Source: Thermoanaerobaculia bacterium (GTDB lineage: Bacteria; Acidobacteriota; Thermoanaerobaculia; UBA5066). From it: a DNA stretch of 64,000 nt. The notes beneath the pieces are model-generated. The model worked only from the letters and a program-made list of their open reading frames with translations, searched no databases and had not been told where the DNA came from. Both the position numbers and the translations under genes were made by a program. The DNA is taken from the NCBI GenBank assembly GCA_963816185.1, contig CAWFJJ010000030.1, forward strand, positions 448,001 to 512,000, written 5' to 3'. This document shows, piece by piece, positions 1 through 64,000 of this stretch; within the stretch, counting starts at the first letter, position 1, and every line of letters starts with the position of its first letter.

Positions 1-686
1 CCCACGTCGTACGGCACGCGGTCGAAATGGACGACGCGGGCGTTCGCGTCGTAGATCGCGTACGCCGCACGGGGATTCCGGTCCCTCGGCTGGCCGACCG
101 ATCCGGGATTCACGAGGTAACGCTTCCCGGGCTCGAGACGCAGCTTCGCGCGAGCCTCGCGCACGGCTTCCACGCGAATCCCGCCCGGCTCCAGCGTGAA
201 AATCGAGGGGATGTGGCTGTGGCCGAAAAAACACAGGTCCATGCCCTCGGCGAAGCGGTGCATCTGGACGAAATTCAGGGACGCGTCGAAGTCCGAGAAG
301 ATGTAGGCGTCTTCGTCGAGCGGCGACCCGTGGCACACGACGAAGCGCCCGTCCACGATCTCGGGCCCGATCGGAAGCTTCCTGAGGAACTCCATGTTCT
401 GCTTCGAGAGGCGCTCTACCGTCCAGCGCACCGCTTCGAGAGCGGGCGGGTTGAACAGCAGCCCTTCCTCGACGCCCGCGACGACCTTGTCGTGGTTCCC
501 ACGCACCGAGATCGTCGTCCGGCGCAGCTTCCGGAAGCGGTCCAGCACCTTGTTCGGATCCGCGGCGTAGCCGACGAAGTCGCCGAGGCACACCACCCGG
601 TCGAACGTCTTTCGCTTCACGCGGCGCAAGACGGCGGTCAGCGCTTCGTCGTTCGAATGCAGGTCGGACAGGATGAGGTAGCGCAC
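1..686 (-). CDS. Metallophosphoesterase family protein (3' end runs off window)
   Basis: Manual translation from GTG at 686: MRYLILSDLHSN...CLGDFVGY...VRGNHD...CHGSP...FFGHSH...VNPGSVGQPRD, all calcineurin-like phosphoesterase motifs. Absent from the ORF track because it is truncated. Confidence 0.9.
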   Translation of the reverse strand, partial: MRYLILSDLHSNDEALTAVLRRVKRKTFDRVVCLGDFVGYAADPNKVLDRFRKLRRTTISVRGNHDKVVAGVEEGLLFNPPALEAVRWTVERLSKQNMEFLRKLPIGPEIVDGRFVVCHGSPLDEDAYIFSDFDASLNFVQMHRFAEGMDLCFFGHSHIPSIFTLEPGGIRVEAVREARAKLRLEPGKRYLVNPGSVGQPRDRNPRAAYAIYDANARVVHFDRVPYDV

Positions 687-687
687 G

Positions 688-1275
688 TCAGCACCCGGCG
701 TTCCCGGGGTCGAGCAAGCGGGCCAGCCGGCTGGCGACCTCGCCGGGAGTCGTCTCTTGGTCCACGTCCAGGGTCCGGTCCGCCATCTTATAGAAGGGGC
801 GCCGGGCTTCCCAGAGGTTTCGGGCCGACTCGAGCGAGTCGAACAGCGGCCGGTCGGCGGCCTTCTCGGCGAGCCGCGCCGCGAGCACGTCGAAGGGCGG
901 GTCGAGAAAAACGGAGACGCCGTGTTCCCTCACGAACCGGACGTTCTCGGGGAATGTGAACGTTCCGCCTCCGAGGGCGATCACGGCTTGCGTGAGCGAT
1001 GCCGTGCCGCGCAGAAGCTCCGATTCCCGTTCCCGAAAATAGGCTTCCCCGTGGGTTTCGAACGTCTCGCGGATGGTCCGCCCTGACATCGACTCGAACG
1101 TGAGATCGAGGTCCACGAAAGGCACGTCCCACCGGTCCGCGAGAATCCGCCCGCTGGTCGTCTTGCCGCTCCCCATGAAGCCGACGAGGTAGACCCGCCC
1201 CGGGACCCTGGACGCGGGACCCTCCGCGCGGCCCGTCAGAGGGGCGGGGCGTTCTTGAGCCACCGCTCGAGCCAC
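688..1275 (-). CDS. aroK: Shikimate kinase
   Basis: [13 protein letters not shown] Walker [21 protein letters not shown] motifs; true start uncertain (ORF overlaps accC end). Confidence 0.92.
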
Positions 1276-2606
1276 TTCGTGGAAACGCGGCCGCTGCGCA
1301 CGTCCGGGTCGTCGAGAAGCCTCAGGTGGAGCGGGATCGTGGTTTTCACGCCTTCCACGATGAACAGCTCCAGCGCGCGCTTCCCGCGGCTGAGCGCCTC
1401 GTCGCGGTCGCGACCGTGCGCGATGAGCTTCGCGATGAGCGAATCGTAGTATTGCGGGATCTTCCAGCCCGAATAGGCCGCCGTGTCGACGCGCACTCCG
1501 GGCCCGCCCGGCAGGTGAAGCGTCGTGATCGTACCCGGTGAGGGAGCGAACGTGACCGGGTCCTCGGCGTTGATGCGAAACTCGATCGCGTGTCCCTGCG
1601 GGCGCCAGCCGAGGCCGTCGCCAGGGGGGGTCGGCCCGAACGACAGCGGCTCACCCGCGGCGACCCGGATCTGCTCCTTCACGAGGTCGAAGCCGGTCAC
1701 CATCTCCGTCACCGGGTGCTCGACCTGGATGCGCGTGTTCATCTCCATGAAGTAGAACGAGCCGTCCTCGTCCACGAGGAATTCCACGGTGCCGGCCCCC
1801 ACGTAGTCCACCGCCTTCGCCACGGCGACCGCCGCGGCGCCCATTTTCGAGCGCAGGGCGTCCGTGAGCGCCGGCGAAGGCGATTCCTCGAGGATTTTCT
1901 GATGGCGTCTCTGGAGCGAGCACTCCCGCTCGCCGAGGTGGACGACGCGTCCGGACTGGTCGCCGAAGATCTGGAGCTCGACGTGCCGCGGCTCCGCGAG
2001 GTACTTCTCGAGATAGAGGCTCCCGTTGCCGAACGCGCGCTCGGCCTCCGACGTCGCGAGCTCGAAGGCCGCCGCAAGCTCCTTGTCCGAGCGCGCCACG
2101 CGCATCCCGCGGCCTCCGCCTCCGGCGACAGCCTTCAGAAGGACGGGATAGCCGATCCGCACCGCGATGTTCATTGCGTCCTCGATCGAGGCGAGCGGAC
2201 CGGGGCTGCCGGGAATCGTGGGCACGCCCACTTTTCGGACGGTCTCCTTCGCGACGGCCTTGTCGCCCATCCGCCGGATCGCATCCGGCGAGGGCCCGAT
2301 CCACTTCAATCCGACCTCCTCGAGGATCTCCGCGAAGTGCGCGTTCTCCGCAAGGAAGCCGTAGCCGGGATGCACGGCGTCGGCGCCGGTGATCTCGGCA
2401 GCCGCCACGAGCGAAGTGATGTTCAGGTACGAGCCTGCGGGCGCAGCCGGGCCGATGCACACCGATTCGTCGGCCGCCCGAACGTGGAGGGAGTCGCGGT
2501 CCGCCTCGGAGTGGACGGCGACCGTCGCGATCGAAAGCTCCTTACAGGCCGCGATGACGCGAAGCGCGATCTCCCCACGGTTCGCGACGAGAATCTTCTG
2601 AAACAC
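1236..2606 (-). CDS. accC: Acetyl-CoA carboxylase biotin carboxylase subunit
   Basis: [61 protein letters not shown]. Confidence 0.97.
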
Positions 2607-2616
2607 GTGCCACCCG

Positions 2617-3108
2617 TCAGCGCTGCTGGATCGCGAAGAGCTTCTCTCCGAACTCCACCGGCTGTGCGTTCTGCGGGTAGATGGCGACCACCGTGCCTGC
2701 GATGTCCGCTTCGATCTCGTTCATGAGCTTCATCGCCTCGACGATGCAGAGGGTCTTGCCCTTCTCGACGACGTCGCCGATCTTCACGAAGGGCTCGGCG
2801 TCCGGTGTCGGGGAGCGGTAGAACGTGCCGACGATCGGCGCGGTGATGACGTGAAACCCCTCGCGCTCTCCCGAGCTCGGCGGCCCCGGGGGCACGTGCG
2901 GGGCGATCGTCGCGGACGGTGCGGCCGGAGGCAGCGCGGGCACCTCGGAGGTCGCCTGATCGGCGAGGGCTTGAGTGAAAGCGGGCGCGGGGCGATGCGC
3001 AGGCGCCCCTTCGATGCGGAGGCGGAAACCCGCCCGTTCGATCTCGAGGCCGGCGAGCCCCCGGCGCGACACCAGGTCGACGAGTTCCTTGATCTCCTTG
3101 ACGTTCAT
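2617..3108 (-). CDS. accB: Biotin carboxyl carrier protein
   Basis: ATG at 3108 ([10 protein letters not shown]), [22 protein letters not shown] biotinylation motif; adjacent to accC. Confidence 0.95.
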
Positions 3109-3148
3109 TGTTCCCTTTCGATTCCCGTGGCGCGTCCCGGGAGGCCTC

Positions 3149-4741
3149 TCAGCGAACCGCCGGGCGGAGGGCGCGCGCGGTTCGCGCCGCCTCCCACCGG
3201 ATCTCGCCAAGCGCCGCCTCGGGGTCGACCCGCAGGATGAGAGAGTAATCGGCATTGACGGGCGAGACGACGACCCCGCCATTCGGGCCCGCGACCGCGA
3301 GGGTCTCGAGCTCGCCCGTGCCGATCTCGGCCGTCGTGCGCCGGACGTTCTTCAGGAACGAGCTGAGCTCCGCGACGAGAGTCTCCATCGCGGCTTCGCG
3401 CGACGACGGTCCGGCCATCACGACGGGAAGCCCCTCGAGATCGGTGAGCGTCGCGGCGCGGATTCCCTCGGTCCGTTCGACGAGGTTCGAGAGAATCCCA
3501 TGCAGGTCGTCGACGGTCGCCTCGGGGCGCTTCGGGAAGCGCCGCGCGAGACGCCGAAGGCGGGGATGGTCCATCCGCTCGGCGGGAGGAAGCGCCGCGG
3601 CCTTTTCGAGCAGCGCGCGGGCGCGCGCCTCGTCGGCGGCCGTCTCGGCGAGCGTGCGATACGTCTCGCGGGCGTCGGCCAGGTGGCCTTGAGTGCGGTA
3701 GAGATCTCCCAGAGTCTCCGAGACGATGGGCTCTCCTTTCGCCGGCGCCTCGGGTATGACGTCGGAGACGTCGAACGGAGCCGTCTCGACGGGCCTGCTG
3801 GCGGAAATCGTCGCCGCCTCGGTCCGGTAGAGGTCCACCGGGAACGTGAACGGGGCCGTCGCCTCTTCCTCCGGAACGTCCGGCACCGCTTCGCTCTCGG
3901 CGAGCGAGAACGGCGCTTTCTCGGGCTCCGGTTGCTCGCGAACCGTCGCGATCGGCGCGGTGAACGGCGAAAGCGGGGGCGCCTCGGCAGGGACGGCGAC
4001 GACCGGTGAAGTCTCCACGGGAACGTCCAGGACCGGCGGCGGAGGCGGAAGAGGTGGCGGCGCCTCCAGCGGCGGCAGATGCACGGCCTCGACAGGCCTC
4101 GACGTCGCCGAGACGTCGTAGGAGAGCTCCATTGGGTCCGGCTTCGTCTCGGGCGGCGGGGGCGGAGGAGGCGTCGACTCGACGCGTTCCAGCCGCGGGA
4201 TCATCTGGGCCCGGCGAATTCCGCTCGTATAAGCGTGCGAGGGGCGCGGCGTCTCGGAAAAGTCGGTGAAAACGGGCTGGACGCCCGAGCGCGGGCGCTC
4301 GGCTGCCGCCGCCGACATCTCCTCCTCGAGCTTCTGGATGATCTCGTTCACGTCGCGGTCTCCGGCCTTGAGGCCGCGATAGAGCTTCAGCTTCTTGATC
4401 GCCTCGATCTTGTCTCCCCTGGCCAGGTAGACCTCGGCGAGCTGGCGGATTGCGACCAGGTTCTCGCGATCCAGGCGGAGCGCGTTCGTGAACGCGCGGA
4501 TCGCGTCCTCGAGGCGGTCGAGCTGCTGATAGGTCCGTCCGAGAGCGACGTGGGCCGCGACCGAGGTGGAGTGCAGTTGGAGCCCGCGCTCGAGAGTGAT
4601 GACGGCGTCGCGGTACTTCCCGTGACGGCGGTATTCCTCGGCGAGCGCCAGGAACTGGCGGGACGTGGGGTCTTTCTGGAGAAGCCTCTTGAGCTCCTCG
4701 AGACGGGACACCGGGGTGGAAGGACCGCCGAAAAAGGCCAT
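3149..4741 (-). CDS. TPR-repeat protein with Pro-rich linker and C-terminal Roadblock/LC7 (MglB/MglC-like) domain
   Basis: N-terminal TPRs (FLALAEEYRRHG, HVALGRTY), Pro/Glu-rich linker, single TPR (SETLGDLYRTQG), C-terminal ILSNLVERTEGIRAATLTDLEGLPV...YSLILRVDPEAALGEIRW roadblock signature. Confidence 0.75.
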   Translation of the reverse strand: MAFFGGPSTPVSRLEELKRLLQKDPTSRQFLALAEEYRRHGKYRDAVITLERGLQLHSTSVAAHVALGRTYQQLDRLEDAIRAFTNALRLDRENLVAIRQLAEVYLARGDKIEAIKKLKLYRGLKAGDRDVNEIIQKLEEEMSAAAAERPRSGVQPVFTDFSETPRPSHAYTSGIRRAQMIPRLERVESTPPPPPPPETKPDPMELSYDVSATSRPVEAVHLPPLEAPPPLPPPPPVLDVPVETSPVVAVPAEAPPLSPFTAPIATVREQPEPEKAPFSLAESEAVPDVPEEEATAPFTFPVDLYRTEAATISASRPVETAPFDVSDVIPEAPAKGEPIVSETLGDLYRTQGHLADARETYRTLAETAADEARARALLEKAAALPPAERMDHPRLRRLARRFPKRPEATVDDLHGILSNLVERTEGIRAATLTDLEGLPVVMAGPSSREAAMETLVAELSSFLKNVRRTTAEIGTGELETLAVAGPNGGVVVSPVNADYSLILRVDPEAALGEIRWEAARTARALRPAVR

Positions 4742-4788
4742 GTGCGTTTGATCCGACCCTCGAGTCTACGGCATCCGGCTTCGAGAAA

Positions 4789-4816
4789 GTTCGGGCCGCC
4801 CGGAGGCGGCCCGAAC
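4789..4816 (-). terminator. Intrinsic terminator after the pilM-Q/lipoprotein operon
   Basis: Perfect 12-bp stem GTTCGGGCCGCC / GGCGGCCCGAAC with 4-nt loop, followed by TTTCT on the minus strand, 23 nt past the stop at 4840. Confidence 0.7.
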
Positions 4817-4839
4817 GGAAAGAGATTCTGGAAAGGAAA

Positions 4840-7087
4840 TCAGGGGTTGATGACGAGCGAGTAGGTCGTGGGATGCGGTTGCGGCCAAGGAGTCGGTCAC
4901 GGTCACGGTGACCGTCGAGTTCCCGGCCGCGGTCGGGAGTGCCCGAGATGACGCCGCTGCCCGAATTGATCACGAGGGCCGGCGGGCAATCCGGAGGCGG
5001 ACCACGATATAAGGACGGCGTACCCGCCACTCGCCGCCATCGTGACGGCTCGTACGCGCCGCCGTCAGTACCCGAAGGAAGAGACGGCGGTCGTGATAGT
5101 GAGCGCGGCATTGCAGGTCGGGTCGAGCGGGTGGTAGATGAGCACGTTCGGCAGGTCGACCGTGCAGTTCGTCGGCGCGCTCTTGCAGGCGGATCCCGAA
5201 CGACGTCGGCACGAACTTGACGCCGGTAGACCGCTCCGCCGAGGATGCAGTTCTGCTGGTTCAGGGCGGAGTTCGGCACCGCCGGCGCGACGAAGGTGAC
5301 GTCGTCGCGTTCGTGACGTTCGCGTTGTTGACGGGCGTGCCGAAAGACGACCGCGCCGTCCTTGACGAGCTGCACGGTCATCGGATCCGTGAAGTTGCCG
5401 CCGGTGACCGTGATCGTCGCCGGCGCGTCCGTCGAGGCGGAACGGCGAGCCGTCCTGGCTCAGGTTGTTCGGAGCCGCGCTCGTGGCGAACGGCGGGGCG
5501 GCGTGATACGTGAAGGGCACGGCGATCGGGGCGGCACGTGAGGCTCAGGAACGAGATGTTGATGTTGCCGGACACGTCCGCGCACGGCGGCGACCCGCCG
5601 AGGAGCTGGCTGAGCGGCGGCATCGTGAGAACGATCGCGTTCGACGACACGGACGTCACGCTCAACGGGATGAGCGCGCTCCCCGCGTTGAAGTTCGCCG
5701 TGATCGGCTCTTCGAAGTTCGCGCCGGAAATGACGACGGTCGTCGCCACCAATCCGTCCGCGGACGAAGGCGACGCAGTGCCCAGGGTCGGGCACGAGTA
5801 GTACTTGAAGCAGGCCGGACACGTATCGCCCAGGTTGGTGGTGGGATTCTTGATGACGATGTCCACGAGCTGGTTCGAGAGGCAGACGTTGCCGCCCACG
5901 GCGATCGGAGTCTTGAAGACGATCGTCGTCAACGTGATATCCGAAACAGCGGCCTCGACGAGCTGCTGACCGCAGGCGCCGCCGGTCAGGAAGACCTGCA
6001 TCGGGAACTGGAAGCCGGTGCCGAAGATCGAGACGCGGGTCGACGCGTCGTTCGGGCCCGTCTTCGGCGAAGTCGAGTAAATATGCGGGGTGAAAACACT
6101 ACGGTACGTGAACTGCTGCGGCGAGGTGGCCGACTGCTGCGAGACGAGGCCGAGGTCCCGCGTGACGACGACGTCGCACACTTCCAGCGCCAGCGGGCTC
6201 GCCGGCGTGGTGACCGTAACATGCTGGTCCGCCTGGTCCGTGATCTGCGCCGGCCGGCCGCAGAAGGTGACCCGCGTCGTCGCGATGTTGGAGCCGAAGT
6301 TGCCGCCGAGAATGTTGACGAGGTCGCCGCCCGCGGACTTCCCTTCGGTCGGATTGATCGACGAGACGAAGATCTTCTGACCGACCGGGATGCACGCGAA
6401 CGTGAACTGTTTCGGCGGTGACGACAATCCGCCCACGACCACGACGACGTCGACGGTCTCCGCCACGGCGGGATTCTTCAGCGTGCGAGCCGGCGTCGTC
6501 ACGGTGATCTCCGTGTTCGTGACGGTCTTCGTCGAGCCTCTCACGCCTCCGAAGAAAACGTCGGCCGTTCCGTTTCCGAACCGGCCGCCCAGAATCGTGA
6601 CCGTGTCGCCGCCTGCGCACGAACCCGTGTTCGGGGAGAGCGAGGAGATGAACGGGCCGACGTCCGGAACGCCGCCGAAATTCAAATTGATCTGCGCGTT
6701 CGCGCAATCGAAGATCGCCTTCACGTGCGCCGTGCCGCCGTTGTTGGAGAAGACGGTCACGTCGGCGACGCCGCCGCTCGTCGTCTTCGAGACGGTTGGG
6801 AGGCCGTTCTCCTCGAAGACGCCGAGGTCCGTCGAGAACTGCACGGAGCCGCCATCCGGAACCGGGACGCCTGCCCGCGTCACCGTGGCCCTCACGATGG
6901 AGGCCGACCCGACGAATGGACTCTGCGTCGTGGCCGACATCGAGACGAGCACCGTGCAGGAACCGCCGCTACCGCTACCGGGTCCGCCGCCCGCTGAGGG
7001 CGACGTCGGCGTCTCGCCGGAGCAGCCGCTGAGGAGCACGGCAAGGCCCGCGACCAGCGCGGCGCTCGGAATCTGGAAACGTCGCAT
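4840..7087 (-). CDS. Surface lipoprotein with Ig-like and multiple IPT/TIG domains; 3' 700 bp frameshifted in this sequence
   Basis: Lipobox LLSGC; repeats such as ISSLSPNTGSCAGGDTVTILGGRF, VSSINPTEGKSAGGDLVNILGGNF, SPKTGPNDASTRVSIFGTGF. The tail (SWSASGLPAG-LVINSGSGVISGTP-TAAGNSTVTVTVTDS...YSLVINP stop at 4840) is recoverable only across about 11 frame changes. Confidence 0.75.
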
Positions 7088-7100
7088 GGAAGTCACCTCG

Positions 7101-7694
7101 TCACTGGGCACGCTTCGCCTCGATGCGCCCGGTGGAGCCGCAATAGATGAAAGTCATGCCGAAAGTCGCCACGTTCGAGACGACGGGCTGCCCCGAAAGC
7201 GTGTGGCCGTACCACGTCACGTTTCCGGCCTGGCGGATCTCCGCCCGCCCCGTCTCTTTGTCGATGCCGCCGTTGAACGGGAAGAGCTGGTCGAGCGGAG
7301 GCCGGATGAGGTCGTCCGCCGACATGAACTCGTAATTCGTCAACGTGGCCACCCCGTTCGGCGGGACGAGGCCGTTGCCGGGAAAGGTCTGCGAGGGCGA
7401 GGCCACCGTCCCGCCGTCGACGCGCTTCCAGACGACGACGTAGGTGTCGACCTGCGTGTCGAGAAACTGCGTCGCGGTCACGGTCGGGTTCTTGAGGCGG
7501 CTGTGGAGCGTGGTCGTCGCGAACTGAAGGGGTGTGTTGTCGTTCACGCACTTCTGGAGAGGCAGGAGCGTGAATTCGCCCGCGAGGAAAACCGGTGAGG
7601 CGCTGTCGCCCTGCGTGTTCGTCGAGCAGCCGGGCAGCGCGGCGGCGGTGACCGCGGCGAGCACGGCGGCGAGAGTGGAAAAGCGCTTCTTCAT
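7101..7694 (-). CDS. Hypothetical lipoprotein downstream of pilQ
   Basis: MKKRFSTLAAVLAAVTAAALPGC signal II/lipobox; beta-rich mature part; operonic spacing. Confidence 0.75.
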   Translation of the reverse strand: MKKRFSTLAAVLAAVTAAALPGCSTNTQGDSASPVFLAGEFTLLPLQKCVNDNTPLQFATTTLHSRLKNPTVTATQFLDTQVDTYVVVWKRVDGGTVASPSQTFPGNGLVPPNGVATLTNYEFMSADDLIRPPLDQLFPFNGGIDKETGRAEIRQAGNVTWYGHTLSGQPVVSNVATFGMTFIYCGSTGRIEAKRAQ

Positions 7695-7705
7695 CGATTC
7701 GCTCC

Positions 7706-10621
7706 TCACCGAATGATCCGAGGTGTGATGAAAATCATGAGCTCGTCCGTACTCTCGGTCTGAGTCCGGCTCCGGAACAAGTTACCCAGGATCGGAATCT
7801 TCCAGAGGCCCGGGATCATCGACTGTCCGTCGTTCGTCGTGATCTTGAAGATGCCGCCGATCACGGCCGTGCCGCCGTCCCGCACCATGAGCCGCGTCTT
7901 GGCGTCACGGGTCGTGAGCGGGATGTTCTGGCCTCCCGCGATGTTGATACCGACCGCCGGCTCGCGTTTCTGGATCGTGATGTTCATGATCACGGTTCCT
8001 TCGTTCGTGATCTGCGGCGTGACATCCAGACGGAGCGTCGCGTTGATGTAGAGGACGGACGTCGTGTTGTTCACGGTGGTCTGGACCGGGATCTGGAAGC
8101 CCGACTGGATCGAGGCTTCTTCACCGGTCTGCGTCTGGACCTTCGGGGTGGAGATGACTTTGACGAGGCCGCGCGATTCGGCCGCGTGGAGCGAGGCGTC
8201 GAGCGCGAACGTGTCGAGGACGTTCGCGAGCGTCAGATGAAGGATCTGGGGCGCGCCGCTCGGCAGGGAGACGTTGCCGTCCACCGTTCCCGAGTTCGGG
8301 AACACGAGGCCGGTCGTGTTGCCGTGGCCCGCGTCGGCGACGCCGTTGAAGCCCCACACGATGCCGACTTCGTTCGAGAACGTGCGGTTCGCCTCGACGA
8401 TCCGGGCCTCGATCATGACCTGCGGGCTCGCGATGTCGAGGTTCTTGATGAGATCGAGGACGGTCGGGAGGTAGTCGGGCAGCTCCTTGATGATGAGCGT
8501 GTTGGACCGCGTGTCGATGAAGATGTCGCCGCGTGACGACATGACCTTGCGCGCCGTCGACGCGATCTCCTGCGCGTTTGCGTAAGAGATCTTCTGAAGC
8601 ACCGTGCGCAGCGGGCGGTTCTTGTCCTGCGCCTGGAGGAACGCAAGCCGCGAGTTCTCTTCCTGCGTGAGCTTGGCCGTGGACGCGATCCGCATGATGT
8701 TCCCCTCGAGCACGTACCCGAGCTGGTTGATCTTGAGGATCAGCTCGAGCGCCTGGTCCCAGGGGATGTCCTGCAGGCTCACGGTGACCGTTCCACGGAC
8801 GTCCGGGTCGAGGACGATGTTCAGCTGCGTCAGCTCGCTGAACCGTTGGAGCGTGTCTTTGATGTCCGCGTCCTTGAGGTTGAGCGTGATCGGCTCGCCC
8901 GTGTACTGCTTCTCGCCGGCTCCGAGAGTGCGCGTCTCGTAGGGATTCGCGATCTCGCGCGGGCGCGAAGAGCCGTCCTGCTGGACGAGAAGCGCCTCGG
9001 CCGCCTCGATCAGCGCCTTGTCCTCGGCCGACGCGACTTTCTTCCGGCGAGGTTCGGCGGAAGCCGACCTGGCGGGAGCGGCTGGTGCAGCGGATGGAAC
9101 CTTGACCTCGTGGATCTCGGGCGACGATTGCACGAGACGTGTCGCCGGAATCGTCGCGACGGCGATCGGGGCCGCTTGAGGAGCCGGGGCAGCGGGAGCC
9201 GCGTTGCCGGCGGCAGGAGCCGAGCTCGACGAATTCGTCGTCACGTCGAGCGGGTGGCCTTCGCTCACGACCGGCTCTCTCGGGTCGTCGACCTCGTGCT
9301 TTTCGTACGACGCGGCGGCCGGCACCGGCGGGGCGACGGCGATCTTCTCGGGCGCGGCGTGCACGAGTACGGGCTGTGTTTCGGGCGCCTTCTCCGGGGA
9401 GGGCGCGCGCACGGCTTCCGGAGCGGGAGCGGAGGCGCTGCGTGGCCGCCGGCGAGCGGAGGACGGGGCACTTCCGAACACGAGAGCCAGCGCCGAGGGC
9501 GAGACTCTTGCCGTGGGCTCGGAGGGAGACGGAAGGTCGAACACGACGCGCGTCACGGGCTCAGGCCCGGCCTTGAACTGCGAGACGCGCACGCGGTTCA
9601 CGGCGGCGTGCTTGACATCCTGCGCCCTTTTCGGCGTCGCGAGCAGGACGCCCGGGAGGTCCACGACGTAGCGCGGGGGGTTGTCGAGTGCGAACGTCTC
9701 GTACGTGAAGCTTCCGTTTCCGGCGAGAGTCGCGACGAGCTTTCCGTCCGAGACATGAACGTTGACGCCCGACAGACGTGTCGCGGCGCGGCCGGTGGCG
9801 GGGTGACGGACGGGCACCGGCGGAGCGTCTGGTGAGGAAGCCACGGCAGCTGACGCCGCTGGAGCGGCGGCAGAGGCGGTCGTGGCGGCCGGAGTCGCGG
9901 CCGGAACATCCTCGACCTTCACCGCCGGATCGGCTGGCGCGGGCTCTGGAGTCTTCCCGGCCTCCGACGCGGGCGAGGCCGCCACCGATGGAGCTGCGGA
10001 AGCCATCGTCGAGGCCGCCACCGCCGGAGCGCCGGCGGAGGCGTTCGTGGCAGTTGCCGGAGCGGCCTTTCCGAGCGCGATCGCCATAGCCGGCGAATCG
10101 GACTCCGAGGTGATGACGGGCTTGAGCGGCGACCGCCCCGTGAGCTCGAACTGGATGTGGGGCTTGCCCATCTCCGTGAACGACTTCATGTCGAGCCGCG
10201 ACAGGATCACGCCGTCCGCGCGCGGGGGCTCGAGGCCGGGGGAAACGACCGCGTTCGCGACGTCGACGACGACCTTCGTAGAGCCTTCACGGTTGTAGAG
10301 CGTCGGCGAGAGAGGACCGTTGCCGCTCAGGAGAAGCCGCGGCGTCTCTCCGTCGGTCAGGAGGGTGGCTCCCGTGAGCGTGGCAGGCGCAACGCCGTTT
10401 GCAGACATGCCGGTTGCAGACGGGTTTCCCGCGGCGACACGGTCGTTGCGCGAGGCGCACCCGCCGAGTACGGGGCCGACCAGCGCGAGCGCCGCGAAAC
10501 GGGACATGAATCCCCTTCGGTTCCGCCGCATGCTTCCTCCCCCGGACGGCACGAGAACTTGCGTGCCCTTCGAGTTTTCCGAGCCCATCAGCTTCGTCGT
10601 CATGGACATCCCTTCGCTCAC
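7706..10621 (-). CDS. pilQ: Type IV pilus secretin PilQ with AMIN domains
   Basis: NPPRYVVDLPG AMIN, YTGEPITLNLKDADIK, IPWDQALELIL, QVMIEARIVEA, IPILGNLFRS, ELMIFITPRII; exact start uncertain. Confidence 0.95.
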   Translation of the reverse strand: MSEGMSMTTKLMGSENSKGTQVLVPSGGGSMRRNRRGFMSRFAALALVGPVLGGCASRNDRVAAGNPSATGMSANGVAPATLTGATLLTDGETPRLLLSGNGPLSPTLYNREGSTKVVVDVANAVVSPGLEPPRADGVILSRLDMKSFTEMGKPHIQFELTGRSPLKPVITSESDSPAMAIALGKAAPATATNASAGAPAVAASTMASAAPSVAASPASEAGKTPEPAPADPAVKVEDVPAATPAATTASAAAPAASAAVASSPDAPPVPVRHPATGRAATRLSGVNVHVSDGKLVATLAGNGSFTYETFALDNPPRYVVDLPGVLLATPKRAQDVKHAAVNRVRVSQFKAGPEPVTRVVFDLPSPSEPTARVSPSALALVFGSAPSSARRRPRSASAPAPEAVRAPSPEKAPETQPVLVHAAPEKIAVAPPVPAAASYEKHEVDDPREPVVSEGHPLDVTTNSSSSAPAAGNAAPAAPAPQAAPIAVATIPATRLVQSSPEIHEVKVPSAAPAAPARSASAEPRRKKVASAEDKALIEAAEALLVQQDGSSRPREIANPYETRTLGAGEKQYTGEPITLNLKDADIKDTLQRFSELTQLNIVLDPDVRGTVTVSLQDIPWDQALELILKINQLGYVLEGNIMRIASTAKLTQEENSRLAFLQAQDKNRPLRTVLQKISYANAQEIASTARKVMSSRGDIFIDTRSNTLIIKELPDYLPTVLDLIKNLDIASPQVMIEARIVEANRTFSNEVGIVWGFNGVADAGHGNTTGLVFPNSGTVDGNVSLPSGAPQILHLTLANVLDTFALDASLHAAESRGLVKVISTPKVQTQTGEEASIQSGFQIPVQTTVNNTTSVLYINATLRLDVTPQITNEGTVIMNITIQKREPAVGINIAGGQNIPLTTRDAKTRLMVRDGGTAVIGGIFKITTNDGQSMIPGLWKIPILGNLFRSRTQTESTDELMIFITPRIIR

Positions 10622-11124
10622 GGCTTCTTCTGGAGTGTGAGCGCCTTGACCACTTCCCGGAATGGCTTCGGATTCGTCGGATCGTTCACGTTCTGTCGGA
10701 ACGTCACTTCCGTCGCCGATACGTCGATGACCTCGCCGTCGAAGAGCGTCGTCCCCTTGCGGACGAGGTGCGACTTGTTGTCCGGGCTGCGCATCATCGC
10801 GACCCAGCCCTGCTTGATCTTGATCGTGCCCTGCAGCTCGAGCTCGTCCACCATGACTCCCGCGAGACCCGGCGGGCGCACGCGGTCCCTCTCGGACGGG
10901 TTTCGCACGAGCAAGGAGCGGAAGGGATCGCGCCGGCCTCCGACCTCGTACGTATAGGTGGACGGGGTGAAGTCCTGCTCGGTGATCTTGCCGGTCGCGC
11001 CCGGGGCGGGCGTCACGGCCGGAGGAGCCGAGGTCGCCGGCGGGGCCTGAGCGAGCGAGGGCGCGCTCAAGGCCAGGAGGACGGCCGGCAGGGCGAGGGC
11101 GGCGAAGCTCGGGCGCGCGCTCAT
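10618..11124 (-). CDS. pilP: Type IV pilus assembly protein PilP
   Basis: ATG at 11124, signal peptide, YTYEVGGRRDPFRSLL, LELQGTI; between pilO and pilQ. Confidence 0.85.
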   Translation of the reverse strand: MSARPSFAALALPAVLLALSAPSLAQAPPATSAPPAVTPAPGATGKITEQDFTPSTYTYEVGGRRDPFRSLLVRNPSERDRVRPPGLAGVMVDELELQGTIKIKQGWVAMMRSPDNKSHLVRKGTTLFDGEVIDVSATEVTFRQNVNDPTNPKPFREVVKALTLQKKP

Positions 11125-11792
11125 TGTTCGATCCCCGTCTTTTTTCCGCCGGCGGGTCGAGGACCGGATTTCTTCGGTGCGGTACCGGCGGGCGCGGCGG
11201 ACGCGGCCGAGTCCGTGTCGCCGAGGTAGATGAACGTCTTCATCGTGAAGTTCGCTCCGAGCGTGCGGCCTCCGGCAGCGTCGGGATAGCCGACCATGAC
11301 GAGATCCTCGATGTTGATGATCCGGGAGAACCGCGCCACCTTCTCGAAGAACAGGGCGAGGTTGTGGTACGTCCCGTCGATCTGCAGGTCGATCGGCCAC
11401 TCCGCGTAGAAGTCCTTGTTGATGTATTCCTTCGGCGTCCACTTCTTGAGGAAGAACTCGCCCTGAGCGGCCAGCGCCTGGATCTTCTTGATGAGCTCCT
11501 CGGCGTTGCGGGCCGTCGGCAGGATCTGAAGGAGCCGCTGCAGGTCGAGCTCGGTCCGACGAACCTCCTCGCGCAGCTGGGGCAGGCGGCGCTCGGCGGC
11601 CCGGCCCTGCGTGATCTTCTGATTGAGCTGGTCGAGCTCGTTCTTCTTGTTCTCCAGCGTCTGCTTCATCTCGTTGAAGTTGGGCAGCTGGTAGTAGGCG
11701 GCCGCGTAAAGCGCGAGGGCGATCGCCAAGCCAATCCCGAGTCCGTAGTACCAGGGCTTGCCTTCGAGTTGCTTGAGGTCGAGCGTCGCCAT
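11121..11792 (-). CDS. pilO: Type IV pilus assembly protein PilO
   Basis: N-terminal TM, coiled coil, FYAEWPIDLQIDGTYHNLALFFEKVARFSRIINI. Confidence 0.92.
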   Translation of the reverse strand: MATLDLKQLEGKPWYYGLGIGLAIALALYAAAYYQLPNFNEMKQTLENKKNELDQLNQKITQGRAAERRLPQLREEVRRTELDLQRLLQILPTARNAEELIKKIQALAAQGEFFLKKWTPKEYINKDFYAEWPIDLQIDGTYHNLALFFEKVARFSRIINIEDLVMVGYPDAAGGRTLGANFTMKTFIYLGDTDSAASAAPAGTAPKKSGPRPAGGKKTGIEQ

Positions 11793-11800
11793 GGCTGCCC

Positions 11801-12457
11801 CTAGGCCTTCTTCCCGGCCGGTTTCGCGGACTCGGCCGGCTGCGGAGGCTCGGCCGGCTTCGCGGCGGCGCCGCTGTCGGGTTGCGTCCGGTCGATGTTC
11901 GAGAACCCGAAGTTCGTCTTGAAGCAGTAGAGCGACGAGCCGCCGGGCCCGCTGCAAGCCGTGAATTCCACCTTGGGCTCCTGGAAAGACGGAACGAGCT
12001 TGAGATTCGCGACGAAGTTCGCGACGGCCGGCGGATTGAAAGCCTTGCCGGTGATCGAGACCGCGTTCCCGTGGGATTCCATCCGCTCGAGCCAGACGAG
12101 GTCGGGCAGGGCTTTCGAGACCTCGTCCATGAGGCGCACGGGGCCCCGCTGGTTCTGCTTGAGCTGGTTGATGAGGTCGACCTTGCGCTGGACCCGGGCT
12201 TTCTTCGCCTCGTAGTCCTTCACTTCCTTGAGGACGGCCTCGAGGCGGGCGACTTCGACCTGCGCGATCCGGATCTTCTCTTCCTGGGCCTTGATCTGGG
12301 AACGGAGGACCCAGTAATGCACGATGCCGATGAGGATTGCGAGCCCGATCACGCCCCCCATGAGCAGCGTGTTGAGCCGTCCGGCGCCCCCGAGCGCCGA
12401 GACGCCCTTCTTCTTGCGCTGCGGCCGGGCCTCGGAGAGGAGGTTGATGCGAATCAT
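11801..12457 (-). CDS. pilN: Type IV pilus assembly protein PilN
   Basis: MIRINLL motif, TM, coiled coil, LPDLVWL. Confidence 0.93.
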   Translation of the reverse strand: MIRINLLSEARPQRKKKGVSALGGAGRLNTLLMGGVIGLAILIGIVHYWVLRSQIKAQEEKIRIAQVEVARLEAVLKEVKDYEAKKARVQRKVDLINQLKQNQRGPVRLMDEVSKALPDLVWLERMESHGNAVSITGKAFNPPAVANFVANLKLVPSFQEPKVEFTACSGPGGSSLYCFKTNFGFSNIDRTQPDSGAAAKPAEPPQPAESAKPAGKKA

Positions 12458-12461
12458 GCCG

Positions 12462-13517
12462 CTACTCCCCGATCTTTCTCACGCCGAGGCCGACGGCGAT
12501 CGCAAGCGCCGGCGACGCCTCGGAGAGCCACGCCGCGTCGACGGCGCGATCGTCCGTGAAGATCGACCGGAAGGGGTTGAGGACCTCGACAGGGAGACCG
12601 AACTTGTCCTTCAGAACGTCTTCCAGGTGCGCGGCCTTCGCGCCGCCGCCGGAAATCATGATCGAGTCCACGCGATCCGCGCCGGAGGTGGCCTGGAAGA
12701 AATCCAGCGTCTTCTGGAGCTCGGCGGCGGCGTCCTCGGCGACGCCCGTAAGGACGGGTTGGATCGTCTGGGCGGTCTGGCCAGCGACCGGCTCGCCCCG
12801 CTTCAGGGACTCGGCCTGCTCGAAGTTGAGCGAGTAAGCCTTCTGAAGCGCGTCCGTGAACTGGTTTCCGCCGAACGTGATGTCGCGCCAGAACACGGTC
12901 TGCCCCTGCGAGAGGATGTTCACGTTCATGACGGAGGCCCCGACGTTCACGAGCGCCACCACGCGGCCGGGGTCCGCCCCGTAGTTCACCTCGTAGCAGT
13001 TCTGGAGCGCGAAGGCGTCCACGTCGACGAGGGCGGGAGTGCGCCCGGCCTGCGTGACGACGTTCTTGAAGTCGTCCACCTTCTCTTTCTTGGCGGCCAC
13101 GAGGAGGACGCCCATCGTCTCGCCCACGGCGCCGGGGTCCAGGACGACGTAGTCCAGATAGACGTCGTTGATGTCGAACGGGACGTATTGCTCCGCTTCC
13201 CACCGGATGGATTCAGAGAGCTCCTCCTCCGGCATCGTGGGCAGCATGATTTTCTTGACGATGACCGAGTGGCCGGACACTGACACGGCCACGTTCGGGT
13301 TCTTCACGCCGGTCGACGAGAGGAGCCGCGAGATCGTCTCGACGACGAGGGAGGAGTCCATGATCGCGCCGTCGACGATCGCTTCGGGAGAAAGGACCTC
13401 GAGGCCCGCCTTGACGAGCTGGAAGGTCCCCTCCTTGCCTTCCTTCAGCTCGACGAGCTTGACGGCAGACGAGCCGATGTCGAGGCCGACCAGGTTTTTC
13501 GCCTTTCGGAACAGCAC
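12462..13517 (-). CDS. pilM: Type IV pilus assembly protein PilM
   Basis: VGLDIGSSAVKLVEL, WEAEQYVPF, DVDAFAL, ISGGGAK, AIAVGLG. Confidence 0.96.
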   Translation of the reverse strand: MLFRKAKNLVGLDIGSSAVKLVELKEGKEGTFQLVKAGLEVLSPEAIVDGAIMDSSLVVETISRLLSSTGVKNPNVAVSVSGHSVIVKKIMLPTMPEEELSESIRWEAEQYVPFDINDVYLDYVVLDPGAVGETMGVLLVAAKKEKVDDFKNVVTQAGRTPALVDVDAFALQNCYEVNYGADPGRVVALVNVGASVMNVNILSQGQTVFWRDITFGGNQFTDALQKAYSLNFEQAESLKRGEPVAGQTAQTIQPVLTGVAEDAAAELQKTLDFFQATSGADRVDSIMISGGGAKAAHLEDVLKDKFGLPVEVLNPFRSIFTDDRAVDAAWLSEASPALAIAVGLGVRKIGE

Positions 13518-13583
13518 GATAGGGTTGCCCTCCCTCGACCCGGTCCTCCGGGGGCGAGACGTGAAAAGGGATTGACTCGCCCT

Positions 13584-13612
13584 ATTTTGAAGTTCCCCCC
13601 GAGAGGTGTCAA
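13584..13612 (-). promoter_or_regulatory. Putative sigma70 promoter of the pilM operon
   Basis: Minus strand TTGACA (13612-13607), 17-bp spacer, CAAAAT (13589-13584) in an AT-rich intergenic region. Confidence 0.55.
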
Positions 13613-13802
13613 GTCGTTAGGCCCGCGAGATTTCCCTTGATCCTGTGCAACGTTTTTGGTATAAGTCCGCCCCATCCCGCCGGAGCGGACGCGAGCGTAC
13701 GGGCGAAGCTACGCGCGGCGCGCGACGAGCGGCACCCACGGCGCCGCTCCAAAAAACAGCACGGAAAATCGCCAAAGTCCAGGTCCTGAGCCGGGAAGAA
13801 AT

Positions 13803-16001
13803 TCAGCCGGCTTCGGCGTCCGAGTCGCGAAGCCTGCGCCGCACGTCCAGCACGCCCGGCAGGGCACGAAGGGAGACGAGCAGCCGCTCGAGATGGCGGC
13901 GATCCCGGGTGGTGACGCTCGCCTCGATCGAGGCGATGCCGTCTTGGCTCGTGCGGGCCTCGATCGATCTGATGTTGGAGTTTGCGGCCGAAAGCACCTG
14001 CGTGATGCGCGCGAGCATCCCCTGGCGGTCCTCCGTGCGGATCTCGAGGTCCACGGTCACCGAGGCATCCTTCGCCGTGGCCCACTCCACGGGGATCTCG
14101 CGGCTCGGGTCGAACAGGAGCGAGCGCACGTTAGGGCAGGTCGTCGCGTGTACGGACACCCCCCGCCCGCGCGTCACGTAGCCCACGATGTCGTCGCCGG
14201 GCACGGGCTGGCAGCACCTCGCGAGCGTCGCGAGCAAGTCGTTCTCGCCCTTCACGCGAATCCCCGCGGCAGCCCCGAAAGGCAGAACCCGCCGGACGGC
14301 GCTCGAGATCGCCGCGACTTTCGACGGAGGGGGCGGCAAGGCTCCGGCGGCGGCCGCCGTCTCGGGCAGCAGTTTCGCGACGAGCGCGCGCGACGCGACC
14401 TTGCCGGACCCGACGTCCGCGATGAGGTCCTCGACCTTCCCGGCGCCGAAGTCGGCGAGCAGCGGGTCGAAGGCCTTCGCTTCGAGGAGCCTCTGGAGGC
14501 TCTTCTTCCACTTTTTGAGCTCCCGCTCGAGAAGGCGGCGGCCGATCTCGACCGATTGCTCCTTCTCGGCGATGTGGATGAAGGTGCGGATCTTGTTGCG
14601 CGCGCGCGAGGTGACCGTGAACGACAGCCAGTCCCGCGATGGCTGGGAAGAGGGCGAGGTGAGAATTTCCACGATGTCGCCGTTCTCGAGCGGCGTCTTG
14701 AGCGGAACGAGACGCCCGTTCAAGCGCGCGCCGACGCAGTGGTGCCCGACGTCCGTGTGGATGCGGTACGCGAAGTCCACGGGCGTCGCGCCTCGGGGGA
14801 AGGCATAGACGGCCCCCTTCGGGCTGAACGTGTAGACGTCGTCCGGGTAGAGGTCGATCCTCAGCGAAGACAGGAATTCACGCGGGTCGGAGACGTCCTT
14901 CGTCGTCTCGAGGATCTGCCGGAGCACGCCGACGTGCTCCTCGTGCCGCGTGTCCGAGCGCACCGGCTTTCCTTCCTTGTATTTCCAGTGCGCCGCGATC
15001 CCGTTCTCCGCGACGAGGTCCATCTCGCGCGTGCGGATCTGCACCTCGAACGGCGGCGCGCCTTCGGGGACGAGCGTCGTGTGGAGCGACTGGTAGAAGT
15101 TCCGTTTCGGCATCGCGATGTAGTCCTTGATTCGGCCGGGCACGGGACGCCAGGCCTGATGGACGATCCCGAGAACCGTGTAGCAGTCGGGAATCGAGTC
15201 CACGAGGACTCGGAACGCGAGGACGTCGTAAAGCTGCTCGAGCGGAATGGCCTGCCGGATGAGCTTCTGGCGGATCGACCAGTAGCGCTTCACGCGCCCC
15301 GTGATCTCGGCTTCGATGCCCATTCCTTTCGTCTTCGCGACGAGCTCCTGGCGGATCTTCTCGACGTTCGCCGCCGAGGCCGCCATCCGCTCGTCCACGG
15401 CGGCGCGGAGGGCGGCGAACTCCTCCGGGTGAAGAAAATGGAACGAGAGATCCTCGAGCTCGCCTTTCATCTTGCCCATGCCGAGCCGGTTCGCGAGCGG
15501 TGCGTAAATCTCCATCGTCTCGGAGGCCGTCGCCCGCTGCTTCGTCTCGGGAAGGTGCTCGAGCGTCCGCATGTTGTGGAGTCGGTCCGCGAGCTTGACG
15601 AGGATGACCCTGAGGTCGTCCGTCATCGCGAGAAGCATCTTGCGGAAGGTCTCCGCCTGCTGGGCCTCCCGCGACGTGAAGGCGTACCGGCCGATCTTCG
15701 TCACGCCGTCGACGAGGTGGGCCACATCGGGCCCGAAGAGCTCCGAGAGACGCTCCTTCGTGAGCGACGTGTCCTCGAGGACGTCGTGGAGAAGCCCGGC
15801 GGCGATCGAGGCGTCGTCGAGCTTCATCTCGGCGAGCGTCATGGCGACGGCGAGCGGATGGACGAGGTAGGGCTCGCCCGAGGAGCGGAGCTGGTTGCGG
15901 TGCCCGTGCGCCGAGACGACGTACGCCCGGCGCAGCAGGTCCTCGTCCAGGCCCGGGTGATAGGACTCGACTTTCTCGAGAATATCCTCGAAGCGCAGCA
16001 C
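13803..16001 (-). CDS. relA: Bifunctional (p)ppGpp synthetase/hydrolase RelA/SpoT
   Basis: SGEPYLVHP, LLHDVLED (HD), KLADRLHNMRTL, YQSLHTT, TGS (GATPVDFAY), ARCCQPVPGD, ACT; start taken at GTG 16001. Confidence 0.96.
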   Translation of the reverse strand: MLRFEDILEKVESYHPGLDEDLLRRAYVVSAHGHRNQLRSSGEPYLVHPLAVAMTLAEMKLDDASIAAGLLHDVLEDTSLTKERLSELFGPDVAHLVDGVTKIGRYAFTSREAQQAETFRKMLLAMTDDLRVILVKLADRLHNMRTLEHLPETKQRATASETMEIYAPLANRLGMGKMKGELEDLSFHFLHPEEFAALRAAVDERMAASAANVEKIRQELVAKTKGMGIEAEITGRVKRYWSIRQKLIRQAIPLEQLYDVLAFRVLVDSIPDCYTVLGIVHQAWRPVPGRIKDYIAMPKRNFYQSLHTTLVPEGAPPFEVQIRTREMDLVAENGIAAHWKYKEGKPVRSDTRHEEHVGVLRQILETTKDVSDPREFLSSLRIDLYPDDVYTFSPKGAVYAFPRGATPVDFAYRIHTDVGHHCVGARLNGRLVPLKTPLENGDIVEILTSPSSQPSRDWLSFTVTSRARNKIRTFIHIAEKEQSVEIGRRLLERELKKWKKSLQRLLEAKAFDPLLADFGAGKVEDLIADVGSGKVASRALVAKLLPETAAAAGALPPPPSKVAAISSAVRRVLPFGAAAGIRVKGENDLLATLARCCQPVPGDDIVGYVTRGRGVSVHATTCPNVRSLLFDPSREIPVEWATAKDASVTVDLEIRTEDRQGMLARITQVLSAANSNIRSIEARTSQDGIASIEASVTTRDRRHLERLLVSLRALPGVLDVRRRLRDSDAEAG

Positions 16002-16062
16002 GACCCCATTATCGGGCCGAGCGACCTTTCCGGTTAATCTCCGCGCCATCGAGGGAGCCCCG

Positions 16063-16722
16063 ATGGACCTCGTCAAGCAGCTCGTGGACGTCTTCCTGCA
16101 TCTCGACACGCACCTGGCCGAGGTGGTCCACGACTACGGGACGTTCACGAACGTCATCCTCTTCGGCATCATCTTCTGCGAAACCGGCCTCGTCGTGACG
16201 CCGTTCCTGCCCGGGGACTCGCTTCTCTTCACGGCCGGGGCGCTCGCTTCGCTCGGGACTCTGAACGTCTGGCTGTTGTTCCTCGTTCTTTCGTTCGCGG
16301 CGGTCCTCGGCGATACGGTGAACTACTGGATCGGAAAGCGGATCGGCCTGCGTGCGTTCGACGGCAGCGTGAAGTTCCTGAAGCAGGAGCACCTCCGGAA
16401 GACGGAGGAGTTCTACGAGAAGTACGGCCGGAAGACGATCATCCTCGCACGGTTCGTCCCGATCGTCCGGACGTTCGCGCCTTTCGTGGCGGGCGTCGGC
16501 TCGATGCGATACGGCGTCTTCCTGGCGTACAACGTGATCGGAGGCACGCTCTGGGTCGGGGCCGGCATTTTCTCGGGCTTCTTCTTCGGCAACATCCCGG
16601 TCGTCAAGAAGAACTTCTCCCTCGTCATCCTCGCGATCATCGCCGTCTCGATGCTGCCGCTCCTGTGGGAGACCTGGAGGGCGCGAAAGATCCGGCGCAG
16701 GCTCGGAGACGGGGCGACGTGA
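16063..16722 (+). CDS. dedA: DedA family membrane protein
   Basis: FCETGLVVTPFLPGDSLLF, GDTVNYWIG, ARFVPIVRTFAPFVAG. Confidence 0.93.
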   Translation: MDLVKQLVDVFLHLDTHLAEVVHDYGTFTNVILFGIIFCETGLVVTPFLPGDSLLFTAGALASLGTLNVWLLFLVLSFAAVLGDTVNYWIGKRIGLRAFDGSVKFLKQEHLRKTEEFYEKYGRKTIILARFVPIVRTFAPFVAGVGSMRYGVFLAYNVIGGTLWVGAGIFSGFFFGNIPVVKKNFSLVILAIIAVSMLPLLWETWRARKIRRRLGDGAT

Positions 16723-17966
16723 ACAGCCCTTCCCGCCGAAACCGGTGGCTGTCCTCCACGGCGCTCATCTTCTACGCTCTGATCCTCGGCGTCGCCCTCG
16801 GGCACCTCCTACCGGCCGAGACGTACCCACGGGCCTACGAGACGTTTCGGTTCCTGTCGAAGGCCTTCATCAGCCTCATCAAGATGCTCGTCGTCCCGCT
16901 CATCTTCGCGACGATCGTCCTCGGCATCGGAAGGACGGGCGACGTGAAGGCCGTCGGGCGCATGGGGGTGAAGGCGCTCATCTATTTCGAGGCCGCGACC
17001 ACGGTCGCCCTTCTGATCGGCCTCGCCTTCGCGAACCTCGTGAAGCCGGGCCTCGACCTCACGCTCCCGTCCACGGGCGAAACGGGCCTCGCGAAGCCGC
17101 AGACGCTCGTCGAGTCGCTGCTCCACCTCTTCCCGTCGAACGTGATCGACGCGATGGCCCGGCAGGACATCCTCCAGGTCGTCATTTTCGCGACTCTCCT
17201 CGGGATCGCGGCCGCGCACGTCGGAGACCGCGCGAAGCCGTTCGTGGACTTCTTCGAGTCCGCGGTGGCGGTGCTCTTCAAACTCACGGACTACGTCATG
17301 GCGCTCACACCCCTCGGCGTGTTCGGGGCCATGGCGGGCGCCGTCTCGCATCACGGCATCAGGGTTCTCAACAGCTACGCGAAGCTCGTCGGTTCGCTTT
17401 ACGCGGCCCTCGTCGTCTTCGCGCTGATCGTCCTCGTCCCGGCGCTGAAGCTCGCACGCGTGTCCGTGAAACGGTTCTTCGGGAAGATCCGTGAGCCCTT
17501 CCTCATCGCATTCTCGACGGCCTCGTCCGAGGCCGCCCTCCCCCGCGCCCTCGAGCGCATCGTGGAGTTCGGCGTCCCGAAGAGCGTGGCCGGCTTCGTC
17601 CTCCCCGCGGGATACAGCTTCAACCTGGACGGCTCGACGCTGTACATCGTCCTCGCGACGCTCACGATCGCGCAGGCCGCGGGCCGGCATCTCTCGATAC
17701 TCGAACAGGTCTCCATGTGCCTCGTCCTGATGCTCACGACGAAGGGCGTCGCGGCCGTGCCGCGGGCGGCCCTCGTCATCATCGCGGCGGGTTGCGCATC
17801 GTTCAACCTGCCGGGCGAGGCGGGCGTCGCCATGATCCTCGCCGTGGACGAGCTGATGGACATGGGCCGCACGTCCATCAACGTGGCCGGCAACTGCGTC
17901 GCCGCGGTCGTCGTCGCGAGATGGGAGGGCGTCCTCGGAGAAGAGGCGGCTTCACTCGAGCGGTGA
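16719..17966 (+). CDS. Dicarboxylate/amino acid:cation symporter (GltP/DctA family)
   Basis: FISLIKMLVVP, AFSTASSEAALP, GYSFNLDGS, MDMGRTSINV. Confidence 0.93.
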   Translation: MNSPSRRNRWLSSTALIFYALILGVALGHLLPAETYPRAYETFRFLSKAFISLIKMLVVPLIFATIVLGIGRTGDVKAVGRMGVKALIYFEAATTVALLIGLAFANLVKPGLDLTLPSTGETGLAKPQTLVESLLHLFPSNVIDAMARQDILQVVIFATLLGIAAAHVGDRAKPFVDFFESAVAVLFKLTDYVMALTPLGVFGAMAGAVSHHGIRVLNSYAKLVGSLYAALVVFALIVLVPALKLARVSVKRFFGKIREPFLIAFSTASSEAALPRALERIVEFGVPKSVAGFVLPAGYSFNLDGSTLYIVLATLTIAQAAGRHLSILEQVSMCLVLMLTTKGVAAVPRAALVIIAAGCASFNLPGEAGVAMILAVDELMDMGRTSINVAGNCVAAVVVARWEGVLGEEAASLER

Positions 17967-18023
17967 AGGGGGGAGGAAGGTTTTGACCGCGCAGCGGCCC
18001 GCGGGCTGATATGTTCGGGCGAA

Positions 18024-19244
18024 ATGAGCGACTTCTTCCAGGCCGGCTCGATCACCACGCTGACGCGGCTCGGAAACCGGCCGACCCGAGAGCTCGACGA
18101 GGCCATCGCGCGGAAGACGCGTCGTGAGAGCGCCGCGCTCCTCATCCCCTGTCTCGTCAGCGAGCTCGAGCGCCCCGCGCTCGCGCGCATCTGCGACGAG
18201 GTGTCCCAGCTCTCCTACCTCGACACCGTCGTGATTTCGCTCGACCGCGCAGACGAAGCGGGATACCGAGGCGCCCTGGAGTACTTCAAGAGGATGAAGG
18301 TCCGCACCGTCGTCCTCTGGAACGACGGCCCCGGTGTGACCGCCCTCCTCGCGAAGCTGGAGGCGAGCGACCTCAAGCTCGGGGAGCGCGGCAAGGGCAG
18401 GGCCTGCTGGATGGCGTTCGGATACCTGCTGGCGCTCGGCCACATCGAGCACATCGCGCTCCATGACGCCGACGTCATCGATTACGACCGGGCCGCGCTC
18501 TCGAGGCTTCTCTACCCGGTGGTCAACCCGATCTACAACTTCGACTTTTGCAAGGGCTACTACGCGCGCTTCACCGACCGCCTCAACGGACGCGTCGTAC
18601 GCCTCTTCGTCTGGCCGCTCCTTTCGGCGCTGCAGGCGCTGTTGGGATCGCATCCTTATCTCGAATTCCTGTCGTCTTTCCGCTATCCGCTCGCCGGCGA
18701 GTTCGCGCTGTCGGCGGACCTCGCGCGCCAGATCCGCGTGCCGGCGGACTGGGGGCTCGAGATCGGAGTCCTCTCGGAAGTGTTCCGGCACAGCTCGCCG
18801 CGGCGCGTCTGCCAGATCGACCTTGCCGACCAGTACGACCACAAGCACCAGGCCCTTTCGCCCGACGACCCGAACAGCGGTCTCCACCGCATGGCCTGCG
18901 ACATCGCCAAGCACCTGCTTCGCACGCTCGCCGCGGCGGACGTCGTTCTGTCCGAGGGCGCTCTCAAGTCCCTCCTGGCCTCGTACCAGCGGCGCGCCGA
19001 GGACGCGCTGAACGACTATTACTCTCTCTCGCGCTTCAACGGGCTCGTCTTCCAGCGCCACGAGGAGGAGTCGGCCGTGGCGACCTTCGCGAAGGCGCTC
19101 AAGGCCGGCGTCGAGCAGTTCCATCTCGACCCGCTCGGTGTTCCGCTCATTCCGAACTGGGCCCGCGTTCTCGCCGCCATCCCGGATGCGGGAGATCAGC
19201 TCCTGGAAGCGATCGCGACCGAGGGCGGCGTCCTCAAGCCCTGA
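18024..19244 (+). CDS. gpgS: Glucosyl-3-phosphoglycerate synthase-like glycosyltransferase
   Basis: MSDFFQ start, GKGRACW, HDAD, KGYYAR, GRVVRL, YPLAGEF, WGLEIG, YDHKHQ motifs. Confidence 0.75.
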   Translation: MSDFFQAGSITTLTRLGNRPTRELDEAIARKTRRESAALLIPCLVSELERPALARICDEVSQLSYLDTVVISLDRADEAGYRGALEYFKRMKVRTVVLWNDGPGVTALLAKLEASDLKLGERGKGRACWMAFGYLLALGHIEHIALHDADVIDYDRAALSRLLYPVVNPIYNFDFCKGYYARFTDRLNGRVVRLFVWPLLSALQALLGSHPYLEFLSSFRYPLAGEFALSADLARQIRVPADWGLEIGVLSEVFRHSSPRRVCQIDLADQYDHKHQALSPDDPNSGLHRMACDIAKHLLRTLAAADVVLSEGALKSLLASYQRRAEDALNDYYSLSRFNGLVFQRHEEESAVATFAKALKAGVEQFHLDPLGVPLIPNWARVLAAIPDAGDQLLEAIATEGGVLKP

Positions 19245-19267
19245 GGAGCTTCTCCCCGTGCCATTCG

Positions 19268-19948
19268 TCAGACGTGGTGGATGCCGCTGTCCTCCTCCTC
19301 CGCGCGCAGGCGCTTCTCGAGGTAGCCCTTCGCGAGGTCGCGCGCGCCGAGACCGAAGGCGAGGGCGAGCGCGAGGACGAAGCCGCCCGCGACGATCGAG
19401 AAAGCCGCCACGAGGATCGACCGTGCCACGCCGAGGTTGTCGAGGGCCATGGCCACGAAAAATACGAGGACGGCGGCGTGCACGAGGCGCGAGCCCTGGC
19501 GCGCCCACGGCAGACCGGAGTTCACGGCCGCCAGGAGAACGCTCCGGCGCGCCAGCGCGGCCAGACCGAACCCGAGGAGGACGATGAGCGCCGACGTCAG
19601 GAGCCGCGGCAGGAACGCGACCATGTCCGCGAGAACGTTCCTCAGGGCCCCCGGCTCGAGTGCGTTCACGCCCACGGCGAGCGCGACGAGGACCGCCGCC
19701 CAGAACGAGATGCCGGCCGCCAGCGAGGAGGGCGCCGTCTTCAACCCGGCGGCACGCAGGAGCGGGCTGGAATCGCCCCCACGCGCCATCCGGAAGACGA
19801 GGTTCAGGGCGAGCCGGATGAGGACCCCGACGATGAGCCCGACGAGAAGGGCCCCCACGAGGACCACGAACGCGGGAATGACCGAGAGAAACGCCTCCCC
19901 CAGCCTCAGAAACGCGTCGCCGATCTGCCTCCCGAGGTTCTCGAGCAT
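19268..19948 (-). CDS. Conserved TM-helix repeat protein (MscS-associated/CmpX-like)
   Basis: Multiple TM helices, FLPRLL, ALALAFGLGARDLA C-terminal motif; no MscS cytoplasmic domain. Confidence 0.7.
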   Translation of the reverse strand: MLENLGRQIGDAFLRLGEAFLSVIPAFVVLVGALLVGLIVGVLIRLALNLVFRMARGGDSSPLLRAAGLKTAPSSLAAGISFWAAVLVALAVGVNALEPGALRNVLADMVAFLPRLLTSALIVLLGFGLAALARRSVLLAAVNSGLPWARQGSRLVHAAVLVFFVAMALDNLGVARSILVAAFSIVAGGFVLALALAFGLGARDLAKGYLEKRLRAEEEDSGIHHV

Positions 19949-19961
19949 CACGGACCTCCTT

Positions 19962-21251
19962 TCAGGGGTTCGTCGCGTCCTTTCCGCTGTCCCAGGCCAG
20001 GACGATAGACGTTTTTTCGCTCTCGTAGACGCGCGCCAGCGTCTCGAGCCGCGCTTCGGCCTCCGCGGCCTCCGCCTCACGCGTCTCTTCCACGAACGTC
20101 GCGACTTTGCCGAGGTAGAGGGGGATCAGAGAGCGGATGAGCGTTTCTCTCGGCAGACTCTTCCGCTTGTACCCGGCCGCCGCGCCGTAGACGATCCGCA
20201 CGAACAGCTCGTCCGAAAGCGAAGGGGGAGCGCCCGCCGCCGCCTCCTGGATACCCCGCAGCACGTCCTCCGGCAGGAAGCTCTTCCAGACCGTCTCCAG
20301 CTCGGCCGCGCCCTGCCGGAATAGGGAAACCAGCCTTTCGATCTTGACGGGCACCGGCTCCAATCCGACCGCGTACGGCAGGCCGAACACACGGACGTCC
20401 TGGGAGCCTTTGATCCCCTTCCAGGCGTCCGCGTAACGGCCCATCAGATCGAAAAGGGTCGAGACGACCTGGACGAGCATGTCCTGAAGGTCGGCCCCCG
20501 GGTCCTTCGGATCGTGGAGCTTGGCGCCGAGGAAGGACTGACACACCCGGTGGCTCTCGGCGAGCGCCGTCGTCGTCATGAAGATGTCGATGCCGTATCT
20601 CGCGACGGGACCTTCCCAGCCCTCGTATTCCAGAAACCGCTTCGCGAGGCGGCCCGAGAAGCCGAAGTCTCCGCCGATGGGCTGTCTGACCCGGTGCCCG
20701 TAGAGCGCACGGGTGAGCGGATACACGATCGTGTTCGTGATCGTGCCGTCGTACCGGTGGCGCGCGTACAGGGGCGCGACGAACTCGTAGCCGTGGTCGA
20801 GAACCGGGCTCAGGAGCAGCTCGACCCATTCCGGCGTGATGCTGCGCAGGTCGCTGTCGACCACGCAGCACGCGGAAGCCTCCAGCTCGGCGGCGATGCG
20901 GAAGATCGTGCGGAGCGCGCTCCCCTTCCCCGGCAGCCCGGAGTACGGCGTGACGATGCGCGAAAGGGGCGAGGACGGGACCGCGTCCACCAGAATCTCC
21001 GTGAGGTCGCCGAGCTCCGTCTTCACCACGACGTCGCGCGTCCCATCGGTCGAGCCGCCGTCGCTGTTCACGAGAACCGTCTTCGCCTCCGGGAAATGGC
21101 GGGCGAGGCCCGCCGCGACGGCTCGCACGACGTGTCCGATCGTTCGGGCGTTGTTGAACGACGGGATCCCGACCAGGAGATCGACGCGGCCCAGCGTCTT
21201 GAGCCGGGTCATCACGCCGGCGTCGAGCTCAGGCGTTGCGATCAGCGCCAT
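19962..21251 (-). CDS. GT2 glycosyltransferase, glucosylglycerate/mannosylglycerate synthase-like
   Basis: VGIPSFNN, NSDGGSTDGT, PGKGSA, VDSDLRSI, YARHRYDGTITN, RQPIGGDFGFS, YGIDI, KLHDPKDP. Confidence 0.75.
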   Translation of the reverse strand: MALIATPELDAGVMTRLKTLGRVDLLVGIPSFNNARTIGHVVRAVAAGLARHFPEAKTVLVNSDGGSTDGTRDVVVKTELGDLTEILVDAVPSSPLSRIVTPYSGLPGKGSALRTIFRIAAELEASACCVVDSDLRSITPEWVELLLSPVLDHGYEFVAPLYARHRYDGTITNTIVYPLTRALYGHRVRQPIGGDFGFSGRLAKRFLEYEGWEGPVARYGIDIFMTTTALAESHRVCQSFLGAKLHDPKDPGADLQDMLVQVVSTLFDLMGRYADAWKGIKGSQDVRVFGLPYAVGLEPVPVKIERLVSLFRQGAAELETVWKSFLPEDVLRGIQEAAAGAPPSLSDELFVRIVYGAAAGYKRKSLPRETLIRSLIPLYLGKVATFVEETREAEAAEAEARLETLARVYESEKTSIVLAWDSGKDATNP

Positions 21252-21252
21252 C

Positions 21253-22017
21253 TCAGGCACCGCTCTTTTCGTCGCCCACGAGGGCCATCACGGCGGCGCT
21301 CCAACCCGCCCCCCCTCCCGCCGGGGCGACGGCGGCATTCGGAAGGGCGGCCCGAAGTCTCGCGTCGACACCCGTCTTCTTCGGAACGAGGACGGGATGA
21401 TCCACGGCCCTTAGGAATACGGCGTCATTCGGCGCATCGCCGAGTCCGATCGTCCGCGACGGACGAAGAAGCTCGACGAGCCGACGTACGGCGTCCGCCT
21501 TGTCGTGCCGGCCCATGAGGTGAACGAAGCGATCTCCCCGCGTCAGCCGCGTTCCCGGTCGGCGCGCGAGAGCGCCGGAGATCGCTTCTTCCGCGCCCTC
21601 GGGCGCGGAAAAGGGAAGATCGAACTCGCGGGCACGCACCAGGGCAACCTCCGACAGCGGAAGGCTGGTTCGTTCGGCCAGCTCCTCGTCGGACATCTCC
21701 TCGACCGTCCGGATCGCGAGCCGCGTTTCGTCTCTCACGTCGCGGAGAATGCCGCGAAGGAGGGGAACCGGAATCGCGCCCGGGAGGATCTCGATTCCGG
21801 AGGGCGTCACCAACCCCGCTCCGTTCTCGAAGGACCCCCAGCGTTCTCCGCCGAGCTCCTCCAGCCATCGGCAGAGCTCGAGGCGCGTCTTGCTCGTCAG
21901 CGGAACGACGCGGATTCCTCGCGTCGCGAGATCGCCCACGGCCGTTCTGGCTTCCGGCGAAAGCGTGCCGTCCTCCTCGAGGAGGGTGCCGTCCAGGTCG
22001 GTGAAGATCACCAGCAC
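21253..22017 (-). CDS. HAD-IIB mannosyl/glucosyl-3-phosphoglycerate phosphatase (MpgP/GpgP-like)
   Basis: IFTDLDGTLL, TSKT, ENGA, GLGDAPND; next to two glycosyltransferases. Confidence 0.82.
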   Translation of the reverse strand: MLVIFTDLDGTLLEEDGTLSPEARTAVGDLATRGIRVVPLTSKTRLELCRWLEELGGERWGSFENGAGLVTPSGIEILPGAIPVPLLRGILRDVRDETRLAIRTVEEMSDEELAERTSLPLSEVALVRAREFDLPFSAPEGAEEAISGALARRPGTRLTRGDRFVHLMGRHDKADAVRRLVELLRPSRTIGLGDAPNDAVFLRAVDHPVLVPKKTGVDARLRAALPNAAVAPAGGGAGWSAAVMALVGDEKSGA

Positions 22018-22107
22018 GTACGGATTCCTCCGGCCGGAATCATGCAAGAAGGGCGCCCTGCGCCCCTCCTGGCACCTTCTACCGCAGCCTGGTTGCCCCC
22101 ATGCCCG

Positions 22108-23337
22108 TCAGGACCTCGCCTTCGCGGCCGCCTTGCCGCCCTTCGTGGGTGCGGGCGCGGGCCGGGGCTGCTTTTCCGCGCGCTTCTGCTTCCACTCTTC
22201 CCACACGATCACGAGGGGTGCGGCGATGAAGATCGAGGAATACGTCCCGACGATGATGCCGATGATCATCACGAACGAGAACCCGCGCAGGACCTCGCCG
22301 CCGAGGAAGAAGAGCACGACGACGACCAGGAACGTGAGGACCGACGTCAGGACCGTCCGCGAGAGAGTCTGGTTGATGGAGTGGTTCACGAGCTCGACGA
22401 GAGGCGTGCGCTTCGACTTCTCGCGGTTCTCACGGATCCGGTCGAACACGACGACGGTGTCGTTCACGGAGTAGCCGATCAACGTGAGGAAGGCGGCGAC
22501 GACCGTGAGGGAGATCTCGACGTTCAGGATCGAGCAGAGGCCGAGCGTCGTCCACGTGTCGTGGATGAGCGCGACGACGGCGGCGGTGCCGAAGGACGCG
22601 GAGCGGAAGCGCCACGCGATGTAGATGAGCATCGCGGCCCAGGAGAAGAGGATCGCCCACATGCCCTTCTCGCGGAGGTCCTTCCCGACCTGGGGACCAA
22701 CGTTCTCGGCCGAGAGAAGCGTGAAGGGGCCGGCGAGAGTCTTCGCCTTCAACCAGTCGGACACCGCGGGGGAAACGCCCGGCGTCTTCGCGGCATCGTC
22801 CACGGACGCGAACAGTCCTTTCTCCGAGCGCGCGGAGATGATCGCCTGCGCCTCGCGGCCGTACTCCACTTTGGGGTCGGCGTTGGGCCGCGTGGCGAGC
22901 TTCTCGGGGTCGTCCGCGATCAGCTTCCCGAGAAGGACATCGCCCCCGTTCAGGTTCAGGTCGAATGCCGCGGCGTCCGCCCCCGCCGGAAAGAGAGCTT
23001 TCGTGAGAGCCGTCGTGACTTCCTTCGAGAGGTCGCGCCCTTCCTTCTTCTCGAGCGGGACGCGCAGAAGGACCTCGTTCTTCTCCGCCTTGTCGAAGCG
23101 CTGGACGGAGACGACCTTGACGTTCGCGGCCTCGACGATCCTGCGGACCTGATCTTCGTCGGGAGTTTTCGAGAACGCGTAGACGATCTGCGCGCCGCCT
23201 GTGAAGTCGATCCCGAGGTTCGGTCCGCCCTTGAGGACCAGCGAGACGGTCCCGATGAGGATCGAGACGACCGACAGCGAGATGCAGATCCACTTGATCT
23301 TGAGGAAGTCGATGTTCGTCTTGTGGAAGAGGCGCAC
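22108..23337 (-). CDS. secF: Protein translocase subunit SecF
   Basis: NLGIDFTGG, VGPQVG, IGYSVNDTVVVFDRIREN, TLSRTVLTS. Confidence 0.96.
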   Translation of the reverse strand: MRLFHKTNIDFLKIKWICISLSVVSILIGTVSLVLKGGPNLGIDFTGGAQIVYAFSKTPDEDQVRRIVEAANVKVVSVQRFDKAEKNEVLLRVPLEKKEGRDLSKEVTTALTKALFPAGADAAAFDLNLNGGDVLLGKLIADDPEKLATRPNADPKVEYGREAQAIISARSEKGLFASVDDAAKTPGVSPAVSDWLKAKTLAGPFTLLSAENVGPQVGKDLREKGMWAILFSWAAMLIYIAWRFRSASFGTAAVVALIHDTWTTLGLCSILNVEISLTVVAAFLTLIGYSVNDTVVVFDRIRENREKSKRTPLVELVNHSINQTLSRTVLTSVLTFLVVVVLFFLGGEVLRGFSFVMIIGIIVGTYSSIFIAAPLVIVWEEWKQKRAEKQPRPAPAPTKGGKAAAKARS

Positions 23338-23355
23338 GTTCTCTCCGGTCGGTGG

Positions 23356-24987
23356 TCAGATGGAAAGGATCTCGACGCGCTCCTTCGGCCCGTAGATCAG
23401 GTCGAAGAGGAGGTGCGAAACGAAAACCGCGGTGAAGACGGACGCGAGGAGTCCGATGACGAGGGTGACGGCGAAGCCCTTGACGGGCCCGGTTCCGAAC
23501 TGGAACAGAAAGAGGGCGGCGGAGATCGTCGTGACGTGGGTGTCGACGATCGTCCCCCACGCGCGCTTGAAGCCGAGGTCGATGGCCGCCTTCGGCGCCT
23601 TGCCGTTGTCCATCTCCTCGCGAATGCGCTCGAAGATGAGGACGTTCGAGTCGACCGCCATGCCGATCGTGAGGATGAAGCCGGCGATGCCCGGCAGCGT
23701 GAGCGTCGCGTTGATGTAGGCCATCGCCCCGAGGAGGATGAGCGCGTTCAGGACGAGGGCGAGGACCGCATTCACGCCGGAGAGGCGGTAATAGAAGACC
23801 ATCGCGACGAACACGCAGATCATGCCCACGACCGAGGCGAGGACTCCTTTCTTGATGGAGTCGAGCCCCAGCGACGGCCCGACCGTGCGCTCCTCGAGGA
23901 TGATCATCTCGGCCGGGAGCGCGCCCGAGCGGAGAACGAGCGAGAGCGCGTCGGCTTTCTCGGCCGTGAAGTTTCCCTCGATGATGCCGCTCTCCTTGAT
24001 CTGGCTGTTGATCACCGGCGCGGACTGAACCCGCTTGTCGAGCACGATCGCGAGGTGCTTGTTGATGTTCTCGCCCGTGACTTTCGCGAACTTCACGGCG
24101 CCCGTCGCGTTGAGGAAGAACATGACCGCCGGCTGGTTGAACTTGTCGCGGTCGACGCGCGCGTTCTTCAGGTCGCGCCCCGTGACGGCGGCGGCGCGCT
24201 TCAGGACGTACCAGACCGGAGTGCGCGTGCGGGCGTCCGCATCCTCGCTGAAGCCCTCGACGATCTCGAGATCCTCCGGCACCGTCCCGCCGTACGCGGC
24301 CCGGGCGGCATCCATCGACGGGTACGGCCCGCCGCGGTCGTCCACGAGCTTCAGCTCGAGGAGGCCCGTCGTGCCGATGATCTCCTTGACGCGGCTCGGG
24401 TCGTCCACGCCCGGGATCTCGACGACGATGCGGTCGGTGCCCTGCCGCTGGATGACGGGCTCGGCGACGCCGAGCGCGTCGACGCGGTTTCGGATCGTCT
24501 CGACGGCCTGGCGCGTCGCCTGGTCTTCGATCGTGATTCGCTCGGGGTCCTTGTACGAAATCTTCCACTCGCGGCCGCGCTGGTCTATGGACCACGCGTT
24601 CGGCGGGAGGACGCTCGTCACGAGATCCTTCAGCTTTGCGGCGTCCGTCTTCTCGTCGACGGCGAGCGAGAAGCCCGTACCGTCGGCCGGGCCCGTCGCC
24701 ACGACCGCCACGCCGCGCTTTCCGCCTTCGTCCTTCAGGCGTTCCAGCGTGTCCTGGGCCTCGACACGCAGGGCGTCTGCAGTCTTGACCTGCATGACGA
24801 GGTGGATGCCGCCGCGCAGGTCGAGTCCCAGCTTGAGCCCGTTCCTCAGAACGTCCGAGGTCGTCGGGTTGGGAGGCGCCGTCGGCGACTTCTTCAACGC
24901 CTCGTGGCCACGCCACCAGTAAGCTCCGACCGAACCGAGAAGGACGGCCAACGTCACGCCGACGCGCCATCCGGTGGGCTTGTTCAC
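23356..24987 (-). CDS. secD: Protein translocase subunit SecD
   Basis: LKLGLDLRGG, RNRVDALGVAEP, LRSGALP, TVGPSLG, GMAVDSNVLIFERIREE. Confidence 0.96.
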   Translation of the reverse strand: MNKPTGWRVGVTLAVLLGSVGAYWWRGHEALKKSPTAPPNPTTSDVLRNGLKLGLDLRGGIHLVMQVKTADALRVEAQDTLERLKDEGGKRGVAVVATGPADGTGFSLAVDEKTDAAKLKDLVTSVLPPNAWSIDQRGREWKISYKDPERITIEDQATRQAVETIRNRVDALGVAEPVIQRQGTDRIVVEIPGVDDPSRVKEIIGTTGLLELKLVDDRGGPYPSMDAARAAYGGTVPEDLEIVEGFSEDADARTRTPVWYVLKRAAAVTGRDLKNARVDRDKFNQPAVMFFLNATGAVKFAKVTGENINKHLAIVLDKRVQSAPVINSQIKESGIIEGNFTAEKADALSLVLRSGALPAEMIILEERTVGPSLGLDSIKKGVLASVVGMICVFVAMVFYYRLSGVNAVLALVLNALILLGAMAYINATLTLPGIAGFILTIGMAVDSNVLIFERIREEMDNGKAPKAAIDLGFKRAWGTIVDTHVTTISAALFLFQFGTGPVKGFAVTLVIGLLASVFTAVFVSHLLFDLIYGPKERVEILSI

Positions 24988-25113
24988 GAACGCAACCTCC
25001 GGGCGCGGGCCCGTCCGGAGGCGGCGCGGAGCCACCGGGGCGACGGGAAGACCGCGGGATGCGCCCGGGCAACTCCCGGGCGAACCGGCGAAGTCTAGCA
25101 GAACCCCTGTGCC

Positions 25114-28023
25114 TTACGTCCTTTCGGGTCCGGGAGCCCCTGGGCGCGAGGAGTAAGGAGCCAGCGAGACGCGGGTCAGCTTTCGCACGTCCTCGGGGGG
25201 AAGAGACTCGAGGAGCCGCTCGTGCCGCCAGCCGTGGCAGGACACGACGAGGACGGGTCGCTCGCCCAGTACGTCCGTGGCGAGGAAACGCATCACGGCG
25301 AGAAATCGCTCGTCGTCGGCGCCGACGAGCGGGTCGTCGAGCAGGAGCGGTACCCCCGACGACCCCGTGCCGAGATAACGCAGCGCCGCGAGGCGCGCCG
25401 TGAGGTGCAGCTGCTCGCGCGCACCGGTGGAGAGGCTCGACTGGATCTCCGCCTTCGTCGCGACACGTCCTCCGCGCAGCAGCGCGGAGAGGGAAAGATC
25501 GTCCCCGAACTCGAGCCCTTCGTACGGCGTCTGCCACGTCGCGAGAATCTCGCGCGAGGCGCGTTGCAAGCCGCGGCGAAAGTCGCCGTACACCGAGGAT
25601 GCCGCCGCCGCCAGCGTTCCGCGCGCGAGGTCGAGCGCGTCGCGGAAGAGGACGGCGCGGGCGAGGAACGATTCGGCGGTGGCGAGATCCTCCTCGACGG
25701 CGCGCGCCGTCTCTCCGCCGTCGCGCGCGGCATCCGCGAGCTCGCGCTCCACCGAGGCGCGCGCACGCTCGGCGGCCGTCACCGCCTCCCGGGCGGCGTC
25801 GCCCTCGCGCCGGGCGGCCTCGGGAGTGTCGGGGAGGACGAGGCCCTGCGGGTCGACTCCGAGACGCTCGGAGAGTCGCGCGATCTCTTCGTCGAGACTC
25901 GCGAGGCGCGACGCGAGATCCGACTCTTCGCCTTCGCCCGCGCTCTCGCGCCGCGCCGGAAGCTCGTGGTCGAGAAGCCTTCGAAGGCGCGCCGCTTTGC
26001 GGCGCCCTGCTTCCACGGCGAGGAGACTCTCGGCCAGGGGGAGGGAGACGGGAACGCCCATCCGGCGCACCGCGTCTCGGAGCCGCGCCTCGATTTCGCT
26101 GAGATCCGCCTCCTCGCGGTCCAGGCGCTCCTTCTCGCGCTCGAGAACCTCTTTGCGCGTTCTGGACTCCTGTTTCGCGCGGGCGAGATCGGCGAGCACG
26201 GAGAGAGCGCGCTCGGCCTCTTCCGGGGTGGGAAGCCCCTCGGGAAGCGAGAACATCGCGCGATGCGGACGGAGGGCCTCTCCGAGCGACTGCAGGCGTT
26301 CTCTCGCGTCGTCGCGGCGCGCCGTCACGGCGACGAGCTGCCGCCTCGGCTCCTCGGCGGCGCGTGCGCGGCGATGCGCCTTGAGCAGCGACGACGTGTC
26401 CCGATAGCCCGCTCCGCGCGCCAGGCGGTCGAGCTTCAACCGCACGCTCGAAAGCCTCTTGCGCAGGTCGACGGCCTTGCGCCGGCTCACGGACTCCTCC
26501 TCGTGTGCTCGGGCCTCGTCCCCGACCCGGTAGCGGATCGCGCGGGCCCAGGCGATGCCTCCGAAGAGCCCCAGCGACAGGACGAAGACCGCGAAGGAGG
26601 CCGTCAAATAGATCGGCACGAGAGCGGAACGCCAGGAGAGCCACGCGACGAGCGGCACGAGGAGCCCGGCGGCGAGAACGAGCGACCGCGCGAGCCTCAC
26701 CCGCACCGCCCGCTCTCCGGCGGCGATCGCGGCGGTCGCCCCCGCGTCGGCGACGCGCCGATCCAGCCTGACGCCTTCGAGCTCGAGGGCCGCACGCTCC
26801 TCCTCGGCCCCGGCGAGGAAGCTCCGTTCCTCGGGAGGAAGAGCCTCGAGCCGTACGAAGTCCTCCGCGAGACCGTCCCGGCGGAGGTTGTTCCACCGCT
26901 CCTCGACGACTCGCTCGGCGTCCACGAGATCGCGCGACGTCGCCAGCTCGGCGCGAAGCATCTCCTCGAGGCTCGCACGTTCCGCGTCTCCGAGGCGCGC
27001 GGAGGGCCCGAAGCGGCGTCCCATTTCCTCCGCCTCCCGCGCGGCGAGACGAAGGCTTTCGGCGTAAGCGGCTTGCGCCGCCTCGAGGACCTGCGGACGG
27101 TTTCCGCGCTCTTCGCGCAACCGGTCCACCGCGGCCAGGGCGGCGTCGGAGAAAAATTCGGCCTCCGGCGCGAGCGCCTGCACCTCGCTCTCGGCCTCCC
27201 GCTGCTTGGCGAGCGCCGACGCGAGCGTCTCGCGCCGCCTCGCGAGCGCACGGCGGTGCGCGAGGACCTCGGCGAGAGCGGCGATCTCCGCGGCCCGCCG
27301 CGCTTCGTCGTGCGCCCTTACGCATCGGGAAAGGCGCGCCGACGCCTGCGCCGCGACCGCGCGCCGGGCCGCCAGCTCCGCTCGCCGCTGCTTCAGACCC
27401 TCGACGCGCTTCCCGAGCCGCGCGATCTCCGTGTCCACGGAGATCTTCATGCCCGCGGCGGGCTCGGGCATGTCCAACAGCACGGCGTCGAGAGTCTTCA
27501 GCGCGCGCACGACCGAGGCCTCGCCGCCGCCCGAGTCGGCGATGCGAGCCAGCTCGACGGTGAGGCCGGCGTCCAGCGAATCACTGTCGAGGATGTTCTG
27601 CGACACGTAGGCCGTCGCGCGAAACAGCTCCTCCGTGAGGCCTCCCGTCACGGTCTCGCCGAACGCGTCCCGTCCGCCCGGGCGCAGGAACTCCTGCGTC
27701 CGGTCGAGCCCGTGGTCCCGGTCCACGACACGGATCGTGCCGGCCTCGAGATCGCGGTCGACCGACCAGCGAGTTCCGCCCGCGAAAACGTCGAGCCCCA
27801 CGCGCAGAGGGGCGCCGCTTCGCGGCCTCCGCACCTCTCGGACCCGCCCCGCCGCGCCGCGGGTTTTCGGCAGCCCGTACAGGGCCGTGACGATCGCTTC
27901 GCAGAGCGTCGTCTTGCCCGTCTCGTTCGGGTCGACCGCGAGGAGCAGGCGCCCCTCGGGCCATGCGAGATCGAGATCGCGAAGCGCACCAAATCCCTCG
28001 ATGCGGATGCGCTCGATCTTCAT
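25114..28023 (-). CDS. SMC/Rad50-like ATPase (YhaN/SbcE type) with central TM hairpin
   Basis: MKIERIRIEGFG, Walker A PNETGKTT, long coiled coils, two central hydrophobic helices, LSTGAREQ signature, LLLDDP Walker B. Confidence 0.85.
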   Translation of the reverse strand: MKIERIRIEGFGALRDLDLAWPEGRLLLAVDPNETGKTTLCEAIVTALYGLPKTRGAAGRVREVRRPRSGAPLRVGLDVFAGGTRWSVDRDLEAGTIRVVDRDHGLDRTQEFLRPGGRDAFGETVTGGLTEELFRATAYVSQNILDSDSLDAGLTVELARIADSGGGEASVVRALKTLDAVLLDMPEPAAGMKISVDTEIARLGKRVEGLKQRRAELAARRAVAAQASARLSRCVRAHDEARRAAEIAALAEVLAHRRALARRRETLASALAKQREAESEVQALAPEAEFFSDAALAAVDRLREERGNRPQVLEAAQAAYAESLRLAAREAEEMGRRFGPSARLGDAERASLEEMLRAELATSRDLVDAERVVEERWNNLRRDGLAEDFVRLEALPPEERSFLAGAEEERAALELEGVRLDRRVADAGATAAIAAGERAVRVRLARSLVLAAGLLVPLVAWLSWRSALVPIYLTASFAVFVLSLGLFGGIAWARAIRYRVGDEARAHEEESVSRRKAVDLRKRLSSVRLKLDRLARGAGYRDTSSLLKAHRRARAAEEPRRQLVAVTARRDDARERLQSLGEALRPHRAMFSLPEGLPTPEEAERALSVLADLARAKQESRTRKEVLEREKERLDREEADLSEIEARLRDAVRRMGVPVSLPLAESLLAVEAGRRKAARLRRLLDHELPARRESAGEGEESDLASRLASLDEEIARLSERLGVDPQGLVLPDTPEAARREGDAAREAVTAAERARASVERELADAARDGGETARAVEEDLATAESFLARAVLFRDALDLARGTLAAAASSVYGDFRRGLQRASREILATWQTPYEGLEFGDDLSLSALLRGGRVATKAEIQSSLSTGAREQLHLTARLAALRYLGTGSSGVPLLLDDPLVGADDERFLAVMRFLATDVLGERPVLVVSCHGWRHERLLESLPPEDVRKLTRVSLAPYSSRPGAPGPERT

Positions 28024-29228
28024 CTGTCCTCGGCTTCCGGCGGCCTGACGGGTCTGCCCGCGAGTGCGTCCCGGCCGAGCCGAAGAGCGAGGTCAGCGAC
28101 CCGGCGCCTTGCGTCGTCCGGGGCCGCCGCGCGGTATGCGAGCAGGTCCGACGCGAAGCGGCCCTCGGCGGAACGCGGCCCCGGCTCGGGCGCGGGCGGC
28201 TCGGTCTGGTCTCTCACTGCGAGATGCTTGACGCGCGCGGCGAGAGGCCTGACGACCTCCGCCGGGCGCGCGCCGAACGCCTGCGTTCCCGTCAACGTCA
28301 CGCGCACGAGGTCCGGCGATTCCACGCCGGCCTCGGCGAACGCGGCCTCGACCCGCTCGAGGAGAGGGCCTGCCTCGAGGTCGCTCACGTTCACGAAGAC
28401 GTCGCGCACGGTGCGCGCGTCGGCCGGGATCGTCTCGACTCGGGCCGGCCCTTCGGCCGGCAGAGTCACTTTGAGGAAGACCCGCGGGCCCGCCTCGTCG
28501 AGCCCCCGTCCGGTCGGACAGCCCGCGTAAGCTCCCAACGGGCGGCCCTGCTCGTCGGAGACGACGTGGACGTGATGGTGGTGCCCGAGCGCGGCCCACG
28601 AGAACCCTGCGTCGGCGATCTCGCGCGCGGAGAACGGCGCGGTGCGCTTCGTGCCCCGCGGGGAGTCGGGTCCCGCGTAGGATTCGAGAGAGCCGTGCAG
28701 AAGGAGGAGCGCGTGAGGCGTCGAGGGGCGAGACGGCGCCGGCGCGAGCGGGCGCTCGACGACCATCGCCGGCGACAGGAACGCGCGCCCGACCACCGTG
28801 ACGTCGTCGCGCCCGGGAAACGACACGGCCGTCCATTCCGGGGCGCGAAACACCACGACGTTCCCCGGCCACGGCCTCATGCCGAGGGCGGCGAGAAGCG
28901 CCGGGTCGTAGTAGCCACCCGGCCCAGCGAAATCGTGATTCCCCGGGGCCACGTACACGGGGCGCGGCGCGAAAGACGCGAACGCCTCGAGGAGCCGGTG
29001 GATCGTCGCCGCCGGAACGTTCTCCGCATCCCAAAGGTCGCCGGGGACGAGCAGCGCCTCGGCGCCGCAGGCCGCCGCCGCCGCCACGGCCCGCTCCGCG
29101 GCCGTGTCCACCTCGTCGCGGCGCGCGGCGCGCGCTTCTCCCGTCAGAGACAGGCCGCCGCTCGTGAGGGCGGAGCCCAGATGCCAGTCGGAAGACTGCA
29201 AGAACGTCAGGGGGCGCCCGGACGACAC
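28020..29228 (-). CDS. Mre11/SbcD-like DNA repair exonuclease (YhaO type)
   Basis: SDWHLG, PGDLWD, PGNHD, LHGS, ALGHHH, YAGCP; ATGA overlap with the ATPase. Confidence 0.88.
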   Translation of the reverse strand: MSSGRPLTFLQSSDWHLGSALTSGGLSLTGEARAARRDEVDTAAERAVAAAAACGAEALLVPGDLWDAENVPAATIHRLLEAFASFAPRPVYVAPGNHDFAGPGGYYDPALLAALGMRPWPGNVVVFRAPEWTAVSFPGRDDVTVVGRAFLSPAMVVERPLAPAPSRPSTPHALLLLHGSLESYAGPDSPRGTKRTAPFSAREIADAGFSWAALGHHHHVHVVSDEQGRPLGAYAGCPTGRGLDEAGPRVFLKVTLPAEGPARVETIPADARTVRDVFVNVSDLEAGPLLERVEAAFAEAGVESPDLVRVTLTGTQAFGARPAEVVRPLAARVKHLAVRDQTEPPAPEPGPRSAEGRFASDLLAYRAAAPDDARRRVADLALRLGRDALAGRPVRPPEAEDR

Positions 29229-29242
29229 CCCCTAGTTTCGCA

Positions 29243-29566
29243 TTACGCGGCCGATTCCTTCGAGTCGGGCTCTCCGCTCGTACCCGCGATCGCGCTCCGG
29301 TTGATCTTGATCTTCACGGTGTCGGCGATCTTCAGCCACACGATCTGATCCTCGACCTGTGCGATCGTGCCGTGGATGCCACCGGACGTCACGACGCGGT
29401 CGCCCTTCTTCAGGGCTGCGAGAAGCGCCTTCTGCTTCTTCTGCTGCTTGCGCATGGGCGCGAGCAGCACGAAGTAGAAAATCACGAACATGGCGATGTA
29501 GGGAACCATCTGCACGAGCGGCGAGGTCGCCGCCGCCGGCGCCGCCTGAAGGAAGGTCGGGTTCAT
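29243..29566 (-). CDS. yajC: Preprotein translocase subunit YajC
   Basis: IFYFVLLAPMRKQQK, LKKGDRVVTSGGIHG. Confidence 0.95.
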   Translation of the reverse strand: MNPTFLQAAPAAATSPLVQMVPYIAMFVIFYFVLLAPMRKQQKKQKALLAALKKGDRVVTSGGIHGTIAQVEDQIVWLKIADTVKIKINRSAIAGTSGEPDSKESAA

Positions 29567-30699
29567 GTCGAGTCCTTTCCGATCGATCGCGACCACCTCG
29601 GGAGCGTTTCCGCCGCCCACGCCGCGTACCGTTTCGCGTCGAGAGCCTCACGGATTCCCCGCATCAAGTCAAGGATCGCCGTCAGGTTGTGGACGGTCAG
29701 GAGCGTCGCGGCCGTAGGCTCGCCCGCGACGAAGAGGTGTCTGAGGTACGCGCGGGAGTGGCGCCGGCACGTGGGGCACGAGCAGGCCGGGTCCGGCGGC
29801 GCGCCATCCTCGCGATAGCGCGCGTGCTTGATCGCAAGCGTGCCCTGCGCCGTATAGAGGAAGCCGTGGCGCGCCGCACGCGTCGGGAGCACGCAGTCGA
29901 AGAGGTCGAAGCCCCGGGCGACCGCGTCGAGGAGGTCGTCCGGGCGTCCGACCCCCATGAGGTACCGTGGTTTCTCCGGCGGAAGAAGAGGGGCCGTGCG
30001 AGCGACCGTCGCCCGCATCTCCGCCTTGGGCTCGCCCACCGAGAGGCCCCCGCACGCAACGCCGTCGAAGGGCAGCGACGCGACAGCCGCCGCGCTCTCC
30101 TCGCGAAGGTGCGCGAAAACCCCGCCCTGCACGATCCCGAAAAGCGCGCCGCGGTCGCCTCCGAGCGCGAGCCGTCGTTCGAAGGAGCGCCGCGCCCAGC
30201 GGTGCGTGAGCTCCATGGACGCGCGCGCGGCCTCTTCGGTCGCGGGATATGGAGTGCATTCGTCGAGGACCATCGCGACGTCGACCCCGAAATCGCCGAG
30301 CTGAAGGTCCACCGCCCGTTCCGGCGAGAGGAAGTGCGCCGACCCGTCGACGTGGCTCCGGAAGAGAACGCCCTCTTCGGAGAGCTTGCGGCTCCCCGAA
30401 AGAGACATCACCTGATACCCGCCCGAGTCCGTGAGGATCGGCCGGTCCCAGCCCACGAAGCGGTGGAGGCCGCCGAGGCGCCTGATCACGTCGCTTCCCG
30501 GGCGGAGCATGAGGTGGTAGGTGTTCGCGAGGACGATCTCGGCGCGCGCGGCCTCGAGGTCGCTCCAGCGCGCGGCCTTGACGGTGCCCGCGGTGCCGAC
30601 GGGCATGAAGGCGGGCGTCTCGACGACTCCGTTGTCGAGCGTGAGACGCCCGCGCCGCGGGCCGTTACCGTCCCCGCCGAGAAGCTCGAAGCGCAGCAT
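29563..30699 (-). CDS. tgt: tRNA-guanine transglycosylase
   Basis: TPAFMPVGT, NTYHLMLRPG, TDSGGYQ, DCVLPTR, CSCPTC..HNL zinc site. Confidence 0.97.
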   Translation of the reverse strand: MLRFELLGGDGNGPRRGRLTLDNGVVETPAFMPVGTAGTVKAARWSDLEAARAEIVLANTYHLMLRPGSDVIRRLGGLHRFVGWDRPILTDSGGYQVMSLSGSRKLSEEGVLFRSHVDGSAHFLSPERAVDLQLGDFGVDVAMVLDECTPYPATEEAARASMELTHRWARRSFERRLALGGDRGALFGIVQGGVFAHLREESAAAVASLPFDGVACGGLSVGEPKAEMRATVARTAPLLPPEKPRYLMGVGRPDDLLDAVARGFDLFDCVLPTRAARHGFLYTAQGTLAIKHARYREDGAPPDPACSCPTCRRHSRAYLRHLFVAGEPTAATLLTVHNLTAILDLMRGIREALDAKRYAAWAAETLPRWSRSIGKDST

Positions 30700-30700
30700 C

Positions 30701-31894
30701 CTAGAGACCGACGCGGGCCGTTGCCGTCACGCCGAGCGCGCTCTTGTCCGTCCGGTACCACCCTCCGACATCCACCTTCGCAGGGCCGAGGACCACGCCC
30801 GCGCCGCCCGTGAAGGCCGGCGAGCGGTCCGGGGACTCGAGGTTCACCGAGACGCCCGCGCGCACCGCGACGAGGAGAACCTCCCACTCGACGCCGCCTC
30901 CGACCTGCCGGGCGCGCAGACCCGGTACGAGCGTGTCGCTCACGGTGAGGTCGTAATCCGCGGCGACGAGAAGGCCGACCCCCGGGATCTTCACGGACGC
31001 GCCAACACGGGCCTGCTGGCCGTATGTGACCGAGCGGCCGCGATCCGCCGCCGGACCGTCCTCGGCGAACGGAAAGGAAGGTTTGTTGATTCCTCTCCAG
31101 ACTCCGCCGACCTTCAAGATTCCGAGCGACGCGAGCCCCCCGAGGTCGAACGACCAGTCTGTGTGGGAGCGCGCCGTTCCCGTCAGGGCGCGCTGGGCGA
31201 GGCTGAAGGGATCGGCGACATCCACCGTGAAAACGGACTCCTCCTTCGTATACGTCGTGCCACGGAGGGCATGAACCGCGGCGCCCACGGTGAGCCGGCC
31301 GAGGAAGAACGACATCGATTTCGAGAGCGCGAGATCCTTGAGCTCGAGTCCGCGGAACGAAGCCGCTGAATCGTTGAGCGCGATCGACGTCGCGGGGTTC
31401 GCGCCGAGCGCCGTGTGCACGAGGTCTGCGCGAGCCGACAGCCCGCTGGCGCCCCAGTCCGTGAACGAGAGCTCCCAGCCCCCGTGCGCGATCGCGAGGC
31501 CGACACTCCCGTTGCCGACGAGCCCGTTTCCGGGATCCGAGAGCGTGCGGAGCGCCCGAAGGACGTCCGCGTAGCTCTGGGCCTCCCGGCCCGAGGCGAG
31601 AGCGACCGGGTTGTTGCCCGAGATGAGCCGCGCCGGAGAAAGAAAGTCGCCGCTCTCCCGTGTGAGGAGGCCGGCGGAGATCGTGAACGCGAACTTCCGA
31701 TCCGGGACCGCCGCGGGGTTGTCGATCGCCCCTGCGACGTCGGGGCCGAGGCCCATCGACGCGCCTCCGAGCGCGGCGGAGCGGCCGCCGAAGGGGGCGA
31801 ACGGCATCTGTGCGCGCGCGGCGCCGGAAAGGAGAAGAGCCGTCCCGCAGACGGCGAGGGCGAAGTTCCCGCGAAGCGCGGAGGGCGCCGGCAT
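30701..31894 (-). CDS. Outer-membrane beta-barrel protein (TraF_2/FadL-like N-terminus)
   Basis: Signal peptide, GGRSAALGGA...NPAA motif, alternating beta strands. Confidence 0.6.
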   Translation of the reverse strand: MPAPSALRGNFALAVCGTALLLSGAARAQMPFAPFGGRSAALGGASMGLGPDVAGAIDNPAAVPDRKFAFTISAGLLTRESGDFLSPARLISGNNPVALASGREAQSYADVLRALRTLSDPGNGLVGNGSVGLAIAHGGWELSFTDWGASGLSARADLVHTALGANPATSIALNDSAASFRGLELKDLALSKSMSFFLGRLTVGAAVHALRGTTYTKEESVFTVDVADPFSLAQRALTGTARSHTDWSFDLGGLASLGILKVGGVWRGINKPSFPFAEDGPAADRGRSVTYGQQARVGASVKIPGVGLLVAADYDLTVSDTLVPGLRARQVGGGVEWEVLLVAVRAGVSVNLESPDRSPAFTGGAGVVLGPAKVDVGGWYRTDKSALGVTATARVGL

Positions 31895-31978
31895 CTGCGC
31901 CCGAGTGTACGGTCCCGAGGCGCGTTGACCCTGAAAAACCAAGGATGTTATGTTCCGGCCCCCTTGGCAGGAGGCGCA

Positions 31979-32311
31979 TTGCCGGACCTCGGATTCAAAC
32001 ACACGTGCTTCAGGTGCGGAACCAAGTTCTACGACCTCAGGAAGACGCCCGTTCAGTGCCCGAAGTGCGGCGCCGATCAGAAGGACGCGCCCCCGCAGCC
32101 GACGTCTCCCGTCGTCCTCCACGCTGCTCGCCGCGCCAAGCGTGACGAGTTCGCGGACCCGGACGTCTTCGACCGCAACCGCGAGGACGAAGACGTCGCG
32201 ACCGGTGAGCCCGAGGACCCCGCCGCCAAGCGCGTCGACGACGACGAGGAGCTCCCCCTCGGCGAGGCCAAGACGCTCGAGGGCGCCGGGGACTCGGACG
32301 ACGAATACTGA
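31979..32311 (+). CDS. FYDLN acid domain protein (TIGR02300-like)
   Basis: TTG start after GGAGG; LGFKHTCFRCGTKFYDLRKTPVQCPKCG followed by an acidic tail. Confidence 0.88.
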   Translation: MPDLGFKHTCFRCGTKFYDLRKTPVQCPKCGADQKDAPPQPTSPVVLHAARRAKRDEFADPDVFDRNREDEDVATGEPEDPAAKRVDDDEELPLGEAKTLEGAGDSDDEY

Positions 32312-32371
32312 GCCGCTTCCACGCGCGTCGAGTTACGCTTCGGCACTCTGCTCGGGAGATTTTCTTAGAAG

Positions 32372-32959
32372 GTGAAAGAAGCGGTGGCGCGCCCCAGGCC
32401 CGTCTTCGTGGCGATCGGAATGGGCGCGAACATCGGCTCCCCCCGCCGCGCCTTTCGCCACGCCGCACAAACTCTCTTTCCCTTTCTAAGAAATCCGAAA
32501 ATTTCCCCCATCTACCGCACATCCCCGGTCGGAGGCCCATCCGATCAGCCCGATTACCTCAATGCCGTCATCGCCGGAACGACCTCGCTTCCTGCGAACG
32601 CCCTTCTTACCCTTCTCAGAAAATCCGAAATCTCCGCGGGTCGAAAGCCAGGCGGGCGGAGGAACGCGCCGCGCTCCCTGGACCTCGATCTCCTCCTCTA
32701 CGGAAACGAGCGGATCGCGACGCAGCGCCTGACGGTGCCGCATCCGCGCATGACGAGCCGATTGTTCGTCCTCGTCCCGCTCGCGGACGTCGCGCCGCGG
32801 CGCGTGGTGCCGGGAACCGGAAAGACGGTCGTGCGCCTTCTCGCCGAGACCCGGCGGCGCTCCACGGAGAGAGTCAGGCGGGCGCGGAAAGCGGGCGTGG
32901 CGCGGCCGGGCGCTCGACGAGCCGCGCGAGCGCGAACAGGAGAAGGGTCATCCGGTTGA
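32372..32959 (+). CDS. folK: 2-amino-4-hydroxy-6-hydroxymethyldihydropteridine diphosphokinase
   Basis: IGMGANIG, QPDYLNAV, PRSLDLDLLLYG, LTVPHPRM..RLFVLVPL. Confidence 0.93.
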   Translation: MKEAVARPRPVFVAIGMGANIGSPRRAFRHAAQTLFPFLRNPKISPIYRTSPVGGPSDQPDYLNAVIAGTTSLPANALLTLLRKSEISAGRKPGGRRNAPRSLDLDLLLYGNERIATQRLTVPHPRMTSRLFVLVPLADVAPRRVVPGTGKTVVRLLAETRRRSTERVRRARKAGVARPGARRAARARTGEGSSG

Positions 32960-34142
32960 AGAAGCGGACGGCCAGCGCGGGCTTCTCCACGTCGCCCGCG
33001 AGCACCGAGGTGACGGCCGCCCGTAGCGCGTCGAGCGGGGCCTTCTCGCAGAACAGGCGCGTGAAGACCGGATCGTAGTAGCCGTACACGAACGGGCGAA
33101 ATCGATTCACCATTCGGCACGTGGTCTTCGCGTACTCCGAGAAGTCCGCCGCGTCCACCCGGCCCTTTTTTGCGAGCGCCGCGTCGACGACTCTCGCCGC
33201 GCGGATGCCCGCCGACATCCCGAGGAACACGCCGGTGGAAAAGACCGGGTCGAGGAACGTCGCCGCGTCACCCACGAGCGCCCATCCGTTGCCCGCGTAC
33301 CGCTCCGACGTGAAGGAATAGTCCGAGACCGCCGAGACTCCGGTGATTCTTCGCGCCGACGCAAGGTACTCGCGCATCTTCGCGGACCTTCCGAGGATTT
33401 CGTCGAGCCGTTCCTCGTGCGTCTTTCCAGAAAGCGTCTCGAGGACCTTGGGGTCGAAGACGGCACCCACGGATGCCGAGCCGTCCGAGAAGGGAATCAC
33501 CCAGTACCAGATGTCCGCCACGAACGGCAGCAGGATGTCGCCGGCGCGCTCGCCTTCGCCGCGAAAGGCGCCGTCGAAGTGCGCGTACAGGGCGGCCTTC
33601 CGGAGATTCGAGTCCGGGCGCCTCAACTTGAGGCGAGAGGCGAGAAGGGCCGCCTGTCCCGTCGCGTCGAGGATCACCTTCGCGCGGATGTCCTCGGGCC
33701 CGCCGGGAGACGAAAGGTGGACCCCCACGGCGCGTTCGCCTTGGAAGATCACCCCCTCGGCCTTCAAGCCGCGGCGAACCTGTGCTCCCGACTTCCGCGC
33801 ATGGTCGGCGAGAAGGCCGTCGAAGTCCCTTCGCTTCACGTGAAAAGCAGACGGGTGCTCGGCGTTCCAAGCCTCGCGGAAGATCACCTGGCGCGTGCCG
33901 CCCGTCGTCTCGTTCGTGAAGAGGGCGCCGTATTTCGGCTGAAACCCGGCGGCCCGGATCCTGGGAAGGACCCCCAGCTCTTCGAAGAGGGGCATGTTCC
34001 ATGGGAGAAGCGACTCCCCGATCTTGAACCGGGGCTCGGGATCGCGGTCGACCAGGAGCACCGACCGTCCGGCCCGCGCGAGAGCCGTCGCCGCGGCGCA
34101 GCCGGAAGGTCCGGCCCCGAGGACGAGGGCGTCGACCGTCAT
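32874..34142 (-). CDS. Flavin-dependent halogenase-like FAD oxidoreductase
   Basis: GAGPSG, KIGESLLP, GFQPKYGA, WYWVIP (WxWxIP), VGDAATFLDPVFSTGV. Confidence 0.8.
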   Translation of the reverse strand: MTVDALVLGAGPSGCAAATALARAGRSVLLVDRDPEPRFKIGESLLPWNMPLFEELGVLPRIRAAGFQPKYGALFTNETTGGTRQVIFREAWNAEHPSAFHVKRRDFDGLLADHARKSGAQVRRGLKAEGVIFQGERAVGVHLSSPGGPEDIRAKVILDATGQAALLASRLKLRRPDSNLRKAALYAHFDGAFRGEGERAGDILLPFVADIWYWVIPFSDGSASVGAVFDPKVLETLSGKTHEERLDEILGRSAKMREYLASARRITGVSAVSDYSFTSERYAGNGWALVGDAATFLDPVFSTGVFLGMSAGIRAARVVDAALAKKGRVDAADFSEYAKTTCRMVNRFRPFVYGYYDPVFTRLFCEKAPLDALRAAVTSVLAGDVEKPALAVRFFNRMTLLLFALARLVERPAAPRPLSAPA

Positions 34143-35056
34143 CTCGAAGAGCGGACGGAGGCTGGAAAAACGGCGCGCGTCTCGATCCGGAGCTGGTCGT
34201 TCGGAAGCGTCACGCGCGTGCCCGGCGGCACGGAGGACGTCAGCCACACGCTGCCGCCGATGACGCAGCCTTTCCCGATCACCGTCTCGCCTCCGAGGAT
34301 CGTCGCGCCCGCGTAGATGACGACGTCGTCCATGACGGTCGGATGGCGCTTCGTGCCCCGGATGAGCTCGCCGCGCTCGTTCTTCGGAAACGAGAGTGCG
34401 CCGAGCGTCACGCCCTGGTAGAGCTTCACGCGGTCGCCGATGTCCGTGGTCTCGCCGATGACGGTCCCGGTCCCGTGGTCGATGAAGAACGAGCGGCCGA
34501 TGCGCGCTCCGGGGTGAATGTCGACGCCGGTCTCGAGGTGGGCGAACTCGGTCATGATGCGCGGGATCAGCGGCACGCCGAGATCGTAGAGCGCGTGGGC
34601 GAGACGATAGGTGAAGACGGCCTTCACCCCTGGATACGCGAGCACGATCTCGTCGAAGCCGGTCGCCGCGGGGTCGCCGTCGAAGGCGGCCCGCACGTCC
34701 TCGGCGAGGAGGTCGGCGATTCCGGGCAGGGTCTCGAAGAAGCGCGTCGTGAGATCGTCCGCGCTCGAGCTCGGGCCTCCTTCGAGAGGAAGCGCCTTCT
34801 CGATCTCTTTCACGAGCCTCAGGTGAATGTGGAAGAGAACGTCCCCGAGGTGGTCGTGCAGGTTCGCGCGATAGAGCACCGCGTCTCCGTAAAAACCGGG
34901 GTAAATGACCTCCTGCAGCAGCCGAAGGATCTCGATGATCTCCTTCTTCTGGGGCCTCGGCGCCGCGTCGATGGCGGACAGCAAGGGGCGGTTCTCGGCC
35001 TCCGTCACGATGCGGTCGATCGCCGTGCGCAGGCGGTTGTCGCTCACCGGACTCAT
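34139..35056 (-). CDS. cysE: Serine O-acetyltransferase
   Basis: GDPAA, YPG, TGVDIHPGARIG, FIDHGTGTVIGET, YQGVTLGA, KRHPT. Confidence 0.9.
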   Translation of the reverse strand: MSPVSDNRLRTAIDRIVTEAENRPLLSAIDAAPRPQKKEIIEILRLLQEVIYPGFYGDAVLYRANLHDHLGDVLFHIHLRLVKEIEKALPLEGGPSSSADDLTTRFFETLPGIADLLAEDVRAAFDGDPAATGFDEIVLAYPGVKAVFTYRLAHALYDLGVPLIPRIMTEFAHLETGVDIHPGARIGRSFFIDHGTGTVIGETTDIGDRVKLYQGVTLGALSFPKNERGELIRGTKRHPTVMDDVVIYAGATILGGETVIGKGCVIGGSVWLTSSVPPGTRVTLPNDQLRIETRAVFPASVRSSR

Positions 35057-35060
35057 TCTC

Positions 35061-35924
35061 TCACCGGCCGGCCCAGTTCTTCAGAAGCTGCGCCGATTCC
35101 TCCTGGGTCTTTCGGTTCTCCACGAGATAGTCCGGATCCGGGGTCTCGGTGAGGATCTTCTCGAGCATCGCGCGCGCCTCGGCCCGGTGGGCGGGCTCGT
35201 AGTCCCACATCGCTTCGGCGAGAAACTGGCGGCCCACGAGGTTTCGCGGCCCGACCTCCACGGCGAGCCGGAGATTCTTCAGCGCGAGAGCGCGCGACGC
35301 CCAGCCCGTGAAGAACGGGATGGCCGGCGTCTGGTGATGAAGCCGGCCCAGAACGCGGTATCCGCCGCCTCCGTCGTACCGTGGGTCGAGCAGGATGACG
35401 GCCTGAGCGTAATCGCGAATCTTCGAGGCAGCCCCCTGTCTCACCGCCGCGGTCTTCCCGAAGGCGAGAGCCCATTTGCCCCAGTCGACCGCGGCCCAGA
35501 GGAACGAGGGGCAGGCTGCGGCGTTTCCCTTGACGTAGGGGACGAGCTCAACGGGGGTCGCACTCGTCAGGTCCCGGCGCGCCTCTCGGCCGGCCTCTCC
35601 CCTCAGGATGATGAGGGTCTGCTCGGCGACCGTCCGCCCTTCGTCGAAGATCGTCCGCTTTTGGGCGACGTCGTTCGTCGTGTGCTCGCCCTTGAAATAC
35701 AGGGCGCGCATGAGGCGCCAACGTACCTCGAGCGAATCCGGTTTTGCGGCGAGAGCGGCACGACAGGCGTCGATCACGAGATCGATCGGGCCGGAAAGAG
35801 CGTGGCCGCCCGTGGAGCCCTCGGCGCGAAGCGCCCAGAGCCGGTCCATGTCGGCGGGCTTCGGAGTCGGCTCGGAAGCACCGAGGAGACCCGGGAGGAC
35901 GAACAGCCAGGCAAGGGAGCGCAT
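35061..35924 (-). CDS. Secreted TPR-like helical protein
   Basis: Signal peptide MRSLAWLF...; WRLMRALYFKG, LDPRYDGGGGYRVLGRLH TPR-like helices. Confidence 0.6.
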   Translation of the reverse strand: MRSLAWLFVLPGLLGASEPTPKPADMDRLWALRAEGSTGGHALSGPIDLVIDACRAALAAKPDSLEVRWRLMRALYFKGEHTTNDVAQKRTIFDEGRTVAEQTLIILRGEAGREARRDLTSATPVELVPYVKGNAAACPSFLWAAVDWGKWALAFGKTAAVRQGAASKIRDYAQAVILLDPRYDGGGGYRVLGRLHHQTPAIPFFTGWASRALALKNLRLAVEVGPRNLVGRQFLAEAMWDYEPAHRAEARAMLEKILTETPDPDYLVENRKTQEESAQLLKNWAGR

Positions 35925-35987
35925 GGCCTCCACTATACTGGCGCGCCTCTTGCGAGGAGGCGCACGCACGAAACACGAGGTGCCGCC

Positions 35988-36311
35988 GTGGCTGACCAGC
36001 CTTCCAAGCCCGAATCCCAGCCTCCGTCCCTCCAGTTCTCGATCGACGACTCGGTTGCGAACGGCATCTACGTAAATTTCGCGAACATCATTCACAACCC
36101 CGCGGAGTTCGTCCTCGACTTCGGGCGCATCGTGCCCGGCCGCAGCGACGTCCGCGTCCTGTCGCGCATCCTCACGACCCCGGTCCACGCCAAGCAGCTC
36201 CTCAACGCCCTTGCCCAGAACGTAACTCTCTACGAAAAGACCTTCGGCACCATCCGCACCGACTTCGAGGCGCCGCGATCAGGCGGCACGGAGTCCTTTC
36301 GGCCCAACTGA
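35988..36311 (+). CDS. DUF3467 family protein
   Basis: GIYVNFANIIHNPAEFVLDF, RILTTPVHAKQLLNALAQNVTLYEKTFG. Confidence 0.85.
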   Translation: MADQPSKPESQPPSLQFSIDDSVANGIYVNFANIIHNPAEFVLDFGRIVPGRSDVRVLSRILTTPVHAKQLLNALAQNVTLYEKTFGTIRTDFEAPRSGGTESFRPN

Positions 36312-36333
36312 CCCAGCAAGGAAATCACGAGCG

Positions 36334-36864
36334 ATGAATCCACGAGCTCTCTCCGCCTGTCTCCTCGGCCTCACCTTTTCCTTCTCGATCGGCGGCCCCG
36401 CGTCGGCGGGCCCGGCCACACAAGAGAAGTCCGGGGCGTCCGCGCCGACGCCCGCCCCTCCCGAGGCCCCCATCTTCGATTCGGAGGCGATCGGAGAAAA
36501 GCAGATCGCCGAGTACCAGAAGGTGTGCCTGGACTCGGGCCGCCGGCTCCTGATCGTCTTCGGCACGAACGACTGCGCCGCGTGCCGCGCGTTCAACCAC
36601 GCGCTCCACAAGGACAAGTTCTTCGAGCCTTTCATCAACCAGTTCGTCCCCGTCTTCGTCGACGTCTCGAGCGGAACGAACGCCCAGCTTCTCGCCCAGT
36701 ACAACATCAATACGCACGCCGAGCAGCCCGGCATCGTGATCCTGATGCCCGACGGGCGCATCATCGAGGTCCTCGCACAAGGCGAGATGGCCGCTCTGAC
36801 TCGAAAAGGAGATGCCGCGGTGCAGGAGTTCTTCCTGGCACGATTCCTCAAGACCGAGAAGTAG
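36334..36864 (+). CDS. Exported thioredoxin-family protein
   Basis: Signal peptide, LLIVFGTNDCAAC (CxxC), cis-Pro region QPGIVIL. Confidence 0.8.
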   Translation: MNPRALSACLLGLTFSFSIGGPASAGPATQEKSGASAPTPAPPEAPIFDSEAIGEKQIAEYQKVCLDSGRRLLIVFGTNDCAACRAFNHALHKDKFFEPFINQFVPVFVDVSSGTNAQLLAQYNINTHAEQPGIVILMPDGRIIEVLAQGEMAALTRKGDAAVQEFFLARFLKTEK

Positions 36865-36900
36865 TCCCGCGGCGCCCCTTCCTCTGGCAAAATCGAGACG

Positions 36901-37512
36901 GTGGCACTCTCCAGGAGCGGAGTCCAGCCCGCGCCAGACCCGGGTGATCTGCTGCTCGTCGCGGCGGGGGACGACGCGGCCCTCACGCGTCTCGTCACGA
37001 GATGGCGCCAGCCGGTCTACGCTCTTTTCGAGCGTACACGAGAACCTTCCGCGGCGGCCGAGGCCACGATCCTGACCTTCGAACGCCTGGTCCTGACGGC
37101 GGAGGACTATGCGCCGGGGTCGCCCTTCCATGCGTTTCTGTGGGGCCTCGTCGCGAAAGTCCTGCAGGACGCGAAAATCGGCGACGTTCTCGAGATTCCG
37201 GCGCTGAAGCTCGCGGACTCCCCTTCCGCGCGGACGGCCCTCGTGCGCTCGGCGATCGCCGCGCTGCCGGCTGGCGAGCGGAGCGCGTTCCTGCTCACAC
37301 GCGTCGCCCGGCTTTCCGTCGCCGCCGCCGCGGAGGCGCTCGGCGTCTCCGAAACGGAAGTACGGCGACGCCTCGTACGCGCCCTCGAGAGTCTTCGGGT
37401 TTTTCTTCGTCCTCTTCTCGAGACCTCGGGGTCTTCGCCGACACGGACCGGCCCCGACGACGCGGATCGAGATGCGACCGGTTCCGACAAGCCGAAGATG
37501 GCAGCGTCGTGA
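36901..37512 (+). CDS. Divergent ECF sigma factor-like protein
   Basis: AAGDDAALTRLVTRW (region 1.2/2.1) and AIAALPAGERSAFLL...AAEALGVSETEVRRRLVRA (region 4). Confidence 0.7.
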   Translation: MALSRSGVQPAPDPGDLLLVAAGDDAALTRLVTRWRQPVYALFERTREPSAAAEATILTFERLVLTAEDYAPGSPFHAFLWGLVAKVLQDAKIGDVLEIPALKLADSPSARTALVRSAIAALPAGERSAFLLTRVARLSVAAAAEALGVSETEVRRRLVRALESLRVFLRPLLETSGSSPTRTGPDDADRDATGSDKPKMAAS

Positions 37513-38486
37513 CCTGCGACGAGCTGCGCGAACGAATCGTGGACCCGGCGTCGGCCGCGCAGGGCGGGCACGCGCCTGTCGTCGCCCATCTCGAGGAGTG
37601 CTCGGCCTGCCGGTCCGCGGCCCGCGACTACGCCGCGCTCGATCGGCTCATTCGCCCCGCGACGCCCTCAGAACCGCCGTCCGATCTCGAAGTGCGCCTG
37701 AGGCAGAGGCTGACGGTAAGACCCGGGTCGGCGAGGCGAAGCGCCTGGCTTCTCGCGGGCGCCGTGGCCGTGCTCGCGCTCGTGGCGTTCGCGGCTCCGC
37801 GCCTTCTGCGCGGGCGAAGCGCACCCTCGACCGCGGTCGGGGCGGTTTCAGCCCTGCCGGCCTCCGCGGTGCCGGCCGGCGCGCGTTCCGAGGTTCGTGA
37901 GGCTCCTCCGCCGGACATCGTCGCCGTCCACTCGACGCCGATCTCGTTCCAGGAGCCTCCGCTGACGGCGCAGGAAAAGTCCGAGGCGAGGGAGCTCCAC
38001 GAGTTCGATTTTCTCAGCTCGTTCCAGACGCTCGCGCGCCTCGACGCGTTCTTTCCCGAGCCCGTCGGACCGCGCGCGCCGGTTCCGATTCCGGCAGGCG
38101 GGTTCTCGTCGCGCCCTCCCGACTCGCCGGACGCGCTCACGGGTCGCTTCCTGGACTGGCAGCGCACTCCGAAGAAAGAGCGCGAGCGGCTCTTCGCGCT
38201 CGAACAGGCGTTCCGGAACCGCCCCGACGAGGAACGCGCGCTTCTCGAGGACCGATGGACGCTCGTGCGCGATTTCACCGAAGACCAGCGAGCGGGGCTC
38301 CGTCGCCTCGCGAGCCGCCTGGACGACCTCGACGCGCGCGCCCAAGAGCGCCTCGCGGCCGACATCCGGCTCATCGGCCGGCTTCCCAGGGAGGAGCGCG
38401 CGGCGCGCTGGCGGGCGCTCTCGTTTGCGAAGCCGCTCACCGGGCAGGAGCTCGCGAGCGCCGAGAGGCTTCTCCTCTCGCGATGA
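37509..38486 (+). CDS. Zinc-finger anti-sigma factor with TM and DUF3106-like helical C-terminus
   Basis: GTGA overlap with the sigma gene; HLEECSAC (HxxxCxxC), TM helix, helical repeats (WQRTPKKERERL, FRNRPDEERALL, LPREER). Confidence 0.7.
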   Translation: MTCDELRERIVDPASAAQGGHAPVVAHLEECSACRSAARDYAALDRLIRPATPSEPPSDLEVRLRQRLTVRPGSARRSAWLLAGAVAVLALVAFAAPRLLRGRSAPSTAVGAVSALPASAVPAGARSEVREAPPPDIVAVHSTPISFQEPPLTAQEKSEARELHEFDFLSSFQTLARLDAFFPEPVGPRAPVPIPAGGFSSRPPDSPDALTGRFLDWQRTPKKERERLFALEQAFRNRPDEERALLEDRWTLVRDFTEDQRAGLRRLASRLDDLDARAQERLAADIRLIGRLPREERAARWRALSFAKPLTGQELASAERLLLSR

Positions 38487-38508
38487 CGGTCCCGTAGACT
38501 CGCGCGCG

Positions 38509-40656
38509 ATGGCTGGACCCGCCTCGAAATCCGAAGCCGTGTTCCAGCCATGGGTGCCGGCCTCGGAAGCACCCGCCGAGCTCACGTTCCGGGCCGTCGC
38601 ACTCGGGTCGATTCTCGGGATCATCTTCGGCGCGGCGAGTGTCTACCTCGGACTCAAGGTCGGCCTGACGACGTCCGCGTCGATTCCGATCGCCGTCATG
38701 GCGATCACGATTCTCAAGAAGCTGGGGAACTCGACGATCCTCGAGAACAACGTCGTGCAGACGGCGGGATCCGCGGGCGAGTCCGTGGCGGCCGCGGTCG
38801 TCTTCACGATCCCCGCGCTCATCTTCCTCGGCTTTCCGATGAGGATTCCCGTGACGTTCCTGATCGCCCTCACCGGCGGCGTCCTCGGCGTCCTCATGAT
38901 GATCCCGCTCCGGCGGTACCTGATCGTGAAGGAGCACGCCGCTCTGCGCTTCCCCGAAGGCACGGCGTGCGCGGAGATCCTCATCGCCGGCGAGCAGGGC
39001 GGGACCTCCGCGCGGAAGATCTTCTTCGGGATCGGCCTCGGTGCTCTCTTCAAGGTGTCCACGAAGCTTCTGGGCCTCTTCAAGGACAACGTCGGACGCT
39101 CGTTCTCTTTCTATCCGGGCTCGCGCCTCGAGTGCGAGACGTCACCCGAGCTCCTCGCCGTGGGGTACATCATCGGCTACGAGACGAGCGTCGTCATGGT
39201 GGCGGGGGGACTCCTCGCCGCTCTCATCCTCGGACCGATGGTCGTCCTGTTCGGCGGCCACCTCACGGAGCCTCTTGCCCCGGCGACGACGCTCATCCGC
39301 GACATGGACTATGCCGGCCTCAAGGACAAGTACCTGAGGTACATCGGCGCGGGGGCGGTCGCGATGGGCGGCATCCTCGGGCTCGTGCGCGCGGCTCCGG
39401 CGATTTGGGACTCGCTCACCGCCTCCGTGAAGCAGCTCCGGGGCGGGTTCGCCGGAGGCGCTTCCGTCGCCCGGACGGAACGCGACACTCCGCTCACGTG
39501 GGTGGTCGGCGGCTCGCTCGCGATCGTCGCCTTCATCACGGTCGTGCCCGTCTTCCGGATGAACGTCCTCGGGGCCGCGCTCATCGTCGTCTTCGGGTTC
39601 CTGTTTTCCGTCGTGTCGGCCCGGATCACGGGCCTCGTCGGCTCGTCGTCGTGCCCGATCTCCGGAATGACGATCGCGGTCGTGATCGGGAGCTGCCTCA
39701 TCTTCCTCGCCGTGGGCTGGACCGGGGCGAGCTATTCCTATCTCGCGCTCATCGTGGCCGCGGTCGTCTGCATCGCGATCTCGAATGCGGGCACCACGGC
39801 GCAGGACCTCAAGACGGGTTACCTCGTCGGCTCGACGCCGCGCTCGCAGCAGGCCGCGATCCTCGCGGGCGTCCTGACGTCCGTGCTGGCGATCGGCTGG
39901 ACGACCTGGGCGCTGAACGCCTCGGAGACGAAGATCACGAGGCTCGCCGCTCCCGTGCCGGTCCCCGCGGCCTCGATCAAGGCCGCCGAGGACGCCAAGG
40001 GCCCCGACGGGAGGGCGTACGCGTTCGTGAAGGTCAACGCGGGGGACGCCGCCTCGCTCGAAACCGGCAACTATCTCGTGGACCGCGCAGCCGGCGCGGC
40101 CGTATTCCGGCGCGTAGACGGCATCGGAAACCGGAACTTCCCCGCTCCGCAGGCGAACCTGATGGCGGTGCTCATCTCCGGGCTTCTCGACCAGAAGCTG
40201 CCGTGGGGTCTCGTTCTCATCGGCGCCGCGATCGCCGTCTTCATCGAGCTCCTGACCGGACACTCGCTCACGTTCGCGGTCGGCCTCTACCTGCCTTTGT
40301 CCACGACGATGCCGATCTTCATCGGCGGCCTCGTGCGGAAGTTCGCGGACAAAAAGTACGGCCGCGTACCCGACGACGCGAGCGAAAGTGAAGGGACGCT
40401 CCTCTCGTCCGGCCTCATCGCGGGCGGCGCGCTCGTAGGCGTTCTCGCCGCGTTCCTGCACTTTCCCGTGTTCGGGCTCGGGTTCGACGAGGACTTCGAC
40501 CTGCCGATGAAGATCGCTCTCGGCCCGAGATTCTGGCCGGGGCTCTTCGGATCGGACGTCCTCCCGATCGTCGCCTTCGCGGGGCTGGCCTATCTGCTGT
40601 TTCGGGGAGCGAAAGCGGAGGGCGTCATCTCTCGGCCGCGGCGAGAGGAGCCGTGA
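38509..40656 (+). CDS. OPT family oligopeptide transporter
   Basis: ELTFRA, YLGLKVG, ILENNVVQT, FPEGTACAE, QDLKTGYLVG, PQANLMA. Confidence 0.93.
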   Translation: MAGPASKSEAVFQPWVPASEAPAELTFRAVALGSILGIIFGAASVYLGLKVGLTTSASIPIAVMAITILKKLGNSTILENNVVQTAGSAGESVAAAVVFTIPALIFLGFPMRIPVTFLIALTGGVLGVLMMIPLRRYLIVKEHAALRFPEGTACAEILIAGEQGGTSARKIFFGIGLGALFKVSTKLLGLFKDNVGRSFSFYPGSRLECETSPELLAVGYIIGYETSVVMVAGGLLAALILGPMVVLFGGHLTEPLAPATTLIRDMDYAGLKDKYLRYIGAGAVAMGGILGLVRAAPAIWDSLTASVKQLRGGFAGGASVARTERDTPLTWVVGGSLAIVAFITVVPVFRMNVLGAALIVVFGFLFSVVSARITGLVGSSSCPISGMTIAVVIGSCLIFLAVGWTGASYSYLALIVAAVVCIAISNAGTTAQDLKTGYLVGSTPRSQQAAILAGVLTSVLAIGWTTWALNASETKITRLAAPVPVPAASIKAAEDAKGPDGRAYAFVKVNAGDAASLETGNYLVDRAAGAAVFRRVDGIGNRNFPAPQANLMAVLISGLLDQKLPWGLVLIGAAIAVFIELLTGHSLTFAVGLYLPLSTTMPIFIGGLVRKFADKKYGRVPDDASESEGTLLSSGLIAGGALVGVLAAFLHFPVFGLGFDEDFDLPMKIALGPRFWPGLFGSDVLPIVAFAGLAYLLFRGAKAEGVISRPRREEP

Positions 40657-41401
40657 GCGCAGCCTGAGCCTCGAGCTTCGCGATGAGCGCGGCGCGGCGC
40701 GCGGCATCGAGGTTCTCGGAGCCGGCGCGGAGGATGTCCGGGTTGCCGTCGATCGAGCGGCGGAACAGGAAGTCCTGTACCGCCTTCGCGTCGACCCGCG
40801 TCGTCTCGCGTAGCAGCCTTGCCACGGCCCCAACCATCAGCGGATTCTCCTCATCGAGGAGCATCTCGGCGAGGTTCAGCACGGCCGCGGCCTCGCGGTA
40901 GCCGTCCATCACGAGTCCGGTCGCGGCGAGCACGGCAAGATGACGTTTGCCCAGACTCTTGAGCTTCGCCCACTTTTTCACGACGCTCAGCTTCGCGGGC
41001 TCGAGCCTGAGAGCCGGCGCCGCGATGCCGGTCCCGAGAACCTCGGCGACGTCGACATCGTCCGCCACCGCGCTCCATTTCTCGACTCTCGCGAAAAGCC
41101 CGGAAGCGAAATTCTTCTCGTGATGCCCGAGGATCTCGAGCGCCACGAGAATCTCCTCGCGCACCTTGCGAGCCACCGCCGCGTCGACGAGCGCGACCGC
41201 CGCCGAGTATTCCACCGAGGGCCGCGTCTTCCCCTCGATTTCGCGCGCGATCGCCCTCACCAACGTCGGGCGCGCGCCGAGCGCCTTGAGCGGACTCTTT
41301 GAGGCGACGCTCTTCTTGTCCGCTCGTCCGTCCAGACGGGAATCCAAAGCAGACCGAATGTCCTTGAGAATCAGAGCGGCGGAGAGTGCGGGTTTGCCCA
41401 T
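40625..41401 (-). CDS. AlkD-like DNA alkylation repair (HEAT-repeat) protein
   Basis: LGARPTLVRAIARE, KKWAK, MVGAVARLLRE...VQDFL pattern. Confidence 0.6.
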   Translation of the reverse strand: MGKPALSAALILKDIRSALDSRLDGRADKKSVASKSPLKALGARPTLVRAIAREIEGKTRPSVEYSAAVALVDAAVARKVREEILVALEILGHHEKNFASGLFARVEKWSAVADDVDVAEVLGTGIAAPALRLEPAKLSVVKKWAKLKSLGKRHLAVLAATGLVMDGYREAAAVLNLAEMLLDEENPLMVGAVARLLRETTRVDAKAVQDFLFRRSIDGNPDILRAGSENLDAARRAALIAKLEAQAALTAPLAAAER

Positions 41402-41462
41402 ACGCAATTCGCAATTCTAGCATATAGGTTGACCAATTTCGGCTCGTGAGACGCCGGCTGTT

Positions 41463-42797
41463 TCACCGAAACGTCCCGGGGCTGAACTCGTAAATATCTC
41501 CAGAGGAAGCATTTACGAAGAGAGGAGTCTGGATGGAGCGCCTGCCGATCAGGCGTCCGCGCAAGGTGACGAAACCCCCGGCCCGGCCGACCTGAACGCC
41601 GAGCCGCTTGAGATCTGCGGGGTCCCTCAGGGACTCGTTGGCTCTCGTTTCAAGGATGCGTTCGACGGCACGGGGACCGAGGCCGGGTACCCGCCGGAGC
41701 TCCTCGCGGCTGGCCGTCGTGAGCTCGACGGGAAACCGACCCGGATTCGCCAGCGCCCACGTGAGCTTCGGATCGTGGTCGAGCGGGAGCTGGCCGTCCT
41801 GGCCGTACACGAGCTCCTCCGCGGAGAAACCGTATTCGCGTATCAGGTGATCCGCCTGATAGAGCCGCCGCTCACGGAGCGGGGGCGTTTCAGGGACATT
41901 CTCCAAAGGCGTGTTACGGATCGGACGGAAGGCCGCGAACTGCGGATGATGGATCAGGCGCTTCTTCTCGAGCCCTTCCGCGAACGACAGCAGCTCGCGA
42001 TCCGACTCCTTTCCGAGCCCCACGACGAACTGCGTCGTGGCCCCGGCTCTCATGCCGCCAGGCGGAAGGAGAGAGAGAGAAGCCGGAAGAGGCGCGGGGG
42101 CCTGGCGAGCCGACGCACGCCGCGCCTCGCGCACCGCAAGCGCCGCATCCCGCGCCGTCTCGAGAAGCGAAAGGCCGCTCCTCACGCTCTTGCCGGGAGC
42201 GTGCTCGTCGAGCGCGCGCTGGCAAGGCGCCTCGAGGTTGTAAGAGACGCGGTCCACGAGGCGTACGAGGCGTTCGATCTGTCCCGGCTCCGCGCCGGCG
42301 AGAGCCTTCGCGTGGAGATAGCCGCGGTAGCCGTGCGTGAAGCGGAGGCTCTCGACGAGCTGAAGCATCCTCTCCATCGCAAAGACCGAATCCTTCGGAA
42401 TGCCGCTCGTCACGAAAAGGCCGTCGCACCATCCACGGCGGAAGGCGGTCATGAAAAGGCGCGCGAGGCTGGCGGGCTCGAGCGCGTGACGGGGCAGGTC
42501 TCGCTCGGCGCGCATAGGGCAGTAGTCGCAAGAGAAGCGGCACGCGTTCGTCAGAAGGATGCGGAAGATGCGGCGATTTCCGACCCCGGGCACGATGAGA
42601 TCCCTGATGTTGATCGCATCCAGCGCGCTGCGGCGTGCAGGGCTGCGAACGGGACGCCTCGCGCGCGAGAGGGATTCCTCCCTTGCGCCTCCTCCTCGTT
42701 CGCCGCCCGCTCCTCTCGCCTCGCGGTCGTCTCGCGCCTCGGCCATCAGCACCCGGACCTGCTCCTCGATTTCCACGGCCCTCTTGATCGCAACCAT
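41463..42797 (-). CDS. Putative DNA modification/repair radical SAM protein with HhH (TIGR03916-like)
   Basis: LLTNACRFSCDYC, YRGYLHAK, NLE, RERRLYQADHLIREYGF, DPKLTWAL, RVPGLGP. Confidence 0.88.
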   Translation of the reverse strand: MVAIKRAVEIEEQVRVLMAEARDDREARGAGGERGGGAREESLSRARRPVRSPARRSALDAINIRDLIVPGVGNRRIFRILLTNACRFSCDYCPMRAERDLPRHALEPASLARLFMTAFRRGWCDGLFVTSGIPKDSVFAMERMLQLVESLRFTHGYRGYLHAKALAGAEPGQIERLVRLVDRVSYNLEAPCQRALDEHAPGKSVRSGLSLLETARDAALAVREARRASARQAPAPLPASLSLLPPGGMRAGATTQFVVGLGKESDRELLSFAEGLEKKRLIHHPQFAAFRPIRNTPLENVPETPPLRERRLYQADHLIREYGFSAEELVYGQDGQLPLDHDPKLTWALANPGRFPVELTTASREELRRVPGLGPRAVERILETRANESLRDPADLKRLGVQVGRAGGFVTLRGRLIGRRSIQTPLFVNASSGDIYEFSPGTFR

Positions 42798-42817
42798 CGA
42801 TTCACCCCACTCAGCGC

Positions 42818-42846
42818 AAGTTAGGCGTAAGTAGAGCGAAAGTCAA
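42818..42846 (-). promoter_or_regulatory. Putative sigma70 promoter of the radical SAM gene
   Basis: Minus strand TTGACT (42846-42841), 17-bp spacer, TAACTT (42823-42818). Confidence 0.55.
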
Positions 42847-42876
42847 GTCCAGCGCTAAAAAAAGGGTCTTGTCGCC

Positions 42877-43998
42877 TCAGGCCACGGGCCGCGCGATGAC
42901 GCCGCCGCCGAGGACGACTTCCGGCCGGACGACGTCGTAGAACACGGCCGACTGGCCGGGGGCAGCGGCACGCACCGGTTCCTCGAATTCCAGCCGTCCG
43001 CGGCCTTCCTCCTCGAGCGTGAGGCGGGCGGCCTGCTCGGCGTGGCGCGAGCGGATTCGGGCGAGCACGGGCACGGGCGACCTTACGCCTCCAGTCATGC
43101 GCACACTCACGCTTTCCAGGAAGACTTTCTTGGAAAGGAGAGAGGGGGCCGGCCCCACGACGACACGCGACTCTTCGGGAGAGGTCGAAATTACGTAGAG
43201 CGGCTCTTTCGAGGCGACGCGAAGTCCCCTTCTCTGTCCGATCGTGTAACCGAAGGTTCCCTCGTGCGCTCCGAGTCTCTCTCCACCTTCTAAGAGAATC
43301 TCCCCCGCCCGTGCCCCGCCGATTGCCGGAAGGTCGAGGCCGAGCCGTGGAGCCTCCTTCCGGATGAAGTCCGCCGGCGTCGACCCGGTCGGCACGAAAC
43401 AGATCTCCTGCGAGTCGGGCTTGTCCCAGTTCGGCAACCCTGCCTCGCGAGCGATCTCGCGCACCTCGGGCTTCGTCAGCTCGCCGAGCGGGAATCGTGC
43501 GAGGGCGAGCTGCTCTTCCGTGAGGTCGTAGAGGAAGTAAGACTGGTCGCGCGAGCGGTCGCGGGCTCTGAGGAGGCGCGGCGCGCCCGTGGACTCGTCG
43601 GCCCCGATACGCGCGTAGTGCCCCGTCGCGACGGCCTCGCAGCCGAGCGCCGCAGCGTTCTGGAGCAGCGTCTTGAACTTCACCTCGGTGTTGCACACCG
43701 TGCACGGGATGGGCGTCCTTCCCTCGAGATAGTCCGCGATGAACGGCTTCACGACCGCCTCGGTGAAACGCTGCTCAAGGTTCAGGACGAAGTGCGGCAC
43801 GCCGATCGCCGCCGCCGCGCGCCGCGCCACCGAGAGGTCGTCGAGCGTGCAGCAGCGGCCGGCGTCCGCCCCGGACCCGTCGCGGTCGTGGTTCCAGAGG
43901 TGCATCGACAGCCCCACCACGTCCGCGCCTTCGCGCTTGAGGAGGAGGGCCGCGACCGACGAGTCCACGCCCCCTGACATCGCGACCGCGATTCGCAT
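42877..43998 (-). CDS. mnmA: tRNA-specific 2-thiouridylase
   Basis: [55 protein letters not shown]. Confidence 0.97.
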
Positions 43999-44031
43999 CG
44001 AGGGGATTCTACGAGCGAGAGGGCGAGGACG

Positions 44032-45300
44032 TCAGTTAGAGGAGAAGAGAAGGGGAAGGGGTTTTACGTCCGGCGGGTAGGGGGACGCCAACTCGCGGCT
44101 GAAGGCAATCGACATTCGGGCACTGTCGGGCGAAGCCTCGTAGCGCCAGGACGCGCCCGGAAAGCGTGACGTCTCGATTCCGGGAATGGCGGCGGGCCAG
44201 CGCCCGCCGTTCTCCCTTCGAAGGCGCTTCGCCTCGAGGATCTTCGACGTCAGCTCGGCGTCGACGACGAGTCGGTCGGCGCGAAGGGAGGGGTTGCGGG
44301 TGTAGACATATTTGGGGGCTGGAGGCTCCGGGAAGTGATCTGAGAGAGGAGCATCTCGGAGGTGTGAGAGCTCGTCACGCATCAGGTCGGAGTACTCGAC
44401 GTTCGCGACACGATGCGCTGGCTCTTCGAGGACCTGCCACGCCCGTCTTAACCACGAGGCTTCCCCATGTTCTTCCAAGACGTATCTCCACCACGTTCTC
44501 GCGAACTTCGGCCGAACGCCGAGGGCATCCGCGTCCAGAAATGCGGTCCGGCCATCGAGTGTTTCCAGTCGCTTTCCCCAGACACTCTCTTCGACATTCA
44601 CCTTTCTGAGGATTCCGACCTGGAAACGGGCGATGGCGATCGAGAGCAGCGCCGGGATGATTTCAGGACGCTTTCGAAGCGACTCGTTGAGATTCCACGA
44701 AGCCTCGAGAGTGCGCGCAGCGGCCTCGTCGTGGCCACCTTGTGCAGCGGCGAGCGCCCGTGCCGTCAGAATTCTTTGAAGGCGAATCTGCCTGAGGACG
44801 TTCGGCTTCCGGCGATCACCCTCTGGAACGGAAAGATCGAGCGCCCATTCGGGTGGCGGTCCCGCAATGAGAACCGACTCGATTGCATCGACCGCGACGC
44901 GTCTTTCTTCCAGGAAGCGGATGGCCTCCTCGGGCGGCGGATCGATCGACGCCTCGGGCTTCGCGATCTGAGCCAAGAGATAGTCGACCGTGCCCTGGCT
45001 TCGCTTCCATTCGGTGGACCGGCGCATTTCTTCCGGCTCAATGGATCCGACAACTGGCGTCAGGTCGAAGACGGTCCCCCGCGTGAGCTCCTCCAGCTTC
45101 TTCGCGGTCTCGTTCGTCTCGTGCTTCGGATATTTCTTCTTCAGGTCGTCGAGACTGCCGAACGTCGCGGTCCAGGCGCGGTCGCACTGCTCTTCCCTGC
45201 GCGCCGCCCAGGCGTTTCCGCCGACGATCCACAGGACCGCCAGCAGAACCAGTGCCGCGAGAGAAAAGACGACAACGCGACGGAGCTTCATGCCTTTCAT
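44032..45300 (-). CDS. Hypothetical membrane-anchored protein (paralogue of 45297-46430)
   Basis: ATGA overlap with the upstream paralogue; N-terminal TM; shared blocks FGSL..KYP..TN..A..LEE, P.WA.DL, LRKRPE. Confidence 0.7.
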   Translation of the reverse strand: MKGMKLRRVVVFSLAALVLLAVLWIVGGNAWAARREEQCDRAWTATFGSLDDLKKKYPKHETNETAKKLEELTRGTVFDLTPVVGSIEPEEMRRSTEWKRSQGTVDYLLAQIAKPEASIDPPPEEAIRFLEERRVAVDAIESVLIAGPPPEWALDLSVPEGDRRKPNVLRQIRLQRILTARALAAAQGGHDEAAARTLEASWNLNESLRKRPEIIPALLSIAIARFQVGILRKVNVEESVWGKRLETLDGRTAFLDADALGVRPKFARTWWRYVLEEHGEASWLRRAWQVLEEPAHRVANVEYSDLMRDELSHLRDAPLSDHFPEPPAPKYVYTRNPSLRADRLVVDAELTSKILEAKRLRRENGGRWPAAIPGIETSRFPGASWRYEASPDSARMSIAFSRELASPYPPDVKPLPLLFSSN

Positions 45301-46430
45301 TTCTCCAAGGGCTTCTTCTCCCTCGCTGCCAGAACCTCGTCCGTCTTTCGGATCTCGAGGACCGCGATGTTCGCGCGGCGCCAGGACTCGATGAGATTCG
45401 GGACTGCAGGCTTCTGCTTGACGCCGTTCTCCGCGAGGGCCTTCTGGAAGGTCTCGCCGAGAAAGCGCGGCTCGGCGTCCGAGACCGGGCTCTTGGCGGC
45501 GGCGTCGATCGTGGCCCGCCACGCGTCGAGATATCCGGCGGCCTCGATCCGCTCGCGCCAGGCGCCGACGAGCGCCGAGAGCCGTTTGGAGAGCGGGCCC
45601 GCGCTGACCTTCGCTTTGCGAAGATCTCTCGCCACCTCGTAATCGAGCCACGCGCCACGGCGTAGGGCCATGAGCAGGCTCCCGCGCGGGTCGAGCCTCT
45701 TCAGGCGCTCGCGCCAGGCGGCGGAATCGACCGGGATCCGCCGGACGGCGCCGAGCTCGAGGCGCGTCGCGGCGATCGAGACCATCTGGCTCGCGACCTC
45801 GGGACGGCCGCGCAGGGCGCCCGTGAGCGCGAACGCGGCGCGAAGAGAGTCGTCCGCGCGTTTGTCCTTCGCCGCCGCTCTCGCCTCGGCTCGTCCGACG
45901 AGGACCCGCGCGAGCTGCATGTGTCCGAGGACGTTCGGTTCCGGCGCGGCAAAGAGCTTCCCGAGATCCACGGCCCAGTCCGGGGCGGGGCCCGCGAGAA
46001 GGCTCTTCTCGATCGCGTCGAGATCAGCGGCGTGCGAAGCGAAATACGCCGTCACTGCCGCGGGCGGGGCATCCGGCAGGCCCTCGGCTTTGGCGGCCTC
46101 GTGGTCCACCCATTTCTCGAGCGGCACGCGGACCTCGTCCTCCGCCGTCTTCTTCGGGCGGCCCGGCTCGTCCTCCACGGGCAGCTCGCTCCGCGGGCGA
46201 AGCTCGATGCCGAGACTCCGGGCGTTCTCCTCGAGGGCGCGCGCCGCCGCGTTCGTGGGGTGCGCCGGGAACTTCGCCGTGATCTCCGCGAGCGGGCCGA
46301 ACGCCTGGGCCCAGGCGGCCTCCGCGGCCCGCTCGCGTTGCGCGGCCCGGAGCGTGCCCACGCCGAACCAGACGATCGCGGCACCCGCGAGGGCGAGAAC
46401 GAGAAAACCGATCGCTCGTAGGGTGCGCAT
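45297..46430 (-). CDS. Hypothetical membrane-anchored protein
   Basis: N-terminal TM; FGPL..KFP..TN..A..LEE, PDWAVDL, LRGRPE. Confidence 0.7.
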
Positions 46431-46478
46431 TCAGATCCTCCAGGGCCGGCCCCGCATGATACGGGGCAGAATGCGCCC

Positions 46479-46772
46479 ATGAAGCGCCCCGCGAAACTCG
46501 CCGCCGCCGCTGCGGACGCGCGCCTTTCCGGCCTTCCCGGCTGGACGCGCGAGGGAGAAACACTTCACAGGACGTTCACGTTTCGCGACTTCTCCGAAGC
46601 GTTCGGTTTCATGGCGCGCGTCGCGCTCGTGGCCGAGAAGATGGACCACCATCCGGATTGGGCGAACGTCTGGAACCGCGTCACGGTCGATCTGACGACG
46701 CACGACGCCGGCGGCCTCACGGAGCTCGACTTCCGCCTCGCGGCGGAAATGAACCGCCTCGCGGACGAATAG
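46479..46772 (+). CDS. phhB: Pterin-4-alpha-carbinolamine dehydratase
   Basis: [23 protein letters not shown]. Confidence 0.93.
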
Positions 46773-46798
46773 ACAGGGAAGGATTTTTTGCTGATATT

Positions 46799-46820
46799 CG
46801 GGGCTGCAGATGCAGCCCCG
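46799..46820. terminator. GC-rich hairpin after phhB (terminator-like)
   Basis: CGGGGCTGCA-GA-TGCAGCCCCG inverted repeat in an AT-rich context; the U-tract is weak. Confidence 0.45.
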
Positions 46821-46835
46821 ATATTAGAAATCTCT

Positions 46836-46914
46836 TTCCCGGATATCCGGAGTCAAGGGCGCGCGTCGCGCGCCGCGTAGCGGTCGAAGACCCTTGACAC
46901 CGGACATCCGGGAA
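46836..46914. repeat. 24-bp inverted repeat (22/24), each arm TTGAC + palindrome CCGGAYATCCGG
   Basis: 46836-46859 TTCCCGGATATCCGGAGTCAAGGG vs 46891-46914 CCCTTGACACCGGACATCCGGGAA; 31-bp spacer. Confidence 0.85.
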
Positions 46915-47082
46915 GTATCCGAACCGCCGGATATGAGAAGAATCTCCGGCGCATTCCCTCAAGGTGTCGATTAATCAACAACAACCAGGGGTCGTGGCTC
47001 TTGCCTTGCCCCGGCAACTCCCCCGCCTAAATCACCTTCTAAGAAATACTTCCTTGCTCTCTGAACAAAAGTCCACATCCAC

Positions 47083-47098
47083 TGGCACGGCACGTGAA
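47083..47098 (+). promoter_or_regulatory. Putative sigma54 (-24/-12) promoter
   Basis: TGGCACG-GCAC-GTGAA; perfect -24, non-canonical -12 (GA for GC); 26 nt before ATG 47125. Confidence 0.45.
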
Positions 47099-47124
47099 GA
47101 GCGCGGGCGGGAGATCTGGCCGCC

Positions 47125-47391
47125 ATGTCCCAGAAATGCGTGGAATTGATATTCGGGAGACTCGCGACGGACGAGGAGCTTCGCCGGGAATTTCGCCGGG
47201 ACCCCCTGGGGACGCTCGGCAAGCTGGCCGCTTGCGGCGTCGAGCTGACGAAGGCCGAGCGCGACGCGCTCCTCGCGACGAAGAGCGCCCTGTTCGAGCG
47301 CCTCGCCGAGACGATCGATCCCCGCCTCCAGAAGGCCAGCCTCCGTTCGAGCGCGGAGCTGCGCCCCGACGACGAAAGGAGGCCTTCGTGA
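47125..47391 (+). CDS. Os1348-family NHLP-clan small protein
   Basis: MSQKCVELIFGRLATDEELRREFRRDP..L...GVELT..E..AL...IDPRLQKA matches the family pattern as I recall it; GGGAG RBS; stop overlaps the tolC start (GTGA). Confidence 0.72.
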   Translation: MSQKCVELIFGRLATDEELRREFRRDPLGTLGKLAACGVELTKAERDALLATKSALFERLAETIDPRLQKASLRSSAELRPDDERRPS

Positions 47392-49019
47392 TCGGCAAGG
47401 CCCTCACCCTCGCTCTGCTCTTCCTCGCGTTCCCGCTTCCCGCCCAGGAGCCGCCTGCTCCCAACGTGCCTGCCCCCGCGGCTCCGGCCGGCGTGCCGCT
47501 CACGCTCGGCGACGCGACGGCGCGCGCGCTTGCGAACAACAACGTCATCGCCATCGAGCGCGAGTCGTTCCACATCGTGGACGCATCGCTCCTCAGGACG
47601 GACGCACCCTACGACCCCGCGTTCCGGCTGGACGCGCAGTACCGCAACCACACGGACCCCGTGAACTCCCTGCTTTCGGGCGCGCCGCCCGGCGAACTGG
47701 CGCCGACCAGCGAGGGTTACGCGGGAACCGCCTCCCTCGGCGTTCTCCTGCCCACGGGAGGCTCGGTGAGCCTCTCGGCATCGGCCGCGCGAGACCGCAC
47801 GAACGCCTTCTTCGCCCTGCTTTCGCCCGCATACAGCTCTTCGTTGGGCATCGACGTGCGCCAGCCGCTCCTTCAGAACCTCTCGGTCGATCCGGCCCGC
47901 CGCGCGATCCAGATCGCCCGCCTCGACAAGGAGCGCAGCGTCGCCTCTCTGAAGCGCACGGTCGCGGACACCGTCGCGAATGTGGAGCGGGCGTACTGGA
48001 CCCTCGTCGCGGCGCGCCGCGACGTCCAGGCGCGAGCCGCGAGCGTGGGCCTCGCCGCGGAACAGCGGGACGACACGAAGTCGAAGATCGAAGTCGGCAC
48101 CCTTCCGGAGACCGACATCGCGCAGCCTCTCGCCGAGCTCGAGCGGCGGAAGGGCGACCTGTACGCCTCCGAGGAGCAGATGCGCCGCGCCGAGCTCGCT
48201 CTCAAGCTCCTTCTCCTGAAGGACAGCGACGATCCTCTGTGGAACGAGACGATCGAGCCGGTCGACGCGCCCGAGACGGCCATCGTCCAGGTGGACCTCG
48301 CCGAGGCGATCCGCCGGGCCGAGAACAACCGGCCCGAGCTCGCCGAAGCAAAGTCCGTGCTCGCCGAGCGCGACGTGGATGTCGGCTTCGCGAGGGACCG
48401 CCTGAAGCCGCAGCTTGACCTCGTCGCGGGCTACGCGCGCCGCGGCCTCGCGGGCGGCCTCAACCCGACCGCCCCCGAAGCGGGGGCCCTCCTCGGCGTG
48501 CCGATCGCCGTGCCGGACGCGCTGTCCGGCGGATTCGGGCGTTCGTTCGGCACGATCAGCGAGGGCCGCTTTCCCGACGCGTCGGTCGGGCTCTCCCTGT
48601 CTGTACCCGTCTTCAACACAGGCGCGAAGGGGGATGTCGCGATCGCGAAGGCGCAGCGAAGCCAGGCCGAGATCCTCGTCGCACAGCAGCGGCAGAGCGT
48701 CGCGGTCGAGGTGCGCAACGCGGTCCTCACGCTCGACACGGCCGCCCAGCGCATCGACGCGGCGAAGGCCGGACGCGCCGCGGCGGAGACGCAGCTCGGC
48801 GCCGAGAAGGAACGCTACGGTGTCGGGCTCTCGACGAACTTCTTCGTCCTCACGCGCCAGAACGATCTCTCCCAGGCCATCCTTACCGAGACGGCCGCTC
48901 TAACCGACTACCGCAAAGCCTTGACCGACTTCGCGCGCGCGTCCGGCACTCTTCTCGACGAGCGGCGCATCGAGATCCGGGACGACGCACCGGCCGTGAA
49001 GGCCGAAGGGGGAAAGTGA
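47388..49019 (+). CDS. TolC family outer membrane efflux protein
   Basis: GTG 47388, signal peptide, ALANNNVI, RQPLLQN, VERAYWTL, NRPEL, ERYGVGLSTNF. Confidence 0.9.
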   Translation: MIGKALTLALLFLAFPLPAQEPPAPNVPAPAAPAGVPLTLGDATARALANNNVIAIERESFHIVDASLLRTDAPYDPAFRLDAQYRNHTDPVNSLLSGAPPGELAPTSEGYAGTASLGVLLPTGGSVSLSASAARDRTNAFFALLSPAYSSSLGIDVRQPLLQNLSVDPARRAIQIARLDKERSVASLKRTVADTVANVERAYWTLVAARRDVQARAASVGLAAEQRDDTKSKIEVGTLPETDIAQPLAELERRKGDLYASEEQMRRAELALKLLLLKDSDDPLWNETIEPVDAPETAIVQVDLAEAIRRAENNRPELAEAKSVLAERDVDVGFARDRLKPQLDLVAGYARRGLAGGLNPTAPEAGALLGVPIAVPDALSGGFGRSFGTISEGRFPDASVGLSLSVPVFNTGAKGDVAIAKAQRSQAEILVAQQRQSVAVEVRNAVLTLDTAAQRIDAAKAGRAAAETQLGAEKERYGVGLSTNFFVLTRQNDLSQAILTETAALTDYRKALTDFARASGTLLDERRIEIRDDAPAVKAEGGK

Positions 49020-50071
49020 ACGCGACCCGACCGAGGCTCACCGCTTTTTTCGCGGCCGCGCTGGCTGCGCTCGCCGCCTCCGGTTGCTCGCGCGGTGCGG
49101 GTGCGCACGCCGCCGCGGCGGGACCGACGCCGGCGCCCATCCTCGTGAACGGCGCGGCCGTCGAGAGCCGGGTCTTGCCGCGTGTCCTCGAGGTGACGGG
49201 CGCCCTCACCGCGGACGAGGCCGCCGACGTCGCGTCCGAACGCGACGGGCAGGTCGCGAGCGTACGCGTCGAGCGGGGGAGCTACGCCGAGAAAGGCGCC
49301 GTCCTCGCGACGATCGACGACCGCGAGGCGAAAGCGCAGCTCGACCAGGCGCGAGCGAACCTCGCGTGGGCGAAGGCCGAGGTCGAGCGCTACGCCGAGC
49401 TTCGCCGGAGGCAGGTCGTCGCCCGCGCCGAGGACCAGCGCAAGGCGACGGACCTCGACCTCGCCGCCGCGTCCCTCGCGCTCGCCGAAAAAGGCTATAC
49501 CGACTGCACGATTCGCGCGCCGTTCTCGGGCGTCGTCACCGAGAAGAAGATCTCGGCGGGCGCCTACATCAAGAAGGGCTCGGCGATCTGCGGCCTCGTG
49601 AAGATCGATCCTCTCCGGGCCGAGCTGGACATTCCCGAGTCGGCCGTGTCCGCCGTCCAGGTCGGCCAGAAAGCGGCGCTCGCCGCCCAGTCCTTTCCCG
49701 ACCGCACGTTCGACGCGACCGTCCGCTACATCGGCCCGTCTCTGCGCTCGGAAGCTCGTACGCTCGTCGTCGAGGCGATGGTCCCGAATCCCCGGCACAT
49801 CCTGAAGCCCGGCCTCTTCGTGACGGCGCGCGTCTCCCTCCCCAGGAGCGAGGAGACCCTGCTCGTCCCGGCGGCTGCCGTGGTCACGGATTCGGGGGTC
49901 TCGCACGTCTTCGTCCTCGGGCCCTCGCGCGTCGTCGAGCGCATCGTCTCGATCGGGGACCGCCACGGCGACTCCCTCGAGGTGCGATCCGGCGTCGCGG
50001 CGGGAGAACGCGTCGTCGTAGGCCCCGACCGCCGCCTCGTGGACGGCCTCGAGATCCAGCGCGCCGACTGA
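49016..50071 (+). CDS. RND efflux periplasmic adaptor (MFP) lipoprotein
   Basis: Lipobox ASGC, IRAPFSGVV, LKPGLF. Confidence 0.92.
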   Translation: MNATRPRLTAFFAAALAALAASGCSRGAGAHAAAAGPTPAPILVNGAAVESRVLPRVLEVTGALTADEAADVASERDGQVASVRVERGSYAEKGAVLATIDDREAKAQLDQARANLAWAKAEVERYAELRRRQVVARAEDQRKATDLDLAAASLALAEKGYTDCTIRAPFSGVVTEKKISAGAYIKKGSAICGLVKIDPLRAELDIPESAVSAVQVGQKAALAAQSFPDRTFDATVRYIGPSLRSEARTLVVEAMVPNPRHILKPGLFVTARVSLPRSEETLLVPAAAVVTDSGVSHVFVLGPSRVVERIVSIGDRHGDSLEVRSGVAAGERVVVGPDRRLVDGLEIQRAD

Positions 50072-50092
50072 CCGGCAGAAGGAGACCAATCC

Positions 50093-53308
<3,216 letters not shown>

Positions 53309-53321
53309 GCAGGCGGCCCAC

Positions 53322-54317
53322 ATGCGCAAAGCCCCCCGCTCTCTCCCGGCATTCGCGATCGCCGCGCTCGCGACCGCGGCAATCGCCTCCGCCGCCTGCC
53401 GGCAAAAACAGGACCCGAACATCGTCACCCTGAACGGGCGTCTCGAGGCGCCCACCGTGGATCTCGCGCCCAAGGTCGCCGGGCGCGTCGTCGAGGTGAA
53501 GGTCAAGGAAGGAGACCGCGTGAAAGCCGGCGACCTCCTCGTGACGCTCGACCTCGGCGAGACCGCTCTCGCCGTCGAGCGCGACCGCCGCGGGCTGGAA
53601 TCCAGCCAGGCGCGCTACCAGGACCTCGAGGCGGGAAGCCGGACGGCGGAAATCGCGCAAGCTCAAGCTGATCTCGCTGACAAAAAGGCCGCCGTCGAGC
53701 TCGCACGACGAGAGCTGGAGCGCCAGGAAGCCCTCCTTTCCAAGAAAGTAGGAACGCAGCGAGACACGGACACCGCCCGCACGACGATGGAACGGGCGGT
53801 GGCGAGCGAGAAAATGGCCAGTGATCGGTTGCAGCTTCTCCGCGAAGGCACGCGCTCGTGGCAGAAGGAGCAGGCGCGGCGGGACGTCGACCGTGCGCGC
53901 ACGGTCCTCAAGCAGTCCGAGACGACCGCCGGCGAGGCCGAGATCCATGCGCCCGCCGACGGCGTGATCCTCCACCGCATCGCCGAGCCGGGTCTCCTGC
54001 TCTCGCCCTCCCAGCCCGCGCTGACGATGGCGTTCTTGGGACGCCTCTACGTGCGGACGTTCATCCCCGAGACGAAGCTCGGTAAGGTGAGGACCTCGCA
54101 GGCCGCGACCGTCACAGTGGATTCGCTGCCGGGCCAGTCCTTTCCGGCACACGTCACGGAGATCTCCCCGGACGCCGAGTTCACGCCGAAGCCGGTCGAG
54201 ACGCGCGAAGAGCGCGTCAACCAGGTCTACGCCGCGAAGGTGGACCTCGATGCCGGGTGGAATGCGCCTCTCGTCCCGGGGCAGCCCGCGGAAGTGAGCG
54301 TCAAGGTCGGACCGTGA
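53322..54317 (+). CDS. HlyD family adaptor (YbhG-like)
   Basis: VAGRVVEVKVKEGD, AEFTPKPVETREER, PGQPAEV. Confidence 0.9.
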   Translation: MRKAPRSLPAFAIAALATAAIASAACRQKQDPNIVTLNGRLEAPTVDLAPKVAGRVVEVKVKEGDRVKAGDLLVTLDLGETALAVERDRRGLESSQARYQDLEAGSRTAEIAQAQADLADKKAAVELARRELERQEALLSKKVGTQRDTDTARTTMERAVASEKMASDRLQLLREGTRSWQKEQARRDVDRARTVLKQSETTAGEAEIHAPADGVILHRIAEPGLLLSPSQPALTMAFLGRLYVRTFIPETKLGKVRTSQAATVTVDSLPGQSFPAHVTEISPDAEFTPKPVETREERVNQVYAAKVDLDAGWNAPLVPGQPAEVSVKVGP

Positions 54318-55246
54318 TCGAGACCCGGGGCCTCACCCGGAAGTTCGAGAGAGTCGAGGCCCTGAAGGGAATCGACCTGTCGATCGACAAGGGCGAGCTC
54401 TTCGCGCTCATCGGACCCGACGGCGCCGGCAAGACGACGTTGTTCCGAATAATCGCCGGCCTTCTCGCACCAACCGCGGGCATCGTGCGCATGGCGGAAA
54501 ACATCGCGTTTGGCTTCGTCCCGCAGCGCTTCAGCCTCTACGAAGACCTTTCGATCGACGAGAACCTCTCGCTCAGGGCGCGGCTCTACGACATCCCCGA
54601 CGACGTGGCGGCGAATCGCGCGAAGGACCTCCTGGCACGCGTCGGCCTCGACCGCTTTGGGCGTCGTCTCGCGGGGGCGCTCTCGGGGGGCATGAAGCAG
54701 AAGCTCGCGCTCGTCTCGGCGCTGATGACGCAGCCGCCGCTCCTTCTTCTCGACGAGCCGACGACAGGCGTCGATCCGGTCTCGCGCCGCGAGTTCTGGC
54801 TGCTCCTCAACCGGCTGCATCACGAGGGCCTGACGATCGTCGTCTCGACGCCGTACATGGACGAGGCGGAGTACGCCACTCATCTCGCGTTCCTCGACCG
54901 GGGACGCCTGTCCGCTTTCGGCACACGCGGAGAGATCCTCGCCTCGTATCCGCGGCCGCTCGTCGAGGTTCGGTCGTCGAAGAGGTTCGAGGTCAAGAAG
55001 AGACTCGAAAGCGTGGAAGAGGTCGACGACGTCTCGCTTTTCGGGACGAGGCTGCACGTTCGCGGAAGAGAAAAGAAGGAGAAGGCGGGGGATTTCTTAG
55101 AAGGTAGATTGCGCGATGCGCTGGCGGGGCTCGTCCCGGCGGACGACATCCGGCGGGTGCAACCCAGCCTCGAAGACGCATTCGTGCTATTCAGCGAGGC
55201 TGAAGAGCCGGAGGAAAAAGGCGCGGAAAAGGGAGAGGCCGCATGA
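54314..55246 (+). CDS. ABC transporter ATP-binding protein (YbhF N-half-like)
   Basis: GPDGAGKTT, LSGGMKQK, LLDEPTTGVDPVSRREFW, STPYMDEA. Confidence 0.93.
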   Translation: MIETRGLTRKFERVEALKGIDLSIDKGELFALIGPDGAGKTTLFRIIAGLLAPTAGIVRMAENIAFGFVPQRFSLYEDLSIDENLSLRARLYDIPDDVAANRAKDLLARVGLDRFGRRLAGALSGGMKQKLALVSALMTQPPLLLLDEPTTGVDPVSRREFWLLLNRLHHEGLTIVVSTPYMDEAEYATHLAFLDRGRLSAFGTRGEILASYPRPLVEVRSSKRFEVKKRLESVEEVDDVSLFGTRLHVRGREKKEKAGDFLEGRLRDALAGLVPADDIRRVQPSLEDAFVLFSEAEEPEEKGAEKGEAA

Positions 55247-56322
55247 GCGACCAGCCCCCAGGCCGCGCGCCGGCCTCCCCCCCGCCGCCTTCTAAGAAGT
55301 CTTCCTCTTCGCCCTCGTCTTCCTCCTCTCCGAATTCCTCTTCCCCTTCTAAGAGATCTCTCTCTTCCTCTTCTTCGTCCTCCTTCCTGAGCTGTGAGAA
55401 CCTGACGCGGAAGTTCGGCACGTTCGTCGCCGTCGACCACGTCTCGTTCGACGTTCCCCGCGGCAAGGTCTTCGGCTTTCTCGGCCCGAACGGCTCGGGG
55501 AAGTCCACGACGATCCGGATGTTGACGGGGCTCCTCGCACCCTCCGACGGGAGCGCGCACATGCAGCCGGATGGCCGGACGCTCGACGTCGCGCGCGACA
55601 CCGACGCGTGGAAGACGCATCTCGGGTACATGAGCCAGAAGTTCTCTCTCTATCTCGACCTGACGGTGGAGGAGAACCTGTCGTTCTTCGGATCCATTTA
55701 CGGCCTTCCAAAAGAGCGCCTTGCCGGCCGCATCAAGGAGCTGTCCGGGCGCCTGCACTTCACGAAGCTCCTGCCGGCGCTCACGGAAGGGCTCTCGACG
55801 GGCTATCGCCAGCGCGTCGCGCTCGCGGCCGCGCTCCTCCACGAGCCGGAGCTCCTGTTCCTGGACGAGCCGACCGGCGGGGTCGATCCGAGAGGACGGC
55901 GCCTCTTCTGGGATCTCATCTACGAGCTCGCGGCCGACAAGGGAATGACCGTCCTCGTCACCACGCATTACATGGACGAGGCCGAGCAATGCGACCGGCT
56001 CGCGTTCATCCTCGACGGAGCGCTCATCGCCGAAGGGGCGCCGCCCGACCTCAAGCGCGACCTCGCCGACCGCATCGTGCAGGTCACGCCACCCTCCGAC
56101 CCGTTCCTGGCGCTCGAGGAGGTCCAGCGGGATTCCGCGCTCGAGGACGCGTATCTCTTCGGGGCACGGCTTCGCGCGGTCGCGAAGCCCGGCACGGTCG
56201 AGGCCGCCCGGAGCCTGCTCGCCCGCTTCGCCCCGCCGGAGCCCGCCGAGCCCTCGCTCGAGGACGTGTTCGTCTCGCTCGCGCGCAAGCAGAAGAGGTC
56301 ACGGGAGGAGGTCGCGGCATGA
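55243..56322 (+). CDS. ABC transporter ATP-binding protein (YbhF C-half-like) with Ser-rich N-terminal extension
   Basis: GPNGSGKST, GYMSQKFSLY, LDEPTGGVDP, TTHYMDEAE. Confidence 0.93.
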   Translation: MSDQPPGRAPASPPPPSKKSSSSPSSSSSPNSSSPSKRSLSSSSSSSFLSCENLTRKFGTFVAVDHVSFDVPRGKVFGFLGPNGSGKSTTIRMLTGLLAPSDGSAHMQPDGRTLDVARDTDAWKTHLGYMSQKFSLYLDLTVEENLSFFGSIYGLPKERLAGRIKELSGRLHFTKLLPALTEGLSTGYRQRVALAAALLHEPELLFLDEPTGGVDPRGRRLFWDLIYELAADKGMTVLVTTHYMDEAEQCDRLAFILDGALIAEGAPPDLKRDLADRIVQVTPPSDPFLALEEVQRDSALEDAYLFGARLRAVAKPGTVEAARSLLARFAPPEPAEPSLEDVFVSLARKQKRSREEVAA

Positions 56323-57434
56323 AACGATTCCTGGCCCTCGCCCGCAAGGAGTTCCTGCAGCTCAAGAGGGACCCCCTGACGCTGCGCATGATCGTCATGG
56401 TCCCGCTCCTGCAGACGATGATCTTCGGCTACGCGATCAACTTCGACGTCAAGCACCTGACAACGGCGGTCCTCGACGAATCGCGCTCGTACGAGAGCCG
56501 CGAGCTCGTTGCGAAGATGACCGCGAGCGAGTACTTCGACGTCGTGAGGTATGTCGAGTCGCAGGCGGAGCTCCGGCGCGAGATCGACTCGGCGCACGCG
56601 TCCGTCGGCCTCGTGATCGATGCGAACTTCGGGAAGGACATCCACCGCAGCGCGCCGGCGCACGCGCTCCTCATCGTGAACGCGTCGGACACGACGACCT
56701 CGTCGCAGGCGATGGCGATCGCGAGCGGGATCGCGAACGGCCTGTCGATCAACCTTCTCGCTCAGCGCGCGGGCTGGAAGAGCTCCTCGCTGCCGGTCGA
56801 CGTGCGCGTCAGGCCCTGGTACAACCCGGATCTCCGCACGGCGACGTTCATCATCCCCGGCCTCATCGCGATCATCCTGACGTTCACGCTCATCCAGTTC
56901 ACGGCGATGGCGATCGTCCGCGAGAGGGAACGCGGCACGCTCGAGCAGCTCCAGGTCACGCCGGTGACGCGCATCGAGCTCATCCTCGGCAAGATCGCGC
57001 CTTTCGTCGTGATCGGATTCTTCCAGCTCACGCTCATCATCGTTCTGATGCGGTTCCTGTTCCAGGTGCCGATCGCGGGCAGCGTCCTCGAGCTCTATGC
57101 CGCCGGGCTCATGTTCATCGCGGCCGTGCTCGGACTCGGAATGCTCCTGTCCACGCTCGCGAAAACGCAGATGCAGGCGATGCAGATGTCGTTCTTCTTC
57201 CTCCTGCCGTTCGTGTTCCTGTCGGGCTACGTCTTCCCGATCGACGGGATGCCGAAGTTCTTCCAGTTCATCACGTACCTGATCCCGGCGAAGTACTTCA
57301 TCCAGATCGTGCGCGGCATCGTGCTGAGGGGCGCGAACCTGTCCGAGCTTCTCGAGCCGATCGCGTGGCTCACCGGTTTCACGATCTTCATCATCGTCCT
57401 GGCGATCGCGCGGTTCCGGAAGACAACGGCGTAG
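56319..57434 (+). CDS. ABC-2 permease (YbhS/YbhR-like)
   Basis: ATG 56319, KEFLQLKRD, WYNPDL, IVRERERGTLEQL, LSGYVFPIDGMP. Confidence 0.93.
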   Translation: MKRFLALARKEFLQLKRDPLTLRMIVMVPLLQTMIFGYAINFDVKHLTTAVLDESRSYESRELVAKMTASEYFDVVRYVESQAELRREIDSAHASVGLVIDANFGKDIHRSAPAHALLIVNASDTTTSSQAMAIASGIANGLSINLLAQRAGWKSSSLPVDVRVRPWYNPDLRTATFIIPGLIAIILTFTLIQFTAMAIVRERERGTLEQLQVTPVTRIELILGKIAPFVVIGFFQLTLIIVLMRFLFQVPIAGSVLELYAAGLMFIAAVLGLGMLLSTLAKTQMQAMQMSFFFLLPFVFLSGYVFPIDGMPKFFQFITYLIPAKYFIQIVRGIVLRGANLSELLEPIAWLTGFTIFIIVLAIARFRKTTA

Positions 57435-57444
57435 GCGCGGGCGC

Positions 57445-58110
57445 ATGATGGACGGGGCCATGGAAGCCGAAGACGAACAGCCCGCGAAACCGGTCCTGAG
57501 GGGCGTCCTCCACGAGGTCGCCGCGTTTGCGGCGGCGGTCGCCGGGGGCGTCCTCGTCCTCAACGCCTCCGGGCCGCGCGCACGCGCCGGGGCGATCGTC
57601 TACGGGGTCTCCCTCGTCGCGCTCTTCGCCGTGAGCGCCATCTACCACCGGCCCACGTGGTCCGAGCGCGTCCGCCGGGTTCTCAGGCGCGTCGACCATT
57701 CCGCGATCTTCCTGCTCATCGCCGGGACGTACACGCCGTTCGCTTTCCTTCTCGAGAACCGCGCGGGATGGGTTCTGCTCGGCGTCGTGTGGGCTGGCGC
57801 GCTCGTCGGGATCGTCCTGTCCATCGCATGGGTGGGGGCGCCGAAGGTCCTCGTCGCCGCCGTGTGCGTCCTCCTCGGCTGGGCGGCCCTTCCGATCCTG
57901 CCGGCGCTGAAAGCGGCGCTCGGAACGGGAGCCGTCGTCCTGCTCGCCGCGGGCGGCGTCGTGTACAGCCTGGGCGCGATCGTTTACGCCGTCCGGCGTC
58001 CGAATCCCTTTCCCAGGGTCTTCGGGTACCACGAGGTCTTCCACGCGCTCGTGATCATCGCGGCCGCCTGCCATTTCGCGGTCGTGGCGGAAGCGATCCG
58101 GGCGCTCTGA
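57445..58110 (+). CDS. Hemolysin III (PAQR/TrhA) family membrane protein
   Basis: SAIYH, DHSAIFLLIAGTYTP, GYHEVFH. Confidence 0.92.
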   Translation: MMDGAMEAEDEQPAKPVLRGVLHEVAAFAAAVAGGVLVLNASGPRARAGAIVYGVSLVALFAVSAIYHRPTWSERVRRVLRRVDHSAIFLLIAGTYTPFAFLLENRAGWVLLGVVWAGALVGIVLSIAWVGAPKVLVAAVCVLLGWAALPILPALKAALGTGAVVLLAAGGVVYSLGAIVYAVRRPNPFPRVFGYHEVFHALVIIAAACHFAVVAEAIRAL

Positions 58111-58149
58111 CGACAGCCCCGGCGCGCGGGCGGTCCGGCGGCCGTATCG

Positions 58150-58413
58150 TCAGTGGCCGGAGCAAACGGGCACGGACCCGAGGGAGACCTCGTCCCCGCG
58201 ATGCTCGAGCTTGCCGTGCGACGCGAGGAAAGCGAGCACCTCGTGGAACGAGAAGCGGTCGCCATGGCAGTTCCCGTACACCGCGTCGACGCCGAACGCG
58301 CCGGACGCCGCGTTTCGGAGAGCTTCGACGCTCGCTTTCCCTCCCATCTGCTGGAGAAGGGAAAGCAGGTCGTGACCGAAAACGGGCGCACGCGCCGGGA
58401 CGAGACTGTTCAT
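58150..58413 (-). CDS. YecH/DUF2492-like metal-binding protein
   Basis: GHDLL, FG..A.Y.NC, FLASHGK, C-terminal VCSGH. Confidence 0.75.
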   Translation of the reverse strand: MNSLVPARAPVFGHDLLSLLQQMGGKASVEALRNAASGAFGVDAVYGNCHGDRFSFHEVLAFLASHGKLEHRGDEVSLGSVPVCSGH

Positions 58414-58993
58414 TCGAAAAGGCTAGCACGCAAAGGACGACGCCTCCCTGGCATTCCGCGTGATTCAGATGCTTCAAGGGCACTCTTGGGGCCGCCCGGA
58501 GGCTCAACCCGAAGCGTGACGAGCAACCGTCCCACGCGTCCGTTCCCATCCAGGAAAGGATGGATCGTCTCGAACTGCACGTGAGCCATGGCGGCTTTCT
58601 CGAGCGGAGGCGTGCGCACGGGATCGTCGTGGAGAAAGCGTTCGAGCGCCGCCATGCACTCTTCGACGCGATCCGGAGGCGGCGGAACAAAGTGCGCGTT
58701 TCCCGGACGCGTGCCCCCGATCCAGATCTGGGTGCGCCGAAACTCGCCAGGCGTCCTGTCGGCACCGCGCCCCTTCGCCAGAAGAACTTCGTGAATCTCG
58801 CGCAGGAGGCGGTTCGAGAGCGGGAAGTCCGCTCGCAGTCGCTTGAGGCCGTGTTCGAGCGCCGCGACGTAGCGGGATACCTCCGTGACGTCGTCGAGCG
58901 GTACCCCCGAAATCTCCTCGAGTTCGAAGAGAAGCAGGTCGGAAAGGGACGACTGCGTCCCCTCTATTTGCGACGAGAGGACAGCCGTTTCAT
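58410..58993 (-). pseudogene. Fic-family adenylyltransferase remnant
   Basis: RBS + ATGAAACG at 58993 joins out of frame to AVLSSQIEGTQSSLSDLL...PGEFRRTQIWIGG...HVQFETIHPFLDGNGRVGRLL; similarity stops right after the Fic motif. Confidence 0.85.
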
Positions 58994-59015
58994 GGATTCC
59001 TTCCCTTGAAACGAA

Positions 59016-59063
59016 CCTTTAATAGCAACCCACGCTATTAAAGCGGCCGTATCCTTTAATAGC
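59016..59063. promoter_or_regulatory. Triple 10-bp motif CTTTAATAGC (forward, reverse, forward) upstream of the fic remnant
   Basis: 59017-59026 CTTTAATAGC, 59034-59043 GCTATTAAAG, 59054-59063 CTTTAATAGC. Confidence 0.7.
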
Positions 59064-59112
59064 GTCTCGCGGGGCGAAAGGAGCCAAGCGACGAGCGAGG
59101 TCGCAGCGGCGG

Positions 59113-59364
59113 TTAGTTCTCCTCGAACCCGCGTCCGGCGCCGCAGACTTCCGGCATGCGGCAGGCGCCGCCGCCGCAGGCGGTCGAAGGATCGAAGGCG
59201 CCCCTGGACGGCGACGCCGGCGGCGCTGCGAACGTCGAGAGCAGGCGCGAGACCTTCTTCGAACCGCACGACGAGCATTTCGGCGGCCGCGCCGTGTCGC
59301 CCGCAAGGACGAGGTCCTCGGTCTTCTTACCGCAATCCGAACACCGATATTCCAGAAGAGGCAT
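59113..59364 (-). CDS. FmdB family zinc-ribbon protein
   Basis: MPLLEYRCSDCG...CSSCGSKKVSRLLSTF, Cys-rich tail. Confidence 0.9.
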   Translation of the reverse strand: MPLLEYRCSDCGKKTEDLVLAGDTARPPKCSSCGSKKVSRLLSTFAAPPASPSRGAFDPSTACGGGACRMPEVCGAGRGFEEN

Positions 59365-59521
59365 GAAACGCTCCCACCGCCCATTCTACGGCCTCACGAG
59401 GCGTGGGACGACGCCTACCCTCGCGCGGCGGCGTGCGGCTGATTCAAATGCTCCATGCGGACGCCCTCCGCCGGGCCCACGTTTCGAACGGAGGCTCGAA
59501 AGGGCCTCTCGAGGAGGATTC

Positions 59522-59980
59522 ATGCGCGTCCAGGACGTGATGACCCGCCATGTGGAGACGATCGACGGTCAGGAGAACGCGCAGGTCGCGTTCGATTCCA
59601 TGAAGCTCAAGGGGATCCGGCATCTTGTCGTCAAGAGAGACTCGGAGCTCGTGGGCGTGCTCTCGAAGCGCGACCTGGGTGTGCCCGATCAGTACGACTT
59701 CCGCGAGAAGCACCGCGTCGCCGAGCTGATGACGCCGCAGGTCGTGACGGCCAGCCCGGACATGTCGGTCAGGCAGGCCGCGAACCTGATGCGCGGCCGC
59801 GCGATCGGATGCCTGCCCGTCGTGGAGGAGGGGCGCCGGAGCCGGCTCGTCGGCATCGTCACCGTGTCCGATCTCCTCGAGCTGCTCGGGCGCGGCGTCG
59901 ACCGCCCGGCGCAGGGCAGGCGCCTGACACTCAAGACACGGGCTCCGCGCGTCGACTCCAAGGCGAAGCGAATGCGCTAG
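59522..59980 (+). CDS. CBS domain pair protein
   Basis: GAGGAGG RBS, MRVQDVMT, IRHLVV, LVGVLS.RDL, IGCLPVV, LVGIVTVSDLL. Confidence 0.9.
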   Translation: MRVQDVMTRHVETIDGQENAQVAFDSMKLKGIRHLVVKRDSELVGVLSKRDLGVPDQYDFREKHRVAELMTPQVVTASPDMSVRQAANLMRGRAIGCLPVVEEGRRSRLVGIVTVSDLLELLGRGVDRPAQGRRLTLKTRAPRVDSKAKRMR

Positions 59981-59984
59981 GGGC

Positions 59985-62444
59985 TCAGAGCGCGACCCGG
60001 CGGAGCCGGAGCGCATTCGAGATCACGGACACCGAGCTCATCGTCATCGCGGCGCTCGCGATCACGGGCGAAAGGAGGAGCCCGAAGAACGGGTAGAGCA
60101 CGCCGGCCGCGATCGGGATGCCGATCACGTTGTACACGAACGCGAACGCGAGGTTCTGCCGGATATTTCTCATCGTCGCCTTCGAGAGGCGGCGTGCGCG
60201 CACGAGGCCCGAGAGGTCTCCTTTGAGAAGCGTCACATCCGCGCTCTCGATCGCGATATCGGTCCCGGTTCCCATCGCGATGCCCACGTCTGCAGCGGCG
60301 AGCGCCGGCGCGTCGTTCACACCGTCTCCCGCCATCGCGACGATCCGGCCCTCTCTTTTGAGGCGCGCCACGGCCTCGGCCTTGGCCGTCGGCAGCACTC
60401 CCGCGACGATCTCGTCGATCCCGAGCTCCATACCCACATTTTCGGCGGTCGCCTTCGCGTCGCCCGTGAGCATCACGACGCGAATTCCCAGGCCGTGCAT
60501 CTCGGCGATGGCGGCCGCTGCGGGGCCCTTGATCGGATCGGCCGCCGAGAGAAAGCCCGCCGGCTTGCCGTCCACGGCTACGAAGAGGACCGTGTGACCT
60601 TTCGCGCGCTCGGCGTCCGCTTCGGCGAGGAGGTCGTTCGGAAAGGGAGAAGAAGAGGAAGAGGAAGAGGAAGAGGAAAAGGAAGATTTTTCTTCGAATA
60701 GAGGAAGGGAACCGAGCACGACGGATCGGCCGTCCACCTTGCCCGCGATGCCCTTTCCGGGGATTGAAGAGAATTCCTTCGAAGGTGAAAGAGTCAGGCC
60801 CGCCGCCTCGGCGGCGGCGGCGACCGCAGCCGCCAAAGGGTGCTCGCTCGCGCGCTCGAGCGAGGCGGCCAGGCGCAGCAATTCCTTTTCATCGAACGCG
60901 CCGAAGGCGCGAATCTTCTCGACCTTCGGCTTCCCCTCCGTCAGCGTGCCCGTCTTGTCTACGACGAGCGTGTCCACTTTCTCGAGCTTCTCGAGCGCCT
61001 CGGCGTTCTTCACGAGGATGCCGGCCTGCGCGCCCCGCCCCGTGCCGACCATGATCGACATCGGCGTCGCGAGGCCGAGCGCACAGGGACACGCGATGAT
61101 GAGGACGGCGACGGCGTTCACGAGCGCGTGCGCGAGGCGCGGCTCCGGGCCGAACACCGCCCAGGCGGCGAACGTCAGGACCGAGACCAGAACGACCGCG
61201 GGCACGAACCACGACGCGACCACGTCCGCGAGGCGCTGGATGGGCGCGCGGCTGCGCTGGGCTTGGCCGACCAGGCGCACGATCTGGGCAAGGAGCGTGT
61301 CTCGTCCCACGCGCTCGGCCTTTACCACGATGCCGCCGACGCTGTTGAGCGTGCCGCCCGTCACCGTGCTCCCCCTCGTCTTCTCCACCGGCACCGGCTC
61401 GCCCGTCAGCATCGATTCGTCCACCGCGCTCGCGCCTTCGACGACGAGCCCGTCCACAGGCACTCTCTCGCCCGGCCTCACGCGCAGCCGGTCTCCGACG
61501 CGCACGTCCTCGAGTGGGACGTCCGCTTCGACGCCCGAGGCCTCGATCCGGCGCGCCGTCTTCGGCGCGAGGCCCAGGAGCGCCCGGATCGCCCCCGAGG
61601 TTCGCGCGCGCGCCCTCAGCTCGAGCACCTGCCCGAGGAGGACGAGAGTCGTGATGCCCGCCGCGGCCTCGAAGTAGACGTCGTGTACCGCTCCTGCGCC
61701 AGTGGTGCCGTGGCTCGGGAGATGGTCTGCAAAGTTTCTTTGAAGGCTCAGAAAGACTTCCGCGGTCCTGTAAAGGCTGTACAAGAAAGCCGCGCCCGTT
61801 CCGAGCGCGATGAGGGTGAACATGTTGAGATTCCGCGTTCTCAGCGAGGCCCAGCCTCTCTCGAAGAACGGCCATCCGCACCACAGGACGACCGGCGTCG
61901 CGAGGAGCAGCTGGACGATGAGGTTGAGGCGCGGTGGGAACGAGTCCCTCAGCGCGGGCACCAGCATCGCGCCCATCTCGAAGAGAAACAGCGGAAGCGT
62001 CAGACCCAGGCTCACCCAGAACCGCCGGGACATGTCCCGAAGCTCCGGGTTCTCCTCCTCCGCGGCTGTCGGCATCATCGGCTCGAGCGCCATGCCGCAG
62101 ATCGGGCAGGCTCCGGGCTTGTCCCTGATGATCTCGGGGTCCATGGGGCAGGTCCAGAGAGAGGGACCGGGGGACTTCTTAGAAGGTGAAGAGGGGATGG
62201 GCGCGGCAGGCTGCGACGGCGAGGCTGCTGCGGTGGCGGAAGGGCCTCCAGCGGTGTCCGTCTTTCTATTCGAAGAAAATCTTTCTGGCTCTTTCTTGAA
62301 TTTCTCCGCGCAACCCTTCGCGCAGAAATACCAGGTCTTCCCCCCGTACTCGACCTTCGCCGCGGCGCGCGCGGGATCCACGGTCATTCCGCAGACGGGA
62401 TCGATCTCGCCTGCGGGCGGCGGGGAGTGAACCGGCAGCTGCAA
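59985..62444 (-). CDS. copA: Cu(I)/heavy-metal P1B-type ATPase with YHS domain
   Basis: [58 protein letters not shown]. Confidence 0.93.
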
Positions 62445-62466
62445 GGAACCCTGTCCGAATCCCGCC

Positions 62467-64000
62467 TCAGCCCCGGATTTCCGAGAAGCGCGCGATGCGC
62501 ACGAACTGGTCGCGGATCGAGCGGAGGAGCGCGATGCGGTTCGCCCTCACCTCGGGATCTTCGGCCATGACGAGGACCTCCGTGAAGAAGAGGTCGAGGC
62601 TCGGGCCGAGGGACGCCATGATGGAAAGTGCGTCGCCGTATCGTCTGTTCGCCACGAGGTCGTCGAGCATGCCGCGCGCCTGCAGGTAGTCGAGCGCGAG
62701 CGCCTTCTCGGCGTCGTCGGTCATCTTCGCCGGGTCGGGTTCGGCGCCCTCGTCTTCGGCCTTCTCGAGGATGTTCTGCATCCTCTTGAACGCGGTCGCG
62801 AGAGGCGCGAAGTCCTGCTCCTTGCGGAGCGCCTCGACGGCCTCCACGCGCTCGGCGGCGTCCACGAGATCCGGGCATGCGGTCGTGAGGACGGCTTCGA
62901 CGGTGTCGGGCTCGTGTCCCTTGCTCTCGAGGAGGAACCGCAAACGCTCGAGGAAGAACGCCGACAGCTCCGGGAGCAGCTCCTCCTTCGTGCGCGGCAG
63001 GCCGCCGTGCAGCGCCGCGGCGTCGGCGCACGCGGCCGGCAGGTCGAGCCGCCACTTCTTGTCGAGAAGGATCCTCACGACGCCGAGAGCCGCGCGCCGG
63101 AGTGCATACGGGTCTCTCGAGCCGGTCGGCGCGAGGCCGAGGCCGAAGAGGCCCGTGAGCGTATCGAGGCGATCGGCGAGCGCCACGGCGCCGCCCACAT
63201 CTCCGCGCGGCACGCCGTCGCCGGGAGAAGCCGGCCGGTAGTGGTCGTACAGCGCCTGCCAGACTTCCTCGCGCTCGCCGTCGCGCCGCGCGTAGAGGCC
63301 GCCCACGACGCCCTGCAGGTCGGGGAACTCGCGCACCATGTCGGTCACGAGGTCCGCCTTCACGAGCCTTGCCGCACGCACGAGCATCCCGTCGAGGTGC
63401 GAGAGGCCGAGGCGCGCGGCGAGCTTCTCGGTGAGATCCTGAATGCGGCCCGTCTTCTTCAGGTAGTCCCCGAGCGACTCCTGGAACTGGAGGTTGCCGA
63501 GCCTCGGGAGGCGATCCTCGAGCCTCGTTTTCCCGTCGTCGTCCCAGAAAAAGCGCGCATCCGAGAAGCGTGCGGCGGTAACCCACTCGTTACCCTGCGC
63601 GATCAGGCCCTTCGGGTCGCCCGTCTGGTCGCAGACGGCGAGGAAGTGCGCGGCGAGCCGGCCGCCCGCGCGCACGGGCAGCATCTTCTGGTGCTCGCGC
63701 ATGGAGGTGACGAGAATCTCCTCGGGCAGCTCGAGGAACGCGGGGTCGAACGACCCGCGGACGACACCAGGCGACTCGACGAGATGCGCCCACGTGTCGA
63801 GGAGGGCGGCATCGTCGGCGGGCTCGCCTCCGACCTCGGCCGCAAGGGCGCGCGAGAGCTCTTCGAAGCGGGTCCTCCGGACGGCGAGATCCATCTCCAC
63901 GTGCGCCGCGCGCAGCTTCTGGAGCCAGTCGGAGACGCCCATCGTGACGATGCGCCCGGGAGCGAGCGTGCGGTGGCCGTACGTCGTGCGCCCGCTTTCG
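62467..64000 (-). CDS. glyS: Glycine--tRNA ligase beta subunit (5' part outside window)
   Basis: [57 protein letters not shown]. Confidence 0.95.

Follow-up and report, generated by a model that had tools for sequence, protein, structure and literature searches.

The question raised by this locus is what a single 10-mer, TCTTAGAAGG, is doing at eight places in a 64,000-nucleotide stretch of a Thermoanaerobaculia bacterium genome (GCA_963816185.1, contig CAWFJJ010000030.1, positions 448,001 to 512,000; hereafter the window). An earlier note on this DNA had read it as the binding site of a dimeric chromosome-organising protein or as a lineage-specific uptake sequence. The analysis presented here leads to another best explanation, a genus-specific short interspersed repeat of REPIN- or MITE-like kind that is recognised at the DNA level, and we regard this reading as about evenly poised between right and wrong.

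A repeated 10-mer confined to one genus

All eight exact copies claimed for the window were recovered, four per strand, and the word occurred in none of 100 dinucleotide-preserving shuffles of the window. The further claim of at least eight near-copies depended on the measure: with at most one mismatch allowed it fell short (12 sites, i.e. the eight exact ones and four others; 1.32 expected), and it stood under a position-weight scan, which returned 20 arm-like sites with a score of at least 12. Of these 20, 19 were situated at or past position 32362; the first 32 kb, described earlier as free of exact copies, indeed contained none, its single match being a weak one at position 4826 (score 13.4). 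The sites are listed below, where "arm" denotes the longer repeat unit described in the next section.

32362..32372, + strand: exact arm core, left arm of a pair, shortly before the start codon of folK (HPPK)
32484..32492, - strand: right-arm core, TTCTTAGAA exact with a different flank, in folK (peptide FLR); spacing to the left arm at 32362, 122 bp
32613..32621, - strand: second right-arm-like core, TTCTGAGAA, in folK (peptide LLRK)
43127..43135, + strand: degenerate left arm, TTCTTGGAA, in mnmA; pairs with the arm at 43286
43286..43296, - strand: arm core, exact 10-mer, in the HUP/PRC-barrel linker of mnmA at about residue 235 (peptide EILLEGG)
46782..46921: one copy of a second palindromic repeat, larger than the arms
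47035..47045, - strand: exact arm core, intergenic, adjoining another repeat, without recognisable partner
51588..51598, + strand: exact arm core in an AcrB-type RND pump, in the loop past TM6 (peptide EDLLRRK)
55094..55104, + strand: exact arm core in ABC ATPase 1, C-terminal region (peptide GDFLEGR)
55288..55298, - strand: exact arm core in ABC ATPase 2, within its Ser/Pro-rich N-terminal extension (peptide PSKKS)
55345..55355, - strand: exact 10-mer as the core of a second right arm in that extension of ABC ATPase 2 (peptide PSKRS)
60690..60783, + strand: two weaker arm-like sites, TTCTTCGAA and TCCTTCGAA, antisense in copA
62176..62186, + strand: exact arm core, antisense in copA (P-type ATPase), between the YHS/HMBD domains at about residue 87 (peptide PSKKS)
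62269..62277, - strand: right arm, variant TTCGAAGAA; pairs with the arm at 62176

The excess suspected from the window extended to the whole genome, where 216 exact 10-mers were counted in 5.09 Mb and 2.8 were expected under an order-3 Markov background. The 10-mer family was the most over-represented in the genome, one artefactual homopolymer aside, with words of 9-12 nt exceeding expectation by ~75- to 250-fold. Motif counts on the two strands were 73 and 76, in agreement with the lack of strand polarity observed before. As for the suggested macrodomain organisation, no such pattern was seen in this assembly, whose fragmentation into 30 contigs prevents the placing of origin and terminus; density varied strongly (variance-to-mean ratio 4.7 across 50-kb bins) and followed no visible chromosome-scale pattern.

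The corresponding 12-mer was present in 45-210 copies in each of 18 further genomes scanned within the genus, and was absent from all 12 genomes of two sister families. Furthermore, in a scan of 401 genomes of the phylum, the 397 from outside the genus had 0-4 copies, as in the reversed control. The motif was also encountered in metagenome contigs from four runs of three studies. The repeat family is thus confined to one genus of soil Acidobacteriota. Its recurrence in 18 of 18 other assemblies and four metagenome runs also answers the earlier concern about assembly or polishing artefacts; together with the empty shuffles and the 216 copies against 2.8 expected, it leaves such artefacts, chance or a by-product of codon usage, in favour of which nothing was found, with a negligible probability.

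Convergent arm pairs

The 10-mer was found to be the core, and the most conserved section, of an oriented, asymmetric, purine-rich arm of ~55 bp, in which a purine-rich run is followed by GATT-TTCTTAGAAGG-TGAAGAGGG and then by a short G-rich stretch. The asymmetric consensus extends from -27 to +27, its symmetry being limited to the 4+4 quasi-palindrome TTCT-N-AGAA; towards the outside the purine-rich part of the arms fades diffusely, with no sharp end to be seen. At a position-weight score of at least 18 the genome contained ~752 arms, vs ~170 in the reversed-sequence control, which corresponds to about one arm per 7 kb and one exact 10-mer per 24 kb.

Arms are arranged predominantly face to face: 61% belong to convergent pairs, neighbouring arms were convergent in 229 cases, divergent in 11, "++" in 38 and "--" in 37, and a convergent partner was present for 249 of the 332 exact-core arms. 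The commonest spacing of exact-core pairs was 74-76 bp (16 of 61), a preference that recurs in the motif-match lists of other species. The spacers themselves are GC-rich and unique per site, the few look-alike groups among 229 of them being accounted for by strain-level duplicates, by nested second-repeat copies and by a single gene array. A symmetric site for a simple dimer was not supported: the conserved part is the asymmetric ~55-bp arm, and the recurring unit is the convergent arm pair.

The consensus arms are complementary to each other and many pairs are located between genes sharing the direction of transcription, as would suit an RNA-level element acting through a long stem between paired arms of the transcript, with a role in mRNA stability, termination or processing such as has been reported for REP sequences. 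Among 252 pairs, however, none of 29 arm positions changed in a compensatory way, the agreement between left and right arms equalling that of shuffled partners, and spacers showed no stronger folding than their shuffled counterparts (mean z -0.12 vs +0.05, n=136). The orientation of cores relative to genes was random (87 on the same strand, 80 antisense), many pairs reside inside essential coding regions, and arm variants at one orthologous locus, the intergenic one described below, are uncompensated. We consider an RNA-level role highly improbable.

Placement in genes and variation at orthologous sites

The view of the motif as mainly intragenic did not hold genome-wide, as about half of the cores were located in the ~13% of the genome called non-coding, a split that comes from a crude purpose-made gene caller. 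For the window, the assignment of six exact copies to the interior of mnmA, the RND, ABC ATPase and copA genes, with the peptides quoted, was correct, and all six are situated in linkers, loops or termini. The same applied to genic cores elsewhere, which are in frame and occupy interdomain linkers or termini (mnmA, RND, ABC ATPase, copA, fmt). In fmt the reading frame stays open across the pair in four of five genomes with very different spacer lengths, and length differences between RND alleles are mostly multiples of 3. At the ABC ATPase junction carrying a pair, some species have the domains as a fusion and others as separate genes, two relatives having a single-frame fusion of two ABC domains that spans the pair.

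Where aligned, core identity was 86%, compared with 65-73% in adjacent element DNA and 84-86% in coding flanks (90 comparisons), in a profile based on 16 arms and obtained with an aligner that may favour core matches. The motif is tied neither to one reading frame nor to one strand of the genes, and it also occurs in non-coding DNA, where its core shows coding-like conservation across species. The constraint thus acts at the DNA level, as the earlier note had argued.

Orthologous sites occur in filled and empty states. One pair restricted to this genome occupies 126 nt where four of five relatives have adjacent stop codons, and its spacer is still unique. At an intergenic locus, two of 27 genomes have a 9-nt spacer and ~20 have 150-280 nt with arms, of which the right one is nearly invariant across the ~20. 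A convergent-gene junction appears across genomes in compact forms, with a short pair, with a single "closed" core or with the second repeat. Within genes, short and long alleles exist for the RND loop, where the presence of the arm varies among 27 aligned orthologues, and for the N-terminus of ABC ATPase 2. Partial deletions of the element were also observed at orthologous sites in related genomes, and the 69 nt between the arms at 62176 and 62269 are missing from two related metagenome contigs. With filled, empty and partly deleted versions of orthologous sites, the family behaves like an interspersed repeat element. It should be added that strain-level duplicate contigs (92-99% identity, ~16 loci) differed by small indels in purine tracts only, with no gain or loss of arms, and that no clear target-site duplication was detected between filled and empty sites, the outer arm ends being diffuse.

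The second palindromic repeat is present in ~45 copies per genome, shares a terminal GATTTCTT with the arms and occupies arm-pair sites in other species; one related metagenome contig lacks the copy present in the window.

A host architectural or regulatory site that evolved in place would account for a part of these data. A putative abundant protein, nucleoid-associated or similar, would bind the arms, a convergent pair would constitute one nucleoprotein module together with its spacer and would never have been mobile, and the indels would represent turnover of low-complexity linkers. Consistent with this are the coding-like conservation of non-coding cores, the persistence of arms at orthologous sites, the spacing preference shared with other species and the random orientation relative to genes; moreover, the diffuse purine-rich boundary fits a context preference rather than the end of an element, and empty alleles of the RND loop and of one gene end already contain the purine tract. 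These points are countered by whole symmetric units of 125-280 nt whose presence varies at gene junctions that are otherwise compact, by the second repeat with its terminal GATTTCTT at equivalent sites of other species, by the very uneven density lacking a visible chromosome-scale pattern, and by the failure to find a candidate protein. Overall, we judge a host site rather unlikely.

Search for a mobilising protein and comparison with known repeats

The Y1 transposase domain of RAYTs (Y1_Tnp, PF01797) had no match in this genome, which is 94.9% complete, and matches in four of 29 genomes of the genus; in the one copy inspected the flanking inverted repeats are unrelated to the arms. No transposase was found between distant arm pairs, and searches of this genome and genus revealed no protein partner of the arms. 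Three multi-copy IS families were considered as a source and rejected, their ends being unrelated to the arms. The spacer is unique even in the single-genome pair, a feature that ordinary replicative transposition does not explain.

Conserved short repeats around variable segments, in mosaics with other repeats, are also a feature of Neisseria intergenic mosaic elements (dRS3) and E. coli BIMEs, in which short repeats bracket variable segments of 50-150 bp. BIMEs, moreover, bind host proteins, as the arms may do. Both kinds are extragenic, whereas the arms, unrelated to both in sequence, are found inside genes as well. With MITEs the pairs have in common inverted terminal arms, small size, enrichment in non-coding DNA and presence/absence at orthologous sites, and the second repeat, which has the terminal GATTTCTT of the arms, is of classical appearance; unlike in MITEs, the copies of arm pairs share no internal sequence, no clear target-site duplication was seen, and no parent transposon or transposase with matching ends was found here. 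In Rickettsia palindromic elements (RPEs) conservation covers the whole ~100-150 bp, in contrast to the present family, where it is limited to the arms.

The likeness to RPEs and intragenic REPs, the latter portrayed as short repeats in frame in protein-coding genes (PMC3733652), lies in the toleration of in-frame repeats, housekeeping genes included. REPINs are inverted REP doublets of Pseudomonas and enterobacteria with a preferred spacing of 71 bp in the account of Bertels & Rainey (2011, PMC3116915); as there, the most over-represented short word marks the repeat, copies number in the hundreds, inverted doublets keep a preferred spacing (71 bp in REPINs, 74-76 bp here) and conservation is lower in the spacer than at the ends. 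REPIN-RAYT systems are, furthermore, described as mostly vertically inherited, which is comparable to the confinement of the present repeat to a genus. Notwithstanding these similarities, a REP unit is presented as an imperfect palindrome with a terminal GTAG or CGTC tag (PMC3733652), and the arms are not palindromic REPs, nor does their consensus have a conserved GTAG/CGTC column. Other differences are the missing RAYT, the lack of compensatory changes in arms and of hairpins in spacers, the location of about half of the cores within called genes, and doublets that are not better conserved than singlets (flank identity to consensus 0.503 for paired vs 0.489 for single arms, p = 0.36).

Mode of spread and significance

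Under the preferred reading of a REPIN/MITE-like repeat, elements would have entered or left the genome at positions that tolerate additional DNA, among them gene junctions, intergenic DNA and flexible protein linkers or ends; within proteins the frame is kept and the element is translated into K/E/R-rich or S/P-rich filler. We infer that a trans-acting protein is involved: a putative sequence-specific protein other than RAYT may read each arm as double- or single-stranded DNA, and would thereby hold the core constant while its surroundings drift.

The core could also be constant for another reason, namely if the arms served as a self-recognition signal in DNA uptake or recombination and arm alleles spread by transformation-driven replacement instead of transposition. 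Fragments with an arm would then be taken up in preference to others, and recombination would spread their alleles and keep the core unchanged. A signal of this kind would account jointly for the constancy of the core, for the patchy distribution of filled and empty alleles and for the unique spacer of the lineage-specific insertion, the latter two as imports of whole alleles by recombination. The uptake sequences of Neisseriaceae and Pasteurellaceae are over-represented 9-12-mers, equal on both strands, placed at tolerated genic sites and often in inverted pairs, and the present motif is alike in being a genus-specific, ~75- to 250-fold over-represented 9-12-mer with 73 and 76 copies on the two strands, paired inversely and sitting at tolerated frames and linkers. 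Known uptake sequences have a density near 1 per kb, however, and the arms (one per ~7 kb, the exact 10-mer one per 24 kb) are about ten-fold sparser. Their long asymmetric purine-rich flank and strong enrichment in non-coding DNA likewise set them apart, and strict convergence with a preferred spacing of 74-76 bp is not predicted for such a signal. The genome encodes PilMNO, a secretin, ComEC and DprA, and these competence genes do not discriminate between the readings, because 10-11 of 14 control genomes carry them as well. We deem an uptake signal distinctly unlikely; if the motif were one, we know of no earlier uptake-type sequence outside Proteobacteria.

Full-text literature searches returned no description of the motif or family, and to our knowledge short interspersed repeats, well studied in Proteobacteria, have hardly been studied in Acidobacteriota. 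What is unusual about this family is that its geometry is REPIN-like although the transposase held responsible for driving REPINs is missing, together with a core that is constant genus-wide next to unique spacers, and in-frame residence in linkers of housekeeping proteins such as those encoded by fmt and mnmA. Should a cognate protein or an uptake bias be found, a recognition system spanning the genome would come to light in one of the major soil phyla, and a poorly cultured one. The motif is of practical use as a clean marker of the genus, and annotators should be aware of the repeat origin of inserts rich in K/E or S/P in these proteins.

Abundance of the motif

In the window, which spans 448001-512000 of contig C30, the earlier note had listed eight exact copies of TCTTAGAAGG, four per strand, and all were recovered, at 32363, 51589, 55095 and 62177 on the forward strand and at 43286, 47035, 55288 and 55345 on the reverse strand. 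No copy arose in 100 dinucleotide-preserving shuffles of the window, and 12 window sites matched with at most one mismatch against 1.32 expected. The k-mer comparison proposed in the same note bore this excess out across the source genome (G000; 5,088,052 bp, 30 contigs, approximately 67% GC), with 216 exact copies where an order-3 Markov model predicts 2.8 and 239 copies of TTTCTTAGAA versus about one expected. The only words over-represented above this motif family were A10/T10, because of a single homopolymer stretch (1028 T, then 65 A) at 1147-2240 of the 15.6-kb contig C10, a stretch that looks like an assembly artefact.

Arm structure, pairing and the second repeat

Alignment of all copies gave a long and asymmetric consensus (hereafter the arm), in which a purine-rich stretch is followed by GATT, the core TTCTTAGAA, GG, (T)GAA(G/T)AGGG and a short G-rich stretch, with a composition differing from the genome average between about -27 and +27 around the core. 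The 9-mer core was counted 337 times genome-wide. An nhmmer profile was dropped for arm detection, the motif being too short for adequate sensitivity, and a weight-matrix scan was therefore used instead. At a score of at least 18 it returned approximately 752 arms versus approximately 170 in the reversed-sequence control, an imperfect one given the arm's partial mirror symmetry. Core variants among the scanned arms were TTCTTAGAA (324), TTCTTCGAA (155), TTCTTTGAA (43) and TGCTTAGAA (35).

Arms predominantly face each other in pairs. Exact-core neighbours at most 400 bp apart were arranged "+ then -" in 61 cases, "- then +" in 4, "++" in 8 and "--" in 4, and 16 of the 61 convergent pairs were spaced by 74-76 bp. 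The matrix scan gave 229 convergent versus 11 divergent pairs, so that 458 of the 752 arms were paired; with a permissive partner threshold, 249 of 332 exact-core arms had a convergent partner. Spacers were GC-rich and site-specific in sequence, and the few groups of similar spacers among the 229 corresponded to strain-variant duplicate contigs, nested copies of the second repeat and one gene array. A hairpin or structured RNA was rejected, the spacers lacking self-complementarity and the arms co-variation: spacer folding did not rise above shuffles (n=136; mean z -0.12, random genomic controls +0.05), and none of 29 positions co-varied between the left and right arms of 252 pairs.

The second repeat is a palindromic element, approximately 140 nt long, that contains two internal hairpins and is present in approximately 45 copies in the genome, one of them at 46782-46921 of the window. 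Its ends begin with GATTTCTT, the 8 bases preceding the arm core. It often lies between or beside arms, and in other species it takes the place of arms at orthologous sites. This suggests that both repeats may share one recognition system or target.

Placement relative to genes

Genes were predicted with our own crude caller (4178 genes, 87% of the genome). The motif had been described as intragenic, which holds for 167 of the 337 cores, the other 170 being intergenic. Genic cores were 87 in sense and 80 in antisense orientation, intergenic arms had no orientation bias relative to neighbouring genes, and no strand polarity of the motif was found. Promoter, ribosome-binding site and terminator roles were rejected on this random orientation, and only about 16 of 90 start-facing arms lie within 35 nt of the start.

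All six intragenic exact copies in the window are situated in linkers, loops or termini.

Arms and arm pairs in the window
Copy 32363 (forward strand): immediately upstream of the folK start, with two degenerate partners within folK
Copy 47035 (reverse strand): intergenic
mnmA arm: between the HUP and PRC-barrel domains
AcrB-type RND pump arm: loop after TM6
ABC ATPase 1 arm: C-terminal region
ABC ATPase 2 arms (two copies): N-terminal extension
copA-type ATPase arm: between the YHS and HMBD domains
Pair 1: 32362/32484
Pair 2: 43127/43288
Pair 3: 55094/55290, with an additional right arm at 55347
Pair 4: 62176/62269

The weight-matrix scan found no arms scoring at least 14 in the first 32 kb of the window. 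It should be added that this arm-free stretch carries a pilM-pilN-pilO-secretin type IV pilus assembly operon on the reverse strand (7706-13517), with relA/spoT (13803-16001) and secDF (22108-25035) nearby.

Filled, empty and altered orthologous sites

The same sites are occupied differently among relatives. In the RND loop, 13 of 27 aligned orthologues had an arm with 33-84 nt of extra sequence, the seven shortest had only purine-rich KRKEEKKE-type codons, and in one genome this position was taken by the second repeat. At the ABC junction, three genomes showed a compact ATGA overlap with the conserved N-terminus directly after it, while most others had one or two right arms and a pyrimidine tract, in frame after codon 3. 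In orthologues of window 54850-55560 from two relatives, G002 (L016) and G014 (L018), both ABC ATPase domains lie in one open frame, and the arm pair forms their linker, which places the element at a gene fusion/fission point.

An arm pair also occurs in the interdomain linker of fmt, where the frame is open across the pair in four of five genomes, with very different spacer lengths. In the source genome (C1 ~686,196-686,500; L031:14196-14500) a stop and a frame change fall within the pair that the four relatives read through, so that either the assembly is in error here or the gene is split. At C1:680503, two convergent genes have adjacent stop codons in four of five relatives; the source genome has a 126-nt pair there and one relative a copy of the second repeat.

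The intergenic pair at C1:135438 was traced through 27 genomes of the genus. The pair was kept in about 20; two genomes had a 9-nt spacer, four had two left arms, one had a right-arm remnant alone, and three kept the right arm with some of the spacer, a sign of deletions. The right arm was nearly invariant and the spacer middle variable, and arm variants occurred without compensating change. An (ATCCGA)n repeat adjoining the right arm (C1:135,520-135,560; L072, orthologues L081-L105) varied from about 2 to 8 units across species. At the convergent-gene junction C30:144487, six genomes were compact and without arm-like sequence, five had a pair (one nearly spacerless), two had degenerate closed forms and three had pieces of the second repeat. 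In G003 (L115) a single "closed" core joins the outer halves of both arms, which would be the product of deletion between two nearly identical cores.

Metagenome contigs of related strains contained a short RND allele, a deletion of 69 nt between the two copA arms, and an allele missing the second repeat at 46774-47026. Within the assembly itself, many small contigs (C14, C11, C27, C4, C15, C22, C10, C19, C13 and others) were 92-99.6% identical variants of parts of large contigs, and the assembly is thus a mixture of closely related strains. Comparison of approximately 16 loci in such contigs (92-99% identity) revealed no gain or loss of arms, only small indels in purine tracts.

Core conservation and candidate recognition

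Identity over aligned columns was profiled in 90 arm-by-orthologue comparisons of 16 arms.

Identity by region
Coding flanks: 86-88%
Purine tract: 70%
Core: 86%
+9 to +20: 73%
+21 to +45: 65%

At least 8 of 9 core bases were retained in 44 of the 90 comparisons and the core was missing in 25; the core peak may be somewhat inflated, as the aligner may favour matching cores. Inspection of C1:135438 by eye agreed with this profile. A core that stays constant in non-coding DNA, whichever way transcription runs, points to DNA being recognised in a sequence-specific manner. We give roughly even chances to a mobilising enzyme as the recognising factor. The earlier note had favoured a dimeric DNA-binding protein or an uptake sequence; recognition by a host architectural protein appears unlikely, and an uptake receptor more improbable still. 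ComEC and DprA are encoded, but they are also present in 10-11 of 14 control genomes. None of the three readings fits well with spacers that are all unique, including that of a pair found only in the source genome.

Distribution

The 12-mer TTTCTTAGAAGG was found in 45-210 copies in each of the 18 other genomes of the genus examined (reversed control, 0-3) and was absent from all 12 genomes scanned in two sister families within the order. Among 401 genomes sampled across the phylum it was abundant only in the four belonging to this genus, the other 397 having 0-4 copies, like the control. The papers listed in literature searches with the 11-mer were unrelated and none dealt with bacterial repeats, and searches on MITEs or uptake sequences in Acidobacteria returned nothing on this family; the supplementary per-species repeat-family tables of PMC3733652, which might bear on Acidobacteriota repeats, lie outside this coverage.

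Comparison with transposases and known elements

With regard to a mobilising enzyme, RAYT/TIRYT was rejected as the driver, PF01797 having no match in the source genome; of 29 genomes in the genus, 4 had a match, and the one copy inspected had ends unrelated to arms. A parent transposon was likewise rejected, as no arm pair with a separation of 400-6000 bp enclosed a transposase. Three multi-copy IS families (IS110-like, rve/IS481-like and IS3-like) had no arm-like termini. Their 4-5 copies each are about 99% identical and clustered near contig ends (e.g. C24:733,900-744,395; C25:606,500-615,600).

In Bertels and Rainey's description (PMC3116915), REPINs are inverted doublets with a preferred spacing of 71 bp and a less conserved spacer, marked by the most abundant short word, and the geometry of arm pairs agrees with that account. 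Four tested features differ: no RAYT was found linked to arms, the arm is not a palindromic, tagged unit of the kind that PMC3733652 describes for REPs, paired arms show no compensatory changes, and doublets are not better conserved than single arms. The family is therefore filed as an interspersed repeat and not as a REPIN.

Follow-up and report, generated by a model that had tools for sequence, protein, structure and literature searches.

The window, a stretch of 64,000 nucleotides from the genome of a soil acidobacterium in an uncultured Thermoanaerobaculia genus, carries folK (by Pfam HPPK), mnmA, an RND pump gene, two ABC ATPase genes and copA. Scattered within and between genes are eight exact copies of TCTTAGAAGG, for which every coordinate and strand in the preliminary description proved correct. 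The motif, with its core ATTTCTTAGAAGG, is the centre of an oriented arm of ~25 nt or longer, laid out as a purine-rich tract of 15-20 nt followed by GATTTCTTAGAAGG(G)TGA(A/G)..GGG; this anatomy, and the rule by which arms are paired, was missed by the preliminary description. A PWM scan of the window places and scores the arms as follows:

32356..32380, plus strand: arm of 39.4 bits, GAGATTTTCTTAGAAGGTGAAAGAA, holding the exact copy at 32363
32474..32498, minus strand: its inverted partner inside folK, 33.1 bits, encoding ..FPFLRNPK..
32603..32627, minus strand: extra weak arm, 24.3 bits
43121..43145, plus strand: arm B of mnmA, 21.9 bits, antisense to the gene, encoding PSLLSKKVF
43278..43302, minus strand: arm A of mnmA, 26.6 bits, on the sense strand of the gene
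47027..47051, minus strand: solo arm of 35.6 bits, with no partner of at least 12 bits
51582..51606, plus strand: solo arm in the RND pump gene at about residue 500, 33.0 bits
55088..55112, plus strand: arm in the C-terminal part of ABC ATPase 1, 31.1 bits, ..GDFLEGR.., purine tract ahead
55280..55304 and 55337..55361, minus strand: tandem partners of the arm at 55088, 24.5 and 27.2 bits
60684..60793, plus strand: two weak arms inside copA, 15.5 and 19.8 bits
62170..62194, plus strand: arm in the copA linker, 33.7 bits, antisense to copA
62259..62283, minus strand: partner arm in the same linker, 19.5 bits, with a TTCGAA core variant

The arm at 32356..32380 lies 45 nt past the stop codon of FYDLN_acid, the gene upstream, and extends into the SD/start region of folK, which at the partner arm presumably has no obvious change of length relative to E. 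coli FolK. The solo arm at 47027..47051 (copy 47035) is intergenic, between a pterin-4a-carbinolamine dehydratase gene and an outer-membrane efflux gene, and the arm of the RND pump encodes a Lys/Arg/Glu-rich stretch (..KRKEREEDLLRRKESE..) predicted to form the cytoplasmic loop after TM6. In copA, the arm at 62170..62194 falls between the YHS (residues 14-58) and HMBD (97-122) domains, and other genomes of the genus have counterparts of the weak arms at 60684..60793 in several of their copA loci, at matching offsets. The earlier assignment of six exact copies to genes is essentially right: mnmA, the RND pump loop, the C-terminus of ABC ATPase 1 and the copA interdomain linker hold one each, and two lie in ABC ATPase 2. 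For the latter, the tandem arms at 55280..55361 occupy a Ser-rich N-terminal extension, or 5' region, the translation of which is uncertain.

The eight copies compare with none in 100 dinucleotide-preserving shuffles of the window, and the 14-mer GAYTTCTTAGAAGG gives 10 sites with up to two mismatches against 0.32 expected. An order-3 Markov background yields ~0.036 copies per 64 kb, close to the 0.03 first estimated, and the genome-wide k-mer count suggested at the time bears out the enrichment, with 216 copies of TCTTAGAAGG against 2.83 expected over 5.09 Mb in 30 contigs. TTTCTTAGAA reaches 239 copies against 0.97 expected, and the TCTTAGAAGG family is the top over-represented 10-mer family of the genome, one assembly artefact set aside. 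At 18 bits or more the PWM finds 601 sites, against ~51 in a reversed-sequence control; these are spread over all nine large contigs at a density of ~1 per 8.5 kb, or ~1 cluster per 14 kb, and are strongly clumped, with 15 gaps of more than 50 kb between sites against 1.6 expected. The first 32 kb indeed hold no exact copy, yet this is not significant in itself because the sites are clustered. Assembly artefacts, considered in the preliminary description, do not explain the word, since it recurs in all 28 other genomes of the genus (two overlapping searches, 18/18 and 16/16) and independent soil-metagenome contigs agree, with 90-99% identity across the arm-bearing 54-63 kb stretch.

The word is genus-wide rather than absent from relatives, the outcome that had been named as speaking against a signal. 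A 12-mer occurs in 45-177 copies in each of 16/16 genomes of the genus, in 16 copies in one of two sister-genus genomes, in no copy in 10 other genomes of the family and in 0-4 copies in the rest of the 301 genomes of the class, among which the word is restricted to this genus and one genome of a sister genus. When 185,579 species genomes were scanned, all but 2 of the 80 matches listed (at least 117 were found) were MAGs labelled Thermoanaerobaculia or Acidobacteriota.

A single arm is asymmetric, with TTCT-N-AGAA as its only symmetric element and no palindrome able to form a hairpin. Pairing follows a strict order: among 219 pairs of neighbours up to 500 bp apart, 160 are '+-', 9 are '-+' and 50 are tandem, and 69-74% of the strong arms (n=323) have an inward inverted partner, 2% an outward one. 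The same holds for 79 loci from other MAGs (44 inward partners, 0 outward). The symmetric dimer operator first proposed does not fit an asymmetric arm of ~25 nt or longer used in convergent pairs, and the clusters 57-190 bp apart, correctly recorded, are accounted for by this paired architecture. The '+-' excess is limited to spacings of 45-300 bp; the pairs span 45-290 bp and peak sharply at 74-76 bp, outside of which the distribution is broad, more so than a rigid two-site complex would suggest. Helical phasing lacks robustness (best period 9.3 bp, p ~0.009 only with the spike included), and above a spacing of 80 bp no phasing signal is left. No conserved motif was found inside the pairs, whose inner segments have structure barely above that of random genomic DNA and are mutually unrelated (few BLAST matches among 150, most of them due to paralogous genes or to duplicated contigs); this intervening DNA is signal-free and can be filler between genes, a disordered linker of a protein or conserved coding sequence of the ordinary kind.

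Gene calls came from an in-house codon-usage caller (4,172 ORFs, 85% coverage), and because this caller is crude the genic and intergenic fractions are approximate. By these calls, the 337 core copies divide into 190 between genes and 147 within them, the latter in all four stop-free frames (41, 38, 47 and 21) and with unrelated peptides. A by-product of protein sequence or composition, whether low-complexity Glu/Lys/Ser-rich coding or a paralogous family, would suit the purine tracts, which in genes encode E/K/R-rich or S/P-rich linkers, and the 93-bp spacing class, made up mostly of one Ser/Thr kinase family that has both arms by descent (EEFFEGEE...SFEEIP). The intergenic copies, the use of four frames, the conservation of third codon positions against the GC3 bias of the genome and the 172 pairs left after a redundancy filter removed 20 reduce its probability to almost nothing. 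As a general explanation it is ruled out by frame use and A/T3 conservation, and it holds for the kinase subset only.

The origin of the arms is best seen in mnmA, where the arm residues GEIFLEGGER stand in place of GPITSASGEV in out-of-genus homologues, at equal length, in variable residues and with no insertion. Both mnmA arms occupy orthologous positions in most of 27 genomes of the genus and are both missing in two; arm A is conserved in most of them through the rare codons ATT, TTA, GAA, GGT, GGA and AGA, and the A/T3 fraction across the 27 genomes is 0.447 in arm codons versus 0.126 elsewhere (p=1.7e-5). The orthologue alignment earlier suggested finds the arms kept at their sites through synonymous A/T-ending codons, and these codons, together with the four frames, confirm a constraint on DNA rather than on protein. 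At one orthologous intergenic locus, genome G000 has a pair, G003 one arm and G011 a degenerate remnant only, states that look like stepwise gain or loss of single arms rather than clean insertion.

These observations bear on a second reading, that of non-autonomous mobile DNA resembling REPINs or MITEs, in which the pair would be the terminal inverted repeats moved by a putative vertically inherited transposase, and solo arms and odd spacings the products of decay. Layout favours it: by the portions consulted of the published accounts of REPINs and REP-BIMEs in Pseudomonas and enterobacteria (PMC3116915), these too are the commonest oligomer of their genome, arranged in inverted doublets, certain distances between next neighbours being preferred (71 and 110 bp in P. 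fluorescens SBW25), with a less conserved spacer, in hundreds of copies, after genes, lineage-specific and vertically persistent, and related strains differ by asymmetric deletions ending inside one repeat. The copies here are also enriched between genes, presence varies at the orthologous locus, and indels between related strains are bounded by arms, the well-supported case being a net 69 nt missing between the copA arms (62194/62201->62271; two runs, one study); a further contig, X4, jumps 55218->55337 across a weak joint with a short side of 23 nt. Against this, the spacers are unrelated in sequence and show neither hairpin nor compensatory change, a single arm has no hairpin palindrome, and neither arm of a pair is a copy of the other (24.9/57 identical positions within pairs, 25.0/57 across pairs, z=-0.4). 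The mnmA arms are substitutions, the orthologous locus shows gradual change of single arms, ~40% of pairs are genic by the crude calls, and a Y1/RAYT transposase has 0 matches in G000 and is carried by only 4/29 genomes of the genus. In 5 of 12 '+-'-flanked segments of 0.5-5 kb, the 9 ORFs scanned belong to housekeeping or other non-transposase families or to no family. The arms resemble REPIN/BIME elements in layout and are not members of them, and mobility appears rather improbable. Rickettsia palindromic elements and MITEs are inserted homologous copies adding a peptide segment, whereas here the DNA between arms is native or unrelated, and MnmA gains no residues from its arms; what is shared, by the parts of the reports consulted (PMC10969869, PMC1779305), is the tolerance of inverted repeats in protein-coding loops and linkers.

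A third reading places the element in RNA: a transcript through the pair would fold into a long hairpin with the complementary cores as its base, and could stabilise the 3'-UTR, offer a site for RNase III or act as an unconventional terminator working in both directions. Intergenic pairs lie at a median of ~50 nt past a co-oriented stop codon and 116-151 nt ahead of the next start, and spacers with pairs are half as frequent among divergent (14/396) as among co-directional (67/912) or convergent (12/142) ones. Whole elements do fold as long hairpins, and with the '+-' order, whichever strand is read, a pyrimidine/U-rich arm and tail stand on the hairpin's 3' side. Between 44 and 64 kb, canonical terminator-like sites show no enrichment (14 vs 13.2 expected), in a genome with few U-tract terminators, and in the part consulted of a Neisseria study inverted DUS pairs are terminators (PMC2397512). 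Yet the arms lack covariation, the loops of 45-250 nt have no structure of their own, and among 106 transcription-oriented pairs G·U does not exceed A·C (249 vs 266 and 182 vs 224). By the crude calls, 62 of 155 pairs are fully genic and 27 lie across gene edges, genic and edge cases including a junction internal to an operon and the start of folK; solo arms favour neither strand (26 sense vs 19 antisense in genes, 18 vs 20 in co-directional intergenic spacers), and the window has no Rfam family match. An RNA role is on this balance unlikely, if less so than the other rivals.

The preliminary description also raised a lineage-specific uptake sequence, built up by uptake bias and recombination. 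Its appeal lies in arms that originate in place where the protein varies, with every frame and either strand in use, and that are kept at orthologous sites in a genus-specific, dialect-like word; ComEC and DprA are present, alongside what the preliminary description took for type IV pilus genes in this stretch. The competence genes found are, however, present almost everywhere (in 10-11 of 14 control genomes), and the 69-74% of strong arms paired in one fixed order are not what a single-site receptor predicts. The DUS and USS of Neisseria and Pasteurellaceae share the short DNA-level word, its use of every reading frame and either strand, its imposition on variable protein positions, its orthologous conservation and lineage specificity, and the frequent inverted pairs behind genes, as far as the consulted parts of the sources go (PMC2397512, PMC3630211). 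By the same partial account, DUS stand every ~1.1-1.5 kb and their pairs are up to 21 nt apart (PMC2397512), whereas the arms are ~6-10 times sparser, clumped rather than even, and as a rule paired at 45-290 bp, in one order and with long purine-rich flanks. With sites so sparse and clumped, this reading is weak, and we consider it quite improbable.

As to a macrodomain or partition signal, the motif has the ATTTC...GAAA flavour that we take to resemble parS and NBS half-sites, and parS/ParB, Noc sites, matS, KOPS and Chi are likewise over-represented chromosomal words read by proteins, as would be the case here. The arm differs in being asymmetric rather than a palindrome of 14-16 bp, and we know of no paired convergent arrangement for these systems. 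On the nine large contigs, the ~600 sites show no ori/ter-like pattern and no skew polarity; of the original interpretation, the DNA-level constraint and the absence of strand polarity (also borne out by the solo arms) stand, and the macrodomain or partition signal is not supported.

Inward-facing arms ~75-200 bases apart, even inside essential genes, point to an undescribed DNA signal recognised by a protein rather than to chance or a protein motif. We tentatively favour, at a little short of even confidence, paired and oriented dsDNA sites for a putative lineage-specific protein; less is to be said for a terminator hairpin, a MITE or an uptake sequence. Each arm would be recognised by a sequence-specific protein confined to this genus, the working unit being two inward-facing arms bound together, probably cooperatively, with a preferred centre-to-centre distance of ~75 bp and, at times, extra arms in ~75-78 bp steps. 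Arms would arise by point substitution at permissive positions (past stop codons, in loops, linkers and variable residues) and be kept through the lifetime of the genus by selection or a conversion-type drive. Such units may act, like REP/BIME/REPIN, as chromosome 'punctuation', protein-bound landmarks at gene ends, for which topological or transcriptional insulation or service as a recombination substrate are candidate roles. Placement near stops and depletion in divergent spacers are explained equally well by an RNA 3'-end element, and a hairpin of the cores alone may form because the two invariant 13-nt cores of any pair necessarily complement each other.

The eight exact copies of TCTTAGAAGG that drew attention to this stretch in the preliminary description, four on each strand, are all found at the coordinates assigned to them, compared with none in 100 dinucleotide-preserving shuffles of the window; when up to two mismatches are allowed, GAYTTCTTAGAAGG has 10 sites in the window versus 0.32 expected. 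The enrichment extends to the whole source genome (5.09 Mb in 30 contigs, 67% G+C, a draft assembly; the window is 448001-512000 of contig C30), where the 10-mer TCTTAGAAGG occurs 216 times versus 2.83 expected under an order-3 Markov chain, and TTTCTTAGAA 239 times versus 0.97 expected. Poly-T and poly-A excepted, the top over-represented 10-mers of this genome all derive from this word. The poly-T words heading the k-mer list were rejected as the product of a single tract on contig C10 (about 1147-2240, outside the window), consisting of 1,028 T followed by 65 A, which dominates naive k-mer statistics and, in a genome of 67% G+C, is almost certainly an assembly artefact. A second enriched word, TCACCGTGAC, was also discarded, with 33 of its 39 copies in predicted genes and contexts resembling coding repeats (..TVT..). 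Alignment of 337 TTCTTAGAA sites yields an extended consensus shared by genic and intergenic copies, in which a purine-rich tract of about 15-20 nt is followed by GA(G/A)ATTTCTTAGAAGG(T/G)GAA.(G)GGG; ATTTCTTCGAAGG is a variant of the core with the same phyletic pattern. Scored by a position weight matrix (PWM), this oriented site of about 25 nt, hereafter an arm, has 601 occurrences at 18 bits or more, versus about 51 in a reversed-sequence control; its dyad is limited to 4+4 around one base. Among the matches listed in a full-text literature search for TTCTTAGAA, mostly eukaryotic work including STAT5 sites, there was no dispersed bacterial genome motif; the combination of Thermoanaerobaculia and inverted repeat returned no publication, and over-represented oligonucleotides or uptake sequences in Acidobacteria returned none on this motif, subscription journals lying outside the search. 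The motif family is real and strong, and apparently undescribed.

While the preliminary description had recognized the core, it had missed the architecture in which arms are paired. Of 219 neighbours no more than 500 bp apart, 160 face each other ('+-'), 9 face outwards ('-+') and 50 are in tandem, and the '+-' excess is confined to 45-300 bp. An inward inverted partner lies within 300 bp of 69-74% of the 323 strong arms, versus 2% for an outward one; centre-to-centre spacing within pairs is 45-290 bp and peaks sharply at 74-76 bp. The arms of the window are arranged as follows.

32356 (+) and 32474 (-): pair in the folK start region, with a further weak arm at 32603 (-)
43121 (+) and 43278 (-): pair inside mnmA
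47027 (-): solo arm
51582 (+): solo arm in the RND pump, in a Lys/Arg/Glu-rich stretch around residue 500
55088 (+), 55280 (-) and 55337 (-): three-arm unit at the junction of two ABC ATPase genes, within an operon
62170 (+) and 62259 (-): pair in copA, in the linker that joins its YHS and HMBD domains

There are two secondary spacing classes: that at 150-156 bp comes from three-arm arrays with steps of about 75-78 bp, and that at 93 bp mostly from a paralogous Ser/Thr kinase family that holds both arms by descent. In this expanded family, outside the window (C24:602-621 kb, C23:5297, C28:51676), the two arms flank ..RFEREAKLLASLNHPNI.. (KVLPEEFFEGEE...SFEEIP). Periodicity was considered and rejected: the best helical period, 9.3 bp (p ~0.009), is carried by the spike at 74-76 bp and disappears above 80 bp, and an apparent period of about 19.5 bp is produced by the three-arm arrays and the kinase paralogues. 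In other metagenome-assembled genomes (MAGs), 44 of 79 listed loci with the 20-mer form of the motif have an inward partner and none has an outward one.

Genic and intergenic counts rest on our own crude gene calls (4,172 ORFs, 85% coverage). By these calls, 190 of the 337 cores are intergenic, in a genome with about 15% intergenic DNA, and the 147 genic cores occur in all four stop-free frames and spread evenly along genes; by the same calls, the 155 pairs divide into 62 inside a gene, 27 across a gene edge and 66 between genes. Homology confirms genic placement for mnmA, the RND pump and copA, and folK probably belongs with them, given a family match and comparison with E. coli FolK. For intergenic pairs, the median distance is about 50 nt from the preceding co-oriented stop codon and 116-151 nt to the following start; such pairs are found in 67 of 912 spacers between co-directional genes, in 12 of 142 convergent spacers and in 14 of 396 divergent ones. 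The chromosome-scale motif listing of the two-contig genus genome G011 holds 170 places. In the source genome, the large contigs span a five-fold range of arm density (C29 has 0.39 per 10 kb; C21, C24 and C28 have 1.8-2.1) and 11 small contigs, totalling about 136 kb, carry no arms; a division into core and accessory DNA, a second replicon or contamination of the bin may lie behind such differences. For the small contigs as a set, the difference between 30 PWM sites in 500 kb (21 contigs) and 571 in 4.59 Mb is too weak for contamination to be called.

The inner segments enclosed by the pairs resemble neither each other nor other parts of the genome, except for a few that come from paralogous genes or duplicated contigs, and no central motif was found in them, the 75-bp class included. 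A guide-like role was rejected: when 150 inner segments were compared with the genome by BLAST, the only matches were of 17-23 nt, near chance, plus paralogous genes. They are barely more structured than random genomic controls (mean folding z of -0.6 versus -0.1).

That the constraint acts on DNA rather than protein, as had been proposed, is borne out by the unrelated peptides that the word encodes (for example FLRNP) in four frames and by the retention of rare codons in mnmA. Of 27 genus genomes, most have both mnmA arms at the orthologous positions and two have neither; compared codon by codon, ATT is kept in 25/27, GAA in 25/27, GGT in 20/22, GGA in 27/27 and TTA in 12/20, and the fraction of A or T at third positions is 0.447 in 20 arm columns versus 0.126 in 320 other columns (p=1.7e-5). 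The arms replaced an equal length of variable residues without insertion (GEIFLEGGER in the genus versus GPITSASGEV outside it). This last result bears on whether the units are MITEs with an autonomous partner elsewhere, since such elements are homologous copies inserted at new sites, whereas the mnmA arms are substitutions with no change in length and the inner segments are unrelated. Twelve segments of 0.5-5 kb flanked by '+-' arms were listed in the source genome, and nine ORFs scanned from five of them match housekeeping or other non-transposase families, or none, with no transposase family among them; within this scope, a MITE with an autonomous partner is not supported. MnmA homologues also place the source organism among MAGs of uncultured Acidobacteriota/Thermoanaerobaculia. 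As a side observation, the mnmA of G006, another genus genome, has a frame disruption or stop beside the counterpart of the 43121 arm (locus L025); either an error in the MAG or a genuine lesion at the arm may account for it.

If the pairs acted as RNA hairpins or terminators, the position of the intergenic subset behind stop codons would be accounted for, and this reading keeps some weight; it leaves the genic pairs unaccounted for, however, and the tests of pairing go against it. There is no covariation between the arms (24.9 of 57 positions identical within own pairs versus 25.0 with other pairs, z=-0.4), no excess of G·U over A·C in 106 transcription-oriented pairs (249 versus 266 and 182 versus 224), and no strand bias among solo arms (26 sense and 19 antisense in genes; 18 and 20 in co-directional spacers). 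As the two cores in each pair are necessarily complementary, a hairpin of the cores alone is possible; beyond the shared consensus, nothing in the pairs is shaped by pairing. An intrinsic terminator, moreover, is a short GC-rich stem-loop followed by a U-tract, whereas the pairs would have an AU-rich stem base, an unstructured loop of 45-250 nt and no pure U-tract. No Rfam family reaches the gathering threshold in the window. Hairpin plus U-tract sites resembling terminators number 14 in 44001-64000 versus 13.2 in shuffles, and, the artefact aside, the whole genome has only five runs of 9-10 T or A; classical intrinsic terminators seem to be little used in this lineage.

The phyletic pattern is narrow. 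A 13-mer of the motif is present at 21-110 copies in 18/18 other genus genomes and in 0/12 genomes of two other families of the order (reversed control 0). Among 301 genomes of the class, a 12-mer has 45-177 copies in 16/16 genus genomes, 16 copies in one of two sister-genus genomes, none in 10 other genomes of the family (the second sister-genus genome and five further genera) and 0-4 in the remaining class genomes searched. Across 185,579 species genomes, the 20-mer has at least 117 matches, and among the 80 listed all but 2 belong to MAGs labelled Thermoanaerobaculia or Acidobacteriota; one exact match (L121) falls far outside the lineage, in a MAG labelled Aquifex sp., where it lies on a contig of 15 kb; mis-binning of that contig or chance probably explains it. 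Within the genus, one orthologous intergenic locus has a full pair in the source genome, a single arm in G003 and a degenerate remnant in G011; this looks like gradual gain or loss of single arms, not clean insertion. Strain variation was examined over one 9-kb stretch, joints away from arms (short sides of about 20 nt) being discarded as cross-organism alignments. Soil-metagenome contigs of 95-99% identity lack, in frame, a net 69 nt (23 codons) between the copA arms (62195-62270), and arm spacing in this linker is 89 nt here and 129 nt in two genus genomes, G011 having a single arm; at the copA pair the arms stay and the inner DNA is free to vary. One soil-metagenome contig skips from 55218 to 55337, ending at an arm, a weak joint with a short side of 23 nt.

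In layout and placement, the pairs resemble the REP/BIME/REPIN class of genomic punctuation, and with REPINs they share inverted doublets of preferred spacing (160 '+-' versus 9 '-+', mode 74-76 bp). A REP, however, is an imperfect palindrome whose doublets form a hairpin with compensatory changes, and the arms have neither; REPINs are extragenic, whereas crude gene prediction puts 147 of 337 cores and 62 of 155 pairs in genes; and the inner segments here are unrelated to each other. The cognate single-copy Y1 HUH transposase of such systems (RAYT, PF01797) has no match in the source genome, which is 95% complete, and is found in 4 of 29 genus genomes (control, 6 of 14 known genomes). Membership of the REPIN family was rejected on these five counts. 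Integron attC sites have R'' and R' boxes (RYYYAAC...GTTRRRY) and lie in cassette arrays beside an integrase; the arm consensus has no such boxes and the units are dispersed among core genes.

The two functions first proposed for the word fare less well than the word itself. A lineage-specific DNA uptake sequence would account for origin in situ, for occurrence in all frames and on both strands of coding DNA and for restriction to one lineage, and the genome encodes ComEC and DprA homologues, which are uninformative. Neisseria DUS are very dense and fairly even, at about one per 1-1.5 kb (PMC2397512). The 601 sites in 5.09 Mb, by comparison, are 6-10 times less dense and are clumped, with 15 gaps above 50 kb versus 1.6 expected, and their strict paired order at 45-290 bp has no counterpart among uptake signals; a classical signal of this kind would be denser and less strictly paired, and the idea is weak. 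Copy number, asymmetry and lack of polarity all speak against a partition or macrodomain site. Neither the ori-proximal clustering of parS nor the strand polarity of KOPS and Chi is seen in the arms, both orientations being present on every large contig irrespective of GC skew, within the limits that a draft assembly sets to this test; in copy number and asymmetry, too, the arms are unlike KOPS and Chi.

The units do not look like copies of a mobile element and are not shaped by RNA pairing, and the arms fit best as oriented double-stranded DNA recognition sites, set in convergent pairs, for a putative lineage-specific protein. They may have been created in place and then retained by selection or a conversion-type drive. 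A fuller proposal, which we regard as possible but rather doubtful, is a self-writing chromosomal signal, in which a lineage-specific protein clamps two inward 25-nt arms about 75 bp apart and the signal spreads by substitution rather than transposition. The clamping protein would perhaps be an architectural factor of the nucleoid, or else a recombinase or transposase, not of Y1/RAYT descent, that has been domesticated; selection or a conversion-like drive would impose the arm sequence on any DNA at permissive places, and essential genes would have their codons, and even residues, re-coded to carry arms. If true, the family would amount to a genome resident of REPIN-like character that propagates through substitutions.

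The novel aspect is origin by substitution into native DNA, essential genes included, which is unusual among punctuation repeats, and the arms are conserved for the lifetime of the genus although housekeeping genes pay for them with rare codons and altered residues. Few features of bacterial chromosomes are as poorly understood as dispersed short repeats such as REP/BIME, REPINs, uptake sequences and HIP1; the arms add a case for which several usual explanations were tested and mostly failed, and they open the question of how a genome-wide signal gets written by substitution. Because an arm can serve as a bait of 25 nt, the geometry is sharply set at 75 bp and the phyletic pattern is simple, they offer a testable entry point to a new DNA-reading protein in uncultured Acidobacteriota. 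The word may also serve as a lineage marker in MAG binning, and it flags places where automated gene calling mis-sets starts or stops.

At the junction of the two ABC ATPase genes, the start of the second overlaps the stop of the first (ATGA), and a possible Ser/Pro-rich N-terminal extension of 50-60 residues in the second ATPase (55243-55420) consists of two arms plus pyrimidine tracts.
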